Source: Thermovirgaceae bacterium
GTDB lineage: Bacteria > Synergistota > Synergistia > Synergistales > Thermovirgaceae
Direction of reading: 5' to 3'
DNA length: 64,000 nucleotides
NCBI GenBank assembly: GCA_046542505.1
Contig: JBKHBH010000001.1
Coordinates: forward strand, 770 to 64,769
In this document: positions 1 to 64,000 of the stretch, piece by piece
Layout: every line of letters starts with the position of its first letter
Position numbering within the stretch: the stretch's first letter is position 1
The notes under the pieces: generated by a model
What the model saw: the letters and a program-made list of their open reading frames with translations, nothing else
Database searches by the model: none
Told to the model about the DNA's origin: nothing
Position numbers and translations under genes: made by a program

Positions 1-2
1 GG

Positions 3-530
3 ATGGGCGGCGCCGCGCTGGCCGTCATGAGCAGCGCGGGCAGCGGGAACCACGGGATCACGGCCATCCTCCCCGTTTACATCGTGGGCGAGCATGACGA
101 AAGAAGCCGGGAGGAGATCGCCAGAGCCATCGCCCTGAGTCACATGACCACGTCTTTTATAAAAAGCCGGATGGGACGCCTGAGTCCTGTCTGCGGCTGC
201 AGCGTCGCCGCCGGTGCGGGAGCCGCCGCGGGGATCGCCTTTTTGCGAAGCGGGAGTCTCGAGGCCGCCGAAAAGGCCGTGGCCATCGTCATGGCCGACC
301 TGGTAGGCATGATCTGCGACGGCGCCAAGGAAACCTGCGCCCTGAAAGTTGGCACGGGGGCCGCGGAAGCCTACTATGCCGCCATGCTTGCCCTTCGGGG
401 GGGACTCGAGCCGCCCCAGGGCATCGTGGACGAGGTCATCGAAAAGACGGTGGAAAACGCCGCGGAGCTCAACATAAAGGGCATGACCGACATCGACGGG
501 ATCCTCATCCGCCAGATGCAGCGGCGCTAA
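3..530 (+). CDS. UPF0597 / YhaM-CdsB family protein (serine-dehydratase-alpha-like, putative L-cysteine desulfidase type), C-terminal 175 aa; 5' end outside window
   Basis: ORF open at the window edge. Motifs SAGSGNHGITA, LSPVCGCS and MICDGAKETCALKVG fit my recollection of this family. TAA at 528-530 is followed by a terminator hairpin. Confidence 0.5.
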   Translation: MGGAALAVMSSAGSGNHGITAILPVYIVGEHDERSREEIARAIALSHMTTSFIKSRMGRLSPVCGCSVAAGAGAAAGIAFLRSGSLEAAEKAVAIVMADLVGMICDGAKETCALKVGTGAAEAYYAAMLALRGGLEPPQGIVDEVIEKTVENAAELNIKGMTDIDGILIRQMQRR

Positions 531-553
531 ACCGGAGGAAAGAGGGAAATACC

Positions 554-600
554 AAAGAGAGGCAACCCTTCGAGGCTGCCTCTCTTTGCCGTTATATTTT
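554..600. terminator. Bidirectional intrinsic terminator between convergent genes
   Basis: Perfect 11-bp stem AAAGAGAGGCA (554-564) / TGCCTCTCTTT (577-587) with a 12-nt loop and a T-rich tail GCCGTTATATTTTT. Confidence 0.55.
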
Positions 601-604
601 TGCT

Positions 605-1765
605 TCAGAGAGCCTTTTCCTTTTTTTTCACCACAACGCCGCGTTCCTTTAGATCTTCGAGAAGTGTGGCAAGCTGCTCTTCGGTAAAGGTTTTTTCGGG
701 GGGTACCACGCCCCTGAGGGCAAGGTCGCCACGGGCGATCATCCGGCAGGCGCTGGAACAGGGGAATGATGTGGTCTTGCCCATGGACGTAATGCCCTTT
801 TTTTCGTCGAAAAAATCGAGCATTTCGTAGGTAACGCAGGTCTTCCGTCCATCTTTTTCGCCGACCACATCTATCTGCAAAATGGTCAGGTCGGGTTCGC
901 CTTCCTCCAGGGTGATTTTGGGATCAAGGAGTTTCGTCAGGAATCTGGCGGGGCTGACGGAACATCCATTAAAGTCCACGGGCTCGTCGTCGAGGAGGCC
1001 GATCTCCCTCAAAAGGCCGAGCTTGTCGCACCAGCCGGGGTAACGGATGGTCTTTTCGGCGACGAACTGGATTCCGCTATCTTCGAGGGAAAGGGGAAGT
1101 GTGGAAAGACCGTCGGTGTAAAAACACTCGCATTCTCCGAGCGGTTCTGGGAGGGTTATTGTTTCCACTCCCGAAAGTGGTTCGACCTCGGTCAGTTTGC
1201 CATCCTTAATGATGAGGACTTTGCGTTTGCAGGCCTCAATGACGCTGCTGAAACAAAAGACCACCTTGTAATCCAGGGGGGGCTCGGGGTGGACGGGGAG
1301 CCCTCCAACCTTGAATACGGCGCTTTCGGCCTTGTCCATGGATTCGACGGCGTGTCCGACGAGCACGTTGGTCAGGCCGGGTGCCACACCCAGCCCCGGT
1401 ATTACAAGGACGCCCGCTTTCTTCGCCTCATCGTCGAGGGCAAGTCGTTTTTCCGGCTGGACGCCCACAAGGTCGACGGCGTGAGTTCCGGTTTTTATAG
1501 CCGCCTTGACGGCTCCGAGGCTAAAGCGATTGGGAAGGGCGATGGCGGCGATATCCATGTCCTCCATCTCTTTTTTGAGATCGCTTTCATCGGATGCGTC
1601 AATTGTTTTCGTTTTCAGTTTCGCCGAACCGATCCAGTTCTCGCAGTATTTAAGAAGTTTTTCATCCACGTCACCAAGGGTGACTTCACTGAACTCAGGG
1701 CTTTCCACCAAGTCTTTCGCGACGACCCGGCCCATAAGGCCAGCTCCAAGAACCAAAGCTTTCAA
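605..1765 (-). CDS. Saccharopine dehydrogenase-family NAD(P) oxidoreductase, paralog 1 (386 aa)
   Basis: TTG start with GAGGAGG 7 nt upstream. Rossmann N-terminus VLGAGLMGRVVAKDL. PGLGVAPGLTN and IRYPGW motifs are shared with the two plus-strand paralogs. Confidence 0.7.
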   Translation of the reverse strand: MKALVLGAGLMGRVVAKDLVESPEFSEVTLGDVDEKLLKYCENWIGSAKLKTKTIDASDESDLKKEMEDMDIAAIALPNRFSLGAVKAAIKTGTHAVDLVGVQPEKRLALDDEAKKAGVLVIPGLGVAPGLTNVLVGHAVESMDKAESAVFKVGGLPVHPEPPLDYKVVFCFSSVIEACKRKVLIIKDGKLTEVEPLSGVETITLPEPLGECECFYTDGLSTLPLSLEDSGIQFVAEKTIRYPGWCDKLGLLREIGLLDDEPVDFNGCSVSPARFLTKLLDPKITLEEGEPDLTILQIDVVGEKDGRKTCVTYEMLDFFDEKKGITSMGKTTSFPCSSACRMIARGDLALRGVVPPEKTFTEEQLATLLEDLKERGVVVKKKEKAL

Positions 1766-1780
1766 AAGAGCACCTCCTCA

Positions 1781-1816
1781 AAAATGAGGGGGCGGAGGAT
1801 TTCCCCCCCCGCCCCG
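1781..1816 (-). terminator. Possible intrinsic terminator or processing hairpin between the nhaC-like gene and the downstream dehydrogenase
   Basis: On the minus strand, GGGGCGG (1815-1809) pairs with CCGCCCC (1795-1789), followed by CUCAUUUUU. Confidence 0.3.
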
Positions 1817-1823
1817 TGTTGAT

Positions 1824-3374
1824 TTATCCCTGACTGGGTTCCTTGAAAAGGGGCCTTCCTTTTACCAGGGAAATCCCGTAAACAGTTACGATCAAAACGA
1901 CCAGAGTGATTGCCAAAGACACGATTCCCGAAGCGACGAATCCGGCGACGAGGTAGCCGATGGTTGCCGCAAAGGCCGCTGTCATGGCATAGGGAAGCTG
2001 GGTGTTGACGTGATCAATGTGGTCACAGCTTGACCCAATGGACGAAAGAATGGTTGTATCCGAGATTGGCGAGCAATGGTCGCCGAAGAGGCCTCCGCTC
2101 AGAACGGCACCGATGGCGGGGAAGATGGACAGGTCCATTGCAAGTGCCAGGGGTATGGCGATGGGCATGAAGATGGCGAAGGTTCCCCAGGACGTTCCTG
2201 TGGAGAAGGCCGTGAAGGCGGCGGGTATGAAAATGAGCGCATAGATGAGCGTCGGATTGACCAGTTTCTGGGCTACTGAGACGACGAAGGGTGCCGTTCC
2301 GACGTCGCTGCAGACACTGCCGATGGACCAGGCCAGGACAAGAATCGTCAGGGCTTCGACCATTCCGCGAACACCCTCAAGCCAGGTGAGAAAACCGTCG
2401 CCGAAATTGAAGACCTTTGTCTGGATGGACATTATGAGTGCGACGACGCCTGCAGCAAAGAAGGCCATGATGAGTGACGGCATGGTGCTCGAGTTCCTGA
2501 TGGCCTCAAAGAAGGTCCGTTCGGGGTAGTTCCCGGTCCACAGGAACATGGCGAAAAGGGTAATGAGCAATGCTGCGATAGGCAGAATCATGGACCAGAT
2601 TGTGGGCCTGGCCTCTTTGGGCATTTCTGTCGTGACATCCTCGCGCATGGGTCGGGCGTCGTCTCCGAGGAGTTTGCCTTCGTTAAAGGCTCTTTCCTCA
2701 GCGGCTTTCATCGGTCCGAATTCCAGGTTGGTAACGGCGATGATGAGAACCATGAGGATGGCAGCAATGGTGTAAAACTGGAACGGCACAGCTTCCATAA
2801 ATGCCCCGATAACGTTGTCCTGGATTCCTGCGTTTTCGAACTCCGTCTTCAACAGGCCCATGACGTAGGCGCCCCATGCCGTGATCGGAAGAAGCAGAGG
2901 AACCGCTGCACTGGTAGAGTCCGTGATGTAAGCCAGTTTTTCCCTCGATACTCGAACCCTGTCGGTGATCGGTTTGAAGACCGGACCGACTACGACGGGG
3001 TTTGTGGAATCACTGAAAAAGACGCCGAGGCCGCCGAGCCACGTAACGATCTGCGCACTCCTGCGGCTTTTGACGTATTTCCGCATCGATTCCGCAAAGG
3101 CGTGGGCCCCGCCGCCACGCTCGAGGAGCATGGCAAAGCCGCCGACCATGATGGTCATGAGAAGCACCGATGCGTTCCATGAATTAGCCATACTGCCAAG
3201 AATGAATTCGCGGAAGGTATCGACGATGCCAACTACCGGGTTCCATCCGGCGAGCATTGTAGCCCCGATCCAGACGCCGACAAAAAGACTGAGAATAGTC
3301 TGTTTGGTCCACATTGCCAGTGCGATGGCGAGAACCGGAGGCAACAATGAAAGAACTCCCATGGTTTCTTCCAT
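1824..3374 (-). CDS. NhaC-family Na+/H+ antiporter-like membrane transporter (516 aa)
   Basis: Polytopic hydrophobic protein. The N-terminal LLPPVLAIALAMWTK and SDSTNPVVVGPV / ITDSTSAAV segments are typical of the NhaC family. ATG at 3374. Confidence 0.7.
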   Translation of the reverse strand: MEETMGVLSLLPPVLAIALAMWTKQTILSLFVGVWIGATMLAGWNPVVGIVDTFREFILGSMANSWNASVLLMTIMVGGFAMLLERGGGAHAFAESMRKYVKSRRSAQIVTWLGGLGVFFSDSTNPVVVGPVFKPITDRVRVSREKLAYITDSTSAAVPLLLPITAWGAYVMGLLKTEFENAGIQDNVIGAFMEAVPFQFYTIAAILMVLIIAVTNLEFGPMKAAEERAFNEGKLLGDDARPMREDVTTEMPKEARPTIWSMILPIAALLITLFAMFLWTGNYPERTFFEAIRNSSTMPSLIMAFFAAGVVALIMSIQTKVFNFGDGFLTWLEGVRGMVEALTILVLAWSIGSVCSDVGTAPFVVSVAQKLVNPTLIYALIFIPAAFTAFSTGTSWGTFAIFMPIAIPLALAMDLSIFPAIGAVLSGGLFGDHCSPISDTTILSSIGSSCDHIDHVNTQLPYAMTAAFAATIGYLVAGFVASGIVSLAITLVVLIVTVYGISLVKGRPLFKEPSQG

Positions 3375-3490
3375 ACGATACTACACCTCTTTTCTGTGGT
3401 TTCTTTCTCTCCCGAAACAAATTCCGCCGCTTGGAATGATGTTTCCCGATGAATCCCTCCCTTCGTGATAAAGTCATAAAAACAAAAGAC

Positions 3491-3515
3491 ATTTGTCAAC
3501 AAAATAATGACAAAT
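3491..3515. promoter_or_regulatory. Inverted repeat ATTTGTCA-N9-TGACAAAT in the divergent control region (candidate GntR-type operator)
   Basis: Perfect 8-bp arms at 3491-3498 and 3508-3515. It is nested in a larger imperfect palindrome (AAAAACAAAAG 3478-3488 / CTTTTGTTTTT 3532-3542), in an AT-rich 330-bp gap between divergent operons. Confidence 0.4.
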
Positions 3516-3557
3516 TACAAAAAAGAAATGACTTTTGTTTTTAACGAAAAATACTTG

Positions 3558-3585
3558 TTGCACATAAACGATAATCGTTTATACT
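3558..3585 (+). promoter_or_regulatory. Candidate sigma70-type promoter TTGCAC-16 nt-TATACT whose spacer is filled by a perfect 19-bp palindrome ATAAACGATAATCGTTTAT (3564-3582)
   Basis: Hexamers and spacing read directly. The palindrome has 9-bp arms around A3573. It lies about 120 nt upstream of the first plus-strand gene. Confidence 0.45.
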
Positions 3586-3701
3586 TCACTCCCAGAAGTC
3601 ATACCATTGAAGCTGCATACTGTCAATATCAAAGCAGCGTAATGAAATACATATGCAGTGAAGGGATCCAATGGATGGTCAAATACAAGCGAGGTGGGAG
3701 A

Positions 3702-4430
3702 ATGACTAATTCGTCTGATGCACGCATTGCCATACTCTGCTGGGAGGAAGGACATGTCCCGAAGGGGCTTGTCCAGCTCGAGAGCCTGGTGGGAAACAGC
3801 ACGAATCTCGATTCTTACCCCTTCCCGGTCCGGCTCTGCAGGATCAGGGGAGCCAATCTACAGACGGTTCTGGAAAGCCCGAGCCGCGAAGTGCTCCAGA
3901 GAATGATCGAGACGTCACAGGAACTGGTATCCGAAGGAATCCAGGCAATCACCACGAGCTGCGGGTTCAATGCCGTGTTTCAGCGGGAGCTTGCGGAAGC
4001 CGTCGACGTTCCCGTTTTCACGTCCAGCCTCCTTCAGATCCCCTTCGTGACGAACCTGCTTGCCCCCGAAAAGGCGATCTCCGTCATAACAGCCAAAAAG
4101 ACATCCCTGAAAAAAGAACATTTCGAGGCGGCGGGTATCATGCCCACCATGAACGTCGAGGTTTTCGGTATGGAAGAGTCCCCCGAGTGGAACAAGATAT
4201 TCACTGCTCCCGACGAACCCATCGATCTCGGTATCGTGGAGAAAGATGTCGTTGAAACAGCTCGTTCCGCCGTCAAAAAACGTCCCGATACGGGTGCCGT
4301 CGTCCTCGAATGCACGGACCTGCCGCCCTTCGCCCAGGCCATCCGGGATACAACGGGGCTTCCCGTCTTTGATTTCGTCACCATGATGGGATTTGTCGCC
4401 AGATCTCTGGGCATAGTGTCAGCTTACTGA
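3702..4430 (+). CDS. Asp/Glu/hydantoin-racemase superfamily protein (242 aa) with both catalytic-type cysteines
   Basis: ATG 3702 is preceded by GAGGTGGGAG, and the longer ORF from 3507 runs through AT-rich promoter DNA. Motifs AITTSCGFNA and VVLECTDLPPFA resemble the two Cys motifs (xCNTA / GCTELP) of the family. Confidence 0.55.
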   Translation: MTNSSDARIAILCWEEGHVPKGLVQLESLVGNSTNLDSYPFPVRLCRIRGANLQTVLESPSREVLQRMIETSQELVSEGIQAITTSCGFNAVFQRELAEAVDVPVFTSSLLQIPFVTNLLAPEKAISVITAKKTSLKKEHFEAAGIMPTMNVEVFGMEESPEWNKIFTAPDEPIDLGIVEKDVVETARSAVKKRPDTGAVVLECTDLPPFAQAIRDTTGLPVFDFVTMMGFVARSLGIVSAY

Positions 4431-4471
4431 CGGCAGAAGCGAAAAGACAGATTGCAAAGGAGCGGATAAAA

Positions 4472-5794
4472 ATGAAAACTGTTCTCATACTTGGAGCAGG
4501 CCGGGTGTCTGGCCCCTGTATCGAGTACCTCGTGAGAAAAGGCGGCTGCAAAACCATCGTGGCCGATATCTCGACTGAAAACCTCGCCGAAACGGCGAAA
4601 TTCTTTCCCTCGGTGGAAACTGTGGAATCCGATGTGGTGACAGAAGCGGGAAGCTTGATGGACCGGTTTTCCCCCGATCTTGTGATCAACCTGATGCCGC
4701 CCTTTCTAATGGCTCCTGTGGCAAGGCTTTGTCTTGACAAGGGGATCCACCTGGTACACCCCGCCTATCTCGATGAAGAGACCCGGGCCATGGATGAGGA
4801 ATGCCGCGAGGCGGGACTGGTTTTCGTCACGGAGCTGGGGCTCGACCCCGGGATCGATCATATGTCTGCGGTGAGCACCATCAATGAGATCCATAACGAG
4901 GGCGGAAAGGTAGAGTCCTTCAGTTCGGTCTGCGGGGCACTGCCTGCAGCGGATGCCAATACGAATCCCTGGGGCTATAAGTTGTCATGGTCGCCGTCGA
5001 GTCTGATCGGCGCCAGCAAACGGACGGCGCGTATTCTGCAGGACGGAAGGGAAATCCTCTGGCCCGACGGTGAAACCTATGAACACGTCAGGTTTTATGA
5101 AATCCCGCGCCTGGGAACTTTCGAGATCTACGCCAATGCCGATTCCATTCCTTACCGGGAATTCTACGAGATCCCCGAAGCGAAGGATATCTACCGGGGA
5201 ACCATCAGATATCCCGGATGGTGCGAGACCATATGCCACCTGAACGCCATGGGGTTTTTCGAGGAAGATGCAAAGGACCTCACGGGGCTCACCTTCAGTC
5301 AGTTCACGGCCCAACAGGCGGGAGCCGAAAAAAGCGCGGATCCGAAAAAAGCTGTCTGCGATTTTCTCGGATGCAGGGAATGGGCAACGGTAATCCTCCG
5401 CATGGAATGGCTCGGGTTCTTTGACGACCGATCCCTGCCTTTCGAAAAGGGATCCCCGAGAGACGTCATCTCGGCGCTTTTTTCCGAAAAACTTGTCTAC
5501 CAACCTGGCGAGAAGGACCTCGTGATCCTTCGCGACGAGGTGACCGCCTCCTATCCGGACGGAACGAAAAAGCGCCATTCCTCGACCCTCGTCGATTACG
5601 GCATCCCCGATTCATGGTCCTCGATAGCGAGAACCACCGGGATCCCGCCGGCCATCGCCGCCCGCTTCATTCTCAAAGGCAGGATTCTGACGCCGGGCGT
5701 TCATATCCCGGTCCTGCCCGAAATCTACGAGCCCCTTCTCGAGGAGCTCAGGGGCGAAAATATCAGCATGCAGGAAGAAGTTATTTCCCTTTAA
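4472..5794 (+). CDS. Saccharopine dehydrogenase/reductase (LYS9-like) family oxidoreductase, paralog 2 (440 aa)
   Basis: ILGAGRVSGPCIEYL Rossmann motif. GLDPGIDHMSA, NPWGYKLSWSP and GTIRYPGW closely resemble saccharopine reductase motifs. Confidence 0.75.
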   Translation: MKTVLILGAGRVSGPCIEYLVRKGGCKTIVADISTENLAETAKFFPSVETVESDVVTEAGSLMDRFSPDLVINLMPPFLMAPVARLCLDKGIHLVHPAYLDEETRAMDEECREAGLVFVTELGLDPGIDHMSAVSTINEIHNEGGKVESFSSVCGALPAADANTNPWGYKLSWSPSSLIGASKRTARILQDGREILWPDGETYEHVRFYEIPRLGTFEIYANADSIPYREFYEIPEAKDIYRGTIRYPGWCETICHLNAMGFFEEDAKDLTGLTFSQFTAQQAGAEKSADPKKAVCDFLGCREWATVILRMEWLGFFDDRSLPFEKGSPRDVISALFSEKLVYQPGEKDLVILRDEVTASYPDGTKKRHSSTLVDYGIPDSWSSIARTTGIPPAIAARFILKGRILTPGVHIPVLPEIYEPLLEELRGENISMQEEVISL

Positions 5795-5797
5795 GGG

Positions 5798-7105
5798 TTG
5801 ACCTTCTCGAAAGGAAGACCGGGTTTGTACAGACTCGAAGATCAAGGGCGCAAAACGCGTTATACCGATGAGCTGGAGAATGTTAGGGCCGAACTGGACA
5901 GCCGGAACGCAGCAGGCCTGATCCTCCCCTCCCTGCCACCGGCAAAGGCCCCGGATATTTCCGGAGCCTTTGCGTCGCCCTGTAGTGGAAAGAGGCTCCG
6001 GGATATTGCCCGTGGAACAAAAAAGGCGGTGATCCTGGTCTCCGACGCAACGCGGAAGGTTCCCACGGCCGATGTCCTGCCGGCTGTCATGGAGGAACTT
6101 CTCGCTGCCGGGATGGACGAACGGAACGTTACCGCCGTGGTAGCACTCGGGGTGCACCGCAGAGCCACGGAATCGGAAATGCGGGATATTCTCGGCTCAT
6201 GGTGGGAACGCATTTTTATCGAGAACCACGATGCCTTCTCAGCCGAACGACTGGTGGAAATCGGGACCACAAGTCGCGGAACGCCCCTGTCTGTTAACAG
6301 GACGGCTTACGAGGCTGACCTGCGGATTACCGTTGGCAAGGTAGAGCCACACGAGTTTGCGGGCTTTTCGGGCGGCAGGAAATCCGTACTGCCGGGGATC
6401 GCCGGCGAGCGGACGATTCGGGAAAACCACAACCCCCAATGGCTGATGGCCCCCGGTGCGGTTCCGGGGCGCCTCGAGGACAACCCCATTCATGAGGATA
6501 TGCTGGAGGCGGCGGGCATGCTGGGTGTAGATTTTGCCGTAAATCTACTCGTCGATGAAAGCAACAGGCTTCGTGAGGTTTTTTGCGGTGATCCCGTCGA
6601 AAGCCATGAAGCGGCGGTGGCCGCCTCTGTCAGGGACCTCCGCGTGAAACTTGGGGAGCCGCCGAAGATTGTGGTCACCACTCCCGGCGAGCCGCTCAAT
6701 ATCTGCCTGTACCAGGCTGTCAAGCCCCTGATCGCCCTTGCTCCGGTCTTGGCCCCTGGAGGGACCATGATTCTTTACGCGAAATGCCCGGAGGGGATCG
6801 ATTCCCCCGACATGGTGCGACCCTTCGAGGAAGCCGAGAGTCTTGACGGGGCCCTCGACTATCTCGTCGAAAATTACCGGATCCAGATGGACCATGCCCT
6901 TTTGCTCGCAAAGATCATGAAGGGCGGAACGGAAATCGTCGTCGTGGCTCCGACAGTTCCCGACGAAACGATCGAAAAGATGCACATGACCCCCGCAGGA
7001 ACGCTGCAGGAAGCCGCCGATTATGCCTTGAACCGGACGCGGAAAGAAGCAGGGGTGCTCTTTTTCCCTTGCGCGCAACGTTTCCTGCCCGAAATCGGAA
7101 GGTGA
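5798..7105 (+). CDS. LarA-family (nickel-pincer cofactor dependent) 2-hydroxyacid racemase/epimerase homolog (435 aa)
   Basis: TTG start 4 nt after the preceding stop. Motifs SDATRKVPT, ALGVHRRAT, EPHEFAGFSGGRKS and RENHNP align by eye with the LarA catalytic His/His, cofactor-tethering Lys and Ni-ligand His. Confidence 0.75.
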   Translation: MTFSKGRPGLYRLEDQGRKTRYTDELENVRAELDSRNAAGLILPSLPPAKAPDISGAFASPCSGKRLRDIARGTKKAVILVSDATRKVPTADVLPAVMEELLAAGMDERNVTAVVALGVHRRATESEMRDILGSWWERIFIENHDAFSAERLVEIGTTSRGTPLSVNRTAYEADLRITVGKVEPHEFAGFSGGRKSVLPGIAGERTIRENHNPQWLMAPGAVPGRLEDNPIHEDMLEAAGMLGVDFAVNLLVDESNRLREVFCGDPVESHEAAVAASVRDLRVKLGEPPKIVVTTPGEPLNICLYQAVKPLIALAPVLAPGGTMILYAKCPEGIDSPDMVRPFEEAESLDGALDYLVENYRIQMDHALLLAKIMKGGTEIVVVAPTVPDETIEKMHMTPAGTLQEAADYALNRTRKEAGVLFFPCAQRFLPEIGR

Positions 7106-7109
7106 TCTA

Positions 7110-7811
7110 ATGGAAACACTCAGTGAAAGCAAACCAATGAAGCGAAGACTGCTCAGTGACGATGTAGTCGAGCATCTCATCGATGAGATCCTTGGAGGGG
7201 GCCTCAAACCCGGGGACAGGGTGGTGGAGCTCCGCCTGGCCAAGAGTATGGGCGTGAGCCAGAGTACCGTCCGGGAAGCGATGAGGGAGCTCGAAGTCAG
7301 GGGATACCTGTATTCTCTTCCTTTCAAAGGGGCCTTCGTGAGAGAGTTCAATCTGGAAGGACTGGCGGATTATTTCAGGACCAGGACGGAACTGGAAATG
7401 ATCGCCGCCGGGTGGGCCTGCGAGCAGGAATACGCCGGAGTGGACTGGGAAGCCATGAAGACATGCCTTGAGGAGATGGCAAAGGCTACAGCTTCCGGGG
7501 ACCATATCACCCTCAGGAAGGCGGACATGCGGTTTCACAGGGCCATTGTCGAAGGTGCAGGGAGCCAGTCACTGCTGGCGGCATGGAATGCCCTGAGTCA
7601 CAGGTTCTGGGGATATTACGGCATGCACATGGAACAGAAGATTGCGAGGTTCAAGATCCAGGAGAGCCTGCACAGGCAGATTTTCACCCTCTACAGGCAA
7701 GGAAGGCTCGAGGAGCTCCGGCAGCAACTTCTGGATCACTATATAGACGTGAATACCGCTCAAAAGCTGGACCACAGGACAAAGGCGGATTCAGGTGAGG
7801 AGATGAAATGA
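7110..7811 (+). CDS. GntR/FadR-family transcriptional regulator (233 aa)
   Basis: N-terminal wHTH LRLAKSMGVSQSTVREAMRELEVRGYL with an all-helical FCD-like C-terminus. Its stop overlaps the next start (ATGA at 7808-7811). Confidence 0.8.
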   Translation: METLSESKPMKRRLLSDDVVEHLIDEILGGGLKPGDRVVELRLAKSMGVSQSTVREAMRELEVRGYLYSLPFKGAFVREFNLEGLADYFRTRTELEMIAAGWACEQEYAGVDWEAMKTCLEEMAKATASGDHITLRKADMRFHRAIVEGAGSQSLLAAWNALSHRFWGYYGMHMEQKIARFKIQESLHRQIFTLYRQGRLEELRQQLLDHYIDVNTAQKLDHRTKADSGEEMK

Positions 7812-9091
7812 TGTATTTCGGGAAAAAAAGATTCGAAATCAGCCGGATAGAAGCACGGGAAATCCTGGATTGCCGATTCAACCCGACCGTCCAGGTTGAC
7901 GTCTGGGTCAATGAGGAACATTTCGGCAGGGCCGATGTTCCGGCCGGGAGGTCCCGGGGCGAGCGTGAGGCCTGGGAGCTCAGAGACGGCGATGAAGCCG
8001 TCTTCGGCGGGCTTGGAGTCTTGCAGGCCGTGAAGAACATCAGGGAAGGGATTGCCCCGGCGCTCAGAGGCATGGATGTCCGGGACCAGAGGTTGATCGA
8101 CCTGTCAATGATCGACCTTGACGGCACGGCAAACAAGAAGAACCTGGGCGGAAACGCCATCATCGGCGTGTCCCTGGCCTGCGCCAGGGCGGCGGCCGCA
8201 GCCTGCGGCCTTCCCCTTTACAGGTATATCGGGGGCAACGCCCATGTATTGCCCGTCCCCCTGCTCAACTACATCAACGGCGGTCGCCTCACGTCGAATG
8301 ACCTGGATTTCCAGGAAATCTGCATCTTTCCGGTGGGTGCGGAAACCTTCCGGGAGGCCATGATCATCGGCTGGGATGTCTACAACGAACTTCGGGAGAT
8401 TCTTGCCTCGAAATATGGCAAGATTGCCGTCAACGTTGGTGACGAAGGGGGATTTGCGCCACCCATTGTCAGCATCCGAGAGGCCATGGATCATCTCGTC
8501 AAGTCCGTCGAACAGGCGGGGCATGCGGAAAAGGTGGTTTACGGTTTCGACTGCGCCGCAAGCCATTTCTTTGACGCCGGGAAAAAGAAATACAGGCTCG
8601 AGGGCAAGGATCTCACCAGCGAAGAGCTTTTGACTTTCTACAAGGATCTGATCGCCCGGTACCCGATCGCCACCATGGAAGATCCCTTTGATGAAGACGA
8701 CGTGGAGGGCTTCCGGATGGCCACGGAACAGCTGGGTATCCAGATCGTCGGTGATGATTTCCTCTGCACCAACCCCAGGCTCATCAAGGAGAGATCCCAC
8801 GCCTGCAATGCCCTGCTTTTTAAATTCAACCAGGTCGGGACGCTTTCAGAGGCTTTCGATGCGGCCGAGAGCGCATACCGTCATGGTTTCGGGATCATGG
8901 TGTCGGAACGTTCCGGCGAGACGGAAGACCCCTTCCTGGCGGATGTCTCCGTGGGACTGAACACCGGGCAGATCAAGACGGGCGCGACCCGTTCCGAACG
9001 GACGGTGAAATACAACCGGCTGCTTGAGATCGAGGCGGAACTCGGCAAAGCGGCCCTTTATGCGGGAAACTTCTACAGGAATCCTTTCTAG
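7808..9091 (+). CDS. Enolase-family protein, divergent paralog (427 aa)
   Basis: Enolase motifs GDEGGFAP, MEDPFDEDD, VGDDFLCTNP, FKFNQVGT, SGETED and GQIKTG are present. Two canonical His positions are replaced (NGGRLTSN, VSERSGETED). Confidence 0.8.
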   Translation: MMYFGKKRFEISRIEAREILDCRFNPTVQVDVWVNEEHFGRADVPAGRSRGEREAWELRDGDEAVFGGLGVLQAVKNIREGIAPALRGMDVRDQRLIDLSMIDLDGTANKKNLGGNAIIGVSLACARAAAAACGLPLYRYIGGNAHVLPVPLLNYINGGRLTSNDLDFQEICIFPVGAETFREAMIIGWDVYNELREILASKYGKIAVNVGDEGGFAPPIVSIREAMDHLVKSVEQAGHAEKVVYGFDCAASHFFDAGKKKYRLEGKDLTSEELLTFYKDLIARYPIATMEDPFDEDDVEGFRMATEQLGIQIVGDDFLCTNPRLIKERSHACNALLFKFNQVGTLSEAFDAAESAYRHGFGIMVSERSGETEDPFLADVSVGLNTGQIKTGATRSERTVKYNRLLEIEAELGKAALYAGNFYRNPF

Positions 9092-9149
9092 GTCGAAAGG
9101 CGGCTTGACGCATCGGGGAGGAGCATGAAACCCGGGAGGATGCGTTTTT

Positions 9150-10523
9150 GTGAGGCTGATCAGGGTGAACTATTTCAGAAATCTACACCAACTTACGCAA
9201 CACGGAAACGACGCTCTTCGCAGGGAAACGCTGGACATACTCAATTTTGCCCTCGCAAAGGCGGATCCTTTTGTCGCCGCAAGGAACTGTGTGGTCATGG
9301 AGGGCGAGGAGCTCTCCATTTGCGGCAGAACAATGGATCTGTCCCGGTTCGATAAGGTTTACGTCATCGGGGCGGGCAAGGCAAGCTTCGGGATCGCCCG
9401 GGCCCTCGAGGAAGTTTTGGGGCCGCGGATAACGAAAGGCCTTGTCATTTGCAAGGACGGGCTTCAAGAGCGACTCGAGCATGTTGAGATCGCCTGCGCC
9501 AGTCATCCTGTTCCCAACGAGACGAGTTTGCGCAAGGCCGGGGAAATTCTGGATCTGATGCGGCAGACCGGGCCCAGGGACCTTGTGATCGCATGCATAA
9601 CGGGAGGGAGTTCTGCGTTGATGTCCCTTCCCGTCCCGGAGATTCCCTTCGAGGACAAGCGGACGCTCAACCGTATTCTGCTGACCAGCGGTGCGAACAT
9701 TCTCGAGATCAACGCCGTGAGAAAACATGCAAGCCTCGTCAAGGGCGGAAGGCTCGCTCAGGCAATGCATCCCGGGACCCTTTTGATTAACTTGACCGTT
9801 TCAGATGTCATCGGCGATCCTCTCGACTGCATCACCGATCCTACCGTCCCTGATTCCACATCCTTCGAGGATGCCCGCAGGACCCTTGACAAGTACGGTC
9901 TCTGGGAGCGGGTGCCGGAAACGGTAGCGAAATATTTCAGGGATCCTCCGCCGGACCGGGAAACGCCGAAGTCCTTCGATGACCGGGTCTTCGAGAGCTT
10001 TATCATTGTTCCCGGCGAGGCCGCAAGCGAGGGCGCTGCTGAAAGGGCAAGGGAGCTAGGATACGAAACCATGATCCTCTCCACCATGTTCGAAGGCGAA
10101 AGCCGGGAACTGGGGTGCACCTTCGGGTATATCGCGAAAGAGATCATCCGCAAGGAGAGACCGCTGAAACGGCCCTGTGCCGTCATCGGCGGCGGAGAGA
10201 CGGTGGTGACCTTCGAGAGCGAGAATGAGGGCCTGGGGGGGCCGAACCAGGAGTTTGCCCTGGGTGCTGCTACGGAAATATCAAGGATCGGTGATGTGGT
10301 CGTCGCCGGACTGGATACCGATGGGACCGACGGACCGACGAACTTCGGAGGAGGAATCGTCGACAACTGCACCGTGGACCGGGCCGAGGTGCTGGGCCTG
10401 GATATCCACACTGCCTTGAAACGGCATGAGGTGTCCGGGCTGCTGGGAGAGCTCGGCGATCTTCTTATTACCGGGAACACCGGGACCAACGTGAACGACC
10501 TCAAGGTAATGATCCTGCGCTAG
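9150..10523 (+). CDS. Glycerate 2-kinase (DUF4147 + MOFRL, TtuD/GckA-type; 457 aa)
   Basis: GTG start with GGGAGGA 10 nt upstream. VYVIGAGKAS, ITGGSSAL, VRKHAS.VKGG, IGGGETVV and DTDGTDGP motifs are typical of the family. Confidence 0.75.
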   Translation: MRLIRVNYFRNLHQLTQHGNDALRRETLDILNFALAKADPFVAARNCVVMEGEELSICGRTMDLSRFDKVYVIGAGKASFGIARALEEVLGPRITKGLVICKDGLQERLEHVEIACASHPVPNETSLRKAGEILDLMRQTGPRDLVIACITGGSSALMSLPVPEIPFEDKRTLNRILLTSGANILEINAVRKHASLVKGGRLAQAMHPGTLLINLTVSDVIGDPLDCITDPTVPDSTSFEDARRTLDKYGLWERVPETVAKYFRDPPPDRETPKSFDDRVFESFIIVPGEAASEGAAERARELGYETMILSTMFEGESRELGCTFGYIAKEIIRKERPLKRPCAVIGGGETVVTFESENEGLGGPNQEFALGAATEISRIGDVVVAGLDTDGTDGPTNFGGGIVDNCTVDRAEVLGLDIHTALKRHEVSGLLGELGDLLITGNTGTNVNDLKVMILR

Positions 10524-10607
10524 CGTTTTTGCAACCGGTGGGACAATGCCGGGCAGACGAGCATGAGGCGGCCTCATGGGAAACGTTGAGGAAAGGGGAT
10601 TTCGGAT

Positions 10608-11852
10608 ATGTCTGACGGAAAGGTTCTGTTGTTGGGTTGCGGCATGCAGGGCAAGGCGGCCCTTTATGACCTCCTCGGGAGTGATGGGGTGACCAAAATT
10701 GTCGTCGCCGACGCTTCTTCGAAATTGCAGGAAGATGTCGCCAGGCTTCAGTCGAATAAGGTGGAGGCCGTGAAACTTGATGCGGACAACTGCACTCAGG
10801 TGAAGGAATTGATGGCCGAAGCCGATGTGGTGGTGGAACTCCTTCCGGGATCTTTCGCCTTCGGAATGGCCGAGTTGGCCGTCGAGGTGGGTGTCGACCT
10901 GATCACGTCCATGTACCTGGTCAACCCTGGAGAACAGGATGCCGCCAAAGCAGAAAAACAGAGGAAAGCGCTCTCGGCCTTGTCGGACCAGGCCAGGCAA
11001 AAAGGCGTGACCATCCTCCAGGAATTCGGGATGGATCCGGGCGTGGATCTCGTTTTGGGAAAAAGGGCCCTTGAAGAGCTGGACGAAGTCAAGGCCTTTC
11101 ATTCCTATGGTGCAGGATTCCCCGAACTCTCCGCTGCAGATAACCCGCTGAGGTACAAATTCACCTGGTCGATCATAGGCGTGATGAAATCCTATCTACG
11201 GCCGGCAAAAATACTGGACGAAAACCGTGTCGTCGAGATCCCGGCCGATGAGATGTTTGCACCGAAAAACACACACCTTCTGGATCTGGCGGAAATGGGA
11301 AGCCCCCTGGAATGTTTTCCCAATGGCGACGCCCTCGCCTTTGCCGAGGTATTTGGTCTGGGTGAAGCCGTAGAATCCATGGGGCGATATATCTGCCGGT
11401 GGCCGGGACACGGATCGTTCTGGTGGAAGATGGCAAAATCAGGGTTTTTGAGGGCTGAGCCGGTCTCGATGAACGGTGCCGGGGATGTGGCGCCCGTGGA
11501 ATTCTGTGCCTCCCTCCTGGCCTCGCAGGATCAGTTCTATTACAGGGAGGACGAACGAGACGTCGCCCTGGTCCGCTCCGATGTGCGGGGCACCCGGGAT
11601 GGAAAACCCGTCCGCGTCGTCTGGCAGATAACGGATTACAGGGACTTGGCCACGGGATTTACGGCCATGCAGAGAACTGTCGGTTTCCCCATGTCCATCG
11701 GAGCGCAAATGATCATGGATGGAACCATCGACAAAAAGGGTGTCATCCACCCCATGGAAGTGCCCTTTGATCCCTTCATGAAAGAGCTCGGCAACAGAGG
11801 CATCCAGGCGGTTCGTTTCGAAGAAGAATGGGATGGTGACCTGAAGCCATGA
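10608..11852 (+). CDS. Saccharopine dehydrogenase-family oxidoreductase, paralog 3 (414 aa)
   Basis: LLGCGMQGKAALYDL Rossmann motif; GMDPGVDLV, NPLRYKFTWS and RWPGH motifs are parallel to paralog 2. Confidence 0.7.
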   Translation: MSDGKVLLLGCGMQGKAALYDLLGSDGVTKIVVADASSKLQEDVARLQSNKVEAVKLDADNCTQVKELMAEADVVVELLPGSFAFGMAELAVEVGVDLITSMYLVNPGEQDAAKAEKQRKALSALSDQARQKGVTILQEFGMDPGVDLVLGKRALEELDEVKAFHSYGAGFPELSAADNPLRYKFTWSIIGVMKSYLRPAKILDENRVVEIPADEMFAPKNTHLLDLAEMGSPLECFPNGDALAFAEVFGLGEAVESMGRYICRWPGHGSFWWKMAKSGFLRAEPVSMNGAGDVAPVEFCASLLASQDQFYYREDERDVALVRSDVRGTRDGKPVRVVWQITDYRDLATGFTAMQRTVGFPMSIGAQMIMDGTIDKKGVIHPMEVPFDPFMKELGNRGIQAVRFEEEWDGDLKP

Positions 11853-12781
11853 AGTTGCCCTTTGTCAAGGGGCACATGGGCGGGAACAGGATCCTGCTCT
11901 TGCCCGGGATCGACGGGACGGACCAGGAACTCCTGGATACGGGACTGAAGCTGCTTGACCATCTGTACCTGTGCGGCCACCAGGCCGGCTTCCTGTATGG
12001 AGGCCCGGATAACGGGGCTTTTCGGGTGCGCATTGTCGGCTATACGGCGAGGGATTTTCTTCCCGCCTGCGGAGGCCTGACACAGGTGCTTGGAGCCGCC
12101 GTCGGGGAAGGATACCTGGAAAGCGTATTGGGGCTACCTTCTGCCGAACGGGACGAGATACTCCTTGAGACCGACGGCGGGCCGGTCCCGATCCACATCG
12201 AAAACGGCCCCGCCGGAACATCCCGCGTCTTTACGGACATGACGGGTTTTGCCGAAGAATGTATGAGGCAGGGAGTGGAAAGGTTTTTCCTCGACGGAGT
12301 CGAGGCCCTCCGGTCGGGTGCCTTCCTCGTGGTCGATGCGAAAAAGGCGGCACTCAAGGGCGGCCCGGGGGATTTCGTCACTCTCGATGCAGAAGCCCGC
12401 GAGGTGCTGATAAGCCTTCAAAAGCGATTCAGAAATGTTTGTAACACGAACTCAAGGAACTTTGCCCTTTACGACCACGGGCCTTCGGGCGACGGCCCCA
12501 CCCGGGCGGTGTTCCCGCACGGAATCGAAGGAGGCCACATCGAACCCGCCTGTGGAACCGGCTCGGTCGCGTTGGCCCTCGGCCTTCTGGAAACAGGGGA
12601 ATTGTCGGGTCAGGTTCGTGATGGGACGATTACGACTGATCTCGAGACCGGGGGAGGACCGTGCCTGGGCGGTGACGAGAAAACCCGTGTGGACTTCGAA
12701 TACAGCGGTGGAACGCTGAAGAGGGCAAGGTTTTCTCATAGCAGGGTGGAGATTCTGGCGACGGGGGAAGTCAGCATATAA
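11849..12781 (+). CDS. DapF-fold-like two-cysteine racemase/epimerase candidate, paralog A (310 aa)
   Basis: ATGA overlap with the upstream gene. The N-terminus MKLPFVKGHMGGNRILLL resembles DapF MxFxKMHGLGNDFVVV. Cys74 in ACGGLTQVLG and a second Cys in IEPACGTGS are reminiscent of the DapF catalytic Cys pair. Confidence 0.5.
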   Translation: MKLPFVKGHMGGNRILLLPGIDGTDQELLDTGLKLLDHLYLCGHQAGFLYGGPDNGAFRVRIVGYTARDFLPACGGLTQVLGAAVGEGYLESVLGLPSAERDEILLETDGGPVPIHIENGPAGTSRVFTDMTGFAEECMRQGVERFFLDGVEALRSGAFLVVDAKKAALKGGPGDFVTLDAEAREVLISLQKRFRNVCNTNSRNFALYDHGPSGDGPTRAVFPHGIEGGHIEPACGTGSVALALGLLETGELSGQVRDGTITTDLETGGGPCLGGDEKTRVDFEYSGGTLKRARFSHSRVEILATGEVSI

Positions 12782-12873
12782 CCCCTTTGACCGGCCCGGC
12801 CTGCTGCGATGAGCATCGTCGCGCCGGGAAAGAATGTTCCCCGAAGGGGAAGGGCTAGAGGAGGCGAATCGAA

Positions 12874-13896
12874 ATGGCTTCATTGAAGGACAGTCCGCAG
12901 TATTATCACCGTGTGCTGGAACGAATTCCTCCGAGACCGACGCCGGCATTTTCGGAGGAAGGCATGCAGGAGCGCGTCTGGGGGCGCAGGTGGGGCGTTA
13001 AAAACGATGTGGGCACACTCAGGATGGTCATGCTCCACCGACCCGGCGAAGAGATCAACGTGATGAAAACCGGTGGCAAATATGACCCCGAAATCGAGGC
13101 TATCATCGACGAGGATGAGCAGTGGTATTTCAGATCCGACACGCCGCCGAGCCTGGAGAAGATGCAGGCGGAACACGACGCCTTTGCCAACCTCCTGCGT
13201 TCTGAAGGGATCGAAGTGGTCTACATGGATGGGGGATCGAAAGACCCCAACGCCATGTTCACCAGGGATATGGGGATGGTCGTTGATGGAGGGGTGATTA
13301 TCTCGCGGATGGGCCCGGTGGGTAAGCCTTACGGCACGGGACGCCGCGGCGAAGAGCTCTATCTCACCCGCAAGGTTGCAGAACTCGGGATGCCCATTTA
13401 CCGGACCATCGCCGGCGAGGGGCTGATGGAGGGAGGTAGTTTCTGCCTACTCGATGAAAAACATGCCGCCATCGGCATGAGTTTCCGTGGCAACGAGAGC
13501 GGGGCGGACCAGGTTGAAGAAATTTTGAAGCTTCTTGGCATCGAACTGATCCGGGTTCCCCTCCCGGGATTTGCCATGCACCTGGACGGTGGCATCGTCA
13601 TGGTGGACCACGACAAGGCGGTCGTTAACGTGGAACGGCTCCCGTACTGGTTTATCGATCGCCTGAAGGAGCTTGGTATCGAGATGATCTTTGCCGATTA
13701 CCGTGACGTGGCCTACTCGGTGAACGTTCTGACCATCCGTCCCGGGGTGGTTGTCATGGATGAGCGGGGCAAGTGGACCCGCGAGAGCCTCGAAAAACGG
13801 GGCGTGACCGTTCATCCCGTCTGTTGGGAAGAATGCACGAAGCATGGAGGTGGCGTCCACTGTTCCTCTTTGCCGCTGGTTCGTGAAAAGGACTGA
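12874..13896 (+). CDS. Guanidino-group-modifying (arginine deiminase / amidinotransferase fold) enzyme, short form (340 aa)
   Basis: AGAGGAGG RBS. Motifs LHRPGEE, EHDAFANLLRSEGIEV, MFTRD, EGGSF, AMHLDG and the C-terminal GGGVHCSSLPL (catalytic Cys) fit the ADI/DDAH/amidinotransferase pattern. Confidence 0.6.
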   Translation: MASLKDSPQYYHRVLERIPPRPTPAFSEEGMQERVWGRRWGVKNDVGTLRMVMLHRPGEEINVMKTGGKYDPEIEAIIDEDEQWYFRSDTPPSLEKMQAEHDAFANLLRSEGIEVVYMDGGSKDPNAMFTRDMGMVVDGGVIISRMGPVGKPYGTGRRGEELYLTRKVAELGMPIYRTIAGEGLMEGGSFCLLDEKHAAIGMSFRGNESGADQVEEILKLLGIELIRVPLPGFAMHLDGGIVMVDHDKAVVNVERLPYWFIDRLKELGIEMIFADYRDVAYSVNVLTIRPGVVVMDERGKWTRESLEKRGVTVHPVCWEECTKHGGGVHCSSLPLVREKD

Positions 13897-13996
13897 AAAT
13901 GGCGAGGGGATTTACTGTCGAAAAGGATAGCCGGGTGCAGGCGTCTGGATCATCCGGCATCGGCAAAGGAGTGAATCTGGCGAGGAGATTTTCTGA

Positions 13997-15148
13997 TTGA
14001 AGCGGATTTACCGCCTTCTCCTGAAGTTGATAACGGCCAATTTCGGCATCATGTGCTTTGGCGACATCTACTTTCTTGTCGCCTTGTACATGGAGAGCTA
14101 CGGAATCGATGACCCCGAGACGATCGGGTGGATCCTGTCGGCATACTTTGCCGCATCGGCGTTGTCCCGCCCCTTCGTGGGATGGGTGGTGGAAAAGTTC
14201 TCCTTCAAGCCGGTGCTCATCGTGGCTTCTGTGTCCTGTGTGGCCAGCGGGGTGGGCGTGGCCCTTTCGGGGTCGTCGGTTCCTCTCATTCTCTTTTTCC
14301 GGGCCGTGGCGGGCCTCTCATCGAGCCTTTTCCTGGTGGCCATAACGACCTACCAGACCCTTGCGGTTCCGGAAGAAGTCAGGGGCTCATCCTTCACTCT
14401 TGTGACGGCGGGTACCATCGCGCCCCTGGTCACGGTGGTGCCGCTTGCGGAATGGCTTTTGCGTGCGGGAAAGCCGGGGCTGTATATCTGGTTTCCAGTC
14501 CTGCCGGCCTTTCTGTGTCTTTTCGCATCCATGTCGCTTCGGCCTTCCGACGGCGTGGTCACCGAAAGCCGTGACTGGGGATCGTACCGCGAGGTTTTTA
14601 CCCATCCAGCACTCAGGATCCTTTTCCCCTCTGTGATCTGTTTTGCCATGACCGATGCCGCCATCGTCTCTTTTGCGGGTCTCGCGCTCGAGAAAAAGCT
14701 GGTGGCATCGGCCTTCATCTCTTCCCAGGCCTTTACAGCCGTTTTGATACGAGTCTTCGGTTTCCGCCTCATGGACATCATGCCCCGAAGCCGGCTGGCG
14801 GCCTTGTCCTTTCTTGTGACCGGCGGGAGCCTCTTTGCGGCGACCTTTACAGAGAGCAACACGGGCTTCATGGCGCTGGGGATCATTTATGGAGTCGCCA
14901 TGGGATACGGATTCCCCCTGCACCTTTCCCTCATTGGCGACGCCGTGTCCGAAAGGCTGCGGCCAAAGGCCACGGCCATGGTCTGGTTCCTCATGTCGGG
15001 CTGTTTTTTCATCTCTCCCGTCATCACGGGGTACCTGGCGAGGCGTTTCACCTTCGCCGTCGCCTACAGGATCATCATGGGCTGCATTATTATTGTGACT
15101 CCCCTGATTCACAGGCGGTTCACGAGATCTTTCAAAAGCGACAGCTGA
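13997..15148 (+). CDS. MFS-type transporter (383 aa)
   Basis: About 11-12 hydrophobic segments; TTG start after GGCGAGGAG. The start is uncertain (alternative ATG at 14051). Confidence 0.6.
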   Translation: MKRIYRLLLKLITANFGIMCFGDIYFLVALYMESYGIDDPETIGWILSAYFAASALSRPFVGWVVEKFSFKPVLIVASVSCVASGVGVALSGSSVPLILFFRAVAGLSSSLFLVAITTYQTLAVPEEVRGSSFTLVTAGTIAPLVTVVPLAEWLLRAGKPGLYIWFPVLPAFLCLFASMSLRPSDGVVTESRDWGSYREVFTHPALRILFPSVICFAMTDAAIVSFAGLALEKKLVASAFISSQAFTAVLIRVFGFRLMDIMPRSRLAALSFLVTGGSLFAATFTESNTGFMALGIIYGVAMGYGFPLHLSLIGDAVSERLRPKATAMVWFLMSGCFFISPVITGYLARRFTFAVAYRIIMGCIIIVTPLIHRRFTRSFKSDS

Positions 15149-15197
15149 TTCTTCCGGGGTTTGAGTAGTTGCCGTGTGAGGGAGGGGGAGATTGATC

Positions 15198-16145
15198 ATG
15201 AGACTGGATTTCATCAAGGGACATATGGGAGGAAATACCATTGTCATTCTGAACGGGGCGCAGGTGCCGCTGGAGAGAACTCTTGACCTTTCGCTGAAAG
15301 TTCTCGGGGGAAAATACCTGTATTCCCACGAAGCGGGGATCATATCTCCCGGGGGCGAGGATGTGGATCTTGATGTTCGCATCGTCGGCCGTGCTTCCGG
15401 AAAATTTCTGACGGCCTGCGGGGGTCTGACCCAGGTCCTGGGGAAGGCCCTGAGTCGTACGGAACGGGCAAGAAGATTCGGTCTCGATTTGCAAAGGCGG
15501 AAAACCGTCATGTTGGGGACTCCGGGCTGCGTGACCCCCATTCGGGTTTTTCCCGAAAGAGAGGCCTTTACCACGGAAACCGACATGACAAAGTTCGTCG
15601 AAGAAATTTACGGACTCGGTCTCGAGCCCCTGATTCTTTCGGGAATCAGCGCCTGGAAGATCGGGAAATTTCTTGTCATTCATTCCGACGAACTCCGCAA
15701 GGCGTTGCCCGGTGCCGATGTAGAAAGCATTGACGACCTTTCGAAAAAAAAGATCGTCCAGATGCAGCAGGAGTTTGTCTCCACGTTCAGCGATGCCGCT
15801 TGTGACGTTGCTCTTTACGACGATCACGCCGTCGGCATGCAGAAAGGTTTCCGCGTCCTTTTCCCACATTCCATTCCCGAGGGGCTGATCGAGCCGTCCT
15901 GTGGAACCGGGTCCATTGCCGTCTGTGTTGCCGCCCTGTACGAGCAACAGGGTTCAAGGGCCGTTTCGGCCGCTCCGGAATCCGGGATGGCTGTGACTTT
16001 CGACATGGAATCAGGAGGGGACGTGTCCCTGGGAGGGCCTGACATCAGCCGGGTCGAGATGATCCTCAGAAACGGAGCCATCACAAAAGCGACGTTTTCC
16101 CACAGCAACGTAGAAGTTACCTGTGAGGGGCACCTGTATCTATAG
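15198..16145 (+). CDS. DapF-fold-like two-cysteine racemase/epimerase candidate, paralog B (315 aa)
   Basis: ATG 15198 lies 7 nt after GGAGGGGGAG (the track ORF starts at TTG 15192). It shares FIKGHMGGN, VRIVG, FLTACGGLTQVLG, TDMTKF, FPH, IEPSCGTGS and FSHSNVE blocks with paralog A. Confidence 0.5.
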   Translation: MRLDFIKGHMGGNTIVILNGAQVPLERTLDLSLKVLGGKYLYSHEAGIISPGGEDVDLDVRIVGRASGKFLTACGGLTQVLGKALSRTERARRFGLDLQRRKTVMLGTPGCVTPIRVFPEREAFTTETDMTKFVEEIYGLGLEPLILSGISAWKIGKFLVIHSDELRKALPGADVESIDDLSKKKIVQMQQEFVSTFSDAACDVALYDDHAVGMQKGFRVLFPHSIPEGLIEPSCGTGSIAVCVAALYEQQGSRAVSAAPESGMAVTFDMESGGDVSLGGPDISRVEMILRNGAITKATFSHSNVEVTCEGHLYL

Positions 16146-16170
16146 ACGCGAGAAGCATACAAAAGTTGAG

Positions 16171-16372
16171 TTACGCTTGCGCTGTTGCAGCCTCCCGATT
16201 AGACATCCTTCCGTCACAGAGGCGTTCCAGGACACAGAGCTTCCGCGCTTGCTTCACTGACATCTTGAGGTCACCCGCATTCTTCTTCATGTTCGGTATT
16301 CTGACTCATGGGGGTGACATTTTCCCTGTCCCCTTAAAGGGTGACATTATCGCTGTCCGGTCACAAAAAAGA
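16171..16372 (-). mobile_element. Relic of an insertion sequence: 39-codon 5' fragment of a transposase-like HTH ORF plus upstream terminal-repeat-like DNA
   Basis: Minus-strand ORF 16290->16171 reads MKKNAGDLKMSVKQARKLCVLERLCDGRMSNREAATAQA*. It resembles the N-terminal HTH of IS481/ISNCY-type transposases as I recall them. Upstream lie two 19-bp repeats and a TGT-initiated end. No transposase body follows. Confidence 0.35.
16313..16358. repeat. Two 19-bp direct repeats, GGTGACATTTTCCCTGTCC (16313-16331) and GGTGACATTATCGCTGTCC (16340-16358)
   Basis: 17/19 identical with a 27-bp period, followed by GGTCAC; read directly. Confidence 0.8.
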
Positions 16373-16445
16373 CAAATTGCCCTTGACAGGAGAGCAAGGG
16401 CCGGATAAAATTCCATCAATTCGGAAAGCGGAGGACAGGTTCAGG

Positions 16446-16538
16446 ATGAACGAGACGAGCCAGTTGAGCATCAGGAAGATCCGTGGCTGGTGGTGGCAGA
16501 CCTTTTTGATCTGCCCCCGAGAGCCCGGACACAGGTAA
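16446..16538 (+). CDS. trpL: trp operon leader peptide MNETSQLSIRKIRGWWWQTFLICPREPGHR (30 aa)
   Basis: ATG is preceded by GCGGAGGACAGG. Three consecutive TGG codons lie at 16488-16496. It sits about 200 nt upstream of trpE and is followed by two stem-loop + U-tract elements. Confidence 0.7.
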   Translation: MNETSQLSIRKIRGWWWQTFLICPREPGHR

Positions 16539-16553
16539 GAACCGAAAAATTTC

Positions 16554-16611
16554 AGGGCCTTGGAGGCGGATCCCGAACGGGATTCACTTCAGGGCCCTTT
16601 TTGTTTTTTTT
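16554..16611 (+). terminator. trp leader attenuator element 1 (branched stem-loop followed by a T-tract)
   Basis: AGGGCC (16554-16559) pairs with GGCCCT (16593-16598) and encloses the hairpin GGATCCC/GGGATTC (16568-16585). It is followed by TTTTGTTTTTTTT. Confidence 0.45.
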
Positions 16612-16636
16612 CGCAGGCAACCGGCGGAGTTTTAAG

Positions 16637-16676
16637 CGGGGAAGGGCCCCAAAAGGCCTTTCCCCGTTTTTTTATT
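16637..16676 (+). terminator. trp leader attenuator element 2 (intrinsic terminator)
   Basis: CGGGGAAGGGCC (16637-16648) pairs with GGCCTTTCCCCG (16655-16666): 12 bp including one G-U, with a 6-nt loop, followed by 7 T. Confidence 0.65.
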
Positions 16677-16740
16677 TCGGTTTTTTACGGATTTTGAAGG
16701 ACGAAACCCCTGAGACGGGACGAGATGAGGGAGGCGCAGG

Positions 16741-18288
16741 ATGAAAAGCAGAGCTGAGACGGCAGCGAAAGACGGGATTCTTTCCCGGGGGGATTTTCTG
16801 GAATACAGCGAAAGATTTTCCGTGGTCCCGCTGGTCCAGCGGCTTGCCCTTGAAAACAGGGATGCCCTGGATGTTTACGTGGCAACGCGCAAGGCAGGAT
16901 GCCACTCAATTCTCCTCGAAAGCGGGGAAACGGGTGGCGGGGCGGGCAGGTATTCTTTCATCGCCACGAAACCGGAACGTCTTTTCAGGGTCGCCGCGGA
17001 CGGATTCGAGGAAATCGACGATAGGGGGGCGGTCCTTGCGAGGGGCACGGCGGAGGATTTCGACCGCCGCCTCCGGGAATACACTGAAACGGGCGGGTGC
17101 CCCCTCTACGCGGACCTCCCTCCTTTCGCCGGGGGCGTTGCGGGGTTTTTCGGGTACGGAATGGTTAGTCACTGGGAGGACCTTTTCCACTGGGAGCCTT
17201 CCCGGTCCCTTCGAGAAAGCTCCTTCCCCGACGCCCTCTTGATGGGCTTCGCTTCCGTGTGCGTGGTGGATCACCTCGAAGATGAGATCTGCCTGGTCCG
17301 GAACGTCAGGATTCCCGAGGGCGCGGACAGGAAGGCCCGGATGGCCCTGTACGACGAGGCACGCCGCCTTCTCGACGAGGATGCGGCAAACCTGCCGGAA
17401 CCTGGTGGAAGGGATCAGGCCGAAGGACGCCGCGGATTCTGCGGCGCTGTGGAGGCGACGATTTCCAAAGAGCGGTTTCTTTCCATGGTCCGGCAGGGCA
17501 AGGAGCACATCCTGGCGGGGGATGTGTGTCAGGTGGTCCTGTCCCAGCGTTTTTCCGCAAAGACGGACCTCGAGCCCCTTGAAATCTACCGCGCGCTGAA
17601 GCGGGCCAACCCGTCGCCCTACATGTTCTACCTGGACCTTGGCGCTTTCAGGCTCATCGGGTCTTCGCCGGAGGTGCTGGTGAGGCTCTCGGGGGACCGG
17701 ATCACAACAAGGCCCCTTGCAGGCACTCGCAAGCGGGGGAAAACCCCGGCGGAAGACCGGACCCTGGAACAGGAGCTTCTGGCCGATGAAAAGGAACGGG
17801 CCGAGCACGTAATGCTCGTTGACCTTTCCCGAAATGACCTGGGCAAGGTCTGCCGGACAAAAACGGTGGAAGTGACGGAGCTCATGGAAACGGAGCGGTA
17901 CTCCCAGGTCATGCACATCGTGTCAAACGTGGAAGGCGAGCGACGGGCCGGGTGTGGCCCCCTGGAGATCCTTCGGGCGGCCTTCCCTGCGGGGACTGTA
18001 TCGGGGGCGCCGAAAGTCCGTGCCATGGAGATCATTGAGGACCTCGAGCCATCGCCCCGCGGGCCCTACGCAGGGGCCGTGGGCTACATCGGTTTCGGTG
18101 GTGACATGGACACATGCATCACCATCCGGACCTTCCTCCACGAAAACGGGCGCGTTCATGTCCAGGCCGGGGCGGGCATCGTTTACGATTCGGTGCCCGA
18201 GACCGAGTACGAAGAAACAAAAAGCAAGGCGAGGGCCCTTTTCAAAGCCCTGGAGGACGCTTCCGGAGGAAGGGGGGTGAGGTCGTGA
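16741..18288 (+). CDS. trpE: Anthranilate synthase component I
   Basis: 515 aa with motifs VLSQRF, NPSPYMF, GTRKRG, ERAEHVMLVDL and GAVGY. Confidence 0.9.
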   Translation: MKSRAETAAKDGILSRGDFLEYSERFSVVPLVQRLALENRDALDVYVATRKAGCHSILLESGETGGGAGRYSFIATKPERLFRVAADGFEEIDDRGAVLARGTAEDFDRRLREYTETGGCPLYADLPPFAGGVAGFFGYGMVSHWEDLFHWEPSRSLRESSFPDALLMGFASVCVVDHLEDEICLVRNVRIPEGADRKARMALYDEARRLLDEDAANLPEPGGRDQAEGRRGFCGAVEATISKERFLSMVRQGKEHILAGDVCQVVLSQRFSAKTDLEPLEIYRALKRANPSPYMFYLDLGAFRLIGSSPEVLVRLSGDRITTRPLAGTRKRGKTPAEDRTLEQELLADEKERAEHVMLVDLSRNDLGKVCRTKTVEVTELMETERYSQVMHIVSNVEGERRAGCGPLEILRAAFPAGTVSGAPKVRAMEIIEDLEPSPRGPYAGAVGYIGFGGDMDTCITIRTFLHENGRVHVQAGAGIVYDSVPETEYEETKSKARALFKALEDASGGRGVRS

Positions 18289-18869
18289 TCCTTGTGATCG
18301 ACAACTATGATTCCTTTACCTACAACCTGGTCCAGTATCTTTCGGAGCTTGACGAGACGGTGGCATACCGCAACGACAGGCTGTCCCTGGAGGATATCGC
18401 CCGGATGGGCCCCGACCGCATCGTCATATCCCCGGGGCCGGGGGCTCCCGCCGAAGCGGGGATATCAAAAGGAGTGATCCGATCCTTTGCAGGAAGGGTC
18501 CCCATTTTGGGCGTATGCCTGGGACACCAGGCCATCGCGGAGGTTTTCGGCGGCAGGGTCATCCGGGACAGGGTCCCCGTCCATGGGAAAGTCTCCAGGA
18601 TCCATCATTCCGGCGGAGGGGTTTTTGCCGGCATGCCGGACCCTTTCGAGGCAACGCGATACCATTCCCTCGTTGCTGACCCTTCGATGATTCCCGCTGA
18701 ACTGACCGTGACGGCCTGGACCGAGGACGGGACCATCATGGGCCTCGAACACAGGGATATGCCTGTTTACGGGGTCCAGTTCCACCCGGAGTCGATTCTC
18801 ACCAAACAGGGAATGGTCATTCTGGAAAATTTCCACAGGCGAGCCGAGGCGGTTCACGAAGGGAGCTGA
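18285..18869 (+). CDS. trpG: Anthranilate synthase component II (glutamine amidotransferase)
   Basis: GTG 18285 overlaps the trpE stop (GTGA) after GGAGGAAGGGGGG. Motifs ILVIDNYDSFTYNL, GVCLGHQ and QFHPES. The track ORF from 18114 is an in-frame upstream extension inside trpE. Confidence 0.85.
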   Translation: MILVIDNYDSFTYNLVQYLSELDETVAYRNDRLSLEDIARMGPDRIVISPGPGAPAEAGISKGVIRSFAGRVPILGVCLGHQAIAEVFGGRVIRDRVPVHGKVSRIHHSGGGVFAGMPDPFEATRYHSLVADPSMIPAELTVTAWTEDGTIMGLEHRDMPVYGVQFHPESILTKQGMVILENFHRRAEAVHEGS

Positions 18870-18874
18870 GCGAG

Positions 18875-19900
18875 ATGAAGGAAACTCTTGAGAGGATTTT
18901 TTCGGGTCGTAATCTGGATGCAGAGGAAATGAAAGACGCCATGGAGGCCATCATGGAGGGCGAGGTCTGCGAGGTACACATGGCCGCCTTTTTGGCGGGG
19001 CTCAGGACGAAAGGCGAAACCCCCGTAGAGATCGCCGCCGCGGCGTCGGTCATGCGGGAGAAGGCGACGCCGGTGAAGGTGAACTCGCCCGTCGTGGTGG
19101 ACATTGTGGGGACGGGGGGTGACAGGAAGGGAACGTTCAATATCTCCACGGCGGCCGCCTTTGTCGTGGCAGGCGCCAGGGTGCCCGTGGCGAAGCACGG
19201 GAACAGGGCCGTTTCGAGCCTTTGCGGAAGCGCCGACGTTCTGGAGGCTTTGGGGGTGCCCTTTTTTGTCGAGCCGGAGGCCGTAAGCGGATGCATAGAC
19301 AGGACGGGCTTCGGGTTTCTTTTCGCCCCTGCCTTCCACAAGGCCATGCGCCACGTGGCGCCAGTGCGGAAAACCCTGGGACTGAAGACGCTTTTCAACA
19401 TTCTCGGCCCCGCCACCAACCCGGCCCGGGCGAATTACCAGGTACTGGGCGTTTCCTCTTTGGGACTTCTCCGCCCCATGGCGGAAGTCATGAAAGCCCT
19501 CGGGGTGCAGGGTGGTATGACTGTCCACGGCTGCGGGGGGATCGACGAGTTTTCTCTTGAGGGCCCGAACAGGGTATGCGTGATCAAAGACGGCGAAGTC
19601 ATCGAGGAGGTTGTCACTCCCGAGGACGCCGGCCTTGCCCGGGTCCCGAACGAAGCTCTTGCGGGAGGCGACGCCGAAAAGAACCGGCATCTCATGCTCG
19701 AGCTTCTTGAGGGTGAATCCGGCCCCCTGCGGGATGTGGTCGTCCTGAACTCGGCGGCCGTCTTCGTCTCCACGGGCCATGCCCGTTCCTTCAGGGAAGG
19801 GGCCTCCATGGCGGCCGAGGTCCTCGACGGGGGGCGGGCGAAGGCATGCCTGGAAGAAGTCCTCGCCTTTGCCGTCCCGGGAGAGGACGGGGCGGCATGA
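18875..19900 (+). CDS. trpD: Anthranilate phosphoribosyltransferase
   Basis: 341 aa with motifs GTGGDRKGTFNIST, KHGNRA and NPA. Confidence 0.9.
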   Translation: MKETLERIFSGRNLDAEEMKDAMEAIMEGEVCEVHMAAFLAGLRTKGETPVEIAAAASVMREKATPVKVNSPVVVDIVGTGGDRKGTFNISTAAAFVVAGARVPVAKHGNRAVSSLCGSADVLEALGVPFFVEPEAVSGCIDRTGFGFLFAPAFHKAMRHVAPVRKTLGLKTLFNILGPATNPARANYQVLGVSSLGLLRPMAEVMKALGVQGGMTVHGCGGIDEFSLEGPNRVCVIKDGEVIEEVVTPEDAGLARVPNEALAGGDAEKNRHLMLELLEGESGPLRDVVVLNSAAVFVSTGHARSFREGASMAAEVLDGGRAKACLEEVLAFAVPGEDGAA

Positions 19901-20661
19901 TCCTTGACCGGATAGTGGAGGCGAAAAGAAGAGAAGTCGCCGGGATGAAAGCCGGGAGGGGCGCCCTCGAAAGGGAACTGGCATCACCTGATCTGACGGT
20001 CATCGCCGAGATCAAGCGGGCCTCACCGAGCCGTGGGGTCATCGAAAAGGGGCTTGAACCCGCCGAAAGGCTCGATGCCTATGTGCGCGGCGGCGCCCGG
20101 GCCGTTTCCGTCGTGACCGACGGTCCCTTCTTCGACGGGAAGGCGGATACCCTGAGGGATCTGCGGGCGGAAACGGACCTGCCCCTTCTCAGGAAGGATT
20201 TTGTCATCGACCCCGTACAGCTCTATGAAAGCCGTTTTCTCGGGGCCGACGCGGTCCTTCTGATCGCCGCCGTCCTTGGGAAGGACGGCCTCTCGGAAAT
20301 GCTCGAGGCAGCCGGGTCCATCGGCCTGGAAACCCTCGTGGAAGTCCACAGCGAAAAGGAACTGCGCATGGTCTTAGGCACGCCGGCAAGGCTGGTGGGA
20401 ATCAACAACAGAAACCTCGCCGATTTTTCCGTCGACCTGGGCGTCACAGAGCGGCTCATGAACGTCCTTCGTGACCTCGAGCCGCCGGGTCGCCGCCTGG
20501 TTGTGGCCGAAAGCGGAGTCTTTTCGCCCGAGGACGCCCTTTTTCTCGCAGGTTGCGGTGTGGACGGGATCCTCGTGGGGTCTTACCTGGTGGAAACCAC
20601 GGAACCGGAAGGCCGGATACGGGAAATCCTCGAAAGGGTGGTACCCCGTGGTGCGCGTTAA
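19897..20661 (+). CDS. trpC: Indole-3-glycerol-phosphate synthase
   Basis: ATG 19897 overlaps the trpD stop (ATGA). Motifs ILDRIVEAKRREV, IAEIKRASPS, LRKDF and INNRNL. Confidence 0.85.
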   Translation: MILDRIVEAKRREVAGMKAGRGALERELASPDLTVIAEIKRASPSRGVIEKGLEPAERLDAYVRGGARAVSVVTDGPFFDGKADTLRDLRAETDLPLLRKDFVIDPVQLYESRFLGADAVLLIAAVLGKDGLSEMLEAAGSIGLETLVEVHSEKELRMVLGTPARLVGINNRNLADFSVDLGVTERLMNVLRDLEPPGRRLVVAESGVFSPEDALFLAGCGVDGILVGSYLVETTEPEGRIREILERVVPRGAR

Positions 20662-21283
20662 AGTCTGCGGGCTGACGCGGAAAGAAGACGTGGCAGAGGC
20701 AGTCCGCCTGGGGGCCGATGCCCTTGGGTTCATCCTTGCGCCGAGCCCGCGGAGGGTTTCCATCCAGGAGGCGGGGCGGCTGACGGAAGGCCTTCCGCCC
20801 TTTGTCATTACCGTGGCCGTCCTGATGGACCCGACGGAGGAAGATCTGGAGGGGATTATCGAGAGCCGTTTTTTCCAGGCAATACAGTTTCACGGCACCG
20901 AGCCGCCCGAGATGTTTCGGGGGATTCCCCTGAGGACTATCAAGGCCTTCGGCCTCAGGAGCGGAGTCCCCGAAGATATTGCCCGGTATGCCTGTGCGGA
21001 CTGGTTTCTTTTTGACGCCGGGAAGGCCGGCGATGGTGGAACAGGGCAGAGTTTCGACTGGTCGCTGCTGGAGGGTGGAGACTTCAAAAAACCGTTCATC
21101 CTTGCAGGCGGGCTGGGGCCCGAAAACCTGCCGGAAGCCCTGCGCCGGACCGGCGCAGCAGCGGTGGACCTGAACAGCCGGATCGAAGCGGCGCCGGGGG
21201 TCAAGGACCATGAAAGAATGAAACTCGCCTTCATGAAGATCAGGCGATACGAGACGGAGAGACTGGAGCGTGAGACGAGATGA
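20648..21283 (+). CDS. trpF: Phosphoribosylanthranilate isomerase
   Basis: GTG 20648 (or 20651) overlaps the end of trpC. Motifs [12 protein letters not shown] and LAGGL. Confidence 0.8.
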
Positions 21284-22470
21284 CAAGAAAAGGGTATTTC
21301 GGTGATTTCGGGGGGCGGTACGTTCCCGAAACGCTCTTTCCGGCACTGGAGGAACTTGAGGAAGCCTACAACGGCCTGAAGGAGGACCCGTCCTTTCAGG
21401 ATGAGCTGGCGGGGCTGTTGTCGAGTTATTGCGGGCGGCCGACCCCGCTGTATCTGGCCGAAAGGCTTTCGGAGTCCGTCGGCGGGGCCAGGGTGTACCT
21501 CAAGAGGGAGGACCTGAACCACACGGGCGCCCACAAGATCAACAACGCCATGGGGCAGGCCCTTCTGGCGGCCAGGCTCGGGAAGCGCCGCATCATCGCC
21601 GAGACGGGCGCCGGGCAGCACGGTGTGGCGACGGCGACGGCCGCCGCAAAGTTCGGCCTCGAGTGCCACGTGTACATGGGCACCGAAGACATGGAGCGCC
21701 AGGCCCTGAACGTGGACAGGATGAGGCTTCTGGGAGCAGAGGTGGTTCCCGTGACGTCGGGAAGCCGCACCCTGAAGGATGCCACAAACGAGGCCATCCG
21801 CGACTGGGTGACCAACGTGGAAGACACCTATTACATCATAGGTTCGGCGGTGGGTCCCCACCCCTACCCGACGATCGTCAGGGATTTCCAGCGGGTCATC
21901 GGCGACGAAACCCGCAGCCAGATCCTCGAACTGGAAGGGCGGTTGCCGGACCTTCTCGTCGCCTGTGTGGGCGGCGGCAGCAACGCCATCGGCATGTTTT
22001 ACCCCTTCGTGGAGGACCGGTCGGTCCGCATGATCGGCGTCGAGGCGGCTGGACGGGGTGTCGAAACGGGCGAACACGCGGCGACCCTTACCGCCGGTGA
22101 CGTAGGGGTGCTTCACGGGAGCCGGTCCTACCTCCTCCAGGATGAAAACGGCCAGGTGCAGATTGCCTATTCCATTTCGGCGGGGCTGGATTATCCGGGC
22201 GTTGGTCCGGAGCACAGCTTCCTCAAGTCTTCGGGCCGGGTGGAGTACACTTTTGTAACGGATACGGAAGCCCTCGAGGCCTTCAAGCTCCTTTCCAGGC
22301 GGGAGGGCATCATCCCGGCCCTTGAAAGCGCCCACGCCGTGGCGGAGCTTCCCCGCTGCGCAGGGGGGCTCCCGGAGGGAAGCATCGTCGTTGTCTGCCT
22401 GTCGGGTCGCGGTGACAAGGACATGCATTCCGTACGTCCCTATCTCATGGAAGGAGTTGAAGCAAGATGA
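21280..22470 (+). CDS. trpB: Tryptophan synthase beta chain
   Basis: ATGA overlap with trpF. Motifs [25 protein letters not shown] and [11 protein letters not shown]. Confidence 0.95.
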
Positions 22471-23279
22471 CGGACCGACTGCAGTCGGCCTTTTCCGGCA
22501 GGAAGGCCCTCATCCCCTATGTCACCGCGGGAGACCCGTCGCTGGACGTCACCGGGGAGCTCGTAAAGGTGCTCGCCTCGTCGGGAGCCGACATCATTGA
22601 AATCGGGGTCCCTTTTTCGGATCCCCAGGCCGACGGCCCCGTGATCCAGGCCTCGTCGGAGAGAGCCCTTGAAAGGGGTGCGACCCTGGGGAAGGTGCTG
22701 GAGGTGGTCCGCCGACTGAGCGGGGAGGTTGACGTCCCTCTCGTTTTGATGGGGTATTTCAACCCCGTCCTCAGGTACGGTCCCGGGCGGTTTGCCCCGG
22801 AGGCGGCGGAAGCCGGCGTGGCAGGGGTCATCATCCCCGATCTTCCCTTCGACGAAGATCCGGACTTTTACAGGCTGCTCGGGTCAAAGGGCGTGCAGGG
22901 AGTGTACATGGTGGCGCCCAACACGGCCGCGTCCCGTCTCGAGGCCCTGGGGCGGCAGGCTTCGGGCTTCGTGTATTGCGTGTCTCTCTACGGGACCACA
23001 GGCAACGCCCGCGGGCCGGTGGACCATCTGGGCGCGTACCTGGAAACCGTCAGAAAATACGTCAATGTCCCCCTTGTCGTGGGTTTCGGTATCGACGGGC
23101 CCGACAAGGCGGCGGACGCAGCGGGGCATGCTGACGGGGTCGTGGTGGGGAGCGCACTGGTCAGGATCATCGAAAGGTACGGCTCGGATACGAAGCGCCT
23201 GAAGCAAGAAACGGGAAGTTTCATGATGAGCCTCAGGGAGGCCATGGACCGAAGCGTTGCAGCCTGTGGTCGGGGCTAG
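22467..23279 (+). CDS. trpA: Tryptophan synthase alpha chain
   Basis: ATGA overlap with trpB. Motifs [26 protein letters not shown] and GFGI. Confidence 0.9.
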
Positions 23280-24364
23280 CGACACGCCCGGGAGGGGTAG
23301 ACCCCAAGGATCCGGAAGCTGAAACAGCGGGAGGCCATGATGTCCAGGGCGGGGAGAACCCTGTCGTTGCCTGGTGCGGCCTCCATGTCGACGAAGAAAA
23401 GGTATTCGAAGGGGTTGGAGACGAGGGGCCGTGACTGGATGAACATGAGGTTCGCCCCGCTGTCCCTGAGCGGTTCAAGGGCGTGAAAGAGCGAGCCAGG
23501 CTTGTGGGCCACGGTGAAAAGCACCGAGATCTTGCCCGTCTTAGGGGGTGCCATCTCACTGCCTTTGCCGATGATCCAGAAGCGGGTGGTGTTGTGGGAG
23601 TGGTCCTGGATGTTCCGGGCGAGGATTTCCAGCCCCGCCTTTTTGGCGGCGGCCTCGCTGCAGACGGCGGCGACGCCGTCGAAGTCTGCGGCTTCCAGGG
23701 CCGCTGCGCTGGTGCTTGAGGCCGGTTTCCTCGACGCCTGCGGGAGGTGCGTTGAAAGCCATATCCTGCACTGCGCCAGCGCCTGGGGGTGGGAGCGGAT
23801 TTCGGTGATGTCCCCGAGGTTTCCTCTTTTGCCTGCCAGTACGTGCCTGACGGGCATGACGACCTCCATGGCAATGGCCAGGTCCGGGCCGGCCGAGGCA
23901 AGACCGTCGAGGGAGGCGTACACTACCCCCTCGATGGTGTTTTCCACCGGGATGACTCCCAGGTCAGTCTCCTCTCTCGCTACGGCCTGGATGACGTCCC
24001 CGGGCGATTCGAAAAAGGCAATGTCGACGGATTCTCCCAGGGCCTCCAGGGCCGCCTGGTGCGAATAGGACCCCCCGGGACCGAGAGAGGCCACCAGAAG
24101 CTGTTTCTGGGCCGACCTGCACAGGGAGATGATCTCCCTGTAGACGGCTCCCAGCGAGCGGGTGTCGAGGTCAGGATGCTTCGCGGCGAGTTTTCCCATG
24201 ATTTCATGTTCTCTGGAAGGGTCGAAAATGGCACCGCCGGCTTTCGTCGCGCCGATCCTGCGGGCGATGTCACGCCGCTCTTGAAGGGCCCTGGCGATGG
24301 CTTCGTCTATGTCGTCGATCCGTGCTCTCAGTTTTTCCCGTTCTTTTTCGTCGCCTGAGGACAT
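23276..24364 (-). CDS. pheA: Bifunctional chorismate mutase / prephenate dehydratase (P-protein) with C-terminal ACT domain
   Basis: ATG 24364 follows AAAGGAGAACC. The N-terminal LRARIDDIDEAIARAL matches chorismate mutase; prephenate-dehydratase and ACT segments follow. The track ORF from 24439 adds 25 unlikely codons. Confidence 0.85.
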   Translation of the reverse strand: MSSGDEKEREKLRARIDDIDEAIARALQERRDIARRIGATKAGGAIFDPSREHEIMGKLAAKHPDLDTRSLGAVYREIISLCRSAQKQLLVASLGPGGSYSHQAALEALGESVDIAFFESPGDVIQAVAREETDLGVIPVENTIEGVVYASLDGLASAGPDLAIAMEVVMPVRHVLAGKRGNLGDITEIRSHPQALAQCRIWLSTHLPQASRKPASSTSAAALEAADFDGVAAVCSEAAAKKAGLEILARNIQDHSHNTTRFWIIGKGSEMAPPKTGKISVLFTVAHKPGSLFHALEPLRDSGANLMFIQSRPLVSNPFEYLFFVDMEAAPGNDRVLPALDIMASRCFSFRILGVYPSRACR

Positions 24365-24470
24365 GGCAGGTTCTCCTTTGGCTTTGACCGGGTTAAGTGT
24401 ACAAAAGCGTAGCCGAAAGCCCGGCTGATGGCAATGCATTTACTCCGGCCACATTGGGAAAGAATGCCTA

Positions 24471-24499
24471 TTGACAACAAAAAAAACAAGAAATAAACT
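24471..24499 (+). promoter_or_regulatory. Candidate promoter TTGACA-17 nt-TAAACT for the gltS-like gene
   Basis: Hexamers at 24471-24476 and 24494-24499, in an AT-rich divergent gap. Confidence 0.4.
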
Positions 24500-24575
24500 G
24501 TTTTGTATGAATATAAACATTCATTTTTTGTAATATAATGTAACAAAATATTCTTTATCAGGAGGTCGATTGCGG

Positions 24576-25940
24576 ATGGATTTTTCACCCTGGGTTTTGT
24601 TTGTTGATCTTGGCATAGTTTCAGCGCTTATCCTGGCAGGGAAACTCATAAGGGCTAAAGTCAAGTATGCTCAGGAGTTATTCCTGCCCGCCAGCCTGAT
24701 CGCCGGATTCCTGGGCCTTGCTTTTGGTCCTAACGGTCTTGGATGGATTCCCTTCTCTTCCAACATCGGTACCTACCCGGGCATCCTTATCGCCCTGGTC
24801 TTTGGAGCTTTGCCTCTGGCCTCTGAAAAGGTCCCCTTCAAGCAGATCATAGAAAGGGTCGGGAATCTGTGGGCCTACTCCCAGATAGGCATGATCCTAC
24901 AATGGGGGCTTGGAAGCCTTTTCGGTATCCTGGTTATCGTCACAATATGGAAAGACATAAATCCCGCCTTCGGCCTCATGCTTGCCAGCGGCTTCACCGG
25001 AGGCCATGGAACGGCGGCTGCTATCGGGACCGCCTTTGAAGGTTTGGGTTGGGAAGAGGCAAGGACTCTTGCGATGACTTCAGCCACTGTGGGAGTGGTC
25101 AGCGCCATAGTCGGGGGGTTGATCATCGTCAAGTGGGGGGCCAGAAAGGGGTACACCCATTTCATAACCAAGTTTGAAGATATGCCTGGCGAACTCCGCA
25201 CCGGTCTGATTCCTGAGGAGAAGAGAGAATCCGGAGGCAAGGACACCATCTCTTCAATATCCCTTGACCCTCTTGCATTTCATGTCGCGCTGATATTCCT
25301 TGCGGCTCTCGGTGGGTATTACTGTAGCAAAATCGCGTCCGCCTACATCCCGAAGGTCAGTCTTCCCGTTTTCAGCTGCGCTTTCATTGTAGGAATCGTG
25401 ATCAGCCGGGTCTTGCAAGCCACAGGAGCTTCACGGTATGTGGATAAGAAGACCCTTGGTAGGTTAAGCGGAACTTTTACGGACCTTCTGGTTGCTTTCG
25501 GTATCGCCTCTATCAGTCTTCCTGTCGTTGTCAAATACGCAGTTCCGCTGGTTTTGCTCTTTGTCTTTGGCTTGCTGTACTGCCTGTTTATCTTCTCCTG
25601 GCTTTCACCGCGGATTCTTAAGACATACTGGTTTGAGAAAGCCATGTTTACCTGGGGATGGATGACCGGAACAATGGCTATGGGAATAGCCCTCCTTCGG
25701 ATAGTTGACCCCAAGCTGAAGAGCGAAGCTCTAGATGATTTTGCTTTTGCCTACCTGCCGATAGCTCCTGTTGAAATCCTCGTTGTAACCTTCTCTCCCA
25801 TGCTCTTTGCTACCGGCAAGGGCTGGTATTTTATTGGAGGGGCAATAGGATACGCACTCTTAGTATGGATCATCGCGCTTATGAAAGGCTGGTTTAGCTT
25901 CGCGCCGAAAGAACTGCGTGTCAAAAGGGAAGAAATTTAG
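24576..25940 (+). CDS. Sodium/glutamate symporter (GltS/ESS family)-like transporter
   Basis: ATG 24576 lies 7-8 nt after AGGAGG. The N-terminus DLGIVSALILAGKLIRAKV...LFLPASLIAGFLGL is typical of GltS. About 12 TM segments. Confidence 0.65.
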   Translation: MDFSPWVLFVDLGIVSALILAGKLIRAKVKYAQELFLPASLIAGFLGLAFGPNGLGWIPFSSNIGTYPGILIALVFGALPLASEKVPFKQIIERVGNLWAYSQIGMILQWGLGSLFGILVIVTIWKDINPAFGLMLASGFTGGHGTAAAIGTAFEGLGWEEARTLAMTSATVGVVSAIVGGLIIVKWGARKGYTHFITKFEDMPGELRTGLIPEEKRESGGKDTISSISLDPLAFHVALIFLAALGGYYCSKIASAYIPKVSLPVFSCAFIVGIVISRVLQATGASRYVDKKTLGRLSGTFTDLLVAFGIASISLPVVVKYAVPLVLLFVFGLLYCLFIFSWLSPRILKTYWFEKAMFTWGWMTGTMAMGIALLRIVDPKLKSEALDDFAFAYLPIAPVEILVVTFSPMLFATGKGWYFIGGAIGYALLVWIIALMKGWFSFAPKELRVKREEI

Positions 25941-25976
25941 TGAAGCTCAAGTATTATCGTAAGAAACGTTAAGGGA

Positions 25977-27113
25977 GTGAGTTTTTTGAAAGGGGAAAAA
26001 GTAACTTTTCTGTATCTTGACGAAGATGACATGATCAAGGCGGGCGTGCTGGATATGCCCAGGTGTGTAAACGTCATGGAAGACGTATTCAGGCTTCTTG
26101 GCAAAGGGGATTACCTCATGGGCGGTCCTCTTGGAAATGAACACGGCCAGATGCTGTGGTTCCCGAAAGAAAGCCCGTTTTCGAATATGCCTTTGGCTGG
26201 TCCGGATCGTCGGTTCATGTCTATGATCGCTTACCTAGGAGGCAAGTACAACGTATGCGGTGAAAAATGGTACGGGTCCAATGTGGAGAACCCTCGCCAG
26301 AAGGGGCTTCCCCGTTCCATTCTCATGGTGATACTCAATGACCCTGTCACCGCCGAGCCCCTTGCGATCATGTCGGCCAACCTTGTCAGCGCGATGAGGA
26401 CAGGAGCGGTGCCGGGCGTTGCTGCGAAATACCTTGCCCGAAAGGATGCAGAAACCGTTTCGGTGATAGGAGCCGGCGTGATCAACAGAGCCTGTCTGCT
26501 GGCCGTGTGCGCAGGTGTTCCGCATATCAAAAAGGCTTTGGTACATGATATTAACGAAGAACAGATAAATCGTTTCATCAGTGAAATGTCCGAACAGATC
26601 GATGCAGAACTGGTTCCTTCTCCGTCTTTGGAAGAGACCGTCAAAAACTCTGATATCATCAGCGTTGCCACTTCAGGGGCGGCTCCGGCGGAAATTCGCG
26701 AAGAATGGATCAAAGAGGGCTCTTTGATCGAACTGACTGGTGTAGCCCAGATGTCAAAGGAGCTTTACATGAAAAGCCGTATCGTGGCTGATAACTGGAA
26801 GATGCATCAGTCATGGATGACTGAGGGGAAAGAGCACCCTGATGGTATCGAAAGCATCTTGAGTTGGGCTCCGTCGGCTCCGATAATCCGGCTTTTGTTG
26901 GAAGGCCGGATAGAGCACGAGGACATTTACAACCTGGGCGATATCGTAAATGGAAGCACGCACTTTGAGAATAATGGTGAAGAACCGGTAATACTGATCA
27001 CCGGCGGCATGCCCGTCGAGGATGTGGCTTGGGCGTGGACGGTGTACCAGAATGCCCTCGAGAATGGCATCGGGCAGGAACTCCGGCTCTGGGAGTCCCC
27101 CCACTGGTTCTAG
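25977..27113 (+). CDS. Ornithine cyclodeaminase / mu-crystallin family NAD(P) enzyme (378 aa)
   Basis: Motifs KWYGSN.ENP...GLP, SAMRTGAVPGVAAKYLAR and VSVIGAGVINRA. The start is uncertain (GTG 25977 or TTG 25986). Confidence 0.6.
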   Translation: MSFLKGEKVTFLYLDEDDMIKAGVLDMPRCVNVMEDVFRLLGKGDYLMGGPLGNEHGQMLWFPKESPFSNMPLAGPDRRFMSMIAYLGGKYNVCGEKWYGSNVENPRQKGLPRSILMVILNDPVTAEPLAIMSANLVSAMRTGAVPGVAAKYLARKDAETVSVIGAGVINRACLLAVCAGVPHIKKALVHDINEEQINRFISEMSEQIDAELVPSPSLEETVKNSDIISVATSGAAPAEIREEWIKEGSLIELTGVAQMSKELYMKSRIVADNWKMHQSWMTEGKEHPDGIESILSWAPSAPIIRLLLEGRIEHEDIYNLGDIVNGSTHFENNGEEPVILITGGMPVEDVAWAWTVYQNALENGIGQELRLWESPHWF

Positions 27114-27130
27114 AGTGTTTTTTGCTTCCA

Positions 27131-27174
27131 AAAGGCAGCGGTCCCGAACTTTGTCGGGACCGCTGCCTTTTTTT
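27131..27174. terminator. Strong intrinsic terminator (bidirectional in form)
   Basis: Perfect 17-bp stem AAAGGCAGCGGTCCCGA (27131-27147) / TCGGGACCGCTGCCTTT (27154-27170) with a 6-nt loop and a T-run to 27174. Confidence 0.85.
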
Positions 27175-27216
27175 AGATACAATAAGGGTATCTGAGGAAA
27201 GAAGCGGTGAAATCTG

Positions 27217-28053
27217 ATGACAAGCGAAGAAGGGCTTGCATCGCAGCGGCGAGTGGCCCGCTATATTTTGGAAAACGGGCGGCAAGTTGCCTTCTTGACT
27301 GCCCAGGAGCTGGCTGCGGAAGTTGGGGTCAGCCTGGCTACAGTCGTACGAACTGCAGCCAACCTCGGGTTTGGGAATTATTACAACCTCAGGGGCAAAC
27401 TCAAGGAAATTCTCATGGCCTCCACGACTCCCACGTGGCTGGAACTTGAAAAGTCGTGGGAAAAACACGCTGAGAGAAATTTCTTCGACAGAATCGTCAA
27501 GGAAAACATAGAAAGTCTGAGGAAGCTGTTGGCACCAGAAACCGCTACCTCAATTGATAGAGCCGTCGATCTTCTAGACCAGGCCGAATCCATCTATGTA
27601 ATGGGCAGCCGATCCAGCAGGGCTCCTGCGTTGACCTTATACTTCGCCTTTCAGCAATTTCTATGGAACACTCATCTTCTTGGCGAAATGGGGGAGGACG
27701 ACCTTTACGAAAACCTGCTTGGGATAGATGGGAATGACGTCTTCATCGCAATTTCACATGGGTACCCCTATTACGCGGTGCAAACCATAAATGCTGTCAA
27801 ACTGGCCAGTTCGAGAGGAATTCGCGTGATTCTCCTGACAGATCATCCGAGCAATCCCTGCGTGATGCATAGCAGTGTGACGATCGTAGTTTACGGTTGT
27901 GAGGGGCATTTTTCCCTCGTGCCTCTGAATACGGTATTAGAGTCCTTAATTGTCGGACTAGGAATGAGACGCTCGGAAAAAGCGATTGACAAATTGCGCA
28001 CTCTTTGGAAAACCCTCATTGATAACGGTGTCACCCTCGGCAGGGAAAACTGA
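27217..28053 (+). CDS. RpiR-family transcriptional regulator (HTH + SIS domain)
   Basis: The N-terminal ARYILENG...TAQELAAEVGVSLATVVRTAANLGFGNY fits an RpiR HTH. A SIS-like segment YVMGSRSS...ISHGYPY follows. Confidence 0.75.
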   Translation: MTSEEGLASQRRVARYILENGRQVAFLTAQELAAEVGVSLATVVRTAANLGFGNYYNLRGKLKEILMASTTPTWLELEKSWEKHAERNFFDRIVKENIESLRKLLAPETATSIDRAVDLLDQAESIYVMGSRSSRAPALTLYFAFQQFLWNTHLLGEMGEDDLYENLLGIDGNDVFIAISHGYPYYAVQTINAVKLASSRGIRVILLTDHPSNPCVMHSSVTIVVYGCEGHFSLVPLNTVLESLIVGLGMRRSEKAIDKLRTLWKTLIDNGVTLGREN

Positions 28054-28136
28054 TTGCAGGCTGTCCCATCAGAATAGGGGGAGAAGAAACAGTATCCTTA
28101 AGCTACCGGTTTTCCGCATCCGGTCACTATTTGCTG

Positions 28137-28164
28137 TTGACAAATCGGCGAATCTCTATAGAAT
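28137..28164 (+). promoter_or_regulatory. Candidate promoter TTGACA-16 nt-TAGAAT of the aro operon leader
   Basis: Hexamers at 28137-28142 and 28159-28164, about 50 nt upstream of the leader ATG. Confidence 0.55.
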
Positions 28165-28211
28165 AAATCGACAATACACGCAAGTCATCCGCAGGGAAAG
28201 GGGGAAAACCA

Positions 28212-28373
28212 ATGGCGGGAAGCCGCGCAAACAAGCATAGCATGCTCACAAAGGGCGGATTCTATTTTTATTTTGGCGGCGGCCAGTGGCGTTATTTTTA
28301 CGCCAGTGGTCATTCAATGCATTGGAATCCGCTATCGGCTCCCCGGACTCTTCCCTCTTCAGGTGAAGCGTAG
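28212..28373 (+). CDS. Aromatic-amino-acid leader peptide MAGSRANKHSMLTKGGFYFYFGGGQWRYFYASGHSMHWNPLSAPRTLPSSGEA (53 aa)
   Basis: AAAGGGGG SD 7 nt upstream of the ATG. 9 of 14 codons at positions 17-30 are Phe/Tyr/Trp. It is followed by a terminator immediately upstream of the DAHP synthase gene. Too short for the ORF track; translated by hand. Confidence 0.65.
   Translation: MAGSRANKHSMLTKGGFYFYFGGGQWRYFYASGHSMHWNPLSAPRTLPSSGEA
28253..28340 (+). promoter_or_regulatory. Attenuator segments 1 (28253-28263) and 2 (28324-28340)
   Basis: GCGGATTC (28255-28262, overlapping the first Phe/Tyr codons) is perfectly complementary to GAATCCGC (28325-28332). Segment 2, GGAATCCGCTATCGGCT, pairs at 15 of 17 positions with terminator arm 28426-28442. 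Confidence 0.55.
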
Positions 28374-28425
28374 GCCAGAAGAAAAACACCAGTAAAGAGT
28401 CGGGAAAGCAAAACAGGAACATACC

Positions 28426-28465
28426 AGCCGGAACCGGATTCCAAATCCAGTTCCGGCTTTTTTTA
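28426..28465 (+). terminator. Attenuator terminator (segments 3:4) of the aro operon leader
   Basis: AGCCGGAACCGGATT (28426-28440) pairs with AATCCAGTTCCGGCT (28444-28458) with one mismatch. It is followed by TTTTTTT and lies 29 nt before the aroF ATG. Confidence 0.7.
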
Positions 28466-28493
28466 TTCTTTTATTCCCGGGAGGTTGAGCGAG

Positions 28494-29540
28494 ATGTTGG
28501 TCATTCAGATGGAGAAGCAGTGCAGCAGCCTTGATGTGGCAAGAGTGTGCGATCTTCTTGAGCGGAGGGGCCGGGAGACGAAAGTGGTGGGTGGCAGGAA
28601 AGCCCTCAATGTGGTGACGGCGGGAAACGGTGAAGAAAAAGACCTTCTGGCGAAACTTCCGGGCGTGGCGGCACTGGCGGCGACGAAGCATCCCTTCCCG
28701 TTGGCAAGCCGTGAAATTTTCCCGAATGACGGTGTGGTAGACATCGCCCCCGGTCTTGCCATCGGCGGAGGGAACATGGTGGTCATGGCGGGACCCTGCG
28801 CTGTGGAAAACCGGTCCCAGATCATCGAGACGGCGCGGGGTGTCAAGGCGGCCGGGGCGAAGGTTCTCAGGGGCGGCGCCTTCAAGCCGAGGACGAACCC
28901 CTACTCCTTCCAGGGTCTGGGGAACGAGGGCATCGCCCTCATGGTGGAGGCCAGGGAGGCGACGGGGCTCCCCATCGTGACGGAAATCATGTCCACCGAA
29001 GACCTTGAGTGGCTTGAGCCCCACGTGGATATTTTCCAGATCGGCTCCCGGAACATGATGAATTTCAGCCTTCTGAAGGCCGTAGGCCGGACCGACAAGC
29101 CCGTCCTCCTCAAGAGAGGCCTCATGGCGACCGTCGACGAATGGCTCCAGGCGGCGGAATACATCCTTGCCGGCGGGAACTCCCGGGTAATCCTTTGCGA
29201 GCGGGGGATCAGGAGCTTCGACAAGAGCACCAGGAACACCCTGGATTTGAGTGTGGTTCCCCTGGTCAAGTCCCTGAGCCATCTCCCGGTGATCGTCGAC
29301 CCAAGCCACGGGACGGGGCGCAGGGAGCTCATCCGCCCCATGAGTCTCGCGGCCCTCGCCGCCGGTGCGGACGGCCTGATCGTAGAAGTGCATCCTGAGC
29401 CCGACAATGCTCTTTCCGACGGCTTCCAGACGCTGGATCTGGCTGCCTTTGACGATCTCATGCAATCCATCTCGAGCCTGACGCAGATGATGAAAACCGA
29501 CGAGGAACGACGGAAATGCGCCTTGAAAATAGCAATGTAG
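28494..29540 (+). CDS. aroF: 3-deoxy-7-phosphoheptulonate (DAHP) synthase, type I-beta, with an N-terminal ferredoxin/ACT-like regulatory domain
   Basis: ATG 28494 lies 9 nt after GGGAGG. The core motifs VMAGPCAVE, LRGGAFKPRT.PYSFQG, KRG and DPSHG follow a roughly 75-aa extra N-terminal domain. Confidence 0.85.
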   Translation: MLVIQMEKQCSSLDVARVCDLLERRGRETKVVGGRKALNVVTAGNGEEKDLLAKLPGVAALAATKHPFPLASREIFPNDGVVDIAPGLAIGGGNMVVMAGPCAVENRSQIIETARGVKAAGAKVLRGGAFKPRTNPYSFQGLGNEGIALMVEAREATGLPIVTEIMSTEDLEWLEPHVDIFQIGSRNMMNFSLLKAVGRTDKPVLLKRGLMATVDEWLQAAEYILAGGNSRVILCERGIRSFDKSTRNTLDLSVVPLVKSLSHLPVIVDPSHGTGRRELIRPMSLAALAAGADGLIVEVHPEPDNALSDGFQTLDLAAFDDLMQSISSLTQMMKTDEERRKCALKIAM

Positions 29541-30400
29541 GCATCGCCGGAGTAGGCCTCATCGGCGGTTCCATCGCAGCGGCCCTGGCTTCCGGCGGCC
29601 GGTGCCGGGCCGTCAGGGGCTGGGACCGGGACCCCGAAGTCACAAACCTGGCCGTACAAAAGGGTTTTTTGCATGAGGCTTCAAACAGCCTCGAGGACCT
29701 GGCTTCATGGACGGATGTCTTTGTAGCGGCTGTACCACCCGCGGCCATCGTCGACGTAGGACGGAGGGCCTTCACCGCATCGGCCGGGAAAATCCGGGCC
29801 TTCTTCGATACGGGAAGCGCCAAACGTGTCGTCGCCAGGGAGCTTGCGCGAATCTGGCAGGACCGCTACCTCGGCTTTCATCCCATGGCGGGCAGGGAGC
29901 AAGGCGGGATAGACAACGCCGAAGCGGGACTTTTTCAAGGCTGCGTGACCGCCCTTGTGACCGATTCCGAAACCTCACAGGAGACGAAAGAAACAGCCCT
30001 GGAACTGGCGGGGGCCCTGAAATCCTCGAGGGCGGTGGAAATGGATGCCGAAACCCATGACAAGACCGTCGCCTGCATCAGCCACCTTCCCGTTTTTGTC
30101 GCCATGGCCCTGTCCATTACGGCCGGGGAATGCCAAGGCCGCCTTCCGGCCCCTGGAGAACTCGCAGCAGGGGGTTTCCGGGATACCTCACGGGTGGCCC
30201 AGGGGCCTTCCTGGCTTGTGGCCGAGATGTGGGGTCAAAACGGGGACTTTATCGCCCCCCTCCTCCACAGGGCGGCATCGCTGCTGGAAGTCATGGCGGG
30301 TTCGTCGAAAGAAGAGCTTGCAGCCATTTCGGAACGGGCGGCCCTGTCGAGGAAGTCCGTTCTCGAAGGACTGAAGGATTCAGGAGGTGAGCTTTCATGA
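29516..30400 (+). CDS. tyrA: Prephenate dehydrogenase
   Basis: VGIAGVGLIGGSIAAAL Rossmann motif, HPMAG motif, 294 aa. The start overlaps the end of aroF by 25 nt. Confidence 0.75.
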   Translation: MRLENSNVGIAGVGLIGGSIAAALASGGRCRAVRGWDRDPEVTNLAVQKGFLHEASNSLEDLASWTDVFVAAVPPAAIVDVGRRAFTASAGKIRAFFDTGSAKRVVARELARIWQDRYLGFHPMAGREQGGIDNAEAGLFQGCVTALVTDSETSQETKETALELAGALKSSRAVEMDAETHDKTVACISHLPVFVAMALSITAGECQGRLPAPGELAAGGFRDTSRVAQGPSWLVAEMWGQNGDFIAPLLHRAASLLEVMAGSSKEELAAISERAALSRKSVLEGLKDSGGELS

Positions 30401-31698
30401 AAAGCATCCAGGTGGAACCGGCAGGAGCCGCCTTGAGGGGAAAGATCACGCCTCCCGGCGATAAATCCATTTCCCACCGTGCGGCTTTTATGGGTGCCCT
30501 GTCGTCAGAGGGGATAAGTGTTTCAAATTTTTCGACGGGCGCGGATTGCGCTTCCACTCTGCGGTGCCTCGGGCAGATCGGATGCAGGGTCCTTCGTGAA
30601 GGCCACAGGGTATCGGTGCACAGGGGGAGCGAGCGCAAGGAGACGGGAGGCATTCTCGACGCGGGGAACTCGGGGACGACGGCGCGCCTCTTGTGCGGTT
30701 TTCTTGCGGGAATACCCGGCCTCTTCTCGGTGATTACCGGCGATGAGAGCCTTCGGAAACGCCCCATGGCCCGAGTCGTTTCCCCCCTCAGGACCATGGG
30801 TGCCCGCATCGACGGCCCGGAGGGCGCCTCGTCTCTCCCCTTGTCCATACGGGGGACCCGTCTTTCGGGAGGGACGTTTTCCCTCACGGTGGCCAGCGCA
30901 CAGGTGAAAACGGCCCTCCTTCTTGCCGGGCTCAACGCCCAGGGGAGTGTCACCGTCGTGGAACCGCTGCAGACGAGAGACCACACGGAGATCATGCTGC
31001 GTCATCTGGGCGTGCCGGTCCGGAGTGAGGCCGGGGCGGTCACGGTGTACCCCTGCAGCGACCTCCCGGGCGGGTCCTGGAGGATCCCCGGCGACTTCTC
31101 CTCGGCCGCCTTCTGGATTGTCGCGGCGACCATCGCCGAAGGCTCGGATCTTGTCCTCGAAGGAGTCGGGGCAAACCCCACAAGGACGGGGATATTGAAA
31201 CATCTGCAGGAAATGGGGGCGGATCTGGAATGGGGCTCCCAAAGCCTTGCCGGGGGAGAGCAGCAGGCGGACCTGAAGGTTCACAGCGCCCCCCTCGAGG
31301 CGGTTGCCATCGGCGAAAAAGACATTCCGATCATGGTGGACGAACTGCCCGTTCTGGCCGTGGCGGCGACCCAGGCGAAGGGGGTCTCCAGGATCAGCGG
31401 TGCGAGGGAGCTCCGCTTCAAGGAGACCGACCGGATCCGGGCCATGACCGAAGGCCTGAAGAAGCTTGGGGCGAAAATCCTGGAACATGACGACGGCTGG
31501 GAAATCGAGGGGCCGGTCCAGCTTCACGGGGGGACCGTGGACGGCTGCGGCGACCACAGGATTGCCATGGCCCTCAGCATCGCCGCGCTGGTCGCAGACG
31601 GCCCCGTCACTGTAGAAGGCGGCGGCTGTGTCGAAATCTCCTATCCTTCCTTTTACGATGATCTCAAGACGGTGACGGCCTGCGGAGCGGCGTCATGA
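30397..31698 (+). CDS. aroA: 3-phosphoshikimate 1-carboxyvinyltransferase (EPSP synthase)
   Basis: ATGA overlap. Motifs PGDKSISHR, LDAGNSGTTARL, RPM and DHRIAMA. Confidence 0.9.
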   Translation: MKSIQVEPAGAALRGKITPPGDKSISHRAAFMGALSSEGISVSNFSTGADCASTLRCLGQIGCRVLREGHRVSVHRGSERKETGGILDAGNSGTTARLLCGFLAGIPGLFSVITGDESLRKRPMARVVSPLRTMGARIDGPEGASSLPLSIRGTRLSGGTFSLTVASAQVKTALLLAGLNAQGSVTVVEPLQTRDHTEIMLRHLGVPVRSEAGAVTVYPCSDLPGGSWRIPGDFSSAAFWIVAATIAEGSDLVLEGVGANPTRTGILKHLQEMGADLEWGSQSLAGGEQQADLKVHSAPLEAVAIGEKDIPIMVDELPVLAVAATQAKGVSRISGARELRFKETDRIRAMTEGLKKLGAKILEHDDGWEIEGPVQLHGGTVDGCGDHRIAMALSIAALVADGPVTVEGGGCVEISYPSFYDDLKTVTACGAAS

Positions 31699-32555
31699 TC
31701 GGCGCCGGGACGCGCCTGGTCGCCCTTTTAGGCAACCCGGTCGGCCATAGCCTCTCCCCGGTGATGCACAACGCCGCCTTCAGGGAAACGGGTCTCGATA
31801 TGTGCTACCTGGCTTTTGAGGTGATCCCCGGTGACCTGGGAAAGGCCCTTGAAGGGCTCAAATGCCTGGGCGCCGTGGGAGCGAACATCACGGTACCCTT
31901 CAAGGAAAGGGCCCTGCTGTACATGGACCGGCTTGCCCCGCTGGCCGATGCCGTCGGTGCCGTCAACACCATTGTCTTCGAAGGGAAACGCGCTTTCGGC
32001 CATAACACGGACATCGACGGCATAGGGGAAACTCTCCGCCTTTTCCGGGTACCGAAGGAGCCCGTTCTGCTGCTTGGTGCCGGGGGTGCCGCGAGGGCTG
32101 CCGCCTGTGCCTTGGGCAAGGAAGGCTGCGGTCCGATATGGGTTTCCAACAGGAATTTCAAAAGGGCGGAGCAGCTTGCCGAGGACCTGGCGAGAATCTG
32201 CAAGACGCCTTTTGCGGGGGCCGTCCCCTGGGGTGAAAGGCCCCCAGAGCCGTGCCCTCTTGTGGTGAATGCCACGTCTTTGGGCCTGAAAGGGACTGAC
32301 TGGCCCGAGGGTCTGCCGGAAAAGATCCTGTCCGGGGAGGACGTCGAAGGGGTGCTGGATCTGGTGTACAGGCCTGGTGCGGTGACGCCCCTCGTGGAAG
32401 CGGCGCAAAAGCGGGGCATCGCCGCCATCGGCGGCGAAGAGGTCCTCCTCCGGCAGGGGGCGGCGGCCTTTACCCTGTTTACCGGGGTGGATGCCCCCGT
32501 CGAAAGGATGCGCCGCAGCATGAGGGAATGGACCATGCGTGATGGAAGGGGCTGA
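31695..32555 (+). CDS. aroE: Shikimate dehydrogenase
   Basis: ATGA overlap. Motifs GNPVGHSLSP.MHN, NITVPFK, NTD and GAGGAARA. Confidence 0.85.
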   Translation: MIGAGTRLVALLGNPVGHSLSPVMHNAAFRETGLDMCYLAFEVIPGDLGKALEGLKCLGAVGANITVPFKERALLYMDRLAPLADAVGAVNTIVFEGKRAFGHNTDIDGIGETLRLFRVPKEPVLLLGAGGAARAAACALGKEGCGPIWVSNRNFKRAEQLAEDLARICKTPFAGAVPWGERPPEPCPLVVNATSLGLKGTDWPEGLPEKILSGEDVEGVLDLVYRPGAVTPLVEAAQKRGIAAIGGEEVLLRQGAAAFTLFTGVDAPVERMRRSMREWTMRDGRG

Positions 32556-32561
32556 TCCGCC

Positions 32562-33740
32562 ATGGCTCTCCGCTTTTTGACGAGCGGCGAATCCCACGGG
32601 CGCGGCCTGCTGGTCGTCGTGGAAGGGTTGCCCGCAGGCCTGGAGGTTTTTCCCGAGGATCTGGAAAAAGGCCTTGCCAGGAGGCGGCGTGGATACGGCC
32701 GCGGGGCCAGGATGCGCCTGGAAAAGGACCGGCTCACTATCTGGAGCGGCATACGCAACGGCAAAACCACCGGAGCCCCTTGCGGGATCTCCATCGAAAA
32801 CGAGGAATGGGAAAAGTGGCGGCCCGTGCTCGATCCCGCCCGTCATGACGCTGCCGGTGCGACCGCCGGGAACGTGTCCTGCCCGAGGCCGGGCCATGCT
32901 GATCTGGCCGGCGCCGTGAAATACGGCCACCGGGACATGAGGAATGTCCTCGAGCGGGCGAGCGCCCGGTCCACGGCGGCCTGGACGGCGGCGGGGCTTC
33001 TTGCGGGGCTTCTTCTGGCAGATATCGGCGTGCGGGTCCGGGGCGCAGTACTTTCCATCGGCGGAACCGAGGCGGCGCCCCCTGATTCAGAAGCAGAATG
33101 GGAAACGGCCATGTCCTCGGACCTGGGATGCCCGGAAAAATCCGCTGAGGCGGCCTTTACGGAGAGGATAAAAGAGGCCGATGAAAAAAAGGACACCCTC
33201 GGGGGTGCCTTTCTCGTCTCCGTGACAGGCCTGCCTCCGGGCGTAGGATCCTATGCGGAGTGGGACCGGAGGCTCGACGGGCGCCTGGCGGCGGCGGTCA
33301 TGGCCATACCGGGGATCAAGGGCGTCGAGATCGGAGACGGGTTCCGTCTTGCCGGACTTCCCGGGAGCCTGGCTCACGATGCCATCTTCCCCGACGGGCG
33401 GGGCGGACTCGAGCGTCGGTCAAACCATGCCGGGGGACTTGAAGGAGGGATGGCCAACGGTGAAGAAGTTCTTCTGAAGGCCGTTATGAAGCCAATCCCC
33501 ACGCTCCGGAAACCCCTGCCTTCCGTTGACGTGACGACGGGCGAAACCGTGTCGGCCCATCGGGAAAGGGGCGATGTCTGTGCCGTACCGGCTGCCTGCG
33601 TTGTGGCCGAAGCCATGGTCGCCTGGATCATCGCCGCCGCGGTGACGGAGCAGTTCGGGGGTGACCGGATGGAAGACCTCCGGCGAAGGTTCAACGATTA
33701 CGTGAGTGAAGCGGGGAGGTTCCCCCATGGAAGGGACTAA
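32562..33740 (+). CDS. aroC: Chorismate synthase
   Basis: Motifs LTSGESHG, RRPGHAD and ERSSARET-like, 392 aa. Confidence 0.9.
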   Translation: MALRFLTSGESHGRGLLVVVEGLPAGLEVFPEDLEKGLARRRRGYGRGARMRLEKDRLTIWSGIRNGKTTGAPCGISIENEEWEKWRPVLDPARHDAAGATAGNVSCPRPGHADLAGAVKYGHRDMRNVLERASARSTAAWTAAGLLAGLLLADIGVRVRGAVLSIGGTEAAPPDSEAEWETAMSSDLGCPEKSAEAAFTERIKEADEKKDTLGGAFLVSVTGLPPGVGSYAEWDRRLDGRLAAAVMAIPGIKGVEIGDGFRLAGLPGSLAHDAIFPDGRGGLERRSNHAGGLEGGMANGEEVLLKAVMKPIPTLRKPLPSVDVTTGETVSAHRERGDVCAVPAACVVAEAMVAWIIAAAVTEQFGGDRMEDLRRRFNDYVSEAGRFPHGRD

Positions 33741-35337
33741 CCTCTTTCTCGGAGGCTTCATGGCTTCCGGCAAAACGGCCGTGGGCAAGGAGATTTCAAG
33801 GCTTTCCGGGCGCCCCTTCCTGGACGTGGACGGCCTTATTGAACAGAGGAAAGGCATGTCCGTGGCGGAAATCTTTGAGAGCAAGGGCGAACTTTGCTTC
33901 CGGCGCCTGGAAGCGGAAACGGTCCGTGAGGCCTGCGGGCTGGAAAACACGGTGATCGCCCTGGGCGGAGGGTCCCTCCTGAACGGGGACTTGAAAGACC
34001 TCATTCTCCAGAGGGGGAAACTCGTCATTCTTGATGTCCTTCCGGAAACAGTGCTCGAGCGCACCCGCTGTGAAAGGGACAAACGCCCGCTGCTTGAACC
34101 TCATGTGCTGAAAGACCTGATGGCAAGACGCCGCGAAGCCTATGCGTGCGGGGACTACAGGGTGCCAACGGACGGCAGGAATGTGGGGGCCCTCGCCGGG
34201 GAGATCCTGCGGCGTTTCGGCATCCGGGCCCGGTGCTCCGTCCCGGGCCGTGACAGACTGCCGGGCGATGAAAGGGTCGTGACGGGGCATATCTACGTGG
34301 GCCGGGGGATTCTCGCGAAGAAAACCAGGGAGCTTGTCGAAGGGTCTTCGGGGTCATTTTTTACCGTAGCCGACAAAATCACGGGACCTCTTTACGGGGA
34401 GGGTCTCGGAAAATCCAGGGGCGCCTTTTTGCTCCCAAGAGGCGAAGCAGCGAAGCAGCTGTCCATGGTGGAGAAACTCTGGCAGGCCTTTTCGAATTCC
34501 GGTGTGGACCGGGGCGACATGGTGGTCGCCCTCGGCGGGGGTACGGTGGGCGACGCCGCCGGGTTCGCCGCGTCGACGTGGCTGCGTGGGATCCCTGTCA
34601 TCCAGTGTCCCACCACACTGTTGGCGCAGGTGGACAGCGCCGTCGGCGGGAAGACGGGAGTCAACCTTCCCGAGGGGAAAAACCTCGTCGGGAGCTTCCA
34701 CCAGCCGCGGGCAGTGGTGTCCGATGTGGAGTGCCTCCTGAGTCTTTCATGGAAGGACTACCGGCAGGGGCTTGCCGAGGCGGTCAAGTACGGCCTGGGC
34801 GAGGACTCAGCCCTCTTGGGATGGATCGGGGAGCATGCCCGGGGATTACGGGGGCGAGATCCCGGGCTTCTTGTCGAACTTGTGGCAAGGTGCGCCGCCA
34901 TCAAGGCAGACGTGGTTCGGGAGGATGAAAAGGAGCAAAAGGGAGTCCGCGAGAGGCTTAACCTGGGGCACACAGTAGCCCATAGTCTGGAAGCCGCATC
35001 GAGGTATGAAGACTGGTCCCACGGTGACGCTGTTTCCGTCGGGATGGTTGTCGCGGCGCACCTTTCGTTCCGGCTGGGACAGTGCGAAAGGGAAACGCCG
35101 ACTCAACTGATGGAACTTCTTTCGGAACTTGGCCTTCCGGTGGCCCCCGACATCCCCTGGGAGGAAATCCAGCCCCGCCTGCTCAGGGACAAGAAGTTCA
35201 GGGGTGGGGGCCCCCGGCTGGTCCTTCCGCGGACCAAAGACCGGGCCGTCGTTCGTGACGATGTTCCGCTGAAAATGCTGCAGGAATGCTACGAGGAGGT
35301 GCTGGCATGGAACGGAGGCTCGCCTTTGCCGTGCTGA
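33727..35337 (+). CDS. aroKB: Fused shikimate kinase / 3-dehydroquinate synthase
   Basis: ATG 33727 lies 7 nt after GGGGAGG. The N-terminal P-loop GFMASGKTAVGK is followed by the DHQS motifs GGGTVGD.AGF, PTTLLAQVDS.VGGKT and LNLGHT.AH. Confidence 0.8.
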   Translation: MEGTNLFLGGFMASGKTAVGKEISRLSGRPFLDVDGLIEQRKGMSVAEIFESKGELCFRRLEAETVREACGLENTVIALGGGSLLNGDLKDLILQRGKLVILDVLPETVLERTRCERDKRPLLEPHVLKDLMARRREAYACGDYRVPTDGRNVGALAGEILRRFGIRARCSVPGRDRLPGDERVVTGHIYVGRGILAKKTRELVEGSSGSFFTVADKITGPLYGEGLGKSRGAFLLPRGEAAKQLSMVEKLWQAFSNSGVDRGDMVVALGGGTVGDAAGFAASTWLRGIPVIQCPTTLLAQVDSAVGGKTGVNLPEGKNLVGSFHQPRAVVSDVECLLSLSWKDYRQGLAEAVKYGLGEDSALLGWIGEHARGLRGRDPGLLVELVARCAAIKADVVREDEKEQKGVRERLNLGHTVAHSLEAASRYEDWSHGDAVSVGMVVAAHLSFRLGQCERETPTQLMELLSELGLPVAPDIPWEEIQPRLLRDKKFRGGGPRLVLPRTKDRAVVRDDVPLKMLQECYEEVLAWNGGSPLPC

Positions 35338-35750
35338 ACGGACCCAACCTGAATCTTCTGGGCGAAAGGGAACCCGGAGTTTACGGGAAACACTCCTTGT
35401 CCGACCTGGAGAACCTCTGCAGGAAATGGGCCGATGATCACAACGCGGCGGTGGAGTTTTTCCAGAGCAATCACGAGGGGGAGCTCATCGACCGGCTCCA
35501 GGTCCTTCATAAAAGCGTTTCCGGCGTGGTGTTCAACCCGGGGGGGTACACGCACACCAGCGTCGCCCTCAGGGACTGTGTCGCCGCTGTAGCCGTCCCC
35601 GTCGTCGAGGTGCACCTGTCGAACCCGGCGGCGAGGGAGCCTTTCAGGCATACCAGCCTCATAGCCCCCGTCGCCGCCGGGAGCATCGCCGGCTTTGGAG
35701 TCCGGGGTTATATTCTTGCCCTGGAGAGTTTTCTCGGATCTGCCTATTGA
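35307..35750 (+). CDS. aroQ: Type II 3-dehydroquinate dehydratase
   Basis: ATG 35307 follows GAGGAGG. Motifs LNGPNLNLLG.REP..YG, NPGGYTHTSVA and EVHLSN. Confidence 0.9.
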   Translation: MERRLAFAVLNGPNLNLLGEREPGVYGKHSLSDLENLCRKWADDHNAAVEFFQSNHEGELIDRLQVLHKSVSGVVFNPGGYTHTSVALRDCVAAVAVPVVEVHLSNPAAREPFRHTSLIAPVAAGSIAGFGVRGYILALESFLGSAY

Positions 35751-35781
35751 ACAGGATCCCGACCCCTCGGCCTGTCGGCTC

Positions 35782-36960
35782 TCAGGGGGTTTTGTGCAGG
35801 AAATCCCAGGCCGTTTGGGCCAGCAGGGCAGCCCCTGCGCTCAGGCATGTTTCATCAACGTCGAATTCGGGGTGGTGCCATTCCCGCGAGGGTTCATCGG
35901 TGGGGCTTACCCCGAGAAAAAAGAAGGCTCCCGGCACCTGCTGCAGGTAGATGGCGAAGTCCTCGCCGCCGCCGCTGGGGACAGGTTCGACGACGCTGTC
36001 CGGCCCGAGGGCCTCGAGGGCCGCTTTCCTGCCGATTTCGGCGCATTTGGCGTCATTGACCAGGGCGGGGAGGTCGAAGAAATAGTCAACTACGCCTTCA
36101 GTGTCCAGGGCTGAACAGGTGTGGCCGATGATGTTTTCCAGAAGTCGGGGCATCCGCTCCCGGGTCCGGGGGTCGTAGGTCCGGACGGTGCCCGTGAGTT
36201 CCACCCTGTCGGCGATGACGTTGTTGGCCTTTCCGCCGTGAATGGTGCCCAGGGAAACCACGGCCTGGTCGAAGGGGGAGACTTTCCGGCTAACCACGGT
36301 CTGGAGGTTCTGGATGACGGAAGCTGCGGCGACAATGGCGTCCCTTGTCCGGTGGGGCACGGCGCCGTGACCGCCTTCCCCGGTGATGGTGATTTTCATG
36401 GTGTCCACCGCCGCCATGAGAGGTCCCGCCTTGATGCCGGCCTTTCCGGCCCTGATGGCCGGGGCGGTATGGAGGCCAAATATGGCGTCCACTTTTGGGT
36501 CGTCGAGAATCCCTTCGGCCATCATGGTTTTTGCGCCCTTGTTGGTTTCCTCGGCGGGCTGGAAGATGAAGACCGCCGTCCCCGCCATGTCGTCGCTGTT
36601 TTCTGCCAGAAGCAAAGCCGCTCCGAGAACGCAGGTGGTGTGGACATCGTGACCGCAGGCGTGCATTACCCCCGGGTTGACGGAGGCATATTCCGCACCG
36701 GTCTTCTCTTCTATCGGCAGGGCGTCCATATCGGCCCGAAGCGCCACGCAGGAGCCGTCGGCAGAACCCCTCAGGATGCCGACCACGCCGGTTTTCGCCA
36801 CGCAGCGGCGGACTTCCATCCCGGATTCCTCCAGAATTCCGGCCACGATGTCCGCTGTCCGGTGTTCCTGGAAGCTCAGTTCCGGATGCCGGTGCAAATC
36901 GCGGCGGATTTCCGACAGTCTGGTTGAAAGGGCGGCCGCTTTGGAGGCCAGGTTTTTCAT
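35782..36960 (-). CDS. M20D-family amidohydrolase (N-acyl-L-amino acid / hippurate hydrolase type)
   Basis: Motifs [23 protein letters not shown] and HACGHDVH, 392 aa. Confidence 0.75.
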
Positions 36961-38252
36961 GAATTTCCCCCCTTTATCCCTTCCTGCCAGGGAAAGGCTG
37001 TCGCCCCGAGTTCAATCGGTGCGAGGTAAAGGGGTTTCCCGCGGCAGAGTCTGGAAACCTCACGCCGGTAGCGGGCCGGATCGAAACCTTCCGGTTCCTG
37101 CAGGATCCCCGAGATGATCCGTGCCGTCCGCTCGATCTCATTTTCTGCAAATCCCCTGGATGTCACCGCTGCGGTCCCGATCCTGATACCGCTGGTGACC
37201 CTCGGGGAGGCGGGGTCGAAGGGGATCATGTTTTTGTTGACGGTGATTCCCACCCGGGCAAGGGCTTCTTCGGCGGCCACGCCTGTCACCTTCCAGGGCC
37301 TGAGGTCCACGAGCATCAGGTGGTTGTCCGTGCCTCCGGAGACGATCCTCAGCCCTGCGTCGGCGAGGCATGCCGCCATGGTCCGGGCGTTGGCCCTGAC
37401 CTGCCTCGCGTAGCGGTGAAATTCTTCCGTAGCTGCCAGGTGGAAGGTGACGGCCTTTGCCAGAACATTCTGCAGGATGGGGCCGCCCTGGGTTCCCGGA
37501 AAGACGGCCTTGTCGACGGCGGAGGCGTGTTCCCGACGACAGAGGATGAATCCTCCACGGGCGCCGCGGAGGGTCTTGGTGGTGGTGCTGGTCACCGCGT
37601 CGGCCCAGGGCACGGGACTCGGGTGGATGCCGGCCGCGACCAGGCCGGCGATGTGGGCCATGTCCACCAACAGGTATGCCCCGGTTCGGTCCGCTATCTT
37701 GCGGAACCTGGGGAAATCGATGACTCTCGAGTAGGCACTGCCGCCTGCTACGATCATCCGGGGAGAGTGTTCCTTCGCGAGTTGTTCTACCTGGTCGTAA
37801 TCGATCTGTTCAGTCTGGGGATCGATGCCGTAGGAAAAGGCCTTGTAGTACTTCCCTGTAATGCTCACCCTGCTTCCGTGGGAGAGGTGCCCGCCGTGGC
37901 TGAGATCCATGCCGAGGATCGTGTCTCCCGGTTCGAGGAGGGCCATGTAGACGGCGAGGTTGGCGTTGACGCCGGAGTGAGGCTGTACGTTTGCGTGGTC
38001 CGCGCCGAAGAGCGCCCTGGCCCGTTCTATGGCGAGGTTCTCAATCTCGTCGATGACTTCGCAACCGCCATGGTATCTGTTGCCCGGGTACCCCTCGGCG
38101 TATTTGTTCGTCAAGACCGTTCCCTGGGCCTCCATGATACAGGAAGGGACGAAATTCTCCGAGGCGATGAGCTCGATGGTGGAGCTTTCGCGGACGGCTT
38201 CCCTGGCGATGAGCGCGGCGGCTTCAGGGTCGGCGGCGGTGAGGTGGTACAT
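36957..38252 (-). CDS. glyA: Serine hydroxymethyltransferase-family protein, divergent paralog
   Basis: ATG 38252 lies 8 nt after GGAGGAGG. Motifs [18 protein letters not shown] and NKN.IPFD. The canonical RYYGG reads RYHGG, and TTTTHKT reads TSTTTKT. Confidence 0.75.
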
Positions 38253-38295
38253 GAGGGATTCCTCCTCCATGAAATTTGAATTTTATTTGGCTGCG

Positions 38296-39885
38296 TCAGT
38301 TTTTTTGAAGCACTTTCCCGTGTCTTTGGCCCGTGACTTTGCCGTTTTTCAGGGCGAGCACACCATTCACGGCGACATGGATGATTCCTTCAGGATGCCG
38401 GCAGGGGTCGGTGTAGGTTCCCCGGTCGATGATCCTTCCGGCGTCAAAGACGGTGATGTCGGCAGCCATGCCGGGCCTGATGAGGCCGCGGTCAAGAAGG
38501 CCGATCCTCCGGCAGGGGTGTGACGTCATCTTGCGCACGGCTTCCTCCATGGGGAGCACCTTTTCGTCCCTGGAGTATTTCCCCAGAAAACGTGCCGTAG
38601 AGCCGAAGGCGCGGGGATGGGGCCTGCCGCCCACGATGGCGTCGGAACAGAGCATCATGTGGGGGCTTTTCATGATCGACTTCAGGTCTTCCTCCGAGCC
38701 GTAGAACTGGGTCATGGTGACGGCGTCGTCCTCCTCGACGAGGAGGTCGCAAACGACGTCGAGGGGGTCCTTGCCCGTCTGCGAGGCTATTTCCGTAACG
38801 GTCTTGCCTTCGGCGAAACGGTTTTTGTCCGTCTTGACGGAGTTAATAAGAATGCTGTCCCAACCGCAGGTTGCGATCCAGTTCTCCCATTTGTCGTCCG
38901 TTTCGCCCGACTGCGCCTTGCGGATGTCTTCTCTCACGGCGGGATCGGCCAACGCCTCAAGAAGGCTTTCAGTTCCTCCCGTATGGAACCTGGGCGGGAT
39001 GACGGCGTCGAGCATGGTGCTTCCTGCCGTGTAGGGGTATTGGTCGAAGGTGACTTCGAGTCCCTGTTCCCTGAAGCTCTCGATGAGTTCCAGGGCGCTT
39101 TCCGACTTGCCCCAGTTTCGCTTGCCGGCCACCTTGAGGTGGGAGATGTGGAGAGGGCAGTCGGCCTCGAGGCAGATGCCGCCTACTTCGAGGATGGATT
39201 CGAGCAGGTCGTCACCCTCGTTTCGCATGTGCACCACGAAGAAACCGCCCCTGCTTCCGGTGGTCCTGCAAAGTTCGACCAGTTCCTTCCTGTCGGCGTA
39301 CATGCCGGGAGGATAGATAAGGCCTGTCGAGAGTCCGCAGGCCCCTTCGTCAAGGGCTTCTGCGAGGATGTCCTTCATGCGGTCCGTTTCGGCTGCCGAG
39401 GCGGGACGGTTTTCCCAGCCCAGGGCCATGGCCCGGACGGCGCCGTGGGGAACGAGCATGGCCGTGTTGACGGCTGACTTGGCACGGTTTACGGCGTCCA
39501 GGTACTCGGCCATGGTGTTCCAGGGCCATTCTTCGAGCCAGGTTCCAAGAAGTCCGGAGACACGCCGCATCATCGGCTTCTTGTTGGCTTCGTCCAGGGG
39601 TGCCACGGAGAGTCCGTCCTGCCCGAGAAGGGCTGTGGTGATGCCCTGGTGAAGTTTTTCCTCCTCGCCGGGATGTACGAAAAGCCGAAGGTCAGAATGG
39701 GTGTGGGCGTCGACGAATCCCGGGCACAGGAGGGCGCCTCCAAGATCCAGTGTTTCGACGGCTTCCGCGTCGAGCCCGTTTTTTACCGCTGAGATTTTCC
39801 CGTCCCGGACTCCCACATTGGCTGAGAACCAGGGGCTTCCACTTCCATCGATGATGCGCGCGTTTTTGAAGAGAATATCAAGCAT
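38296..39885 (-). CDS. D-aminoacylase (N-acyl-D-amino-acid deacylase) family amidohydrolase, paralog 1 (529 aa)
   Basis: Motifs PGFVDAHTHSD, VVHMRNE, HISHLK and CSDA. It has GQDGLS where paralogs 2 and 3 have GNCG(I/L)S. Confidence 0.75.
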   Translation of the reverse strand: MLDILFKNARIIDGSGSPWFSANVGVRDGKISAVKNGLDAEAVETLDLGGALLCPGFVDAHTHSDLRLFVHPGEEEKLHQGITTALLGQDGLSVAPLDEANKKPMMRRVSGLLGTWLEEWPWNTMAEYLDAVNRAKSAVNTAMLVPHGAVRAMALGWENRPASAAETDRMKDILAEALDEGACGLSTGLIYPPGMYADRKELVELCRTTGSRGGFFVVHMRNEGDDLLESILEVGGICLEADCPLHISHLKVAGKRNWGKSESALELIESFREQGLEVTFDQYPYTAGSTMLDAVIPPRFHTGGTESLLEALADPAVREDIRKAQSGETDDKWENWIATCGWDSILINSVKTDKNRFAEGKTVTEIASQTGKDPLDVVCDLLVEEDDAVTMTQFYGSEEDLKSIMKSPHMMLCSDAIVGGRPHPRAFGSTARFLGKYSRDEKVLPMEEAVRKMTSHPCRRIGLLDRGLIRPGMAADITVFDAGRIIDRGTYTDPCRHPEGIIHVAVNGVLALKNGKVTGQRHGKVLQKN

Positions 39886-41209
39886 TGGCCGACCTTCTTT
39901 CTTGCGAAATGATTTCCTGGCGTCTCTCTTGATAATCGTGCGCCAGGTGGTACAGCCTTTCCGGCCGTCCGCGCCTTCCCAGGTATCTTTTCCCGCAGGT
40001 CTGGATTAGGCCGAGGTGGAGGAGAGTTGAGATGATTTTGCGGGCGGCTTTTTTCGTGACGCCTATGAGATCCGAGAACTGTGACGGAGAAAAGGGCGGC
40101 TCAAGGATAGTGGCTGCGTTAAGGTATCGCGTGAAGCTCGAGACGGTGATTCCGGCTCCTTCAATGATACGCGCCCCTCCAGCATTTGGAAGAAGGAGGC
40201 TGGAGCAGGTCTCGCCTCCGATGGGGAAGGTTTTTTCGTTGTCGATGAGGTATGCTGTGTCACCGCCGTCGAGGGTGGTCATTTCGAGGGCTTTTTCGGC
40301 GGCCTTCTCTGCAACGGCGATGTTCGGCCCCACACCGTAGCCGACGTCGGTTTTGATTCCCGTGCCGCAGGTGACGACGTGGGAAAGTTCGTTCCGCGAA
40401 AAATCCCGGGTCTGGGCGCGGAGCTGGCCGAGGTTCTGGATGATCAAAAAGCTTCGATGATCCCTTGGGGCAACAAGGAGGTTGTATTTCTCGGAATAGG
40501 TCAGCAAGGCTTGGTGGACGGCGAGTACCTTGCGGTCGAATCCTGTGTTTGCCTTGTCTTCGAAGCGCGGGGTGACGAGACCGACCACGGCCTTCAGGGA
40601 GTCGCTGGAAATCTTCTCGATTTCGAGGTTAAGAAGCTGGATGGTCCGGCGAATCGTTGATACGGCTGGTGTGACATGGAAAGAGGGGACACGGGAGGAG
40701 GCCATGGAATTCTTGACGCTTTCAACACATGTCACTGCGAAGTCGGTGAGCCCGCGGTCGTACAAGTCGGTGTGAAAACGCCTAAAGTCTTCGGTGGAGT
40801 TTTTTTGTGTCGTGTAGGGTAGCGTGTATATGGCGCGGACCTTCAGTTTCGTCTCCCGCAGCACCTCAAAGACTTCGTTTTTCTCAACGGTGTCGACGCT
40901 GAAACGGCACCCTTTCTCTTTCGATGCACACATGGAGAGGGCGGCGTTCAAGAGGGCGACCACAAGGCCAGAAGATTCGGCAGGCACATAGCCCCAGGGG
41001 CATTTCCTGTCTACGGAAGCCGAGGCGACAAAATACGGGATCGGTCCTGTAAAAAAAAGACCTTCCGACTTTTCCTGCGCAGACCTGACTAGCAGGGGGA
41101 CCTCGTAGAAATCCCTGTAGACAAAGCCTTCCGGAGGGGAGAGAAAGAATGAAGATGCTTCCTCCAAAATTTTTTCCACAACCTTGGCGGGGCCGATAAC
41201 TCCGATCAT
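39878..41209 (-). CDS. Putative transcriptional regulator of unrecognised architecture (443 aa) with a C-terminal wHTH-like segment
   Basis: The C-terminal DLIGVTKKAARKIISTLLHLGLIQTCGKRYLGRRGRPERLY looks like a winged HTH. The roughly 370-aa N-terminal region is not recognisable by eye. 8-nt overlap with the downstream gene, and a near-consensus promoter upstream. Confidence 0.4.
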   Translation of the reverse strand: MIGVIGPAKVVEKILEEASSFFLSPPEGFVYRDFYEVPLLVRSAQEKSEGLFFTGPIPYFVASASVDRKCPWGYVPAESSGLVVALLNAALSMCASKEKGCRFSVDTVEKNEVFEVLRETKLKVRAIYTLPYTTQKNSTEDFRRFHTDLYDRGLTDFAVTCVESVKNSMASSRVPSFHVTPAVSTIRRTIQLLNLEIEKISSDSLKAVVGLVTPRFEDKANTGFDRKVLAVHQALLTYSEKYNLLVAPRDHRSFLIIQNLGQLRAQTRDFSRNELSHVVTCGTGIKTDVGYGVGPNIAVAEKAAEKALEMTTLDGGDTAYLIDNEKTFPIGGETCSSLLLPNAGGARIIEGAGITVSSFTRYLNAATILEPPFSPSQFSDLIGVTKKAARKIISTLLHLGLIQTCGKRYLGRRGRPERLYHLAHDYQERRQEIISQERRSANA

Positions 41210-41247
41210 CCGTCAGCCTTTCCTTCAACTGCGAGAAATTGCGTCTA

Positions 41248-41275
41248 ATTATACGGAGGGGGTTCATTTTGTCAA
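41248..41275 (-). promoter_or_regulatory. Consensus-like promoter TTGACA-16 nt-TATAAT (minus strand) for the regulator / D-aminoacylase / glyA / M20D operon
   Basis: On the plus strand, ATTATA lies at 41248-41253 and TGTCAA at 41270-41275. Confidence 0.6.
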
Positions 41276-41444
41276 AGAGAAAAAGCCCCGGCCTGCCCCG
41301 TGTCTTTGGGGCGGATGGGGCCAAAAAGGCGAAATGTCTTTGAAACAGCTGAATTTTCTGATTCCTGTCCTCGCATTTTAAGAAAGGAGGAGAAGTAACC
41401 AAGATAACACAACAACGTATCACAGAAATATGTATTAGACGCTT

Positions 41445-41474
41445 TTGACAGAACGCTGTAAAAGGGACTAATAT
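41445..41474 (+). promoter_or_regulatory. Candidate promoter TTGACA-18 nt-TAATAT for the TRAP operon
   Basis: Hexamers at 41445-41450 and 41469-41474. Confidence 0.45.
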
Positions 41475-41497
41475 AACGGCCTTGGGTTCGGGAATTT

Positions 41498-41511
41498 ATA
41501 CAACATTGTAT
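41498..41511. promoter_or_regulatory. Inverted repeat ATACAA-CA-TTGTAT between promoter and RBS (operator candidate)
   Basis: Perfect 6-bp arms, located about 20 nt downstream of the -10 and 22 nt upstream of the dctP start. Confidence 0.35.
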
Positions 41512-41532
41512 CCAAGAGGAGGCGAAGGTATA

Positions 41533-42624
41533 GTGAGCAAAAAGGCAAGTTTTCGAATGAGTTGGGTTCTGTTCCCCCTGGTTGCCGTGTTCCTGCTTCT
41601 GGGAGCGGTATCCCAACCGGCGGCTGCAGCGGAGTACGAGTGGAGGATGGCCATGCCCTGGTCGGTCCCGGCGCAGGACAAGATCCATGACGAGTTTATC
41701 GAAAACGTAAAAGAATTTACCGACGGCAAGGTGGAGATCACCTATTATCCCGACGGGCAGCTCGGAGCGCATGACGAGATTTTCCACTCCGTCCAGGACG
41801 GCTCCGTCGAGATCGGGTATTTCGCCCCTTACGTGAACCTCGTGCCGGGCGGAGTCCTGAACTGGATGCCCTGGACGGTGACCAACTGGGAAGAGGCGGC
41901 AATAGCCTTTGACAGAGAGGACGGTATTCTCTGGGAAGTCATGGAAAAGGCCTATAACGAGGTCGGTATGAGTATGCTCTACCAGGCCTCCTACGGTCCT
42001 TATGGCATTGGCAACAACGAGAGGCCCCTGAAGAGCCCAGAAGACCTGAAAAACCTGAAATTGCGGGTCTCCTCCTCCCTTGGCCTCGTGCGGATGCTCC
42101 AGAACATGGGCAAGGGAACAGGGATGACCCTCGAAACGATTCCGTGGGCAGACCTTTACGACGCTCTCGGCAAGGGAGTCGTCGACGGGTGCTGGAGCAT
42201 GTGGCCCTCTCTCATCGAACTCCGCCACGCCGAGGTTCTCAAATATTACTCGGACCTCAACTTTGCGTGGGACATGAACAACATCGTCATCAACAAGGAG
42301 GTTTGGGACAGCGTTCCCGCAGATGTGCAGGAAGGCATCATCCGCGCGGCCGGTATCGCCCAGAAGGCGCTTTTCGAGAACCAGCAGAAACTTGAGAAGG
42401 AATTCATAGCCACCCTCGAAGACATGGAAGATTTCGAGATTTACTTCCTCAGCGACGAAGAACGGGAAGCCTTCCGCGAGGCCTCGGACATGGGACCTGT
42501 ATGGGAAGAGCTTTGCAAGCCCTGGCTGGACAAACAATACCCGGGAGAGAACATGACCCAGAAGGTGCAGGACGAACTCGAACGGATCCACCAGGAAGTC
42601 CTCGCCGAACAAGAGTCAAACTGA
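41533..42624 (+). CDS. dctP: TRAP transporter substrate-binding protein (DctP family)
   Basis: GTG 41533 follows AGAGGAGG and gives the signal peptide MSKKASFRMSWVLFPLVAVFLLLGAVSQPAAA. DctP-like body. Confidence 0.75.
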   Translation: MSKKASFRMSWVLFPLVAVFLLLGAVSQPAAAAEYEWRMAMPWSVPAQDKIHDEFIENVKEFTDGKVEITYYPDGQLGAHDEIFHSVQDGSVEIGYFAPYVNLVPGGVLNWMPWTVTNWEEAAIAFDREDGILWEVMEKAYNEVGMSMLYQASYGPYGIGNNERPLKSPEDLKNLKLRVSSSLGLVRMLQNMGKGTGMTLETIPWADLYDALGKGVVDGCWSMWPSLIELRHAEVLKYYSDLNFAWDMNNIVINKEVWDSVPADVQEGIIRAAGIAQKALFENQQKLEKEFIATLEDMEDFEIYFLSDEEREAFREASDMGPVWEELCKPWLDKQYPGENMTQKVQDELERIHQEVLAEQESN

Positions 42625-42659
42625 TCCCGGTTCAACAAGTCTGACAACTGCCTGACCCG

Positions 42660-42710
42660 AAAGAGCGCAGGCAAGGCGGGTCCGCCCGGACCCGAGCGCC
42701 TGTGCTCTTT
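42660..42710 (+). other. Long intercistronic stem-loop between dctP and dctQ
   Basis: 13-bp outer stem AAAGAGCGCAGGC (42660-42672) / GCCTGTGCTCTTT (42698-42710) including one G-U, with an inner stem GGGTCC/GGACCC. No U-tract. Confidence 0.6.
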
Positions 42711-42736
42711 CAAATTCCGGAACAGAGGTGTTTTAA

Positions 42737-43264
42737 ATGCGTCTTTCAGGAATTAGTGACAGAATTTTTGCCATAATCTCATTCCTCGAGAACCTCCTCT
42801 GCTATGTGGGAATCCTTGGAGTGACCTTTCTCGTCTTTTTCAATGTGCTCAATCGGTATCTTTTTCGCTTCGAAGTCATGTGGATCGGGGATTTTTCGCT
42901 CTATATGTTCATGATTTTCGTCTTCGCCTGCATTGTTTTAACTACACGCGAGCGGGGGCACACCTCGGTGGAGGTGTTGGTGCAGAAGGTCAAAGAGAAA
43001 TTTCCGGGGGTGGAAAGGCCCTACAGAGTGTTTCTCCTGATGCTTTCCTTCGTGACGGCGGCGGTTTTCACGATCCCAGTACTTCATTTTGCCCAGCGGA
43101 GCATGCGTTACCCCCAGTGGGGGACGCTGGTGCGCTGGTTTAACACGAGCTGGATCATGCAGGCCATGTTCATCATGATGGTCCTGATCCTTGCCCACAT
43201 GATACGGCAGCTGATCATCGAAATATATGCCGGCTCTTCGCGAAAAGAGCCTGGCGCTGAATAG
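42737..43264 (+). CDS. dctQ: TRAP transporter small permease (DctQ family)
   Basis: 175 aa, 4 TM segments, positioned between dctP and dctM. Confidence 0.75.
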   Translation: MRLSGISDRIFAIISFLENLLCYVGILGVTFLVFFNVLNRYLFRFEVMWIGDFSLYMFMIFVFACIVLTTRERGHTSVEVLVQKVKEKFPGVERPYRVFLLMLSFVTAAVFTIPVLHFAQRSMRYPQWGTLVRWFNTSWIMQAMFIMMVLILAHMIRQLIIEIYAGSSRKEPGAE

Positions 43265-43276
43265 GGAGGGGCCCTA

Positions 43277-44608
43277 ATGGAAATCGGTGCAATTGTCGCA
43301 ATTACCTTGTTCCTCATCACTTTGACCATCGGGCTCCCCATCGGGTGGGTGTTTCTCGTCGGCGCCGCCTCCGGTGTCCTGATCCTTGGTGGGGACATGA
43401 ACTTTATGGCCAGTACCTTTTATCATTCGATAAACAATTACGTGCTCATGGCCGTGGCGTTCTTCGTCTTTGCGGGGAGCCTGATTTCGGCGACGAGTCT
43501 GGCTGACAGGATTGTCCGTTTTTCTCATGCCCTGGTGGGCAAGGTCAGGGGTGGGCTCGTCCTGGTCGGCATCATCGCGACGGTTATCATGAGCGCCCTG
43601 ACAGGGTCATCGCTGCCCACTATTTCGGCTTTGATCCCGCTCATGGTGCCGAGGCTGGCTCGCCTCGGCTACAAGAAAGCCTACACCACGGCCGTTTTGT
43701 GCTCGGCGAGCTTTCTGGGCTACCTCATACCGCCGAGCGTTCCAGCACTCATTTATTGCATGGTCGCGCAACAATCGGTGGCCGCCCTCTTTCTGGCCAC
43801 TGTCATCCCGGGACTTCTTCTCGCCACCGGCTATGCTCTTTTGAACTACTTTATCTCTCCACGGTACATGATCCCGATGGAAAGCACAGAATCGGAAGAA
43901 TGGCAGGCCAGATCCAGGATGAAGGAACTCTTGTCCGCCACGTGGTCCGCTCTTCCGGCCCTTGGAGTTCCCACGCTGATTCTCGTCGGAATCTACGGTG
44001 GAATCTTCACCCCAAACGAGGCGGGGGCGGTTGCCATTGTCTACTGCCTCTTCATAGGCTTTTTCGTCTACCGTGACCTCAACAGGAAGTCTTTGAAGGA
44101 GGCTCTCTATTCTGCGGTTCTCACCCAGGGGATGATGGGGCTTTTGCTGGGCGGAGGTACTGTTTTCACCCGCTTCTTGATACGCCAGGGTGCCGCGCAG
44201 GCTTTTGCTGGAGCCATGCTGGGCATGTTTGACAGCAAGGTCCTGGTGCTTCTTTCGGTGAACGTCTTCCTTTTGATACTGGGCATGTTCATCGACGGGA
44301 TACCCATCCTGATCCTGGCAGTTCCCATGATCCTCCCCCTGATGGCGGAGCTGGATGTCAACCTCATTCACCTGGGCGCGATCGTCATCGTCAACGTGGG
44401 GCTTGGAGTGGTGACGCCGCCCTATGCCATTTCGATCTTTGTAGGACAACGCCTGGCCGGGGTTGGATACGGGGAACTGGTCAAGCCCATGATGATCTTT
44501 TTCCTCCTCGTGGGTGTACCAGTGCTTCTTCTCACGACCTATATCCCGGCCGTTTCGTGCTGGCTGCCGACGGTGATTCTGGGTCCGCGATTCGTCGGAC
44601 CATGGTAA
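43277..44608 (+). CDS. dctM: TRAP transporter large permease (DctM family)
   Basis: 443 aa, polytopic, with typical DctM length and position. Confidence 0.8.
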   Translation: MEIGAIVAITLFLITLTIGLPIGWVFLVGAASGVLILGGDMNFMASTFYHSINNYVLMAVAFFVFAGSLISATSLADRIVRFSHALVGKVRGGLVLVGIIATVIMSALTGSSLPTISALIPLMVPRLARLGYKKAYTTAVLCSASFLGYLIPPSVPALIYCMVAQQSVAALFLATVIPGLLLATGYALLNYFISPRYMIPMESTESEEWQARSRMKELLSATWSALPALGVPTLILVGIYGGIFTPNEAGAVAIVYCLFIGFFVYRDLNRKSLKEALYSAVLTQGMMGLLLGGGTVFTRFLIRQGAAQAFAGAMLGMFDSKVLVLLSVNVFLLILGMFIDGIPILILAVPMILPLMAELDVNLIHLGAIVIVNVGLGVVTPPYAISIFVGQRLAGVGYGELVKPMMIFFLLVGVPVLLLTTYIPAVSCWLPTVILGPRFVGPW

Positions 44609-44645
44609 GGTCCGGTGTGATACAAAAGAGAGGAGTCCTTGGTAC

Positions 44646-46250
44646 ATGAGTGAAAAATTTGACTTGATCCTGAAAAAGGGACGCATCATCGATGGGACGG
44701 GGAATCCGTCCTATGTGGCAGATATCGGCGTTTCCGGCGGAACCATCACGAAGATCGGCCTGATTGCCGAGGGCATGGGAGAAGAGATCGATGTCAAGGG
44801 GCAGGTGGTGTCGCCCGGTTTCATCGACCTTCACAACCATTGCGACCACAACGCCCAGGCTTTCCCGGACGTGGAAAACTATATCATGCAGGGCGTGACC
44901 ACATCACTTGGTGGGAATTGTGGAATTTCCATGATGCCCCTCGAGCCGGCCTTTGCGGACCTGGCGAAGAAATACCTTTCGCCTTTTCTTCACCCGGAAT
45001 GCGATTACGGGTGGGACTGGAAGAACGTCGCGGATTTCTCCGAAAAGGTGAAAAAGACCGGTACGGTTCAGAACATGGGTTTCCTCCTTGGTCATGGGAC
45101 GATCCGCATCGCCGCCAAGGGGTTTGATGCCGGCCCGGCGTCCCCGGACGAGATGAAGGTCATGCAGGACCTTCTGGCCCGGGGGATGGAAGAGGGCGCT
45201 TTCGGCTTGTCCGCCGGCCTCATCTACTCGCCCGGCAGCTATGCGTCCACCGAAGAGATGACGGCCCTGGCCTCGGTTTTGAAAGATTATGGAGGACTTT
45301 TTTCCATCCATATGCGAAATGAGAGCAACAGGCTGATAGAATCCGTCGAGGAGGCCGTGGCCATTGCGGAAGGAAGCGGCGCTTCGCTGGAGGTCTCCCA
45401 CCTGAAGGCCGGAGGCCGTCCCAACTGGGGGAAGGTCCATGGTGTTCTGGCTATCCTTGAGGAAGCAAGACAGCGCGGTGTGAACGCTACCTGCGATGCC
45501 TACCCCTACACTGCGGGAATGACCACCATCACGGCCCTGCTGCCGCCCTGGGCTCTTGAGGGCGGAGTGGACGTGATGATGCGGCGCCTCACCGACCCGG
45601 CGTCACGGCAAGCCATGGCGACGGACCTGGAGGGTGCCGGTGCCGATTTCGAAAACTGGGTCAAAAGCATCGGCTGGGAAAACATCCGGATTGCCGCCTG
45701 CCCTCCGGACAGGCGTTACGAGGGCATGTCACTGGAAGAGATTACCGCAGAAAGGAAGCAGGAAACCTGCGAGGCCTTTTTCGACTGGCTTCTCGAGGTG
45801 GGCTGCAACGCCACGATGATCCTCTTCAGCCTCCTGGAGGACGATGTGGAGGCTGTGCTGCGGCACCCCTTGACCTCCATCGTGTCCGACGGCTGGATCA
45901 CGTCGCCGAAGGCGGGTGGGAGGCCTCATCCCCGCGGGTACGGTGCCTTCCCGAGGTTTTTGGGACGTTACGTCAGGGAAAGAAGGCTGCTCCGCCTCGA
46001 GGAAGCGGTGCGGAAGATCACATCCATGCCGGCCCGGGTCATGGGGCTCGGGGACAGGGGAATGATACGGGAAGGATTCAGGGCGGACCTGGTCGTTTTT
46101 GATCCCGACACGATCAGGGACAACGCGACCTTCGACAATCCCCACCAGTTCCCTGACGGGATAGACCTGGTGGTGGTCAACGGAAAACCCGTCGTCAAAA
46201 AGGGCGAACTGACGGGGCATCGCCCCGGAGAGATGCTGAAAAAGTCATAA
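44646..46250 (+). CDS. D-aminoacylase family amidohydrolase, paralog 2 (534 aa)
   Basis: Motifs PGFIDLHNHCD, GVTTSLGGNCGIS, SIHMRNE, VSHLK and VSDG. Confidence 0.8.
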   Translation: MSEKFDLILKKGRIIDGTGNPSYVADIGVSGGTITKIGLIAEGMGEEIDVKGQVVSPGFIDLHNHCDHNAQAFPDVENYIMQGVTTSLGGNCGISMMPLEPAFADLAKKYLSPFLHPECDYGWDWKNVADFSEKVKKTGTVQNMGFLLGHGTIRIAAKGFDAGPASPDEMKVMQDLLARGMEEGAFGLSAGLIYSPGSYASTEEMTALASVLKDYGGLFSIHMRNESNRLIESVEEAVAIAEGSGASLEVSHLKAGGRPNWGKVHGVLAILEEARQRGVNATCDAYPYTAGMTTITALLPPWALEGGVDVMMRRLTDPASRQAMATDLEGAGADFENWVKSIGWENIRIAACPPDRRYEGMSLEEITAERKQETCEAFFDWLLEVGCNATMILFSLLEDDVEAVLRHPLTSIVSDGWITSPKAGGRPHPRGYGAFPRFLGRYVRERRLLRLEEAVRKITSMPARVMGLGDRGMIREGFRADLVVFDPDTIRDNATFDNPHQFPDGIDLVVVNGKPVVKKGELTGHRPGEMLKKS

Positions 46251-46504
46251 CAGGAGCCTATGGAACAAGGGTTTTTGCGAGAGGCGGCTTTGCCTGGGTA
46301 TAAGGCGGGGCCGCCTTTCCTTGAACCTGAAAGAGAAGGGAAGCGCAAAACTTCCAGAGCGGCTTGCCGCGGGTTCCACGGCCTGGACAGGCCGGCTCCG
46401 CCATACTGATCGAAGAGAGCCCGGAGGGCCAGGATGCTTTTTTCAGGTATCATAAGGGAGCGGCACAGGGACCAACTGACTCTCGCCGGGAGGAATCAAA
46501 AACC

Positions 46505-47464
46505 ATGGAAATGAAATCCCTTGACGTGGCGCCTGGCGTCACCCTTGATCTGATCGACCTGCCTCTTCCCCTTGAGGGGTATCATCACTTTTTCGGCATC
46601 TGGCTTCTCAGGGATGAGAATCGAAGTCTGAGAGCCATTGTGGACACGGGGCCGTCCTCGACGGTGCCGGTTCTGCTGGAGAATCTCAAAAAGCGTGGAG
46701 TGACCCGCCTCGACTACATCCTGCTGACTCACATCCACCTGGATCATTCCGGTGGATTGGCCGAGGTGCTTGAGGCCTTCCCGACGGCCCGGGTGGTGGT
46801 GCATCCAAAGGGAAAACGCCATCTCGCCAACCCCGAAAGGCTGTGGCAGAGCAGCCTCGAGGTCATCCCGGACATGGCCGCCGTATACGGCGAGCCCGCT
46901 CCCGTCGATGAAAGGGTCTTTTTGCCTGAGCCCCCAGGCGTGCCGAAAGTCGAGCTCCTTGACACGCCGGGCCATGCGCCCCATCACCGGTCTTTTGTCT
47001 ATCAGGCGGGGGAAAAGAAAATCCTTTTCGCCGGGGAAGCGGCCAGTACCTTCGGCCGTCGGGGTTTTGCCTGGCCCGGGGAGGACGACGGAACCTTCTT
47101 CCTTCGCCCGGCGTCGCCGCCGAAGTTCTTTTTGGGAGATGCCCTTGATTCAATAGAGAAGCTGGAAGCCGTCGGTGCCGATATCATGTGCTACGCCCAT
47201 TTCGGGTACACCCGGGATGTGGCGTATTTTCTGGACGAGGCCAGGAAGCAGCTTCTTTTGTGGAAAGACCTTTTCGGCAAATATCTTTCGGAGAACAATA
47301 AAACCCCTGAAGAAGTGGACCTCGAGGATCTGCTTGACTACGTCATCGGCATGGATCCCCGACTGAAAGAATTCCCGCGCCTGCCGGAGGACATGCGGCA
47401 ACGGGAAAGGAATTTTATGCTTTCAAGCGCCGCAGGCTTCCTCAAAGCCGTGGCGGGGTCATAA
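46505..47464 (+). CDS. Metallo-beta-lactamase-fold hydrolase (319 aa)
   Basis: ATG 46505 follows GGGAGGA. Motif HIHLDHSGG (HxHxDH), plus DTPGHAPHH. Confidence 0.7.
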   Translation: MEMKSLDVAPGVTLDLIDLPLPLEGYHHFFGIWLLRDENRSLRAIVDTGPSSTVPVLLENLKKRGVTRLDYILLTHIHLDHSGGLAEVLEAFPTARVVVHPKGKRHLANPERLWQSSLEVIPDMAAVYGEPAPVDERVFLPEPPGVPKVELLDTPGHAPHHRSFVYQAGEKKILFAGEAASTFGRRGFAWPGEDDGTFFLRPASPPKFFLGDALDSIEKLEAVGADIMCYAHFGYTRDVAYFLDEARKQLLLWKDLFGKYLSENNKTPEEVDLEDLLDYVIGMDPRLKEFPRLPEDMRQRERNFMLSSAAGFLKAVAGS

Positions 47465-47498
47465 GCCTTCCTGGATTTTCACGGCTGCTCAAGCCGGA

Positions 47499-47531
47499 CG
47501 GGTATGGCCCGTGAGGCCACCCGGTTTTTTT
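47499..47531 (+). terminator. Intrinsic terminator 1 after the MBL gene
   Basis: CGGG(TA)TGGCC / GGCCACCCG stem with a 2-nt bulge and a 5-nt loop, followed by G + 7 T. Confidence 0.6.
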
Positions 47532-47548
47532 ACAGCCAGCTGCCGTAA

Positions 47549-47585
47549 AGACCCGGGACAAGGGAAACCTCCCGGGTCTTTTTTT
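47549..47585 (+). terminator. Intrinsic terminator 2 (tandem)
   Basis: Perfect 10-bp stem AGACCCGGGA (47549-47558) / TCCCGGGTCT (47570-47579) with an 11-nt loop and a T-run to 47585. Confidence 0.75.
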
Positions 47586-47662
47586 GCCCGATACCGGAGC
47601 CTGCCCTGCTTTGAGACCATCCGTTTTGGAATTTTCCGAAAGCCTGATCTTTCCCGAGATCT

Positions 47663-47691
47663 TTGACAGCGAAAGGATTGTCAAATATTAT
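47663..47691 (+). promoter_or_regulatory. Candidate promoter TTGACA-17 nt-TATTAT with an overlapping TTGACA-N10-TGTCAA inverted repeat
   Basis: -35 at 47663-47668 and -10 at 47686-47691. TGTCAA at 47679-47684 is the reverse complement of the -35 hexamer. Confidence 0.5.
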
Positions 47692-47763
47692 ACACAGAAT
47701 GAAAAAGTTTTTTTGATGCAGAGCATCGCTGCGTGATTGCGGTGCGAAAAGGAGGGAAAAGAG

Positions 47764-48081
47764 ATGGAAAGGCAGGAATATTACAGCAGGGATTACGAGT
47801 TTTCCGAAATCGAGCCTGATCCCAGGTTCCTGGTGTGCCGGAGGGAGATGTTCATATCCTTCGGCGTATGGTTCCTCTATGCTCTGGCGGCTATTACTGT
47901 AGCCTACTGGTTTGGGAGAGGTCCCGTCGAGGAATATGTCTATGTTTTCGGGTTCCCCCTGTGGTGGTTTGGGACGATGACGGTTGTCGTTGTCTTTACT
48001 TTCATCGTCATGGCGGTTACGAAATATGTTTTCAAGGACATGGACCTCACGGATGTCGGGACTATCGAAGGTGAAAACTAG
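47764..48081 (+). CDS. YhdT-like (DUF997) small membrane protein, accessory to an SSS symporter
   Basis: ATG 47764 follows AGGAGGG. Two TM segments and a KDMDLTD tail resemble E. coli YhdT, which sits upstream of panF. Confidence 0.55.
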   Translation: MERQEYYSRDYEFSEIEPDPRFLVCRREMFISFGVWFLYALAAITVAYWFGRGPVEEYVYVFGFPLWWFGTMTVVVVFTFIVMAVTKYVFKDMDLTDVGTIEGEN

Positions 48082-48183
48082 CCATCCTTGATGGGACGCA
48101 ATCTCCGTAACCACTGGAAGCAGGAGCGGGTAACCCTTTTGCGGGGCCCGGGAGCAAAAAGCCGGAAGAAGAGGTGAGGAAAA

Positions 48184-49686
48184 ATGGAACTGGAACTGTC
48201 CTCGGCTGTAAGAACAGCGGTTATCATTACATTTATGGTCTATTCCATTGTTTTGCTCGCAGTTGGGGTCTATACAAAGCGCCGCATGGACAAAACGGCC
48301 CTCGACAAATATGTGGAAGAGTTCTATACGGGAGGCCGTGGAATGGGTGCCCTTGTCATCGCCCTGATGATTGCGGCCGGTCTCTGCAGTGCGGGCACTT
48401 TTCTCGGAGGTCCGGGCCTGGGGTACAGCCTTGGCCTGACCTGGGTTACCGTGGGTTTTGCGCAGAATTTCATGAATTTCTGCATCCTCGGACAAATAGG
48501 TAAAAAGGTCGGAATCGTGGCAAGGCGGATCAATGCTGAATCCTATCTCGATCTTTTTGTGTATCGGTACAATCACAACAAGTTCGTCGGTCTTTTTGGA
48601 GTTGTAGCTATCACCGTCTTTCTGGGCAGTTACGTGGTTGCCCAGTTCGTGGGGGGCGCTCGGCTTTTCGAGATGATGACGGGCCTGCCTTATGCCTTTG
48701 GGCTTTCCATGTTCGCTCTGGTGGTTCTCGCCTATGCTGCATTCGGCGGCATCAGAGGTGTATCGACGGCCATCGTGATCCAGGGGCTGGTCATGACGGC
48801 TGCGGTTTTCGCTCTCTTCGTGGGAGGCCTCAGGTTCATCGGGCCTTTGGAACCAGCCGTCAAGAGCATTGCAGAAATTGATCCCGACCTGATAAACCCG
48901 TGGGCCTGGAACCTGCGTTATCATATCTCCATGTGGGTTGTCTTCGGCCTCATCATGATCGCCCTGCCTCACGGCGCCATGGGGGCTTTGGTGTACAAGG
49001 ACACGAAGGCCATGCACAAGGCCATCATGCTGGGTGTCGTTTTCGTTGTGGTGTGGACCTTCATTCTGATCTGGATGGGGCATATGACACGGGCTGTATT
49101 CCCGGATCTTGCCGTGGCCGACTATGCCATACCGTCTCTGGCGATGGCCGTGCTTCCGCCCTGGCTGGCGGGGGTGGCTCTGGCGGGTGTTGCGGGGGCA
49201 ATCCAGTCCACCGTCGGCGCCATGATCATAATTATCAGTTCTTCGGTCGTAAAAAACGCCTATCTGGCATATATCAATCCGGAAGCTGACAACGCGAAAC
49301 GGAAGAAGGTAACCGTGGGCGCCACGGTCGCCATCTGTATTGCCGTTTTCATCGGCGCCCTTTCCCCTCCCCAGGCGCTCCAGTGGATTATCGTTTTTGC
49401 CGTGGGCGGTCTGGCATCGGCCTTTTTCTGGCCTTTGCTGCTGGGCCTTTACTGGATGAGGACCAATGAATACGGCGCAGCTGCGGGAATGGCCGGGGGG
49501 ATGGCGACGTACATAATCGGCGCGGGCAACTATCTGCCCATCTCTATGGGCATGAACGCCATTGTGGTGTCCCTTCTTGTCTCCCTGGTGCTGACCGTTG
49601 GTGTCAGCCTCGTGACGCCGAAGTCGCCGAAGGGCATAATCATGACCTGGTTCGGGAAGGATTATCCCAAGAACATTCTCGCCTGA
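48184..49686 (+). CDS. Sodium:solute symporter family transporter (PanF/PutP-like, 500 aa)
   Basis: About 13 TM segments. The N-terminal YTGGRGMG motif is typical of the SSS family. Confidence 0.75.
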   Translation: MELELSSAVRTAVIITFMVYSIVLLAVGVYTKRRMDKTALDKYVEEFYTGGRGMGALVIALMIAAGLCSAGTFLGGPGLGYSLGLTWVTVGFAQNFMNFCILGQIGKKVGIVARRINAESYLDLFVYRYNHNKFVGLFGVVAITVFLGSYVVAQFVGGARLFEMMTGLPYAFGLSMFALVVLAYAAFGGIRGVSTAIVIQGLVMTAAVFALFVGGLRFIGPLEPAVKSIAEIDPDLINPWAWNLRYHISMWVVFGLIMIALPHGAMGALVYKDTKAMHKAIMLGVVFVVVWTFILIWMGHMTRAVFPDLAVADYAIPSLAMAVLPPWLAGVALAGVAGAIQSTVGAMIIIISSSVVKNAYLAYINPEADNAKRKKVTVGATVAICIAVFIGALSPPQALQWIIVFAVGGLASAFFWPLLLGLYWMRTNEYGAAAGMAGGMATYIIGAGNYLPISMGMNAIVVSLLVSLVLTVGVSLVTPKSPKGIIMTWFGKDYPKNILA

Positions 49687-49773
49687 GAGCTCATCGACAA
49701 AGGGAAGAAGCCGTTCGGTGCGGGATTGAACGAGAGGCTCGTGCCGTGATTTGAAGTGGAGGAGGTTCTCTGG

Positions 49774-51375
49774 ATGTACGATCTCCTGGTAAAAAACGCA
49801 AAAATAGTTGCAGGGTGCGGCGGTCCCTGGTTCAGGGGGGATGTCGCTGTCAAGGGAGGCAAGATCGAGGCTGTGGGCAAGGTCTTCGACAAAGAGGCCG
49901 TGAAAGTCATCGACGCGCAGGGGAAAGTTCTCTCGCCGGGTTTCATCGACGCCCACTCCCATGCGGATTTCGTCTGCTCCGCCATCAACGACACGCTGGG
50001 GAAGATCTCGCAGGGGGTGACCACGGAAATTGTCGGAAACTGCGGGCTTTCCATGGCTCCGGTGAGCCAAAAGACCATAGGGGAGCTCAAGGGATATTTG
50101 TCGCCTTTCATGCCTGACGGCGTGGAGAACGAGTGGAGTTGGGAAAGCATAGGCGGCTGGATGGACGAAATCGACCGAAAGGGCAATTCCACCAATATAG
50201 CTTCTCTCGTTGGCCATGGGGCGTTAAGGATTCTGGTAATGGGTTTTGAGGATCGGAAGCCCGACAGGGCGGAACTGGAAAAGATGAAGGAAGTGCTGGC
50301 CAAACACATGGAGGACGGGGCCCTGGGACTGTCCACTGGGCTGATATACCCGCCCGGCTGTTTCTCTGATACGGAGGAACTTGTAGAATTGTGCAAAGTG
50401 GTTGCCCGATACGGGGGAATCTACGTGACCCATCTCCGGAACGAAGGCCCGGAATTGATCCAGGCCATGGAGGAAGCCCTGAGAATCGGGCGGGAGAGCG
50501 GGTGTCCGGTCCACATTTCCCACCACAAGTCTTCCGGGCGCGGAAATTTCGGTCAGGTGGATACGACTCTGAAAATGATGGAATCGGCGAGGGCCGAGGG
50601 AATAGACGTGACCTGCGATGCCTATCCCTACACGGCGGGTTCCACGCTTATGAGCAGCCTTCTGCCCAAATGGGCCCACGAAGGTGGAGTGGAGAAGATG
50701 CTCGGGCGACTCAGGGACGAGGCGGCGAGAGAACGCATTGCCAAAGATCTTCAAAGTGACATTCAGGGCTGGGAAAATCTCGCCAAGGGAGCCGGCTGGG
50801 AGAATATCCTGATCTGTTCCTGTGAGGTGGAGCCTTGCCTCGAGGGGAGAACGATAGCGGAGATAGCCGCGGAAAGAGAAGAGACTCCCGAAGAGTGCCT
50901 CATGGACGTGTTACTCGAAGCCGGAGGGAAGGCCACGATTGCCCTTTTCATGATGAGCGAGAGTGATTACAGGAAGATTCTGGCCCACAGGCTTTCCATG
51001 GTGGGTTCCGACGGGTTTGCCTTTTCCTTCTCCGGTGTGCTTTCCAAAGGGAAGCCCCATCCGAGGAGTTTTGGAACCTTCCCAAGAGTGCTTGGCAAAT
51101 ATGTGCGTGAAGAAAAGGTCCTTCCCCTGGAAGAGGCGGTCTGGAAGATGACCGGATTTCCCGCGGAACGATTTGGCTTGAAGGATCGGGGCCTCGTGAA
51201 GGAAGGGATGGTCGCTGATCTGGTGATCTTTGACCCCGAGGTCGTTATCGACAGATCCCGGTACGAGGATCCTCATCAGCAACCTGAAGGGATCGAGTAT
51301 GTCATAATGAACGGTGAAATCGTCATAGACCACACCACGTGGTCGGAAAAAACAATCGGCAGGGCGCTTCGCTGA
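49774..51375 (+). CDS. D-aminoacylase family amidohydrolase, paralog 3 (533 aa)
   Basis: ATG 49774 lies 8 nt after GGAGGAGG. Motifs PGFIDAHSHAD, GVTTEIVGNCGLS, VTHLRNE, ISHHK and GSDG. Confidence 0.8.
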   Translation: MYDLLVKNAKIVAGCGGPWFRGDVAVKGGKIEAVGKVFDKEAVKVIDAQGKVLSPGFIDAHSHADFVCSAINDTLGKISQGVTTEIVGNCGLSMAPVSQKTIGELKGYLSPFMPDGVENEWSWESIGGWMDEIDRKGNSTNIASLVGHGALRILVMGFEDRKPDRAELEKMKEVLAKHMEDGALGLSTGLIYPPGCFSDTEELVELCKVVARYGGIYVTHLRNEGPELIQAMEEALRIGRESGCPVHISHHKSSGRGNFGQVDTTLKMMESARAEGIDVTCDAYPYTAGSTLMSSLLPKWAHEGGVEKMLGRLRDEAARERIAKDLQSDIQGWENLAKGAGWENILICSCEVEPCLEGRTIAEIAAEREETPEECLMDVLLEAGGKATIALFMMSESDYRKILAHRLSMVGSDGFAFSFSGVLSKGKPHPRSFGTFPRVLGKYVREEKVLPLEEAVWKMTGFPAERFGLKDRGLVKEGMVADLVIFDPEVVIDRSRYEDPHQQPEGIEYVIMNGEIVIDHTTWSEKTIGRALR

Positions 51376-51409
51376 AGGAGACCGTCCGTGCCGGAGGGGG
51401 AGAAAGAAA

Positions 51410-51778
51410 GTGAAAAAGGAGATCAGAACGGAAAAAGCCCCTGCACCGATCGGCCCCTATTCCCAGGCCATCGTCGCAGGAACGAGGGTGTATGTGGCGG
51501 GCCAGGGCCCCCTCAACGTTGAAACGGGGAAAATGCCCGAGGACGTCGGGGAGCAGACCAGGCAGGTCCTGACGAACATACGGACCATTCTGGAGGCCGC
51601 CGGGGCGACCATGGACGACGTGGTCAAGACCACGGTACACCTTGCCGACATGAAGGATTTCGATGCCTTCAACGAGGTGTACAAGCAGTTTTTCAAGCCG
51701 CCCTACCCGGCGAGGATTACCGTGGGCAGCAATCTTTACGACATCCTTGTGGAGATCGACGCCGTCGCCGAAATGTAG
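51410..51778 (+). CDS. ridA: RidA/YjgF-family reactive enamine/imine deaminase
   Basis: GTG start. Motifs APAPIGPYSQA, GQ.P, VKTTV.L and ARITV, 122 aa. Confidence 0.85.
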   Translation: MKKEIRTEKAPAPIGPYSQAIVAGTRVYVAGQGPLNVETGKMPEDVGEQTRQVLTNIRTILEAAGATMDDVVKTTVHLADMKDFDAFNEVYKQFFKPPYPARITVGSNLYDILVEIDAVAEM

Positions 51779-51797
51779 AGAACCTGCAGAACCCAAA

Positions 51798-51851
51798 GGG
51801 GTCAGGTCTTTGTTTTCTGTGGGGAAACCCAAAAAGTAAAGACTTGACCCC
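51798..51851 (+). other. 54-nt stem-loop between ridA and the STAS gene
   Basis: 14-bp stem GGGGTCAGGTCTTT / AAAGACTTGACCCC (one G-U) with a 26-nt loop containing GGGGAAACCC. No U-tract. Confidence 0.5.
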
Positions 51852-51882
51852 AAGAGGTTGGCAATGCTGGGGGAGAGAAGAT

Positions 51883-52218
51883 ATGGAGCTTCATCGCATG
51901 GTAGAGGATGATATCGCCGTAATCGCCGTGTCCGGACGGCTGGATACCGCCACGGCGCCGGAGTTCGAAAGGGAAAGCCTCTTGCGGCTCGAGGAGGGGG
52001 ACAAGAAGATTCTCCTCGAGCTCTCGGAGCTTGAGTACATCAGCAGCGCCGGGCTCAGGGCCATCCTGGCCCTGGCTAAAGGGGCGAAGGCTTCGGGCGG
52101 TTCGGTGGCTGTATGTGCGATGACGGGCATGGTGGAGGAGGTCTTTTCCATCTCCGGTTTCGACGCGTTCATCCCCGTGGCTTCGACGAAAGACGAGGGA
52201 CTCGAGGCACTCCGATGA
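51883..52218 (+). CDS. STAS-domain anti-sigma-factor antagonist (RsbV/SpoIIAA-like)
   Basis: ATG 51883. LSELEYISSAGLRAIL carries the phosphorylatable Ser motif. 111 aa. Confidence 0.8.
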   Translation: MELHRMVEDDIAVIAVSGRLDTATAPEFERESLLRLEEGDKKILLELSELEYISSAGLRAILALAKGAKASGGSVAVCAMTGMVEEVFSISGFDAFIPVASTKDEGLEALR

Positions 52219-52637
52219 TGCACCTGATCGCCGAACGTACCTTCGATGCCGACAGGGAGAAAATCGGCGAAGTCACCGCCTTTGTGGCGACTCATGCGGA
52301 AGAGGCCGCCATTGATGCCCGCCGGATGCCCCATCTGGAGCTGGCTTTGGAGGAGGCGCTGGTCAATATCTGTACCTACGCCTACAAGGAGCCTCCCAGG
52401 GTGGTGACGGTCCGGATATTACAGGACGAAAAACGTTTCGGTGTGAACCTCGCGGACGAGGGTATCCCCTTTGACCCATTGGAAGGGGTCCCAAAGCCCG
52501 ATGTCGACGCTCCGCTGGAAGAGCGGTCACAGGGGGGGCTCGGTGTGCTCCTCATCAGGCGCGTCATGGACGAGGTTCATTACCGCAGGGAAGGAGGGCG
52601 CAACATCCTTTCCCTGGTGATCAGACGGGGAGCCTGA
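52215..52637 (+). CDS. RsbW/SpoIIAB-like serine kinase (HATPase_c anti-sigma type)
   Basis: ATGA overlap with the STAS gene. N-box EEALVN, G1 DEGIPFD and G2 GGLGVLL. Confidence 0.75.
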   Translation: MMHLIAERTFDADREKIGEVTAFVATHAEEAAIDARRMPHLELALEEALVNICTYAYKEPPRVVTVRILQDEKRFGVNLADEGIPFDPLEGVPKPDVDAPLEERSQGGLGVLLIRRVMDEVHYRREGGRNILSLVIRRGA

Positions 52638-52640
52638 GTT

Positions 52641-54587
52641 GTGCCCCGCCGAAAGAGTCTTGCGGGAAAGGTCCTCCTTTGGGGGTTTCTTGGGTCAGGG
52701 CTTGTCCTGACCCTGGTTGTGGCGTCGGGTTTTTTGGCAGCCCGTCTTCTCCTGGAGGAAGAGCTTGAGGCCAAGGCCATGGAGCAGGCCCGGGCGACGG
52801 CCTGCAGTATGGCCGTAGTCACTGAGGCCGTCGAAAGAACCGCGGAAACGGCGTCGGCTGTCATCGGACGCGGTGATTTTACCCGCAGGGAGCTGGTGGA
52901 GTTCCTGAAGACTCTTTTGAGGAACAACAGTGAGATCTTGGGGTCGGCCCTGGCCCTTGAACAGGGGTTGTCGGGTGCGCCTGACGCCCCGTACGTCTAT
53001 CGGGACAATGGGGAATTTCCGGTGGTGAACCTGGCCGCCGAAAAGTACCGTTTTGAAACCAGGGAGTGGTTCACCCTCCCGAAGTCCTCGGGCCTGGCGC
53101 AATGGAGTGAACCGTATTACGATGAAGGTGGCGGGAATGTCCTCATGGCTACCTACTCAGCTCCCCTTGAGGATGCCCGGGGCAGTTTTTTGGGCGTACT
53201 CACCGCCGACCTCTCCCTGCAGTGGCTTACTGAGATGGTTGGCTCCATCTCAAGACCGGGTAAGGGCGGATATGCTTTTATGGTTTCCGCCGAAGGAAAG
53301 TTCATCTCCCATCCCGAAAAAGATTTCATCATGAATGAGTCGGTCTTCAGTATCGCCGGGGCAGAGGGTAACGGTGAGCTTGCCGATATCGGCCGGAGGA
53401 TGATAGCCGGTGAAGAGGGGTTCGCCCCGGTCACACTCGGCGGCGTTGCCGGCTGGCTCGGGTTTTCCGGTGTGGGGGACACGGGCTGGTCTCTGGGGGT
53501 CTTTTTCCCCCGTGCAGCCCTTCTCAGGCAGGTTGCAGATTTGAGCCGGATCCAGGCGCTCACCGCCTTTGCGGGGCTCTTTTCGTTACTTCTTTTCCTG
53601 TGGGTTCTGGCACGGACGATCACGAAACCTCTGAGGGCGCTGGATGGAGCCGTTCAGGCCATGGGATCCGGAGATGCGACGGTACCCCTTCCCGAGGTCT
53701 CCGGCGAGGACGAAGTGGTGCGCCTCACGTCGTCTTTTGCGACGATGAGATATCAGATCCAGGAATATATGGCCGAGCTGTCGCGGACGGCGGCGGCCAG
53801 GGAACGCATCGAAAGCGAGCTCAGGATAGGCCGGTCGATCCAGATGAGCCTCGTCCCCAAGACTTTCCCCCCTTTTCCGGATCATGAGGAGTTCTCGATT
53901 TACGCCATGCTCGAACCCGCCAGGGAGGTGGGGGGAGACTTCTACGACTTTTTCCTGACCGATGACGGAAGACTCTGGACAGTCGTGGGAGATGTCTCGG
54001 GCAAGGGTGTTCCGGCCGCGCTCTTCATGGCGGTGACGCGAACTTTCATCAGGGCCCTTTCCAGGGAGGAATCGTCCCCCGCGCAGCTTTTGAAGCGACT
54101 TAACAACGAGCTCGCCGAAGGAAACGAGGAGTCCATGTTTGTCACACTCTTTGTGGGTGTTCTCGACCCTGAAGCGGGAGTCCTCCGTTATGTCCTGGGC
54201 GGCCACCCGCCGCCATTGCTTGCCGGAAGAAACGGGAGCGTGTCGGTCCTGCCTGAAGTCAATGGAGCCCTTGTGGGAGCCATGGAGGGAATTCTCTTCG
54301 AAGAAGGCAGTGTAACCCTTGCTCCGGGAGACCTTTTGGTCATTTACACCGACGGTGTCACTGAGGCCATGAATGCCGACGGAGATCTCTTCGGAGATGA
54401 AAGGACCAAAAAAGCTGTAACCGACCTTGGGCGTCTGGACTGCCAGGACGTCCTGGAGGGCATCCGAAAACGGATCAAAAGCCATGCCGGCGAAACGGAA
54501 CAGTCCGACGACATTACCTTGCTTGCCCTGTGTTACTCAGGCGGTGCAACAGGGACGTCACGAGCGGGACAGCCTGCGGAAAGCTGA
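52641..54587 (+). CDS. Membrane sensor phosphatase: double-Cache-like extracytoplasmic domain + HAMP + PP2C (SpoIIE/RsbU type), 648 aa
   Basis: GTG start. An N-terminal TM segment is followed by a roughly 270-aa extracytoplasmic region, a second TM segment, HAMP (ITKPLRALDG...) and PP2C motifs (REVGGDFYDF, GDVSGKGV, TDGV.EA). Confidence 0.75.
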   Translation: MPRRKSLAGKVLLWGFLGSGLVLTLVVASGFLAARLLLEEELEAKAMEQARATACSMAVVTEAVERTAETASAVIGRGDFTRRELVEFLKTLLRNNSEILGSALALEQGLSGAPDAPYVYRDNGEFPVVNLAAEKYRFETREWFTLPKSSGLAQWSEPYYDEGGGNVLMATYSAPLEDARGSFLGVLTADLSLQWLTEMVGSISRPGKGGYAFMVSAEGKFISHPEKDFIMNESVFSIAGAEGNGELADIGRRMIAGEEGFAPVTLGGVAGWLGFSGVGDTGWSLGVFFPRAALLRQVADLSRIQALTAFAGLFSLLLFLWVLARTITKPLRALDGAVQAMGSGDATVPLPEVSGEDEVVRLTSSFATMRYQIQEYMAELSRTAAARERIESELRIGRSIQMSLVPKTFPPFPDHEEFSIYAMLEPAREVGGDFYDFFLTDDGRLWTVVGDVSGKGVPAALFMAVTRTFIRALSREESSPAQLLKRLNNELAEGNEESMFVTLFVGVLDPEAGVLRYVLGGHPPPLLAGRNGSVSVLPEVNGALVGAMEGILFEEGSVTLAPGDLLVIYTDGVTEAMNADGDLFGDERTKKAVTDLGRLDCQDVLEGIRKRIKSHAGETEQSDDITLLALCYSGGATGTSRAGQPAES

Positions 54588-54631
54588 AAAGAAGACGTCG
54601 ATGGCCCGGAAAGTTCAGCGGGTAAAAGGCA

Positions 54632-55573
54632 TCATGGACTGTTTTTTGTCGTGAAGGTGCGGGGCGTTCCCACGGAGTCGCCCAAACGTTTTTCGAGCAG
54701 CCGGAGCATTTCCCAGCCCGCATAGGTAAGCCCCTGTATGTGATGGAAAAGAGCCAGCGTTTCGATGGTGATGGGACGATCGTAGTCGAAGGGAAGCAAT
54801 CTGAGGTATCCCGATTCGATACCGTCGGCTGCGGAAGCTTCCGGAACAAGCCCGACGCCGATCCCGTCGGCGACGAGCCTGATTACGGCCATCGGTGTGG
54901 CCGCCCTTGCCCGAACGTCAAGACGGATCTGATGGCGGAGAGAAAAATCCTCCAGGTAGGCGGAAAAGGGGGCGTCTTCGGACCAGAAGACGAAGGGCAT
55001 GACCTGGAGGTCGCCCGGGGAAAGGGACTCTTCCGGAAGCGGCGTTTCCGCAGGGGCGACAAAGACAAGGCGCTGGATGCCGATCACGTGAGAAGAGATG
55101 TCGGTTTCGGCAGGGGACTGGAGATTCCGTTCCGCCAGGGCAAGCTCGAGGTCGCCGTTTCGGAGGCGGTCGACGAGTCCCGAAGTGTTCGCGCAGACCA
55201 GACGCAGTCTGACACCGGGAAAGGCCCGCGCGTATTCGGAGAATACCCCGGCAACAGGCCCCGTATCCATTCCTGGGGTGTACCCCACATTGAGAGCTCC
55301 CGTTTCCAGAGACCTCAGGCTTTCCATCCGTTCCGTCACTTCATTCAACCGGCCGAGGATTTCCCTGGCGGCCGTGTAGAGGAGCCGTCCTTCCGGAGTC
55401 AGTCGAATCCTCCTCTTCCGGCGGTTGAAAAGCTGCACGCCGAAATGTTCCTCGAGGCTGGCGATGTGCTGGCTGACTGAAGGTTGTGAAATGTACATCT
55501 TTTCCGCGGCGGCGCTGAAGGAGCCTTCATCTGCGACGGTGCAGAATGAGTTAAGCTGAAACAAGGTGACCAT
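54632..55573 (-). CDS. LysR-family transcriptional regulator
   Basis: N-terminal HTH LNSFCTVADEGSFSAAAEKMYISQPSVSQHIASLE. 313 aa, divergent from the M20 operon. Confidence 0.85.
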   Translation of the reverse strand: MVTLFQLNSFCTVADEGSFSAAAEKMYISQPSVSQHIASLEEHFGVQLFNRRKRRIRLTPEGRLLYTAAREILGRLNEVTERMESLRSLETGALNVGYTPGMDTGPVAGVFSEYARAFPGVRLRLVCANTSGLVDRLRNGDLELALAERNLQSPAETDISSHVIGIQRLVFVAPAETPLPEESLSPGDLQVMPFVFWSEDAPFSAYLEDFSLRHQIRLDVRARAATPMAVIRLVADGIGVGLVPEASAADGIESGYLRLLPFDYDRPITIETLALFHHIQGLTYAGWEMLRLLEKRLGDSVGTPRTFTTKNSP

Positions 55574-55671
55574 TTCATTGACCTCCCGAAAAAGATTGTC
55601 CGCAAAAAAGCCGCCTGAAAAAGGGTGAACCTTTGTGTGGACTGGTTTTGTAAACAGGATACATCCGAAAA

Positions 55672-55695
55672 TTCTATAGGTTTAAACCTATAGAA
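55672..55695. promoter_or_regulatory. Perfect 24-bp palindrome TTCTATAGGTTTAAACCTATAGAA (candidate LysR binding site)
   Basis: 12-bp arms with an ATAGG-N6-CCTAT core, about 100 bp from the lysR start and about 85 bp from the M20 gene start. Confidence 0.6.
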
Positions 55696-55713
55696 AACAT
55701 CAGAAATTACTTG

Positions 55714-55741
55714 TTGATCTTAATATTTTGAGACGTATACT
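55714..55741 (+). promoter_or_regulatory. Candidate promoter TTGATC-16 nt-TATACT for the M20/PLP operon
   Basis: Hexamers at 55714-55719 and 55736-55741. Confidence 0.35.
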
Positions 55742-55777
55742 GCAAATGCGGGAATCCAGCGACAAGGGTGGAGAAAG

Positions 55778-57019
55778 ATGCTTCATGCCTCACGGAAAGA
55801 AGAACTGATAAAACTCTGCAGGGAATTCGTCCGGACCCCGAGCCCACCGGGCTATGAACGGCAGCTTGCGGGATTCGTCCGTGACAGCATGACATCCCTG
55901 GGTTTCGACGATGTCCGGGTGGATTATTTCGGTAACGTGACGGGAAGCGTCGGGTTCGGTGACGGCCCGTGCCTTCTGCTGGAAGCCCAGCTGGACCATG
56001 TCGAGGTGGACGATCCTTTCACGTGGCAGTTTTACCCCTTCGGCGGATTCGTCTCAAAAAACAGGATTTACGGCAGGGGTGCCACGGACCAGAAGGGCAG
56101 TCTGGCCGCCATGATATGTGCCGCTGCCTTTCTCAAGGATGACCTGGCAAAGCATCTTTTGGGACGCCTCGTTGTGTCAGCCACGGTTTTTCAGGAGCGG
56201 TTCGAGGGTGTTTCTTCCCGACTGGTTGACGACAGGTATTCCCCAGATTTCGTCGTCACCGGGGAAGCTTCGGAGCTGGCCGTGGAACGCGGCCAGCGTG
56301 GAAGGGCTGAGATCGTGGTGGAGGTCACCGGCAAGCCTGCCCATTCGGCGCGGCCGGACTACGGCATCAACGCCGCGACCCGCATGGCTTCTTTGGTCTG
56401 TTTCATCAATGAGTCTTTTTCCCCCGGAAAGGATGCTTTTTTGGGCGAGGGTATCCTGGAACTGACGAACCTCGTGTCTTTCCCGGAGAACTCCACAGGG
56501 CAGGTTCCATCGTCCTGTCGCGCCCTTTTCGACCGAAGGCTTCTGCCAGGCGAGACCAGAACCGATGTGCTGAACCAGCTGGACCAAATCCTGGGATCGG
56601 CCGCTCGAAGGATACCGGATCTGAAGGCCAGGGCCTGGATCCCCGACGCCTCGGACAGTTGCTACACGGGAGCGCGGATTTCCGGAGACCATTTCGCTCC
56701 GGCGTGGCTTTTCCCGCCGGACCATCCCTTCGTGATGACCTGCCTTGAAGGTCTGGCCAAGGCGGGGCTGGAGCCGAAGCTTGCGGAGGGACCGGGGTTC
56801 GGGACAAACGGCTGTTATTACGGGGCTGTGAAGGGTGTTCCCACCGTGGCGTTCGGACCGTCACGGGAGACTTTGGCCCACGTGGATGACGAGTACATAG
56901 ATATTGACCAGCTGGTCGCCGGCTGCAGGGGGTATTACGGCATCGCCGCCGAGGTTCTTTCCCGGCAGGGGGCTTTTCGTGCCACAGGAGAAACCGACAA
57001 GGAGGATGCAGTGTGCTGA
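55778..57019 (+). CDS. YgeY-like M20-family protein, copy 1 (413 aa), with substituted catalytic positions
   Basis: About 40% similar by eye to copy 2 (ERGQRGRAEI, FGTNG, LAHVDDEYIDI). It has EAQLDHV instead of EGHMDHV and FQERFEG instead of HEECFEG. Confidence 0.7.
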   Translation: MLHASRKEELIKLCREFVRTPSPPGYERQLAGFVRDSMTSLGFDDVRVDYFGNVTGSVGFGDGPCLLLEAQLDHVEVDDPFTWQFYPFGGFVSKNRIYGRGATDQKGSLAAMICAAAFLKDDLAKHLLGRLVVSATVFQERFEGVSSRLVDDRYSPDFVVTGEASELAVERGQRGRAEIVVEVTGKPAHSARPDYGINAATRMASLVCFINESFSPGKDAFLGEGILELTNLVSFPENSTGQVPSSCRALFDRRLLPGETRTDVLNQLDQILGSAARRIPDLKARAWIPDASDSCYTGARISGDHFAPAWLFPPDHPFVMTCLEGLAKAGLEPKLAEGPGFGTNGCYYGAVKGVPTVAFGPSRETLAHVDDEYIDIDQLVAGCRGYYGIAAEVLSRQGAFRATGETDKEDAVC

Positions 57020-58209
57020 ATGAATCGCGACGGGAACAATTGGTGCAGTTTTGCAGGGATATCATCCGGATTCCGAGCCCTTCGGGCCGGGAGGGTGACG
57101 TGGCAGGCGTGATTGCGGAAAGGATGAAGAAAACGGGATTTGACGGCGTCGACGTGGACAGGTACGGAAACGTGATCGGGCGGATCACCCTCGGCCGGGG
57201 GGGCACGCGTATCCTCCTGGAAGGGCACATGGATCACGTGGATGTGAGCGACCCTTCAAAATGGACGGTGGACCCCTTCGGCGGCGAGATCAAAGACGGC
57301 CGGATATGGGGAAGGGCGACGACGGACATGAAGGGAAACCTGGCAGCCATGATCCAGGCGGCGTCATTCCTGAAAGAGGATCTTGCGGAGGACCTCGACG
57401 GCGAGATCTTCGTGGGCGGCTGTGTCCACGAGGAGTGCTTCGAGGGGGTCGCCTCCGAGGAGATCGGCAAGGCCTGCCGCCCCGACTGCGTGGTCATCGG
57501 CGAGCCCTCGGGTCTGTCCCTGAAACGTGGCCAGCGGGGCCGGGCCGAGGTTGTACTGGAAACCTTCGGGAAGAACGCACACTCGTCGAACCCGTCGGTG
57601 GGGATCAATGCCGTGAAAAAAATGATGAAAGCCATCCTGGCGATCGAGGAAGGGTTTGAACCGAAAAGGCACCCCGTCCTCGGTGAGGGGATCCTCGAGG
57701 TGACGGATGTGATCTCCTCTCCATATCCGGGCGCGAGCGTAGTCCCCGACCGGTGCCGGGCGACCTTCGACCGCAGGCTCCTGGAGGGCGAGGACAAAGA
57801 CGGGGTTCTCGGCCAGGTTCGGGAGTTGATCGGCAATGTAGGGCAAGCCGATGGCGAATTCAAGGCAAAGGTGAGCCTTGCCGTCGGCGAAGAACAGTGC
57901 TACACGGGAGAGACCATCAGGGCCGAGCGGTTCGCCCCGGGATGGATTTTCCCCGAAAACCACCCCTTTGTGCAGTCCGCTCTGGAGGGGCTCAGGTCGG
58001 TGGGACAGGACCCAAAGGTGCAGCACTACTACTTCTGCACCAACGGAAGCTACTATGCGGGAAAGGCGGGGATCCCCACCGTGGGCTTCGGCGGTTCGCT
58101 GGAGACGCTGGCCCATGTGGACGACGAGTACATCGAGATCGACCATCTCGCGAAGGCTTGCGAGGGTTACTACGGGATCATCCGGTCCACCCTGGGGGCG
58201 AAGGGATAG
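57013..58209 (+). CDS. YgeY-like M20-family metallohydrolase, copy 2 (398 aa), canonical motifs
   Basis: GTG 57013 lies 6 nt after GGAGGA and overlaps the copy 1 stop. Motifs GHMDHV, TTDMKG, HEE, KRGQRGRAEV, FCTNG and LAHVDDE resemble E. coli YgeY as I recall it. Confidence 0.75.
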   Translation: MLNESRREQLVQFCRDIIRIPSPSGREGDVAGVIAERMKKTGFDGVDVDRYGNVIGRITLGRGGTRILLEGHMDHVDVSDPSKWTVDPFGGEIKDGRIWGRATTDMKGNLAAMIQAASFLKEDLAEDLDGEIFVGGCVHEECFEGVASEEIGKACRPDCVVIGEPSGLSLKRGQRGRAEVVLETFGKNAHSSNPSVGINAVKKMMKAILAIEEGFEPKRHPVLGEGILEVTDVISSPYPGASVVPDRCRATFDRRLLEGEDKDGVLGQVRELIGNVGQADGEFKAKVSLAVGEEQCYTGETIRAERFAPGWIFPENHPFVQSALEGLRSVGQDPKVQHYYFCTNGSYYAGKAGIPTVGFGGSLETLAHVDDEYIEIDHLAKACEGYYGIIRSTLGAKG

Positions 58210-59457
58210 ATGGCAAGGCCCGAAAAACTCACGTGCGTCTTGTGCAAAAAGGACTATGACCCCGAAGACACGGTGATGACCTGCCCCGACTGCGGGCTTG
58301 ACGGGACCCTTGACGTTGTCTATGACTACGAGGCCGCGGCGAAGGAACTGAACCGGGAGGCCCTGGCCGCCGACGGGCGCAGCGATCTCTGGAGGTACCG
58401 GAAGATCCTGCCGGTGGTCCGGGAGGAAAGCATCCCGGCCCTGTCCGTCGGCTGGACGCCCATGTATGACTCAAGCCGTCTGGCTGAGGCGTATGGAGTT
58501 CGCGAGGTATGGGTAAAGGATGACGGGCGCAACCCTACGGGATCACTCAAGGACCGAGCGAGCGCCGTGGGTGTGGCCAAGGCCCTGGATACGGGACAGA
58601 AGGTGGTTTCATGTGCCTCCACGGGCAATGCGGCCAGTTCTCTGGCGGGTTTTGCCGCCACGGCAGGAGTTTCGAGCGTCATTTTCGTCCCGGATACTGC
58701 GCCGGCGGCCAAGGTGGCGCAGCTTCTCGTCTACGGGGCAGAGGTTGTCCTGGTGCGTGGCGGGTACGAAAAGGCCTTTGATCTCGCCACCGAAGCAATC
58801 AAGACCTGGGACTGGTATAATCGTAATTGCGCGGTAAATCCTTACTTGGTTGAAGGAAAGAAGACCTGTTCCATGGAAATGGCCGAGCAACTCGGATGGG
58901 ACCTGCCGGATACGGTCTTTGTCTCCGTCGGTGACGGGTGCATCATCAGCGGAGTCTACAAGGGGTTTCTCGACCTGTTGCGCCTGGGAATAACGGATCG
59001 CATCCCCAGGATCGTCGGTGTCCAGGCCGAAGGAGCGGCTCCCATCTGGAAGGCCTTCAGGGAGAAAGCGGAGCGAGTGCAGTTTGGCCCTGCCAGAACC
59101 GTGGCCGACAGCATAGCCGTCGGAGCCCCGAGGAACTGGGCAAAAGCCCTGCGGGCCGTGAGGGAGAGCTTCGGCGAGATGGTCACGGTTACCGACGAAG
59201 AGATCCTCTCGGCCATCCCGGAACTGGCGCGGGCTACGGGAGTCTTCGGTGAACCCGCGGGCGTGACGGGTTTTGCGGGATTCAGGAGAATGGCCCGCCA
59301 GGGACTGTTGGAAAAAAATGAACGAGTGGCCGTGATCGTTACCGGCAATGGGCTCAAGGACATAGAAGGGGCGAAAAAGTCCGTGAACGAGCCCGTTGTG
59401 GTGGATGCAGATCTTGACCAGCTCCGAAAGGCTTTGGAAGGAAAACCCGGGATTTGA
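58210..59457 (+). CDS. Threonine synthase-family PLP enzyme with an N-terminal Cys4 zinc-ribbon (415 aa)
   Basis: TAGATG junction. CVLC...CPDC ribbon; NPTGSLKDRAS (PLP Lys) and ASTGNAA. Confidence 0.7.
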   Translation: MARPEKLTCVLCKKDYDPEDTVMTCPDCGLDGTLDVVYDYEAAAKELNREALAADGRSDLWRYRKILPVVREESIPALSVGWTPMYDSSRLAEAYGVREVWVKDDGRNPTGSLKDRASAVGVAKALDTGQKVVSCASTGNAASSLAGFAATAGVSSVIFVPDTAPAAKVAQLLVYGAEVVLVRGGYEKAFDLATEAIKTWDWYNRNCAVNPYLVEGKKTCSMEMAEQLGWDLPDTVFVSVGDGCIISGVYKGFLDLLRLGITDRIPRIVGVQAEGAAPIWKAFREKAERVQFGPARTVADSIAVGAPRNWAKALRAVRESFGEMVTVTDEEILSAIPELARATGVFGEPAGVTGFAGFRRMARQGLLEKNERVAVIVTGNGLKDIEGAKKSVNEPVVVDADLDQLRKALEGKPGI

Positions 59458-59496
59458 AATAACAGGAAAGAAAAGGAAAATCAGGGAGGGTGCGCG

Positions 59497-60759
59497 ATGT
59501 TCAAGGATTCTTTCGAGTTTCTCAGACGGACGGACCCGGCCGTGGCGGAGATCATCGAGGCCGAGTTGTTGAGGGAAAAAGATGGCATAGAACTGATTGC
59601 CTCGGAGAACGCCGTGTCCCCGGCGGTTCTTGCCGCCATGGGGTCGATACTGACCAACAAGTACGCCGAGGGGTACCCGGCGAAGCGCTATTACGGCGGC
59701 TGCGAAGTGGTCGACAGGGCCGAGGATCTGGCCAGGGACCGGGCGAAAAAACTCTTCGGCTGCGACCATGTGAACGTGCAGCCCCATTCGGGATCCCAGG
59801 CGAACATGGCTGTGTATTTCGCCTTCCTCGAACCGGGGGATACGATCCTCACAATGAACCTCTCCCACGGCGGCCATCTTACCCACGGGAGCCCCGTGAA
59901 TTTTTCCGGCCAGCTGTACAACGTGGTCCACTACGGCGTAAAAAAGGACACGGAGACCATCGACTTCGACCAGGTTGAGCGCCTGGCCGGGGAAAACAAG
60001 CCGAAGATGATCGTCTGCGGCGCCAGCGCCTACCCGCGGGAGATCGATGCCGAACGGTTCAGGGAGATCGCCGACAGGCACGGCGCCTACCTCATGTTCG
60101 ACATCGCACACATCGCCGGGCTCATCGCGGCGGACCTCCACAAGGACCCTGTGCCCTGGTGCGACTTCATCACCACCACGACCCACAAGACGCTGCGCGG
60201 CCCCAGGGGGGGCATGATCCTCTGCAGGGAGGAGTACGCCAGGGCCATAGACAAGGCCCTTTTCCCGGGCATGCAGGGCGGCCCGCTGATGCATATCATC
60301 GCCGCAAAGGCCGTGGCCTTCGAGGAGGCCCTCAAGCCGGAATTTGCCGAATACCAGAAGCGCATCATTGAAAACGCACGGGCCTTTGGCGAGGCATTGG
60401 GGAAAAAGGGCTTCCGGTGTGTTTCCGGCGGGACGGACAACCATCTGCTGCTTCTGGATTTGACGGAGCGAGGTATTACCGGGAAAGACCTGGAGACGGC
60501 CCTGGACAAGGCGGGGCTCACAGTCAACAAGAACACCATTCCTTTCGAGACCAGGAGCCCCTTCGTCACCAGCGGGATCCGTGTCGGCACCCCGGCGGTG
60601 ACCACCAGGGGATTTGGCCCCGAACAGATGAGCCGGCTGGCGGACTGGATGGACCAGGTGGCGTCGAAACCAGACGACGAAAAAACCCTGAAGCGGGTTC
60701 GGGAAGAAGTCCGGGCTCTCTGCCGGGAGTTTCCCCTCTACGGGGAGTACGAACTCTAG
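59497..60759 (+). CDS. glyA: Serine hydroxymethyltransferase (canonical motifs)
   Basis: Motifs [43 protein letters not shown] and NKNTIPF, 420 aa. Confidence 0.9.
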
Positions 60760-60805
60760 CTCTTTTTGATGCAAGGGCGGAAAACACGAAAAGGAGTTGT
60801 GAGCG

Positions 60806-62269
60806 TTGATCGACCTGACCATAAACGAACAAGGTCTTCGTCGCGCCGTTGAGCGCGCCAGGGAAAAGAACATCATCATCCCCACTTTCGAAGAGATGAA
60901 AAACCCGGAGAAAGTCCCGCAAACGATCAAGGAAAAGCTGAAGGACGTGGGGCTATGGGACGTGGATTCGCTGAATCTATACAGGATCACCTGGAAGAAC
61001 GAACCTGTAAAGCATGGCGGTCTCTACGACGGCGTCAACTTCATGGAACTGCCGACGGAACTTACGGGAGTCAAAGCCCGTGTCATCGCACTGGTGGGCA
61101 AGTGGTTTCCGACGGGGGCCCACAAGGTGGGGGCCACCTTCGGGTGCCTGGCGCCGCGGCTGGTGACGGGCCAGTTCGACCCCACCAGCCAGAAGGCCAT
61201 ATGGCCCTCCACGGGGAACTATTGCCGTGGAGGCGCCTACAACGCACAACTTTTGGGTTGCGAATCCATCGCCATCCTGCCTGAGGGTATGAGCCGGGAG
61301 CGCTTCGACTGGCTCAAGATGGTGGCCGGAGAGGTTATTGCCACCCCGGGCAGCGAGAGCAACGTGAAGGAGATTTTTGACAAGACCTGGGAACTCAGGC
61401 GGACTCGCGACAACGTGGTGGCCTTCAACCAGTTCGAGGAATTCGGGAATTATCTCTGGCACTACGAGGTGACGGGCCATGCCATGGAAGAGGCCTTCGA
61501 AGCCGCGGCCGCAAAGGATGACCGGTACTTTGGCGTTGCCCTTACGTCCGGTTCGGCGGGGACCCTCGGCTGCGGCGACTACATGAAAGAACTCTTTCCC
61601 GCCTCGAAGATCGCCGTCGGCGAGGCGCTCCAGTGCCCGACACTCCTTGAAAACGGGTTCGGGGCCCACAGGATCGAGGGGATCGGTGACAAGCACGTGC
61701 CATGGATCCACAACGTGAAGAACACAGACATGGTCATTGCCGTGGACGATGCCGACAGCATGGCCATGATCCGGCTCTTCAACGAACCCGCCGGCAGGGA
61801 GTATCTGAAGAAACAGGGCCTCTCCCAAAAGCTCATTGACGATCTCCCACTTCTGGGCATTTCCAGCGCCGCCAACCTGATCATGACCATAAAGATGGCC
61901 CGCTACTATGAGCTCACGGAAAAAGACGTGATCTTCACCGTCTTTACCGACAGCATGGAGCTTTACGGTTCGCGCCTGAAGGAGATGGAAGAAGAGTATG
62001 GGCCCTACGGCGAGATTGACGCCGCGGTGGACTTCAACCAGCATATCCGTGGGCTCACGGTGGACTGGATGCAGGAGTTGGGCTACTACGACCGCAGAAG
62101 GATCCACAATCTGAAATACTACACCTGGATTGAACAGCAGGAGCGGGATCTGGATGAACTCAATGCCCAGTGGTACGACGCGAAGGAGTATTGGGGAAGC
62201 ATCCGGAAGATGGCTCCCGCCATCGACGAGAGGATTCGTACCTTCAACGAAATGACGGGGTTGCTCTAG
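60806..62269 (+). CDS. Fold-type II (TrpB-like) PLP-dependent enzyme of unassigned function (487 aa)
   Basis: TTG start 9 nt after AAGGAG. FPTGAHKVGATFG resembles the Trp[10 protein letters not shown] Lys motif, and there is a Gly-rich SGSAGTLGCG loop. A roughly 95-aa N-terminal extension and a long C-terminal extension are present. Confidence 0.55.
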   Translation: MIDLTINEQGLRRAVERAREKNIIIPTFEEMKNPEKVPQTIKEKLKDVGLWDVDSLNLYRITWKNEPVKHGGLYDGVNFMELPTELTGVKARVIALVGKWFPTGAHKVGATFGCLAPRLVTGQFDPTSQKAIWPSTGNYCRGGAYNAQLLGCESIAILPEGMSRERFDWLKMVAGEVIATPGSESNVKEIFDKTWELRRTRDNVVAFNQFEEFGNYLWHYEVTGHAMEEAFEAAAAKDDRYFGVALTSGSAGTLGCGDYMKELFPASKIAVGEALQCPTLLENGFGAHRIEGIGDKHVPWIHNVKNTDMVIAVDDADSMAMIRLFNEPAGREYLKKQGLSQKLIDDLPLLGISSAANLIMTIKMARYYELTEKDVIFTVFTDSMELYGSRLKEMEEEYGPYGEIDAAVDFNQHIRGLTVDWMQELGYYDRRRIHNLKYYTWIEQQERDLDELNAQWYDAKEYWGSIRKMAPAIDERIRTFNEMTGLL

Positions 62270-62799
62270 CGCTCCTGGTTGCCCTCCGAAAGCGGGCGGT
62301 CTCTGGTGAGCCGGGGATATGGGGGATATTGTTCCTCTTTCTTCGGCTCCTCCTGTTTTTGAATGGTCTGTCTCAGGTGCGATGCATTTTGTGCCAGGTT
62401 TTGCAATAGCGTCGCCAGCATTACCCGTTCCTCTTCAGTGAAACCCTGGGCAAGAAATTCCTGGGCCTTCTTCCTGGCTTCGATGACCTTCGGGGCAAAG
62501 ACCTTCCCGTGCTTCGTGGGCCAGAGCCTCCTGCACCGCCGGTCCTCGGCGTCCTGTTCCCTGGTGATGTAGCCCTTTTTCTCGAGTTCCTTCACGGCCC
62601 TCGCCGTAGTGGTCTTGTCCATGAGAAGACGCTCCGAAACTTCTTCCTGGGTCAGGCCGGGGAAAAGGGCGATCTCGATCAAAAAACGCTTCGGGCCGTA
62701 CCCGATGTCGCTTCCCGGAAGGCTTTCATTCATGTAGGCGCAAAGGTTGCGGTGGATGATGGAAACCCACTTGCCAAAAGACTCTTCCACGATGCTCAC
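62266..62799 (-). CDS. MarR-family transcriptional regulator with a Pro/Glu-rich C-terminal tail (177 aa)
   Basis: LTQEEVSERLLMDKTTTARAVKELEKKGYI wHTH. GTG start overlaps the MATE stop (GTGA). Confidence 0.8.
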   Translation of the reverse strand: MSIVEESFGKWVSIIHRNLCAYMNESLPGSDIGYGPKRFLIEIALFPGLTQEEVSERLLMDKTTTARAVKELEKKGYITREQDAEDRRCRRLWPTKHGKVFAPKVIEARKKAQEFLAQGFTEEERVMLATLLQNLAQNASHLRQTIQKQEEPKKEEQYPPYPRLTRDRPLSEGNQER

Positions 62800-64000
62800 G
62801 CCCTCTCTGGATAAGCTTCAAGGGATTTGAGACTCTTCGCCTCAGGCAAAAGCAGCATGAGGGTGAGGATAAAGGACAGAACATCTGCTCCGGCAAAGGA
62901 AAGCCACACGCCGTCAAGCCCCAAAAACTTCGGTAAAAGAAGAAGCAGGGGGATGAAAAACAGGATGGGCCGCGCCATGTTAACGATGAAAGCGGGCCAG
63001 GCCTTGCCTAGGGCCTGGAAGACGGCTCCCCCTACCTTGTTGAAACCCGCCAGGAAGAATCCCGCCACCATCAACCGGATGGCGTGGGGCCCCATCTCGA
63101 GCAGCTCGGGGTCGGAGGAGAAGATCTTCAGCACCGGTTCGGGAAAGAGCAGGATGAAAAGCGAAACAGCCGAACAGACGGCCAGGGCGATGCCCTGGGA
63201 TGTCTTGATGCCTTCCACGGCGCGGTGGTATTGCTTCGCTCCATAGTTGTACCCAACGATGGGCTGCATGCCCTGGGCGATGCCGATGACGGGCATGGCA
63301 GAAAAGATGATGATCCTGTTGTTGACGCCGAAGACGGCCACGGCGATGTTCCCGCCGTAAAAGGCCGCCAGCTGATTGATGAGCCCGAAGACAAAGCTGG
63401 ACGAGGCGTGGTGCAGCAGGGCCGGGAACCCGACGGTGATGATTTCCCGTAGAATCCTGAACCTGGGTTTCATGTCCGAGGGGCTGATGGTTACCAGGCT
63501 GTGTCCCGACCGGAAAAAGCGCGCGATCCAGATCAGGGCGGCCACCCTGGAAAGAAGGGTCGCCACGGCGGCTCCACGGATGCCCATGTCGAGGGCAAAG
63601 ATAAAAATCGGGTCCAGGACGATGTTCGTCAGGGCTCCTATGAGCATACTCCACATGGCCATTTTTGCAGCCCCTTCGGAGCGGATCACGTTGTTTAGCG
63701 ACATGGTGCCCAGTATGAGCGGGCTTCCCAGGAAGATGACGCTCATATACTCCGAAGAGTAGGGAATGATCGCATCGGTGGCGCCGAAGGCCCTGAGAAC
63801 GGGTACGAGAAAAACCGTTCCGACTGCCATGAAGAGCGCTCCAGTCGTTAAAATGGCGAGAAGGTTGTTTCCGAAGGCCCAGCGGGCGCGTTCGTAGTCT
63901 TTAGCCCCGAGGCTCCGGGAGATGAGCGAGGCCGTGCCGATACCGAGCATGGCGCCGGTTCCGCCGATGATCATCTGGACCGGAAAGGCCACGGAAAGAC
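62796..64000 (-). CDS. MATE-family efflux transporter, partial (N-terminus beyond the window)
   Basis: Polytopic sequence with MATE-like repeats. The reading frame is open to the window end. Confidence 0.7.
   Translation of the reverse strand, partial: LSVAFPVQMIIGGTGAMLGIGTASLISRSLGAKDYERARWAFGNNLLAILTTGALFMAVGTVFLVPVLRAFGATDAIIPYSSEYMSVIFLGSPLILGTMSLNNVIRSEGAAKMAMWSMLIGALTNIVLDPIFIFALDMGIRGAAVATLLSRVAALIWIARFFRSGHSLVTISPSDMKPRFRILREIITVGFPALLHHASSSFVFGLINQLAAFYGGNIAVAVFGVNNRIIIFSAMPVIGIAQGMQPIVGYNYGAKQYHRAVEGIKTSQGIALAVCSAVSLFILLFPEPVLKIFSSDPELLEMGPHAIRLMVAGFFLAGFNKVGGAVFQALGKAWPAFIVNMARPILFFIPLLLLLPKFLGLDGVWLSFAGADVLSFILTLMLLLPEAKSLKSLEAYPERA

What the first reader, a model, noticed from the sequence alone, without database searches (positions are those of the whole stretch)
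605..16145. Catabolic island with four racemase/epimerase genes of three mechanistic classes and three saccharopine-dehydrogenase paralogs; I cannot match it to any known pathway
Seen: one AT-rich control region (3375-3701) drives nhaC-like + SDH paralog 1 leftward. Rightward it drives 11 co-directional genes with gaps of about 100 nt or less, or 4-nt overlaps (ATGA at 7808 and 11849). In order these are:
- Asp/Glu-type racemase (both Cys motifs)
- LYS9-like SDH paralog 2
- LarA-type racemase
- GntR regulator
- divergent enolase
- MOFRL glycerate 2-kinase
- SDH paralog 3
- DapF-like protein A
- arginine-deiminase-fold hydrolase
- MFS transporter
- DapF-like protein B

Established: saccharopine/opine-type dehydrogenases make or cleave secondary-amine bonds between an amino acid and a 2-oxo acid. 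Glycerate 2-kinase plus enolase funnel D-glycerate to PEP. The ADI/amidinotransferase fold acts on guanidino or ureido groups.

Inference: this is a degradation route for a stereochemically complex substrate, in which both an amino-acid centre and a 2-hydroxy-acid centre must be inverted and carbon exits via glycerate -> 2-PG -> PEP. Candidate substrates are dibasic or guanidino D-amino acids, opine-like N-carboxyalkyl amino acids, or cell-wall derived material.
Basis: partly seen in the sequence, partly recalled or inferred. Interest (0 to 1): 0.8.

Follow-up and report, generated by a model that had tools for sequence, protein, structure and literature searches.

The report
Mosaic racemase–dehydrogenase catabolic gene island
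A 15.5-kb gene array in an uncultured amino-acid-fermenting Thermovirgaceae bacterium fuses two separately conserved, uncharacterised cassettes: one of saccharopine-dehydrogenase-type enzymes paired with amino-acid racemases, and one of a nickel-type hydroxy-acid racemase, a kinase and an unusual enolase variant, so it probably encodes an undescribed breakdown route.

Summary
All 13 genes sit at the stated coordinates with the stated families. The gaps are 100 nt or less, there are two ATGA overlaps, and one control region is 37% GC.

Corrections:
- The two "DapF-like" proteins match no Pfam or NCBIfam model. They belong to a small family (138 clusters at 50% identity). A confident model shows the DapF/proline-racemase fold, and two cysteines are invariant.
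- The "enolase" belongs to a conserved paralogue subfamily (His373→Glu, usually His159→Leu, Ala38→Arg/Lys). In five lineages this subfamily sits beside a MOFRL kinase, and with pyruvate kinase on a Salmonella plasmid.

The island is a mosaic:
- LarA–GntR–enolase*–kinase is an independent cassette. Elsewhere it carries a TRAP transporter and a glyoxylate/hydroxypyruvate-reductase-like dehydrogenase.
- SDH3–DapF-like–NhaC–Asp/Glu-racemase-like–SDH2 is a separate cassette found in about 12 Synergistales genomes.
- The full fusion occurs only in this lineage and a ~96%-identical relative, where all eight genes compared are under purifying selection.

No characterised pathway matches. My best reading is stereo-inversion plus NAD(P)-linked C–N oxidoreduction of a dibasic or N-substituted amino acid, with a glycerate-type arm leaving as PEP. 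The substrate is unknown. It is a new variant of a known logic, of moderate to high interest.

The parts
605..1765 (-). SDH1, a saccharopine-dehydrogenase-family NAD(P) oxidoreductase (386 aa). Its closest solved relative is L-lysine 6-dehydrogenase.
   Evidence: Pfam PF03435+PF16653. Best PDB sequence match is 3abi, 164 bits end to end; 3ABI is L-lysine 6-dehydrogenase (PMC10413350). It lacks the CASDH His-Glu-Glu triad.
1789..1815 (-). G+C-rich hairpin with a U run, between the NhaC gene and SDH1. Possible partial terminator or attenuator.
   Evidence: Terminator scan. RNA fold -31.5 kcal/mol, z = -2.3.
1824..3374 (-). NhaC-family membrane carrier (516 aa), probably the substrate importer or antiporter.
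   Evidence: PF03553, 208 bits. Weak similarity to the ArcD arginine/ornithine antiporter model. It is 33-37% identical to the NhaC genes inside the Synergistales SDH cassettes.
3375..3701 (.). Divergent A+T-rich control region holding two perfect palindromes: 3491-3515 (ATTTGTCA-N9-TGACAAAT) and 3564-3582 (ATAAACGAT-A-ATCGTTTAT). These are candidate operators.
   Evidence: 37% GC. Inverted repeats. Both palindromes are unique in the 64-kb window.
3702..4430 (+). Two-Cys Asp/Glu/hydantoin-racemase-fold protein (242 aa) of the PRK07475 family ('AGrac').
   Evidence: NCBIfam PRK07475, 254 bits against a cut-off of 231. TSCGF and LECTD motifs are conserved. AlphaFold2 pLDDT 94.6; Foldseek finds glutamate, aspartate, hydantoin and allantoin racemases at TM 0.55-0.65.
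4472..5794 (+). SDH2, LYS9-like (saccharopine-reductase-like) dehydrogenase (440 aa).
   Evidence: 242 bits, full length, to saccharopine reductases 1e5l and 2axq. It follows AGrac directly in most Synergistales cassettes.
5798..7105 (+). LarA-type nickel-pincer 2-hydroxy-acid racemase homologue of an unassigned subgroup. First gene of the hydroxy-acid cassette.
   Evidence: Lar_N + LarA_C. Best NCBIfam model is malate racemase LarAH6, 343 bits against a cut-off of 500. The GVHR, EPHxFAGFSGGRK and NH motifs are present; best PDB match is 9eid at 220 bits. It is collinear with the LarA genes of L132-L135 (44-51% identity).
7110..7811 (+). GntR/FCD regulator. It belongs to the hydroxy-acid cassette.
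   Evidence: PF00392+PF07729. It is 52% identical to the GntR between LarA and the enolase in L132, against 25-31% to the GntRs of the SDH cassettes. It overlaps the enolase gene by 4 nt.
7808..9091 (+). Enolase* (427 aa), an enolase paralogue of archaeal type with conserved substitutions: His373->Glu, His159->Leu, Ala38->Arg and Ser158->Arg.
   Evidence: TIGR01060, 503 bits. Best PDB match is M. jannaschii enolase, 479 bits. SERSGETED occurs in 118 of 120 homologues and NGGxLTSN in 85 of 120. Site table.
9150..10523 (+). DUF4147+MOFRL kinase (457 aa), glycerate-2-kinase-like.
   Evidence: Pfam. NCBIfam glycerate 2-kinase models score 227 and 151 bits, below their cut-offs. It co-occurs with enolase* in L132, L134, L139 and L140 (47-59% identity).
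10608..11852 (+). SDH3, a saccharopine-dehydrogenase-family oxidoreductase (414 aa). It is the partner of the DapF-like gene.
   Evidence: Pfam. 124 bits to saccharopine reductase. It is 57-60% identical to the gene immediately upstream of the DapF-like gene in Synergistales cassettes.
11849..12781 (+). DapF/proline-racemase-fold two-Cys protein A (310 aa), a member of a small family with no Pfam model.
12874..13896 (+). Guanidino-group-modifying (ADI/DDAH fold) hydrolase (340 aa).
   Evidence: PF02274, 103 bits. ADI and DDAH models score below their cut-offs. FTRD, HLDG and GGGVHC motifs are seen in the sequence. It has an 84-85% identical orthologue in a separate SDH-MBL-DDAH-ADI-amidohydrolase operon of Synergistaceae.
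13997..15148 (+). MFS transporter (383 aa).
   Evidence: PF07690.
15192..16145 (+). DapF/proline-racemase-fold two-Cys protein B (317 aa), paralogue of A.
   Evidence: 37% identical to A, E 1e-58. In a rough tree it clusters with the SDH3-adjacent copies of Synergistaceae.

Best explanation
This is an inducible catabolic island of a peptide- and amino-acid-fermenting Thermovirgaceae bacterium. It was built by inserting a widely distributed hydroxy-acid cassette into a Synergistales-specific amino-acid cassette.

- Hydroxy-acid cassette: LarA-type racemase, GntR, variant enolase and MOFRL 2-kinase.
- Amino-acid cassette: two SDH-family NAD(P) C-N oxidoreductases, each paired with a two-Cys cofactor-independent racemase, plus a carrier.
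- Additions: an ADI/DDAH-fold hydrolase, an MFS carrier, a second DapF-like paralogue and a divergent NhaC-SDH1 pair.

Proposed working (inferred, not shown):
1. A dibasic or N-substituted (secondary-amine, opine-like or imino) amino acid is imported.
2. Its stereocentres are brought to the configuration the dehydrogenases accept. AGrac would act on an acidic, dicarboxylate-type centre. The DapF/ProR-like proteins would act on an alpha-amino or imino centre.
3. SDH-family enzymes oxidise the C-N bond at an omega-carbon with NAD(P)+, as saccharopine reductase and lysine 6-dehydrogenase do.
4. The ADI/DDAH-fold enzyme hydrolyses a guanidino or ureido group.
5. A three-carbon 2-hydroxy-acid product of glycerate type is racemised by LarA, phosphorylated at O2 by the MOFRL kinase and converted by enolase* to PEP, yielding ATP.

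What is shown: gene content, folds, catalytic motifs, conservation of each cassette, and purifying selection. What is inferred: the substrate, the reaction order, and whether the two cassettes share a substrate.
For: - Family and fold assignments.
- SDH3/DapF-like and AGrac/SDH2 adjacency recurs in about 12 Synergistales loci. SDH/DapF-like adjacency recurs in at least 3 clades of the DapF-like tree and in other phyla. Thermovirga lienii keeps a minimal GntR-SDH3-NhaC-AGrac set.
- In aerobic alphaproteobacterial plasmids, AGrac homologues (34-41% identity) sit with amino-acid ABC or TAXI-TRAP transporters and FAD amine oxidoreductases. One case has an OdhB-C-A-type trio as in opine and D-hydroxyproline dehydrogenases. 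The theme of racemase plus C-N oxidoreductase plus transporter therefore spans aerobes and anaerobes.
- All characterised SDH-family enzymes act at an omega-amine or omega-aldehyde of lysine-like or diamine substrates (PMC10413350).
- The hydroxy-acid cassette is collinear in L132, and in rearranged order in L134/L135. There it carries a TRAP transporter and a 2-hydroxy-acid dehydrogenase that in L132 is glyoxylate/hydroxypyruvate-reductase-like. On a Salmonella plasmid it carries pyruvate kinase, which points to PEP as the product.
- In the window this cassette lacks its usual transporter and dehydrogenase and is joined to its neighbours by 4-nt to 84-nt junctions.
- The whole array is kept in a ~96%-identical relative with dN/dS 0.07-0.37.
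- A different LarA-like gene and a TAXI-TRAP system are joined to the SDH cassette in L071. Octopine_DH-family genes lie near SDH cassettes (L090) and near a LarA-enolase* pair (L133).
Against: - The two cassettes are found apart everywhere except in this lineage, so a shared substrate is not required.
- No substrate is identified, and no enzyme of either cassette has been characterised.
- NAD(P)+-linked oxidation of secondary amines is thermodynamically unfavourable, so the SDH enzymes could run reductively (established knowledge).
- Enolase* lacks His159 and His373, which are needed for full activity in yeast enolase (from memory of the mutagenesis literature). The step to PEP may not be a plain enolase reaction.
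- No larB, larC or larE genes are in the window.
- The DapF-like family also occurs in contexts that look like housekeeping or lysine biosynthesis.
Confidence: 0.4

Rival explanations
1. These are two or three unrelated catabolic modules that merely became neighbours. One is a DL-glycerate, hydroxypyruvate or tartrate-type module (LarA, GntR, enolase*, kinase). The second is an amino-acid module (SDH plus racemases). The third is an arginine-type hydrolase with a transporter. They share read-through transcription but not a substrate.
For: Each cassette is conserved on its own in other phyla, with its own transporter and regulator. The only GntR in the window is of the hydroxy-acid cassette type. 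Malate-racemase-type LarA homologues also epimerise tartrate, and other LarA homologues racemise glycerate (PMC11770544). MOFRL kinases serve tartrate and glycerate pathways (established knowledge: the ttu operon).
Against: The inserted cassette has lost its TRAP transporter and its dehydrogenase and sits between the two halves of the SDH cassette, joined by 4-84-nt junctions with no terminator. The fused order is maintained under purifying selection in a sister lineage. Enolase* and LarA cassettes elsewhere repeatedly neighbour amine- and amide-metabolising genes.
Confidence: 0.3
2. The island salvages cell-wall-derived and other D-amino acids. AGrac would be a D-Glu or D-Asp racemase. The DapF-like proteins would be epimerases for diaminopimelate, lysine or ornithine. 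SDH1-3 would be omega-amine dehydrogenases for the resulting L-diamino acids (lysine-6-dehydrogenase-like). The ADI-fold enzyme would act on arginine or citrulline.
For: SDH1 is closest to L-lysine 6-dehydrogenase. In Thermovirgaceae the DapF-like family sits beside genuine DapF genes, aminotransferases and M20 peptidases. In Bathyarchaeia it sits beside an amidohydrolase that looks like a D-aminoacylase by eye (not confirmed by HMM). L003 has an M19 dipeptidase inside the cassette. The rest of the window is rich in Amidohydro_3 and M20 genes.
Against: This reading does not explain the need for LYS9-like secondary-amine chemistry (SDH2). It does not explain the hydroxy-acid cassette. There are no peptidoglycan-peptide hydrolases or Mur/Mpl-type genes in the island.
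Confidence: 0.12
3. The island is biosynthetic rather than catabolic. It would make an opine-type product, either a metallophore or a redox-sink or compatible solute. A racemase supplies a D-amino acid, two SDH-type reductive condensations build an N-carboxyalkyl chain, and NhaC or MFS exports the product. This would be analogous to CntK/CntL/CntM in staphylopine synthesis.
For: SDH-family enzymes are thermodynamically better in the reductive direction, and carboxyspermidine dehydrogenase adds an aminocarboxypropyl group much as CntL does (established knowledge). In T. lienii the cassette is followed by znuABC-type genes. Octopine_DH-family (CntM-family) genes lie nearby in L090 and L133.
Against: GntR/FCD regulators and varied importer types (TAXI-TRAP, NhaC, DUF819, periplasmic binding proteins) are typical of catabolic operons. 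None of the SDHs has the CASDH His-Glu-Glu triad. No Fur or Zur-type regulation is evident. The Znu adjacency is seen in only one genome.
Confidence: 0.05

Closest known systems
Bacterial trans-4-hydroxy-L-proline pathway (HypE epimerase plus D-hydroxyproline dehydrogenase) and the dadAX logic
   Same: A cofactor-independent two-Cys epimerase of the DapF/ProR fold inverts the alpha-centre, and a stereospecific C-N dehydrogenase then oxidises the product. The genes are clustered with a transporter and a regulator (PMC4575208).
   Different: Here the dehydrogenases are NAD(P)-dependent SDH-family enzymes, not flavoprotein Odh/DAO types. The epimerases belong to families that are unassigned or only weakly related to known ones. 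There are two racemase-dehydrogenase pairs.
Opine catabolism of Agrobacterium, Pseudomonas and Bradyrhizobium (OoxAB, NoxAB, OdhABC plus permease)
   Same: This is catabolism of N-carboxyalkyl amino acids by cleavage of a secondary amine. AGrac homologues head an OdhB-C-A-type operon on an A. tumefaciens pAt plasmid. Octopine_DH-family genes lie near some cassettes.
   Different: The window has no Oox/Odh genes and no opine ABC permease. The organisms are strict anaerobes from non-plant habitats, and no opine substrate is known for them.
Saccharopine pathway (LYS9 saccharopine reductase; LKR/SDH) and L-lysine 6-dehydrogenase
   Same: SDH2 aligns over its full length with saccharopine reductases (242 bits), and SDH1 with L-lysine 6-dehydrogenase (164 bits).
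   Different: The island has no LYS1/LKR (AlaDH-type) partner and no aminoadipate-semialdehyde dehydrogenase. The three paralogues are only 22-26% identical to each other, and they are paired with racemases.
Tartrate and glycerate utilisation (ttu operon: TtuD MOFRL glycerate 2-kinase plus TtuE pyruvate kinase) and LarA-family malate/tartrate or glycerate racemases
   Same: A MOFRL kinase is followed by lower-glycolysis steps to PEP and pyruvate. A LarA homologue normalises hydroxy-acid stereochemistry. The regulator is GntR or LysR.
   Different: The cassette has its own enolase paralogue with an altered active site. It has no tartrate dehydrogenase. The LarA scores below every curated subgroup cut-off.
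Staphylopine-type metallophore synthesis (CntK histidine racemase of the DapF fold plus CntM opine dehydrogenase)
   Same: It combines a DapF-fold racemase, an opine-forming NAD(P)H dehydrogenase and a transporter.
   Different: There is no CntL-type nicotianamine synthase. The dehydrogenases are of the SDH family, not the Octopine_DH family. The regulator is of a catabolic type.

Membership tests
Saccharopine dehydrogenase/reductase superfamily (PF03435+PF16653) | N-terminal NAD(P)-binding domain plus Sacchrp_dh_C domain above the Pfam gathering scores | tested here: met
   All three paralogues pass: 158/59, 257/61 and 179/72 bits.
Saccharopine reductase LYS9 (EC 1.5.1.10) | Full-length similarity to characterised enzymes, plus a pathway context of LYS1/LKR and aminoadipate-semialdehyde metabolism | tested here: inconclusive
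   SDH2 scores 242 bits end to end against 1e5l and 2axq. No LKR/LYS1 or AASA dehydrogenase is present in the island or the window. I did not examine the substrate-binding residues.
Carboxy(nor)spermidine dehydrogenase | His-Glu-Glu catalytic triad (PMC10413350) and the NF043000 equivalog score | tested here: not met
   None of SDH1-3 has an H[ED][ED] motif. NF043000 scores 19-28 bits against a cut-off of 800.
Diaminopimelate epimerase DapF (PF01678 / TIGR00652) | HMM score above the cut-off | tested here: not met
   Protein A has no hit. Protein B scores 12.8 bits against cut-offs of 34.7 and 114.65.
DapF/proline-racemase fold superfamily of two-base racemases | Pseudo-symmetric two-domain fold with one catalytic Cys per domain | tested here: met
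   AlphaFold2 pLDDT 92.9. Foldseek finds DapF, ProR, HypE, DcsC and HisR at E 1e-11 to 7e-15. Cys74 and Cys235 are invariant in 42 sequences. 15 of 42 members hit PF05544.
Asp/Glu/hydantoin racemase (PF01177; NCBIfam PRK07475) | HMM above the cut-off, two Cys motifs, and the fold | tested here: met
   PF01177 scores 42 bits against 31, and PRK07475 scores 254 against 231. TSCGF and LECTD are conserved. Foldseek finds MurI, Asp, hydantoin and allantoin racemases. Substrate unknown.
LarA nickel-pincer 2-hydroxy-acid racemases | Lar_N + LarA_C domains, two catalytic His, the NPN-binding Lys and the Ni-ligand His | tested here: met
   Domains. GVHR, EPHEFAGFSGGRK and ENHNP are visible in the alignment to 9eid and 6d6z (residue roles from memory of the LarA literature).
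LarA subgroups (lactate racemase, malate racemase LarAH5/6, LarAH10) | NCBIfam equivalog cut-off | tested here: not met
   Scores of 343, 298, 281 and 252 bits against cut-offs of 500, 460, 462 and 540.
LarA system | Cofactor synthesis genes larB, larC and larE present in the genome | not testable with these tools
   None of them turned up among the window ORFs I scanned against Pfam. The rest of the genome is not available.
Enolase (phosphopyruvate hydratase, TIGR01060) | HMM above the cut-off. Mg ligands (S39, D246, E295, D320) and acid/base residues (K345, E211, E168, K396) present. | tested here: met
   503 bits against 300. All listed residues are conserved.
Enolase (canonical 2-phosphoglycerate active site) | His159 and His373 (yeast numbering), invariant in canonical enolases | tested here: not met
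   His159->Leu and His373->Glu, plus Ala38->Arg and Ser158->Arg. Of the 120 closest homologues, 118 carry SERSGETED.
Glycerate 2-kinase (MOFRL class) | DUF4147+MOFRL domains; equivalog cut-off | tested here: inconclusive
   The domains are met (229 and 95 bits). The equivalog models score 227 and 151 bits against cut-offs of 550 and 670.
Arginine deiminase / DDAH | Guanidino-modifying fold with the Cys-His-Asp set; equivalog cut-offs | tested here: inconclusive
   PF02274 scores 103 bits. arcA scores 107 against 489, and the DDAH models score 26-55 against cut-offs of 300-450. The C-terminal GGGVHC, HLDG and FTRD motifs are present.
Ti/At-plasmid opine catabolic operons | OoxAB/NoxAB/OdhABC flavoprotein plus an opine ABC permease | tested here: not met
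   Neither is present in the window.

The most novel reading that the evidence does not exclude
Enolase* may not be a 2-phosphoglycerate hydratase. It could be a PEP-forming beta-eliminase acting on a 2-O-phospho-3-substituted propanoate, for example a phosphorylated isoserine-type (3-amino or 3-alkylamino-2-hydroxypropanoate) arm. The island as a whole could then degrade non-enzymatically formed, stereo-random N-substituted lysine and arginine derivatives. These would be glycation-type adducts such as N-epsilon-carboxyalkyl-lysines, 3-(N-epsilon-lysino)lactate and carboxyalkyl-arginines.

Under this reading:
- SDH-family enzymes cleave the lysine epsilon-N secondary amines.
- The DDAH/ADI-fold enzyme cleaves substituted guanidines.
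- Three kinds of racemase normalise the random stereocentres.
- LarA, the kinase and enolase* recover the hydroxy-acid arm as PEP.

Nothing tested here excludes this reading, and nothing demonstrates it.
Probability: 0.1. Interest if true: 0.85.

Novelty: new variant of a known kind. Interest (0 to 1): 0.6.

Why it matters
Three things here lack any described function, and each is conserved enough to be real.

1. A Synergistales cassette couples SDH-family NAD(P) dehydrogenases with two families of cofactor-independent racemases. It would be an anaerobic, pyridine-nucleotide-linked counterpart of the flavoprotein-based epimerase and dehydrogenase routes, such as those for hydroxyproline, D-amino acids and opines.

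2. A small DapF/ProR-fold family with two invariant cysteines has no Pfam model. It comprises only 138 clusters at 50% identity among 1.84 billion representatives.

3. An enolase paralogue subfamily is uniformly annotated 'phosphopyruvate hydratase' but lacks two histidines of the canonical active site. It is found beside a MOFRL kinase in five of the six lineages examined, from Atribacteria to Salmonella and Paraburkholderia plasmids.

Working out the substrates would correct widespread misannotation. It could also reveal how anaerobic protein degraders handle D-configured or N-substituted amino acids. Culturable carriers exist (Thermovirga lienii, Acetomicrobium hydrogeniformans, Gelria sp. 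Kuro-4, and Salmonella and Paraburkholderia plasmids), so the questions can be tested.

Tried and rejected
- Sequence searches of DapF-like A and B and of AGrac against PDB chains found nothing meaningful. Fold searches were needed instead.
- A metagenome scan anchored on the window's LarA found only relatives of 30-44% identity. None had an enolase, kinase or SDH neighbour, so it gave no information about the cassette.
- Literature searches found no description of either cassette. I searched for saccharopine dehydrogenase with racemase and Synergistes, for LarA with glycerate, for tartrate with glycerate kinase, enolase and TRAP, for opine dehydrogenase with racemase, and for MOFRL with LarA. 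The context table of Desguin et al. 2020 lists no glycolytic-enolase (COG0148) or glycerate-kinase association with any LarA group.
- A search on carboxymethyllysine with Cloacibacillus gave no gene-level link.
- I rejected carboxyspermidine dehydrogenase for SDH1-3 because none has the His-Glu-Glu triad.
- I rejected the idea that the enolase is the housekeeping copy. The same subfamily is an extra copy on Salmonella and Paraburkholderia plasmids.
- Rfam found no riboswitch or leader in 1-20000.
- Neither palindrome of the control region recurs elsewhere in the window, so I could not define a regulon motif.
- The Salmonella cassette has no counterpart in complete E. coli genomes.
- The genome-collection scan returned only the best 80 of 125 loci. 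Cultured Synergistes and Cloacibacillus species could not be checked.

Full report
**1. What is in the sequence**

Pfam and NCBIfam confirm most of the labels.

| Coordinates | Assignment |
|---|---|
| 605-1765(-), 4472-5794, 10608-11852 | three SDH-family proteins: SDH1, SDH2, SDH3 |
| 1824-3374(-) | NhaC-family carrier |
| 3702-4430 | Asp/Glu-racemase-family protein (NCBIfam PRK07475, 254 bits) |
| 5798-7105 | LarA homologue |
| 7110-7811 | GntR/FCD regulator |
| 7808-9091 | enolase |
| 9150-10523 | DUF4147+MOFRL kinase |
| 11849-12781 | DapF-like protein A |
| 12874-13896 | ADI/DDAH-fold protein |
| 13997-15148 | MFS carrier |
| 15192-16145 | DapF-like protein B |

The intergenic distances, the two ATGA overlaps and the low G+C of the divergent control region (37% against 56.5% for the island) are as described.

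The control region holds two perfect palindromes that occur nowhere else in the window. No strong terminator-like site lies on the + strand inside the 11-gene array. A G+C-rich hairpin with a U run lies between the NhaC gene and SDH1.

The flanks are unrelated: a serine dehydratase gene upstream and trpEGDC downstream.

The window comes from a Thermovirgaceae MAG. A 100% identical protein carries that name, and the locus is also present in GCA_964438225.1.

**2. The four racemase-type genes**

The two 'DapF-like' proteins are 37% identical to each other. They match no Pfam or NCBIfam model at usable thresholds and no PDB sequence.

- An alignment of 42 homologues shows two invariant cysteines, Cys74 and Cys235.
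- An AlphaFold2 model (pLDDT 92.9) matches DapF, proline racemase, hydroxyproline epimerase, O-ureidoserine racemase and histidine racemase at 12-18% identity.
- 15 of the 42 members touch the Pro_racemase model and 7 touch DAP_epimerase.
- A profile search of 1.84 billion representatives finds only 138 clusters, so the family is small and sharply bounded.

The Asp/Glu-type protein (AGrac) has conserved TSCGF and LECTD motifs. Its model matches glutamate, aspartate, hydantoin and allantoin racemases.

LarA keeps the catalytic His, Lys and His motifs but scores below every curated subgroup cut-off. Malate racemase LarAH6 is its nearest model.

The claim of four racemase genes from three mechanistic classes therefore stands.

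**3. The three SDH paralogues**

They are only 22-26% identical pairwise, so they diverged long ago.

- SDH2 aligns end to end with fungal saccharopine reductases at 242 bits.
- SDH3 aligns with the same enzymes more weakly, at 124 bits.
- SDH1 is closest to 3ABI at 164 bits. 3ABI is L-lysine 6-dehydrogenase (PMC10413350).
- None has the His-Glu-Glu triad of carboxyspermidine dehydrogenase.

**4. The island is a mosaic of two conserved cassettes**

*Cassette A.* I anchored on the DapF-like family and examined 80 genome loci. About 12 Synergistales or Synergistaceae loci carry [GntR]-SDH3-DapF-like-NhaC (or DUF819)-AGrac-SDH2, at 50-61% identity to the window's SDH3, AGrac and SDH2.

- Acetomicrobium hydrogeniformans has a permuted version of this cassette.
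- Thermovirga lienii DSM 17291 has only GntR-SDH3-NhaC-AGrac.
- None of these loci contains the enolase or the kinase.
- In a rough tree, copy B clusters with the Synergistaceae SDH3-adjacent copies and copy A with another SDH3-adjacent copy.
- SDH adjacency also appears in Aerophobetes, Acetothermia and Bathyarchaeia loci.

Elsewhere the DapF-like family has other neighbours:

- ADI/DDAH-like genes (about 12 loci, in Bacillota, Syntrophomonadaceae, Bipolaricaulota and a Desulfovibrio MAG)
- genuine DapF genes with aminotransferases and M20 peptidases (Thermovirgaceae)
- a conserved housekeeping-like block (Syntrophomonadaceae)

*Cassette B.* I then anchored on the enolase. Its closest homologues (60-82% identity) come from Desulfovibrio, Atribacteria, Deltaproteobacteria, Gelria, Syntrophomonadaceae and Bacillota. 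Their contexts are as follows.

| Locus | Gene order |
|---|---|
| L132 | TRAP(DctMPQ)-LarA-GntR-enolase-MOFRL kinase-2-hydroxy-acid dehydrogenase |
| L134/L135 (Atribacteria) | TRAP-LarA-enolase-MOFRL kinase-GntR-2-hydroxy-acid dehydrogenase |
| L133 (Gelria) | LarA-enolase-TRAP-Octopine_DH-hydantoinase A/B |
| L139 (Paraburkholderia plasmid) | GntR-enolase-DUF4147 kinase |
| L140 (Salmonella plasmid) | enolase-MFS-DUF4147 kinase-Ddl-like ligase-GntR-pyruvate kinase-GNAT |

The window's four genes are collinear with L132 at 51, 52, 79 and 59% identity. The window's GntR is of this cassette's type.

The 2-hydroxy-acid dehydrogenase of L132 is most similar to glyoxylate/hydroxypyruvate reductases and to phosphoglycerate dehydrogenase.

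The full fusion occurs only in the window lineage and in a Logan contig of ~96% nucleotide identity. There all eight genes compared are intact, with dN/dS 0.07-0.37.

**5. The enolase is a distinct paralogue subfamily**

Its best solved relative is the archaeal M. jannaschii enolase (479 bits). Bacterial enolases score about 350-410 bits.

I mapped positions onto yeast enolase numbering. My recalled yeast sequence placed all twelve canonical residues correctly.

- The subfamily keeps Ser39, Glu168, Glu211, Asp246, Glu295, Asp320, Lys345, Arg374, Ser375 and Lys396.
- It changes His373 to Glu: 118 of the 120 closest homologues carry SERSGETED.
- It changes His159 to Leu in 85 of 120; Gelria keeps His.
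- It changes Ala38 to Arg or Lys, Ser158 to Lys or Arg, and Ser13 to Cys.

From my memory of the yeast literature, His159 contacts the substrate phosphate. His373 sits by the C3 hydroxyl and its water. Mutations at either position strongly reduce activity.

All members I saw are annotated 'phosphopyruvate hydratase'. The Salmonella and Paraburkholderia copies are plasmid-borne extra copies, so this is not the housekeeping enzyme.

A pyruvate kinase in one cassette and a hydroxypyruvate-reductase-like gene in another argue that the product is PEP and that the substrate is of glycerate type. The conserved substitutions leave room for a different 2-phospho-3-substituted acid.

**6. Independent support for racemase plus C-N oxidoreductase plus transporter**

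AGrac homologues (34-41% identity) occur on 163 plasmids, mostly of Rhizobiaceae and roseobacters. In six of the seven contexts I read, they sit with an amino-acid ABC or TAXI-TRAP transporter and an FAD-dependent amine oxidoreductase.

- A. fabrum has an Lrp-regulated set.
- A. tumefaciens pAt1 has AGrac followed by a 385-aa FAD protein, a 99-aa 2Fe-2S protein, a 473-aa NAD(P)/FAD protein and GntR. That is the OdhB-C-A architecture of flavin opine dehydrogenases and D-hydroxyproline dehydrogenase (PMC4575208; family hits).
- An SDH3 homologue in Rhizobium sits with Lrp and a polar amino-acid ABC transporter.

The anaerobic cassette therefore looks like a pyridine-nucleotide-linked counterpart of a theme that aerobes implement with flavoproteins.

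**7. The ADI-fold gene**

It has an 84-85% identical orthologue in Synergistaceae. There it lies in a separate operon: SDH-like, MBL-fold protein, DDAH-like, ADI-like and a TRZ/ATZ-type amidohydrolase. This operon lies just downstream of cassette A.

ADI/DDAH-like genes also precede DapF-like genes in other phyla. These links tie guanidino or amidino chemistry to the same network.

**8. Interpretation**

Shown:

- gene content, folds and catalytic motifs
- independent conservation of two cassettes
- their fusion under purifying selection in one lineage
- a new enolase subfamily
- a small unmodelled DapF/ProR-like family

Inferred: that the island imports a dibasic or N-substituted amino acid, normalises its stereocentres, cleaves C-N bonds with SDH enzymes and a guanidino-type hydrolase, and recovers a glycerate-type arm as PEP.

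The main rival is that the cassettes share only transcription. I give the integrated reading 0.4 and the juxtaposition reading 0.3. D-amino-acid or cell-wall salvage gets 0.12 and biosynthesis of an opine-type product 0.05.

A speculative unifying idea is degradation of stereo-random glycation-type lysine and arginine adducts, with enolase* acting as a PEP-forming beta-eliminase. This is not excluded and is untested (about 0.1).

**9. Novelty and verdict**

No homologous cluster assigned to a characterised pathway was found. The logic of epimerase followed by stereospecific C-N dehydrogenase, and of hydroxy acid to 2-phospho acid to PEP, is known. The enzyme subfamilies and their combination are not.

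I rate the finding a new variant of a known kind, with interest 0.6.

Noticed in passing
window 16383-16669: A near-consensus promoter-like site (16383-16411, 11 of 12 matches) is followed by a strong 15-bp-stem terminator (16634-16669) just upstream of trpE (16741). This looks like a transcription-attenuation leader for the trp operon. No Rfam family (T-box or other) matched.
   Followed up: partly
window 24570-27113: A 456-aa ORF with no Pfam match (24570-25940) is followed by an ornithine cyclodeaminase/mu-crystallin family gene (25977-27113) and an RpiR-type regulator. This may be another amino- or imino-acid module, about 10 kb from the island.
   Followed up: no
window 35782-51375 and 55778-62269: The rest of the window is dense in amide- and amino-acid-processing genes: three Amidohydro_3 paralogues (38296-39885(-), 44646-46250, 49756-51375), three M20 peptidases, two SHMT copies, two PALP enzymes, an MBL-fold protein, a DctM TRAP subunit and a LysR regulator. 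Two adjacent 443- and 446-aa ORFs (39878-41209(-), 41272-42612(-)) have no Pfam match.
   Followed up: no
window 47530-50217 (-): An 895-aa ORF with no Pfam match overlaps + strand ORFs, including an Amidohydro_3 gene. It is probably a spurious antisense ORF of this G+C-rich DNA.
   Followed up: no
L091 10140-11135, compared with window 9150-10523: In the public MAG record GCA_964438225.1 the MOFRL kinase is called as only 331 aa (99% identity). In the window and in relative L131 it is an intact 457-aa ORF. This is probably an assembly or frameshift difference in that MAG.
   Followed up: partly
L139 6992-9722 and L140 6989-14400: Plasmids of Paraburkholderia caribensis and Salmonella enterica serovar India carry the same enolase variant (H159L, H373E, A38R) next to a DUF4147 kinase. 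In Salmonella it also sits with an MFS carrier, a D-Ala-D-Ala-ligase-like gene, GntR, pyruvate kinase and a GNAT. The cassette is absent from complete E. coli genomes.
   Followed up: partly
L088 11131-13645 (Thermovirga lienii DSM 17291): The minimal GntR-SDH3-NhaC-AGrac set is followed by a ZnuA/ABC/ABC-3 metal-uptake operon and is embedded among cobalamin genes. This adjacency is seen in only this one genome.
   Followed up: no
L014-L075 (Syntrophomonadaceae loci): In about 25-30 Syntrophomonadaceae and Bacillota loci the DapF-like gene lies in a strongly conserved block that by eye looks like housekeeping genes: NagB-like, SerA-like, a small Cys-rich protein, sigma and anti-sigma factors, threonine synthase, a phosphoglycerate-mutase-like gene and aconitase. 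This raises the question of whether it serves there as the cell's DAP or another essential epimerase. I did not confirm these neighbour identities by HMM.
   Followed up: no
L090 14276-19981 (Synergistaceae) and L003 14346-17117: A second conserved operon lies just downstream of cassette A: an SDH_C-only protein (443 aa), an MBL-fold hydrolase, a DDAH-like protein, an ADI-like protein (85% identical to the window's) and a TRZ/ATZ-type amidohydrolase. It looks like an uncharacterised route for a guanidino or amidino compound.
   Followed up: partly

What the first reader, a model, noticed from the sequence alone, without database searches (positions are those of the whole stretch)
11849..16145. 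Two divergent DapF-like paralogs with a conserved Cys pair flank an ADI-fold hydrolase and an MFS transporter
Seen: proteins at 11849-12781 and 15198-16145 share blocks F(V/I)KGHMGGN, VRIVG, FL(P/T)ACGGLTQVLG, TDMT.F, FPH, IEP(A/S)CGTGS and FSHS.VE. The N-terminal block resembles the DapF start (KMHGLGNDF). The two Cys sit roughly where DapF Cys73/Cys217 sit (Cys74 and about Cys235 in paralog A).

Inference: these are cofactor-independent two-base epimerases of a subfamily I do not recognise. The duplication suggests two different stereocentres or substrates.
Basis: partly seen in the sequence, partly recalled or inferred. Interest (0 to 1): 0.6.

Follow-up and report, generated by a model that had tools for sequence, protein, structure and literature searches.

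The report
Two paralogs of unnamed epimerase family
Two genes in a Synergistota catabolic island belong to a rare, unnamed branch of the DapF/proline-racemase fold that keeps both catalytic cysteines and is repeatedly linked to saccharopine-pathway-type dehydrogenases, so they are probably cofactor-free racemases for a lysine-like amino acid, exact substrate unknown.

Summary
Genes at 11849-12781 (A) and 15198-16145 (B) encode 310- and 315-aa proteins that are 37% identical (E 1e-58), flanking an ADI-fold hydrolase and an MFS transporter.

- **Family:** Neither matches any Pfam or NCBIfam model. Both fold with high confidence (pLDDT 94) into the DapF/proline-racemase fold (Z about 25). Profile alignments put Cys74 and Cys235 on the catalytic cysteines of DapF, ProR and HisR. 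The family is small: 69 clusters at 50% identity among 1.84 billion proteins. It occurs in anaerobes of several phyla.
- **Not a recent duplication:** B belongs to a Synergistota clade whose gene overlaps an AASS/LYS9-like saccharopine-dehydrogenase gene. A groups with a third copy in this genome that sits beside two canonical dapF genes. All three copies keep the same conserved core.
- **Context elsewhere:** The family recurs with SDH-like genes, once in an operon with a full split lysine-ketoglutarate reductase plus SDH pair, and with ADI-fold genes in three to four phyla.
- **Best reading:** These are two-thiol amino-acid racemases for a lysine-like or dibasic substrate in an accessory salvage island.

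"Different stereocentres" is not supported. The substrate is untested. The scan had separately noted one relative of this family on other DNA.

The parts
11849..12781 (+). Paralogue A (310 aa), an unnamed family of the DapF/ProR fold with Cys74 and Cys235. Its ATG overlaps the TGA of the upstream SDH-like gene (ATGA).
15198..16145 (+). Paralogue B (315 aa), same family with Cys74 and Cys235. It is an orthologue of the Synergistota copies that are coupled to an SDH-like gene.
12874..13896 (+). ADI/DDAH-fold guanidino-group hydrolase (340 aa). The FTRD, EGG, HLD and C-terminal GGGVHC motifs are present.
   Evidence: Orthologue-like neighbours of the family occur in other phyla.
13997..15148 (+). 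MFS transporter
10608..11852 (+). SDH3: saccharopine-dehydrogenase-family oxidoreductase, LYS9/AASS-SDH-like, translationally coupled to A.
4472..5794 (+). SDH2: second saccharopine-dehydrogenase-family paralogue. It is part of the conserved SDH3-EPI-NhaC-AGrac-SDH2 module.
3507..4430 (+). Asp/Glu/hydantoin-racemase-family protein (AGrac; NF005679), a conserved partner in the module.
1824..3374 (-). NhaC-family transporter. The position equivalent to this in other Synergistota modules follows the EPI gene.
605..1765 (-). SDH1: third saccharopine-dehydrogenase-family paralogue.
5798..7105 (+). LarA-family (nickel-pincer) 2-hydroxyacid racemase homologue.
   Evidence: A LarA-like gene is next to the EPI gene in L037.
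7110..7811 (+). GntR/FCD regulator. The same family precedes SDH3-EPI in other loci.
7808..10523 (+). Enolase paralogue (7808-9091) and DUF4147/MOFRL glycerate-2-kinase-like gene (9150-10523).

Best explanation
Both genes encode active members of a small, so far unnamed family inside the DapF/proline-racemase superfamily.

Mechanism (inferred from homology): PLP-independent 1,1-proton transfer at the alpha-carbon of an amino acid. Two thiols carry it out, Cys74 and Cys235, each at the N-terminus of one of the two central helices of a pseudo-symmetric two-domain fold. Asn13 corresponds to DapF Asn11. Glu232 corresponds to HisR Glu206 and C. glutamicum DapF Glu212. Both probably hold the substrate's amino groups.

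Role (inferred from conserved gene order): the enzyme interconverts D and L forms, or epimers, of a lysine-like or dibasic amino acid. This would let L-specific dehydrogenases of the saccharopine-dehydrogenase family oxidise it in an accessory salvage island.
- B is the resident partner of the Synergistota module SDH3-EPI-NhaC-AGrac-SDH2.
- A is a member of another clade. Together with an ADI-fold hydrolase and an MFS transporter it now sits between SDH3 and B, which looks like an insertion or rearrangement.

The most likely single substrate is lysine (D-Lys to L-Lys) or a close relative such as DAP, ornithine, an arginine-derived amino acid or saccharopine. I rate the two-thiol racemase mechanism at about 0.85. 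I rate a lysine-like substrate at about 0.35-0.4.
For: Fold and catalytic residues:
- AF2 pLDDT is 93.8 for A and 93.5 for B, with the same topology. Each Cys sits just before a central helix (75-86, and 236-248 in A or 236-256 in B).
- Foldseek matches DapF at E 9e-15. VIA gives Z 25.8 for ProR, 25.6 for HypE, 25.4 for DapF and 24.6 for HisR over residues 1-310.
- The family profile against the PDB hits HisR at 4e-6, ProR at 6e-5 and DapF at 4e-4, with both Cys aligned.
- hhalign against DapF gives probability 96.2%, E 2e-9.
- Cys74, Cys235, Glu232, Arg219 and Gln79 are invariant. A, B and the third copy keep every residue that is at least 94% conserved.
- The role of the acid three residues before the second Cys is taken from PMC11602996.

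Linkage to SDH-family genes:
- 20 of 80 genome loci have an SDH-family gene beside the family gene. These fall in at least six separate tree clades and five phylum labels.
- In Synergistota the SDH3 stop overlaps the EPI start, and SDH3-EPI-NhaC-AGrac-SDH2 is conserved across genera. In the window the overlap is ATGA.
- SDH3 matches yeast LYS9 at 9e-35 and the AASS SDH domain at 4e-31.
- In L052 one tight operon reads GntR-SDH-ABC(SBP_bac_5)-EPI-AGrac-Amidohydro_3-LKR-SDH. Its LKR matches the human AASS LKR domain at E 6.5e-73 over its full length. L079 repeats Amidohydro_3-EPI with SDH and LKR nearby.

Accessory nature: only 1 of 5 other genomes of the genus has the family, and a 99%-complete single-contig genome has none.
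Against: - No member of the family has been assayed, and the substrate is inferred only from neighbours.
- This genome has no LKR homologue. If lysine is the substrate, an SDH paralogue would have to act as a lysine 6-dehydrogenase.
- The recurring ADI-fold and OTCase neighbours point instead to arginine, citrulline or ornithine.
- The third copy sits next to two canonical dapF genes, and the family is enriched in DapL-positive, DapF-negative genomes. Both point to DAP.
- Glycerate kinase, enolase and LarA in the island are not explained by a lysine route.
- I could not inspect model coordinates, so the statement that the two Cys face one pocket rests on alignment and secondary structure only.
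Confidence: 0.55

Rival explanations
1. They are diaminopimelate epimerases in function: a very divergent DapF that interconverts LL- and meso-DAP, here used for DAP or peptidoglycan salvage.
For: - DapF is the best Foldseek match, and hhalign aligns both Cys and Asn13 to DapF.
- The third copy heads a conserved operon EPI-C-DapF1-DapF2-(EamA), next to an aminotransferase and an M20 hydrolase.
- In the order around G007, 0 of 44 genomes with DapL (TIGR03542) have canonical DapF, and 31 of 44 have this family. EPI and DapF co-occur in only 2 of 115 genomes.
- DapL and LysA are adjacent there, with no Ddh.
- Neighbours such as nagB, a GlmU-like gene, a LysM gene, AGrac and LarA fit cell-wall salvage.
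Against: - This genome already has two genes passing the DapF equivalog model and no LysA or DapL-type gene.
- The DapF hairpin with the Glu-Arg distal-site pair is missing in the hhalign alignment.
- 13 of 44 DapL-positive genomes lack the family although MurE is found in 41 of 44 (binomial p 6e-6), so it is not the universal replacement.
- 9 of 20 diverse genomes that carry the family also have canonical DapF.
- Bipolaricaulota mostly lack DapF whether or not they have the family.
- The complementary pattern is confounded by phylogeny.
Confidence: 0.17
2. They are racemases for arginine, citrulline or ornithine (or another guanidino or ureido amino acid) and work with the adjacent ADI-fold hydrolase.
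For: - An ADI-fold gene of the same cluster lies beside the family gene in 11 loci of Bacillota, Bipolaricaulota and a Desulfovibrio-labelled contig. It lies 9 kb downstream in two Synergistaceae loci, and next to A in the window.
- Two OTCase-like genes precede ADI-EPI in Bipolaricaulota.
- O-ureidoserine racemase DcsC is a structural neighbour at Z 24.1.
- The aminotransferase by the third copy resembles GntC and VioD, which act on arginine derivatives.
- The NhaC gene has a faint ArcD-like hit.
Against: - Most SDH-coupled modules have no ADI-fold gene within 10 kb.
- The ADI-fold protein is far below every NCBIfam cut-off, so its own substrate is unknown.
- No carbamate kinase or OTCase lies in the island.
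Confidence: 0.15
3. They act on cyclic imino acids (proline, hydroxyproline or pipecolate) as racemases or epimerases. Possible substrates include the reduced cyclic products derived from the aldehydes that SDH-type enzymes make.
For: - ProR and HypE give the top VIA Z scores, 25.5-25.8.
- The ProR match covers residues 34-257 in a single stretch.
- Some family members carry precomputed PF05544 hits.
- The second motif, EPACGTG, resembles the ProR SPCGTG motif.
Against: - A and B give no PF05544 hit at E up to 0.1.
- The genome has a canonical ProR at E 1.5e-106.
- The first motif is ACGGLTQ, not the MCGH of ProR.
- Asn13 matches the DapF-type N-terminal motif.
- The Z scores of ProR, DapF and HisR are tied within 1.5 units.
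Confidence: 0.08
4. They are not racemases. They would be isomerases or dehydratases of the same fold (PhzF, PrpF, LigU or 3-Hyp-dehydratase-like), or one copy is an inactive relic.
For: PhzF, YddE and LigU appear among the structural matches at Z 22-23. A sits on a long branch of 1.02.
Against: - Both Cys are invariant in the whole family. From my own knowledge, PhzF and PrpF use other catalytic residues and 3-Hyp dehydratases have lost one Cys.
- A keeps every core residue and has 88-92% identical orthologues, so it is under selection.
Confidence: 0.04

Closest known systems
Diaminopimelate epimerase DapF (PF01678, TIGR00652)
   Same: Two-domain pseudo-symmetric fold. The catalytic Cys pair sits at the N-termini of the central helices. 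The N-terminal Asn motif is shared (family GGN against DapF GNDF). Best Foldseek match; hhalign probability 96%.
   Different: About 15-17% identity. No Pfam hit, and far below the TIGR00652 cut-off. The first motif is CGGLTQ instead of CGNG. The DapF hairpin carrying the distal-site Glu-Arg pair is absent. The family has its own invariant residues Arg219, His224 and His297. It co-exists with two canonical dapF genes in this genome.
Proline racemase / 4-hydroxyproline 2-epimerase (PF05544)
   Same: Same fold with the highest Z (25.5-25.8). A similar second-Cys motif (P-x-C-G-T-G). A Cys-Cys pair.
   Different: No PF05544 hit for A or B. No MCGH motif. About 35 residues shorter. The genome has its own canonical ProR.
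Histidine racemases HisR (F. nucleatum) and CntK (S. aureus)
   Same: Best profile-to-PDB hit (9cr1, 4e-6). An acidic residue three positions before the second Cys (family Glu232, HisR Glu206). The N-terminal strand motif aligns.
   Different: B scores 17.8 bits against a cut-off of 400 on NF052224, and A gives no hit. The family proteins are about 45 residues longer. There are no staphylopine-type neighbours.
Other DapF-fold amino-acid racemases with unusual substrates: O-ureidoserine racemase DcsC, 2,4-diaminobutyrate racemase PddB
   Same: They show that the fold has repeatedly been recruited for basic or ureido amino acids. DcsC scores Z 24.1. PddB is described in PMC8225329.
   Different: No detectable sequence-family relationship beyond the superfamily. 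Those enzymes are biosynthetic (antibiotic or polymer), whereas this context looks catabolic.
Saccharopine pathway of lysine catabolism (AASS: LKR + SDH domains)
   Same: The family's most frequent partners are AASS-SDH/LYS9-like genes. One operon has a split LKR + SDH pair.
   Different: As far as I know, no racemase is part of the known saccharopine pathway. The window's genome lacks an LKR.

Membership tests
DapF/ProR-like superfamily (DAP-epimerase-like fold) | Two structurally similar alpha/beta domains with the whole chain superposable on solved members | tested here: met
   Z 21-26 to more than 100 chains over residues 1-310. Foldseek gives 106 matches at E <= 0.001. Models have pLDDT 93.8 and 93.5.
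DapF/ProR-like superfamily (DAP-epimerase-like fold) | One catalytic Cys at the N-terminus of the central helix of each domain | tested here: met
   Cys74 precedes helix 75-86. Cys235 precedes helix 236-248 in A and 236-256 in B. Both align to the catalytic Cys of DapF, ProR and HisR and are invariant in the family. The distance between the thiols was not measured because no coordinates were available.
Diaminopimelate epimerase (PF01678 / TIGR00652) | Score above the family model's curated cut-off | tested here: not met
   No Pfam hit at E <= 0.1 for A or B. On TIGR00652, B scores 12.8 bits against a cut-off of 114.65 and A gives nothing.
Diaminopimelate epimerase (PF01678 / TIGR00652) | Distal-site residues that bind the second amino-acid end of DAP (Asn64, Asn157, Asn190, Glu208/Arg209 in H. 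influenzae numbering, from memory) | tested here: inconclusive
   In hhalign the segment holding the Glu-Arg pair is a gap in the family, and Asn64 aligns to a non-conserved position. The alignment is weak in that region, and the family has its own invariant Arg219 and Glu232.
Diaminopimelate epimerase (PF01678 / TIGR00652) | LL- to meso-DAP epimerase activity, or filling the DapF step of the pathway | tested here: inconclusive
   For: 0 of 44 DapL-positive genomes have DapF and 31 of 44 have the family. Against: 13 of 44 lack it although MurE is found in 41 of 44. This genome has two canonical DapF genes and no LysA. Activity is not testable here.
Proline racemase family (PF05544) | Score above the family model's cut-off | tested here: not met
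   No hit for A or B. Some other family members carry precomputed PF05544 hits.
Proline racemase family (PF05544) | Signature motifs around the two Cys (MCGH and DRSPCGTG, from memory) | tested here: inconclusive
   The first motif reads ACGGLTQ, which differs. The second reads IEP(A/S)CGTG, which is similar.
Histidine racemase HisR/CntK (NF052224, PF26317) | Score above the family model's cut-off | tested here: not met
   B scores 17.8 bits against a cut-off of 400, and A gives none.

The most novel reading that the evidence does not exclude
The family is a previously undescribed PLP-independent racemase or epimerase for lysine, or for a lysine-derived imino-diacid such as saccharopine. It would form a functional unit with AASS-type dehydrogenases and so define a prokaryotic route that feeds D-configured dibasic amino acids from necromass or cell walls into a saccharopine-type pathway. 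In one Bacillota lineage the same family may also be the unrecognised DAP epimerase of a DapL pathway that lacks DapF.
Probability: 0.3. Interest if true: 0.65.

Novelty: new variant of a known kind. Interest (0 to 1): 0.5.

Why it matters
- **New activities in an old fold:** Cofactor-independent racemases of the DapF fold have recently yielded unexpected activities (histidine, 2,4-diaminobutyrate, O-ureidoserine). This is a further compact, deeply conserved branch with no model in Pfam or NCBIfam and no studied member.
- **A concrete, testable partner:** The family is wired to saccharopine-pathway-type dehydrogenases in Synergistota, Bipolaricaulota, Aerophobetes and archaeal bins. That gives a hypothesis that can be tested directly, namely racemase plus SDH on lysine-like substrates. 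It bears on how amino-acid-fermenting anaerobes use D-amino acids.
- **A pathway gap:** A Syntrophomonadales lineage has DapL and LysA but no canonical DapF in 44 of 44 sampled genomes. This family is one candidate to fill that step.
- **Practical use:** A thermostable PLP-free racemase for basic amino acids could serve as a biocatalyst.

Tried and rejected
Contexts of the closest A-type proteins (P0009-P0016, 51-92% identical) could not be fetched.
- **A-type orthologues:** a metagenome scan with A found nothing closer than 44% identity. The species-representative genomes also gave nothing above 45%.
- **Fusions:** a search for fused, longer forms of the family found none. The tool itself says this is weak evidence.
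- **Regulatory RNA:** Rfam scans of window 1-20000 at E up to 0.1 and of 15 related loci at gathering thresholds found no riboswitch near any family gene, in particular no lysine riboswitch. Unrelated c-di-GMP, Moco and TPP riboswitches lie elsewhere in those loci.
- **"The family replaces DapF everywhere":** rejected.
  - Bipolaricaulota mostly lack DapF with or without the family (3 of 151 against 26 of 151).
  - 9 of 20 diverse carrier genomes also have DapF.
  - 13 of 44 DapL-positive genomes lack the family.
- **Canonical ProR homologues** occur in DapL-positive genomes both with and without the family, so they do not discriminate.
- **Aminomutase route:** D-lysine/D-ornithine aminomutase (PF09043) was not found in this genome, but the control genomes also gave no match, so this says nothing.
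- **Literature:** three searches found no description of this family. "DapF2" of GapMind 2026 is an Alr2-like protein, not this fold.
- **Promoters and terminators:** a consensus scan gave no convincing internal signals between 3300 and 16145.
- **Not run:** I ran no complex prediction, because I do not claim that A, B or SDH3 bind each other.


Full report
**1. What is there**

On the + strand, the window carries a run of genes.

| Coordinates | Gene |
|---|---|
| 10608-11852 | Saccharopine-dehydrogenase-family gene (SDH3; PF03435 + PF16653) |
| 11849-12781 | Paralogue A, 310 aa |
| 12874-13896 | ADI-fold gene (PF02274, E 1.7e-29) |
| 13997-15148 | MFS transporter |
| 15198-16145 | Paralogue B, 315 aa from the ATG |

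- The SDH3 stop and the A start overlap as ATGA.
- B has a strong ribosome-binding site.
- A and B are 37% identical over their whole length, E 1e-58.

**2. Which family**

Neither protein hits any Pfam model at E up to 0.1. In NCBIfam only B gives faint hits. These are histidine racemase at 17.8 bits against a cut-off of 400, and DapF at 12.8 bits against 114.65.

A word-indexed search found 115 clusters at 90% identity, almost all from metagenomes and unnamed. An exhaustive HMM search of 1.84 billion representatives found only 69 clusters at E <= 1e-30. Canonical DapF and ProR families stayed at or beyond the edge of detection. The family is therefore small and distinct.

In 51- and 56-sequence alignments the invariant residues include Met10-Gly11-Gly12, Cys74-Gly75-Gly76, Gln79, Arg219, Pro223, Glu232 and Cys235-Gly236-x-Gly238.

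**3. Fold and catalytic residues**

- AlphaFold2 with the family alignments gives pLDDT 93.8 for A and 93.5 for B, with the same topology.
- Foldseek against the PDB returns DapF (E 9e-15), then PhzF/YHI9, ProR, 3-Hyp dehydratase, O-ureidoserine racemase and HisR.
- VIA-align gives Z 25.8 for ProR, 25.6 for HypE, 25.4 for DapF and 24.6 for HisR, all over residues 1-310. These scores are effectively tied.
- The family profile against PDB sequences hits HisR (4e-6), ProR (6e-5) and DapF (4e-4), with both Cys aligned to the catalytic Cys.
- hhalign of the family against 14 canonical DapF sequences gives probability 96.2% and E 2e-9 over 257 columns. Cys74 and Cys235 fall on the two DapF Cys, and Asn13 falls on the Asn of GNDF. 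The DapF hairpin that carries the Glu-Arg distal-site pair is a gap in the family.
- In both models each Cys sits just before a central helix. The HisR paper describes the same arrangement for Cys67 and Cys209 (PMC11602996).
- That paper also equates HisR Glu206 (three residues before the second Cys) with C. glutamicum DapF Glu212 and HypE Asp232, all of which contact the substrate. The family's invariant Glu232 occupies this position.

I could not read model coordinates. "Both Cys face one pocket" is therefore inferred, not measured.

**4. A and B are not recent duplicates, and there is a third copy**

The genome (2.14 Mb, 93.5% complete) has three family genes: A, B and one on contig C81.

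In a maximum-likelihood tree of 78 members:
- B pairs with a Thermovirgaceae orthologue at 57% identity (SH-aLRT 99).
- B lies in a clade of 12 rows (B plus 11 Synergistota loci), and every one of those loci has an SDH-like neighbour.
- A sits on a long branch of 1.02. It falls in a starred clade (97) with the C81 copy, three other Synergistota members and Myxococcota.

All three copies keep every family residue conserved at 94% or more.

**5. Conserved contexts**

tblastn and ORF clustering over 80 genome loci, plus ten relatives' loci, show the following.

(a) *Synergistota "B module".* The order is (GntR)-SDH3-EPI-NhaC-AGrac-SDH2, with the SDH3 stop overlapping the EPI start, and it is conserved across several genera. 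In the window this module is broken.
- SDH3 is followed by A, then ADI and MFS, and only then by B.
- NhaC, AGrac and SDH2 lie upstream, together with LarA, GntR, enolase and a glycerate-kinase-like gene.
- This looks like an insertion or rearrangement that put A-ADI-MFS between SDH3 and B.

(b) *"C module".* EPI-C-DapF1-DapF2-(EamA) lies beside an aminotransferase (PRK07324, GntC/VioD-like) and an M20 hydrolase. It is conserved in six relatives. Both DapF genes pass TIGR00652.

(c) *Other SDH associations.* An SDH-family gene neighbours the family in 20 of 80 loci, in at least six separate tree clades. These include Aerophobetes, Bipolaricaulota and archaeal bins.

(d) *L052.* One tight operon reads GntR-SDH-SBP_bac_5 ABC-EPI-AGrac-Amidohydro_3-LKR-SDH.
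- The LKR matches the LKR domain of human AASS at E 6.5e-73 over its full length.
- L079 has Amidohydro_3-EPI with SDH and LKR close by.
- SDH3 of the window matches yeast LYS9 (9e-35) and the AASS SDH domain (4e-31).

(e) *ADI-fold genes.* A gene of the same cluster as the window's ADI-fold gene flanks the family in 11 loci of Syntrophomonadaceae, Bipolaricaulota and a Desulfovibrio-labelled contig. In Bipolaricaulota it is preceded by two OTCase-like genes. It also lies 9 kb downstream in two Synergistaceae loci.

(f) *Syntrophomonadaceae.* The neighbours there are nagB, a GlmU-like acetyltransferase, serA, thrC and a LysM protein.

**6. Is it a DapF replacement?**

Ten MAGs with "housekeeping" contexts had no PF01678 hit.

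In the order around G007 (115 genomes):

| Feature | Genomes |
|---|---|
| Family present | 44 |
| Canonical DapF present | 41 |
| Both present | 2 (Fisher p 7e-9, not corrected for relatedness) |
| DapL (TIGR03542) present | 44 |
| DapL with canonical DapF | 0 of 44 |
| DapL with the family | 31 of 44 |
| DapL with neither | 13 of 44 |
| MurE found among DapL-positive genomes | 41 of 44 |

- DapL and LysA are adjacent there, and Ddh is absent in four of five genomes tested.
- Because 13 DapL-positive genomes lack the family while MurE is found in 41 of 44, the family is not universal in that lineage (binomial p 6e-6).
- In Bipolaricaulota, DapF is nearly absent with or without the family.
- 9 of 20 diverse carrier genomes also have DapF.
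- The window's own genome has two canonical DapF genes and no LysA or DapL-type gene.

DAP epimerase remains a live rival for part of the family. It is not the best reading for A and B.

**7. Distribution**

Within the window's genus only 1 of 5 other genomes has any copy, and a 99%-complete single-contig genome has none. Within the taxonomic family, 11 of 18 genomes have one or two copies. The trait is accessory, which fits a catabolic or salvage role.

**8. Best explanation and its limits**

What is shown:
- The fold.
- The conserved Cys pair and core residues.
- The family's distinctness.
- The gene-order associations.

What is inferred:
- Two-thiol racemisation of an amino acid.
- The functional link to SDH-type dehydrogenases.
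- A lysine-like substrate, suggested by the LKR + SDH operon, by LYS9/AASS similarity, and by kinship to DapF, whose substrate is carboxy-lysine.

What is unexplained:
- The ADI-fold partners.
- The LarA, glycerate-kinase and enolase genes.
- The lack of an LKR in this genome.

No regulatory RNA, fusion protein or publication narrows the substrate.

**9. Novelty**

This is an unmodelled, unstudied branch of a well-known superfamily with the same predicted mechanism. I class it as a new variant of a known kind. The scan had separately noted one relative of this family on other DNA, a DapF-fold gene next to nagB (note e1-764732).

Noticed in passing
Genome contig C81 (locus L089) 5698-9423, minus strand: Operon of three DapF-superfamily genes in a row. 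It holds the third family copy (8467-9423), two genes that each pass the DapF equivalog model (7525-8370 and 6612-7508), and an EamA transporter. A GntC/VioD-like aminotransferase and an M20 hydrolase lie nearby. It is conserved in six related genomes.
   Followed up: partly
Genomes G006-G078 (order around G007); e.g. G008:C102:1820-4308: A Syntrophomonadales lineage has adjacent DapL (LL-DAP aminotransferase) and LysA genes but no canonical DapF in 44 of 44 sampled DapL-positive genomes, and no Ddh in 4 of 5 tested. The DAP epimerase step there is unassigned.
   Followed up: partly
Same genomes, MurE hits: MurE of the DapL-positive, DapF-negative genomes scores about 280-300 bits and aligns only to model positions 3-445. 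The DapF-positive genomes score about 520-550 bits. This may be a MurE of different amino-acid specificity.
   Followed up: no
L052:4287-16778: Tight operon with a split AASS (LKR 13304-14620 followed by SDH 14626-15975). It also holds a peptide/opine-type ABC importer, an Amidohydro_3 hydrolase, an Asp/Glu-racemase-family gene and the family gene. This looks like a prokaryotic saccharopine-pathway cluster with two racemases.
   Followed up: partly
L002:2157-6032; L076:3-3823; L078: A non-pyrrolysine MttB-superfamily methyltransferase gene sits next to the SDH and family genes in Aerophobetes and archaeal-bin contigs. This suggests a link to methylated amines.
   Followed up: no
L076 vs L078; L048 vs L049: Identical family proteins occur on contigs assigned to different phyla (Bathyarchaeota and Woesearchaeota; Culexarchaeota and candidate division Kazan). 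This probably reflects binning or labelling conflicts in the public MAGs.
   Followed up: no
Genome contigs C131, C64, C45, C36, C108: Parts of the island are duplicated elsewhere in the genome. C131 has a glycerate-kinase-like gene with two ADI-fold genes. C64 has NhaC plus an SDH2-like gene (49%). C45 has an SDH3-like gene (50%). C36 has an SDH1-like gene (36%). C108 has an MFS gene 74% identical to the window's. That makes six SDH-family paralogues in a 2.1-Mb genome.
   Followed up: no
window 7808-9091: The island's enolase is a second copy, only 46% identical to another enolase on contig C2. It still passes the enolase equivalog model (503 bits).
   Followed up: no
window 16383-16411: The best sigma-70-like promoter match of the region (11 of 12) lies just after B and before the trpE leader. 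It marks the downstream edge of the island.
   Followed up: no
L111:3908-4197: Two tandem c-di-GMP-I riboswitch aptamers lie about 6 kb upstream of the third-copy module in a related genome. They are probably unrelated to it.
   Followed up: no
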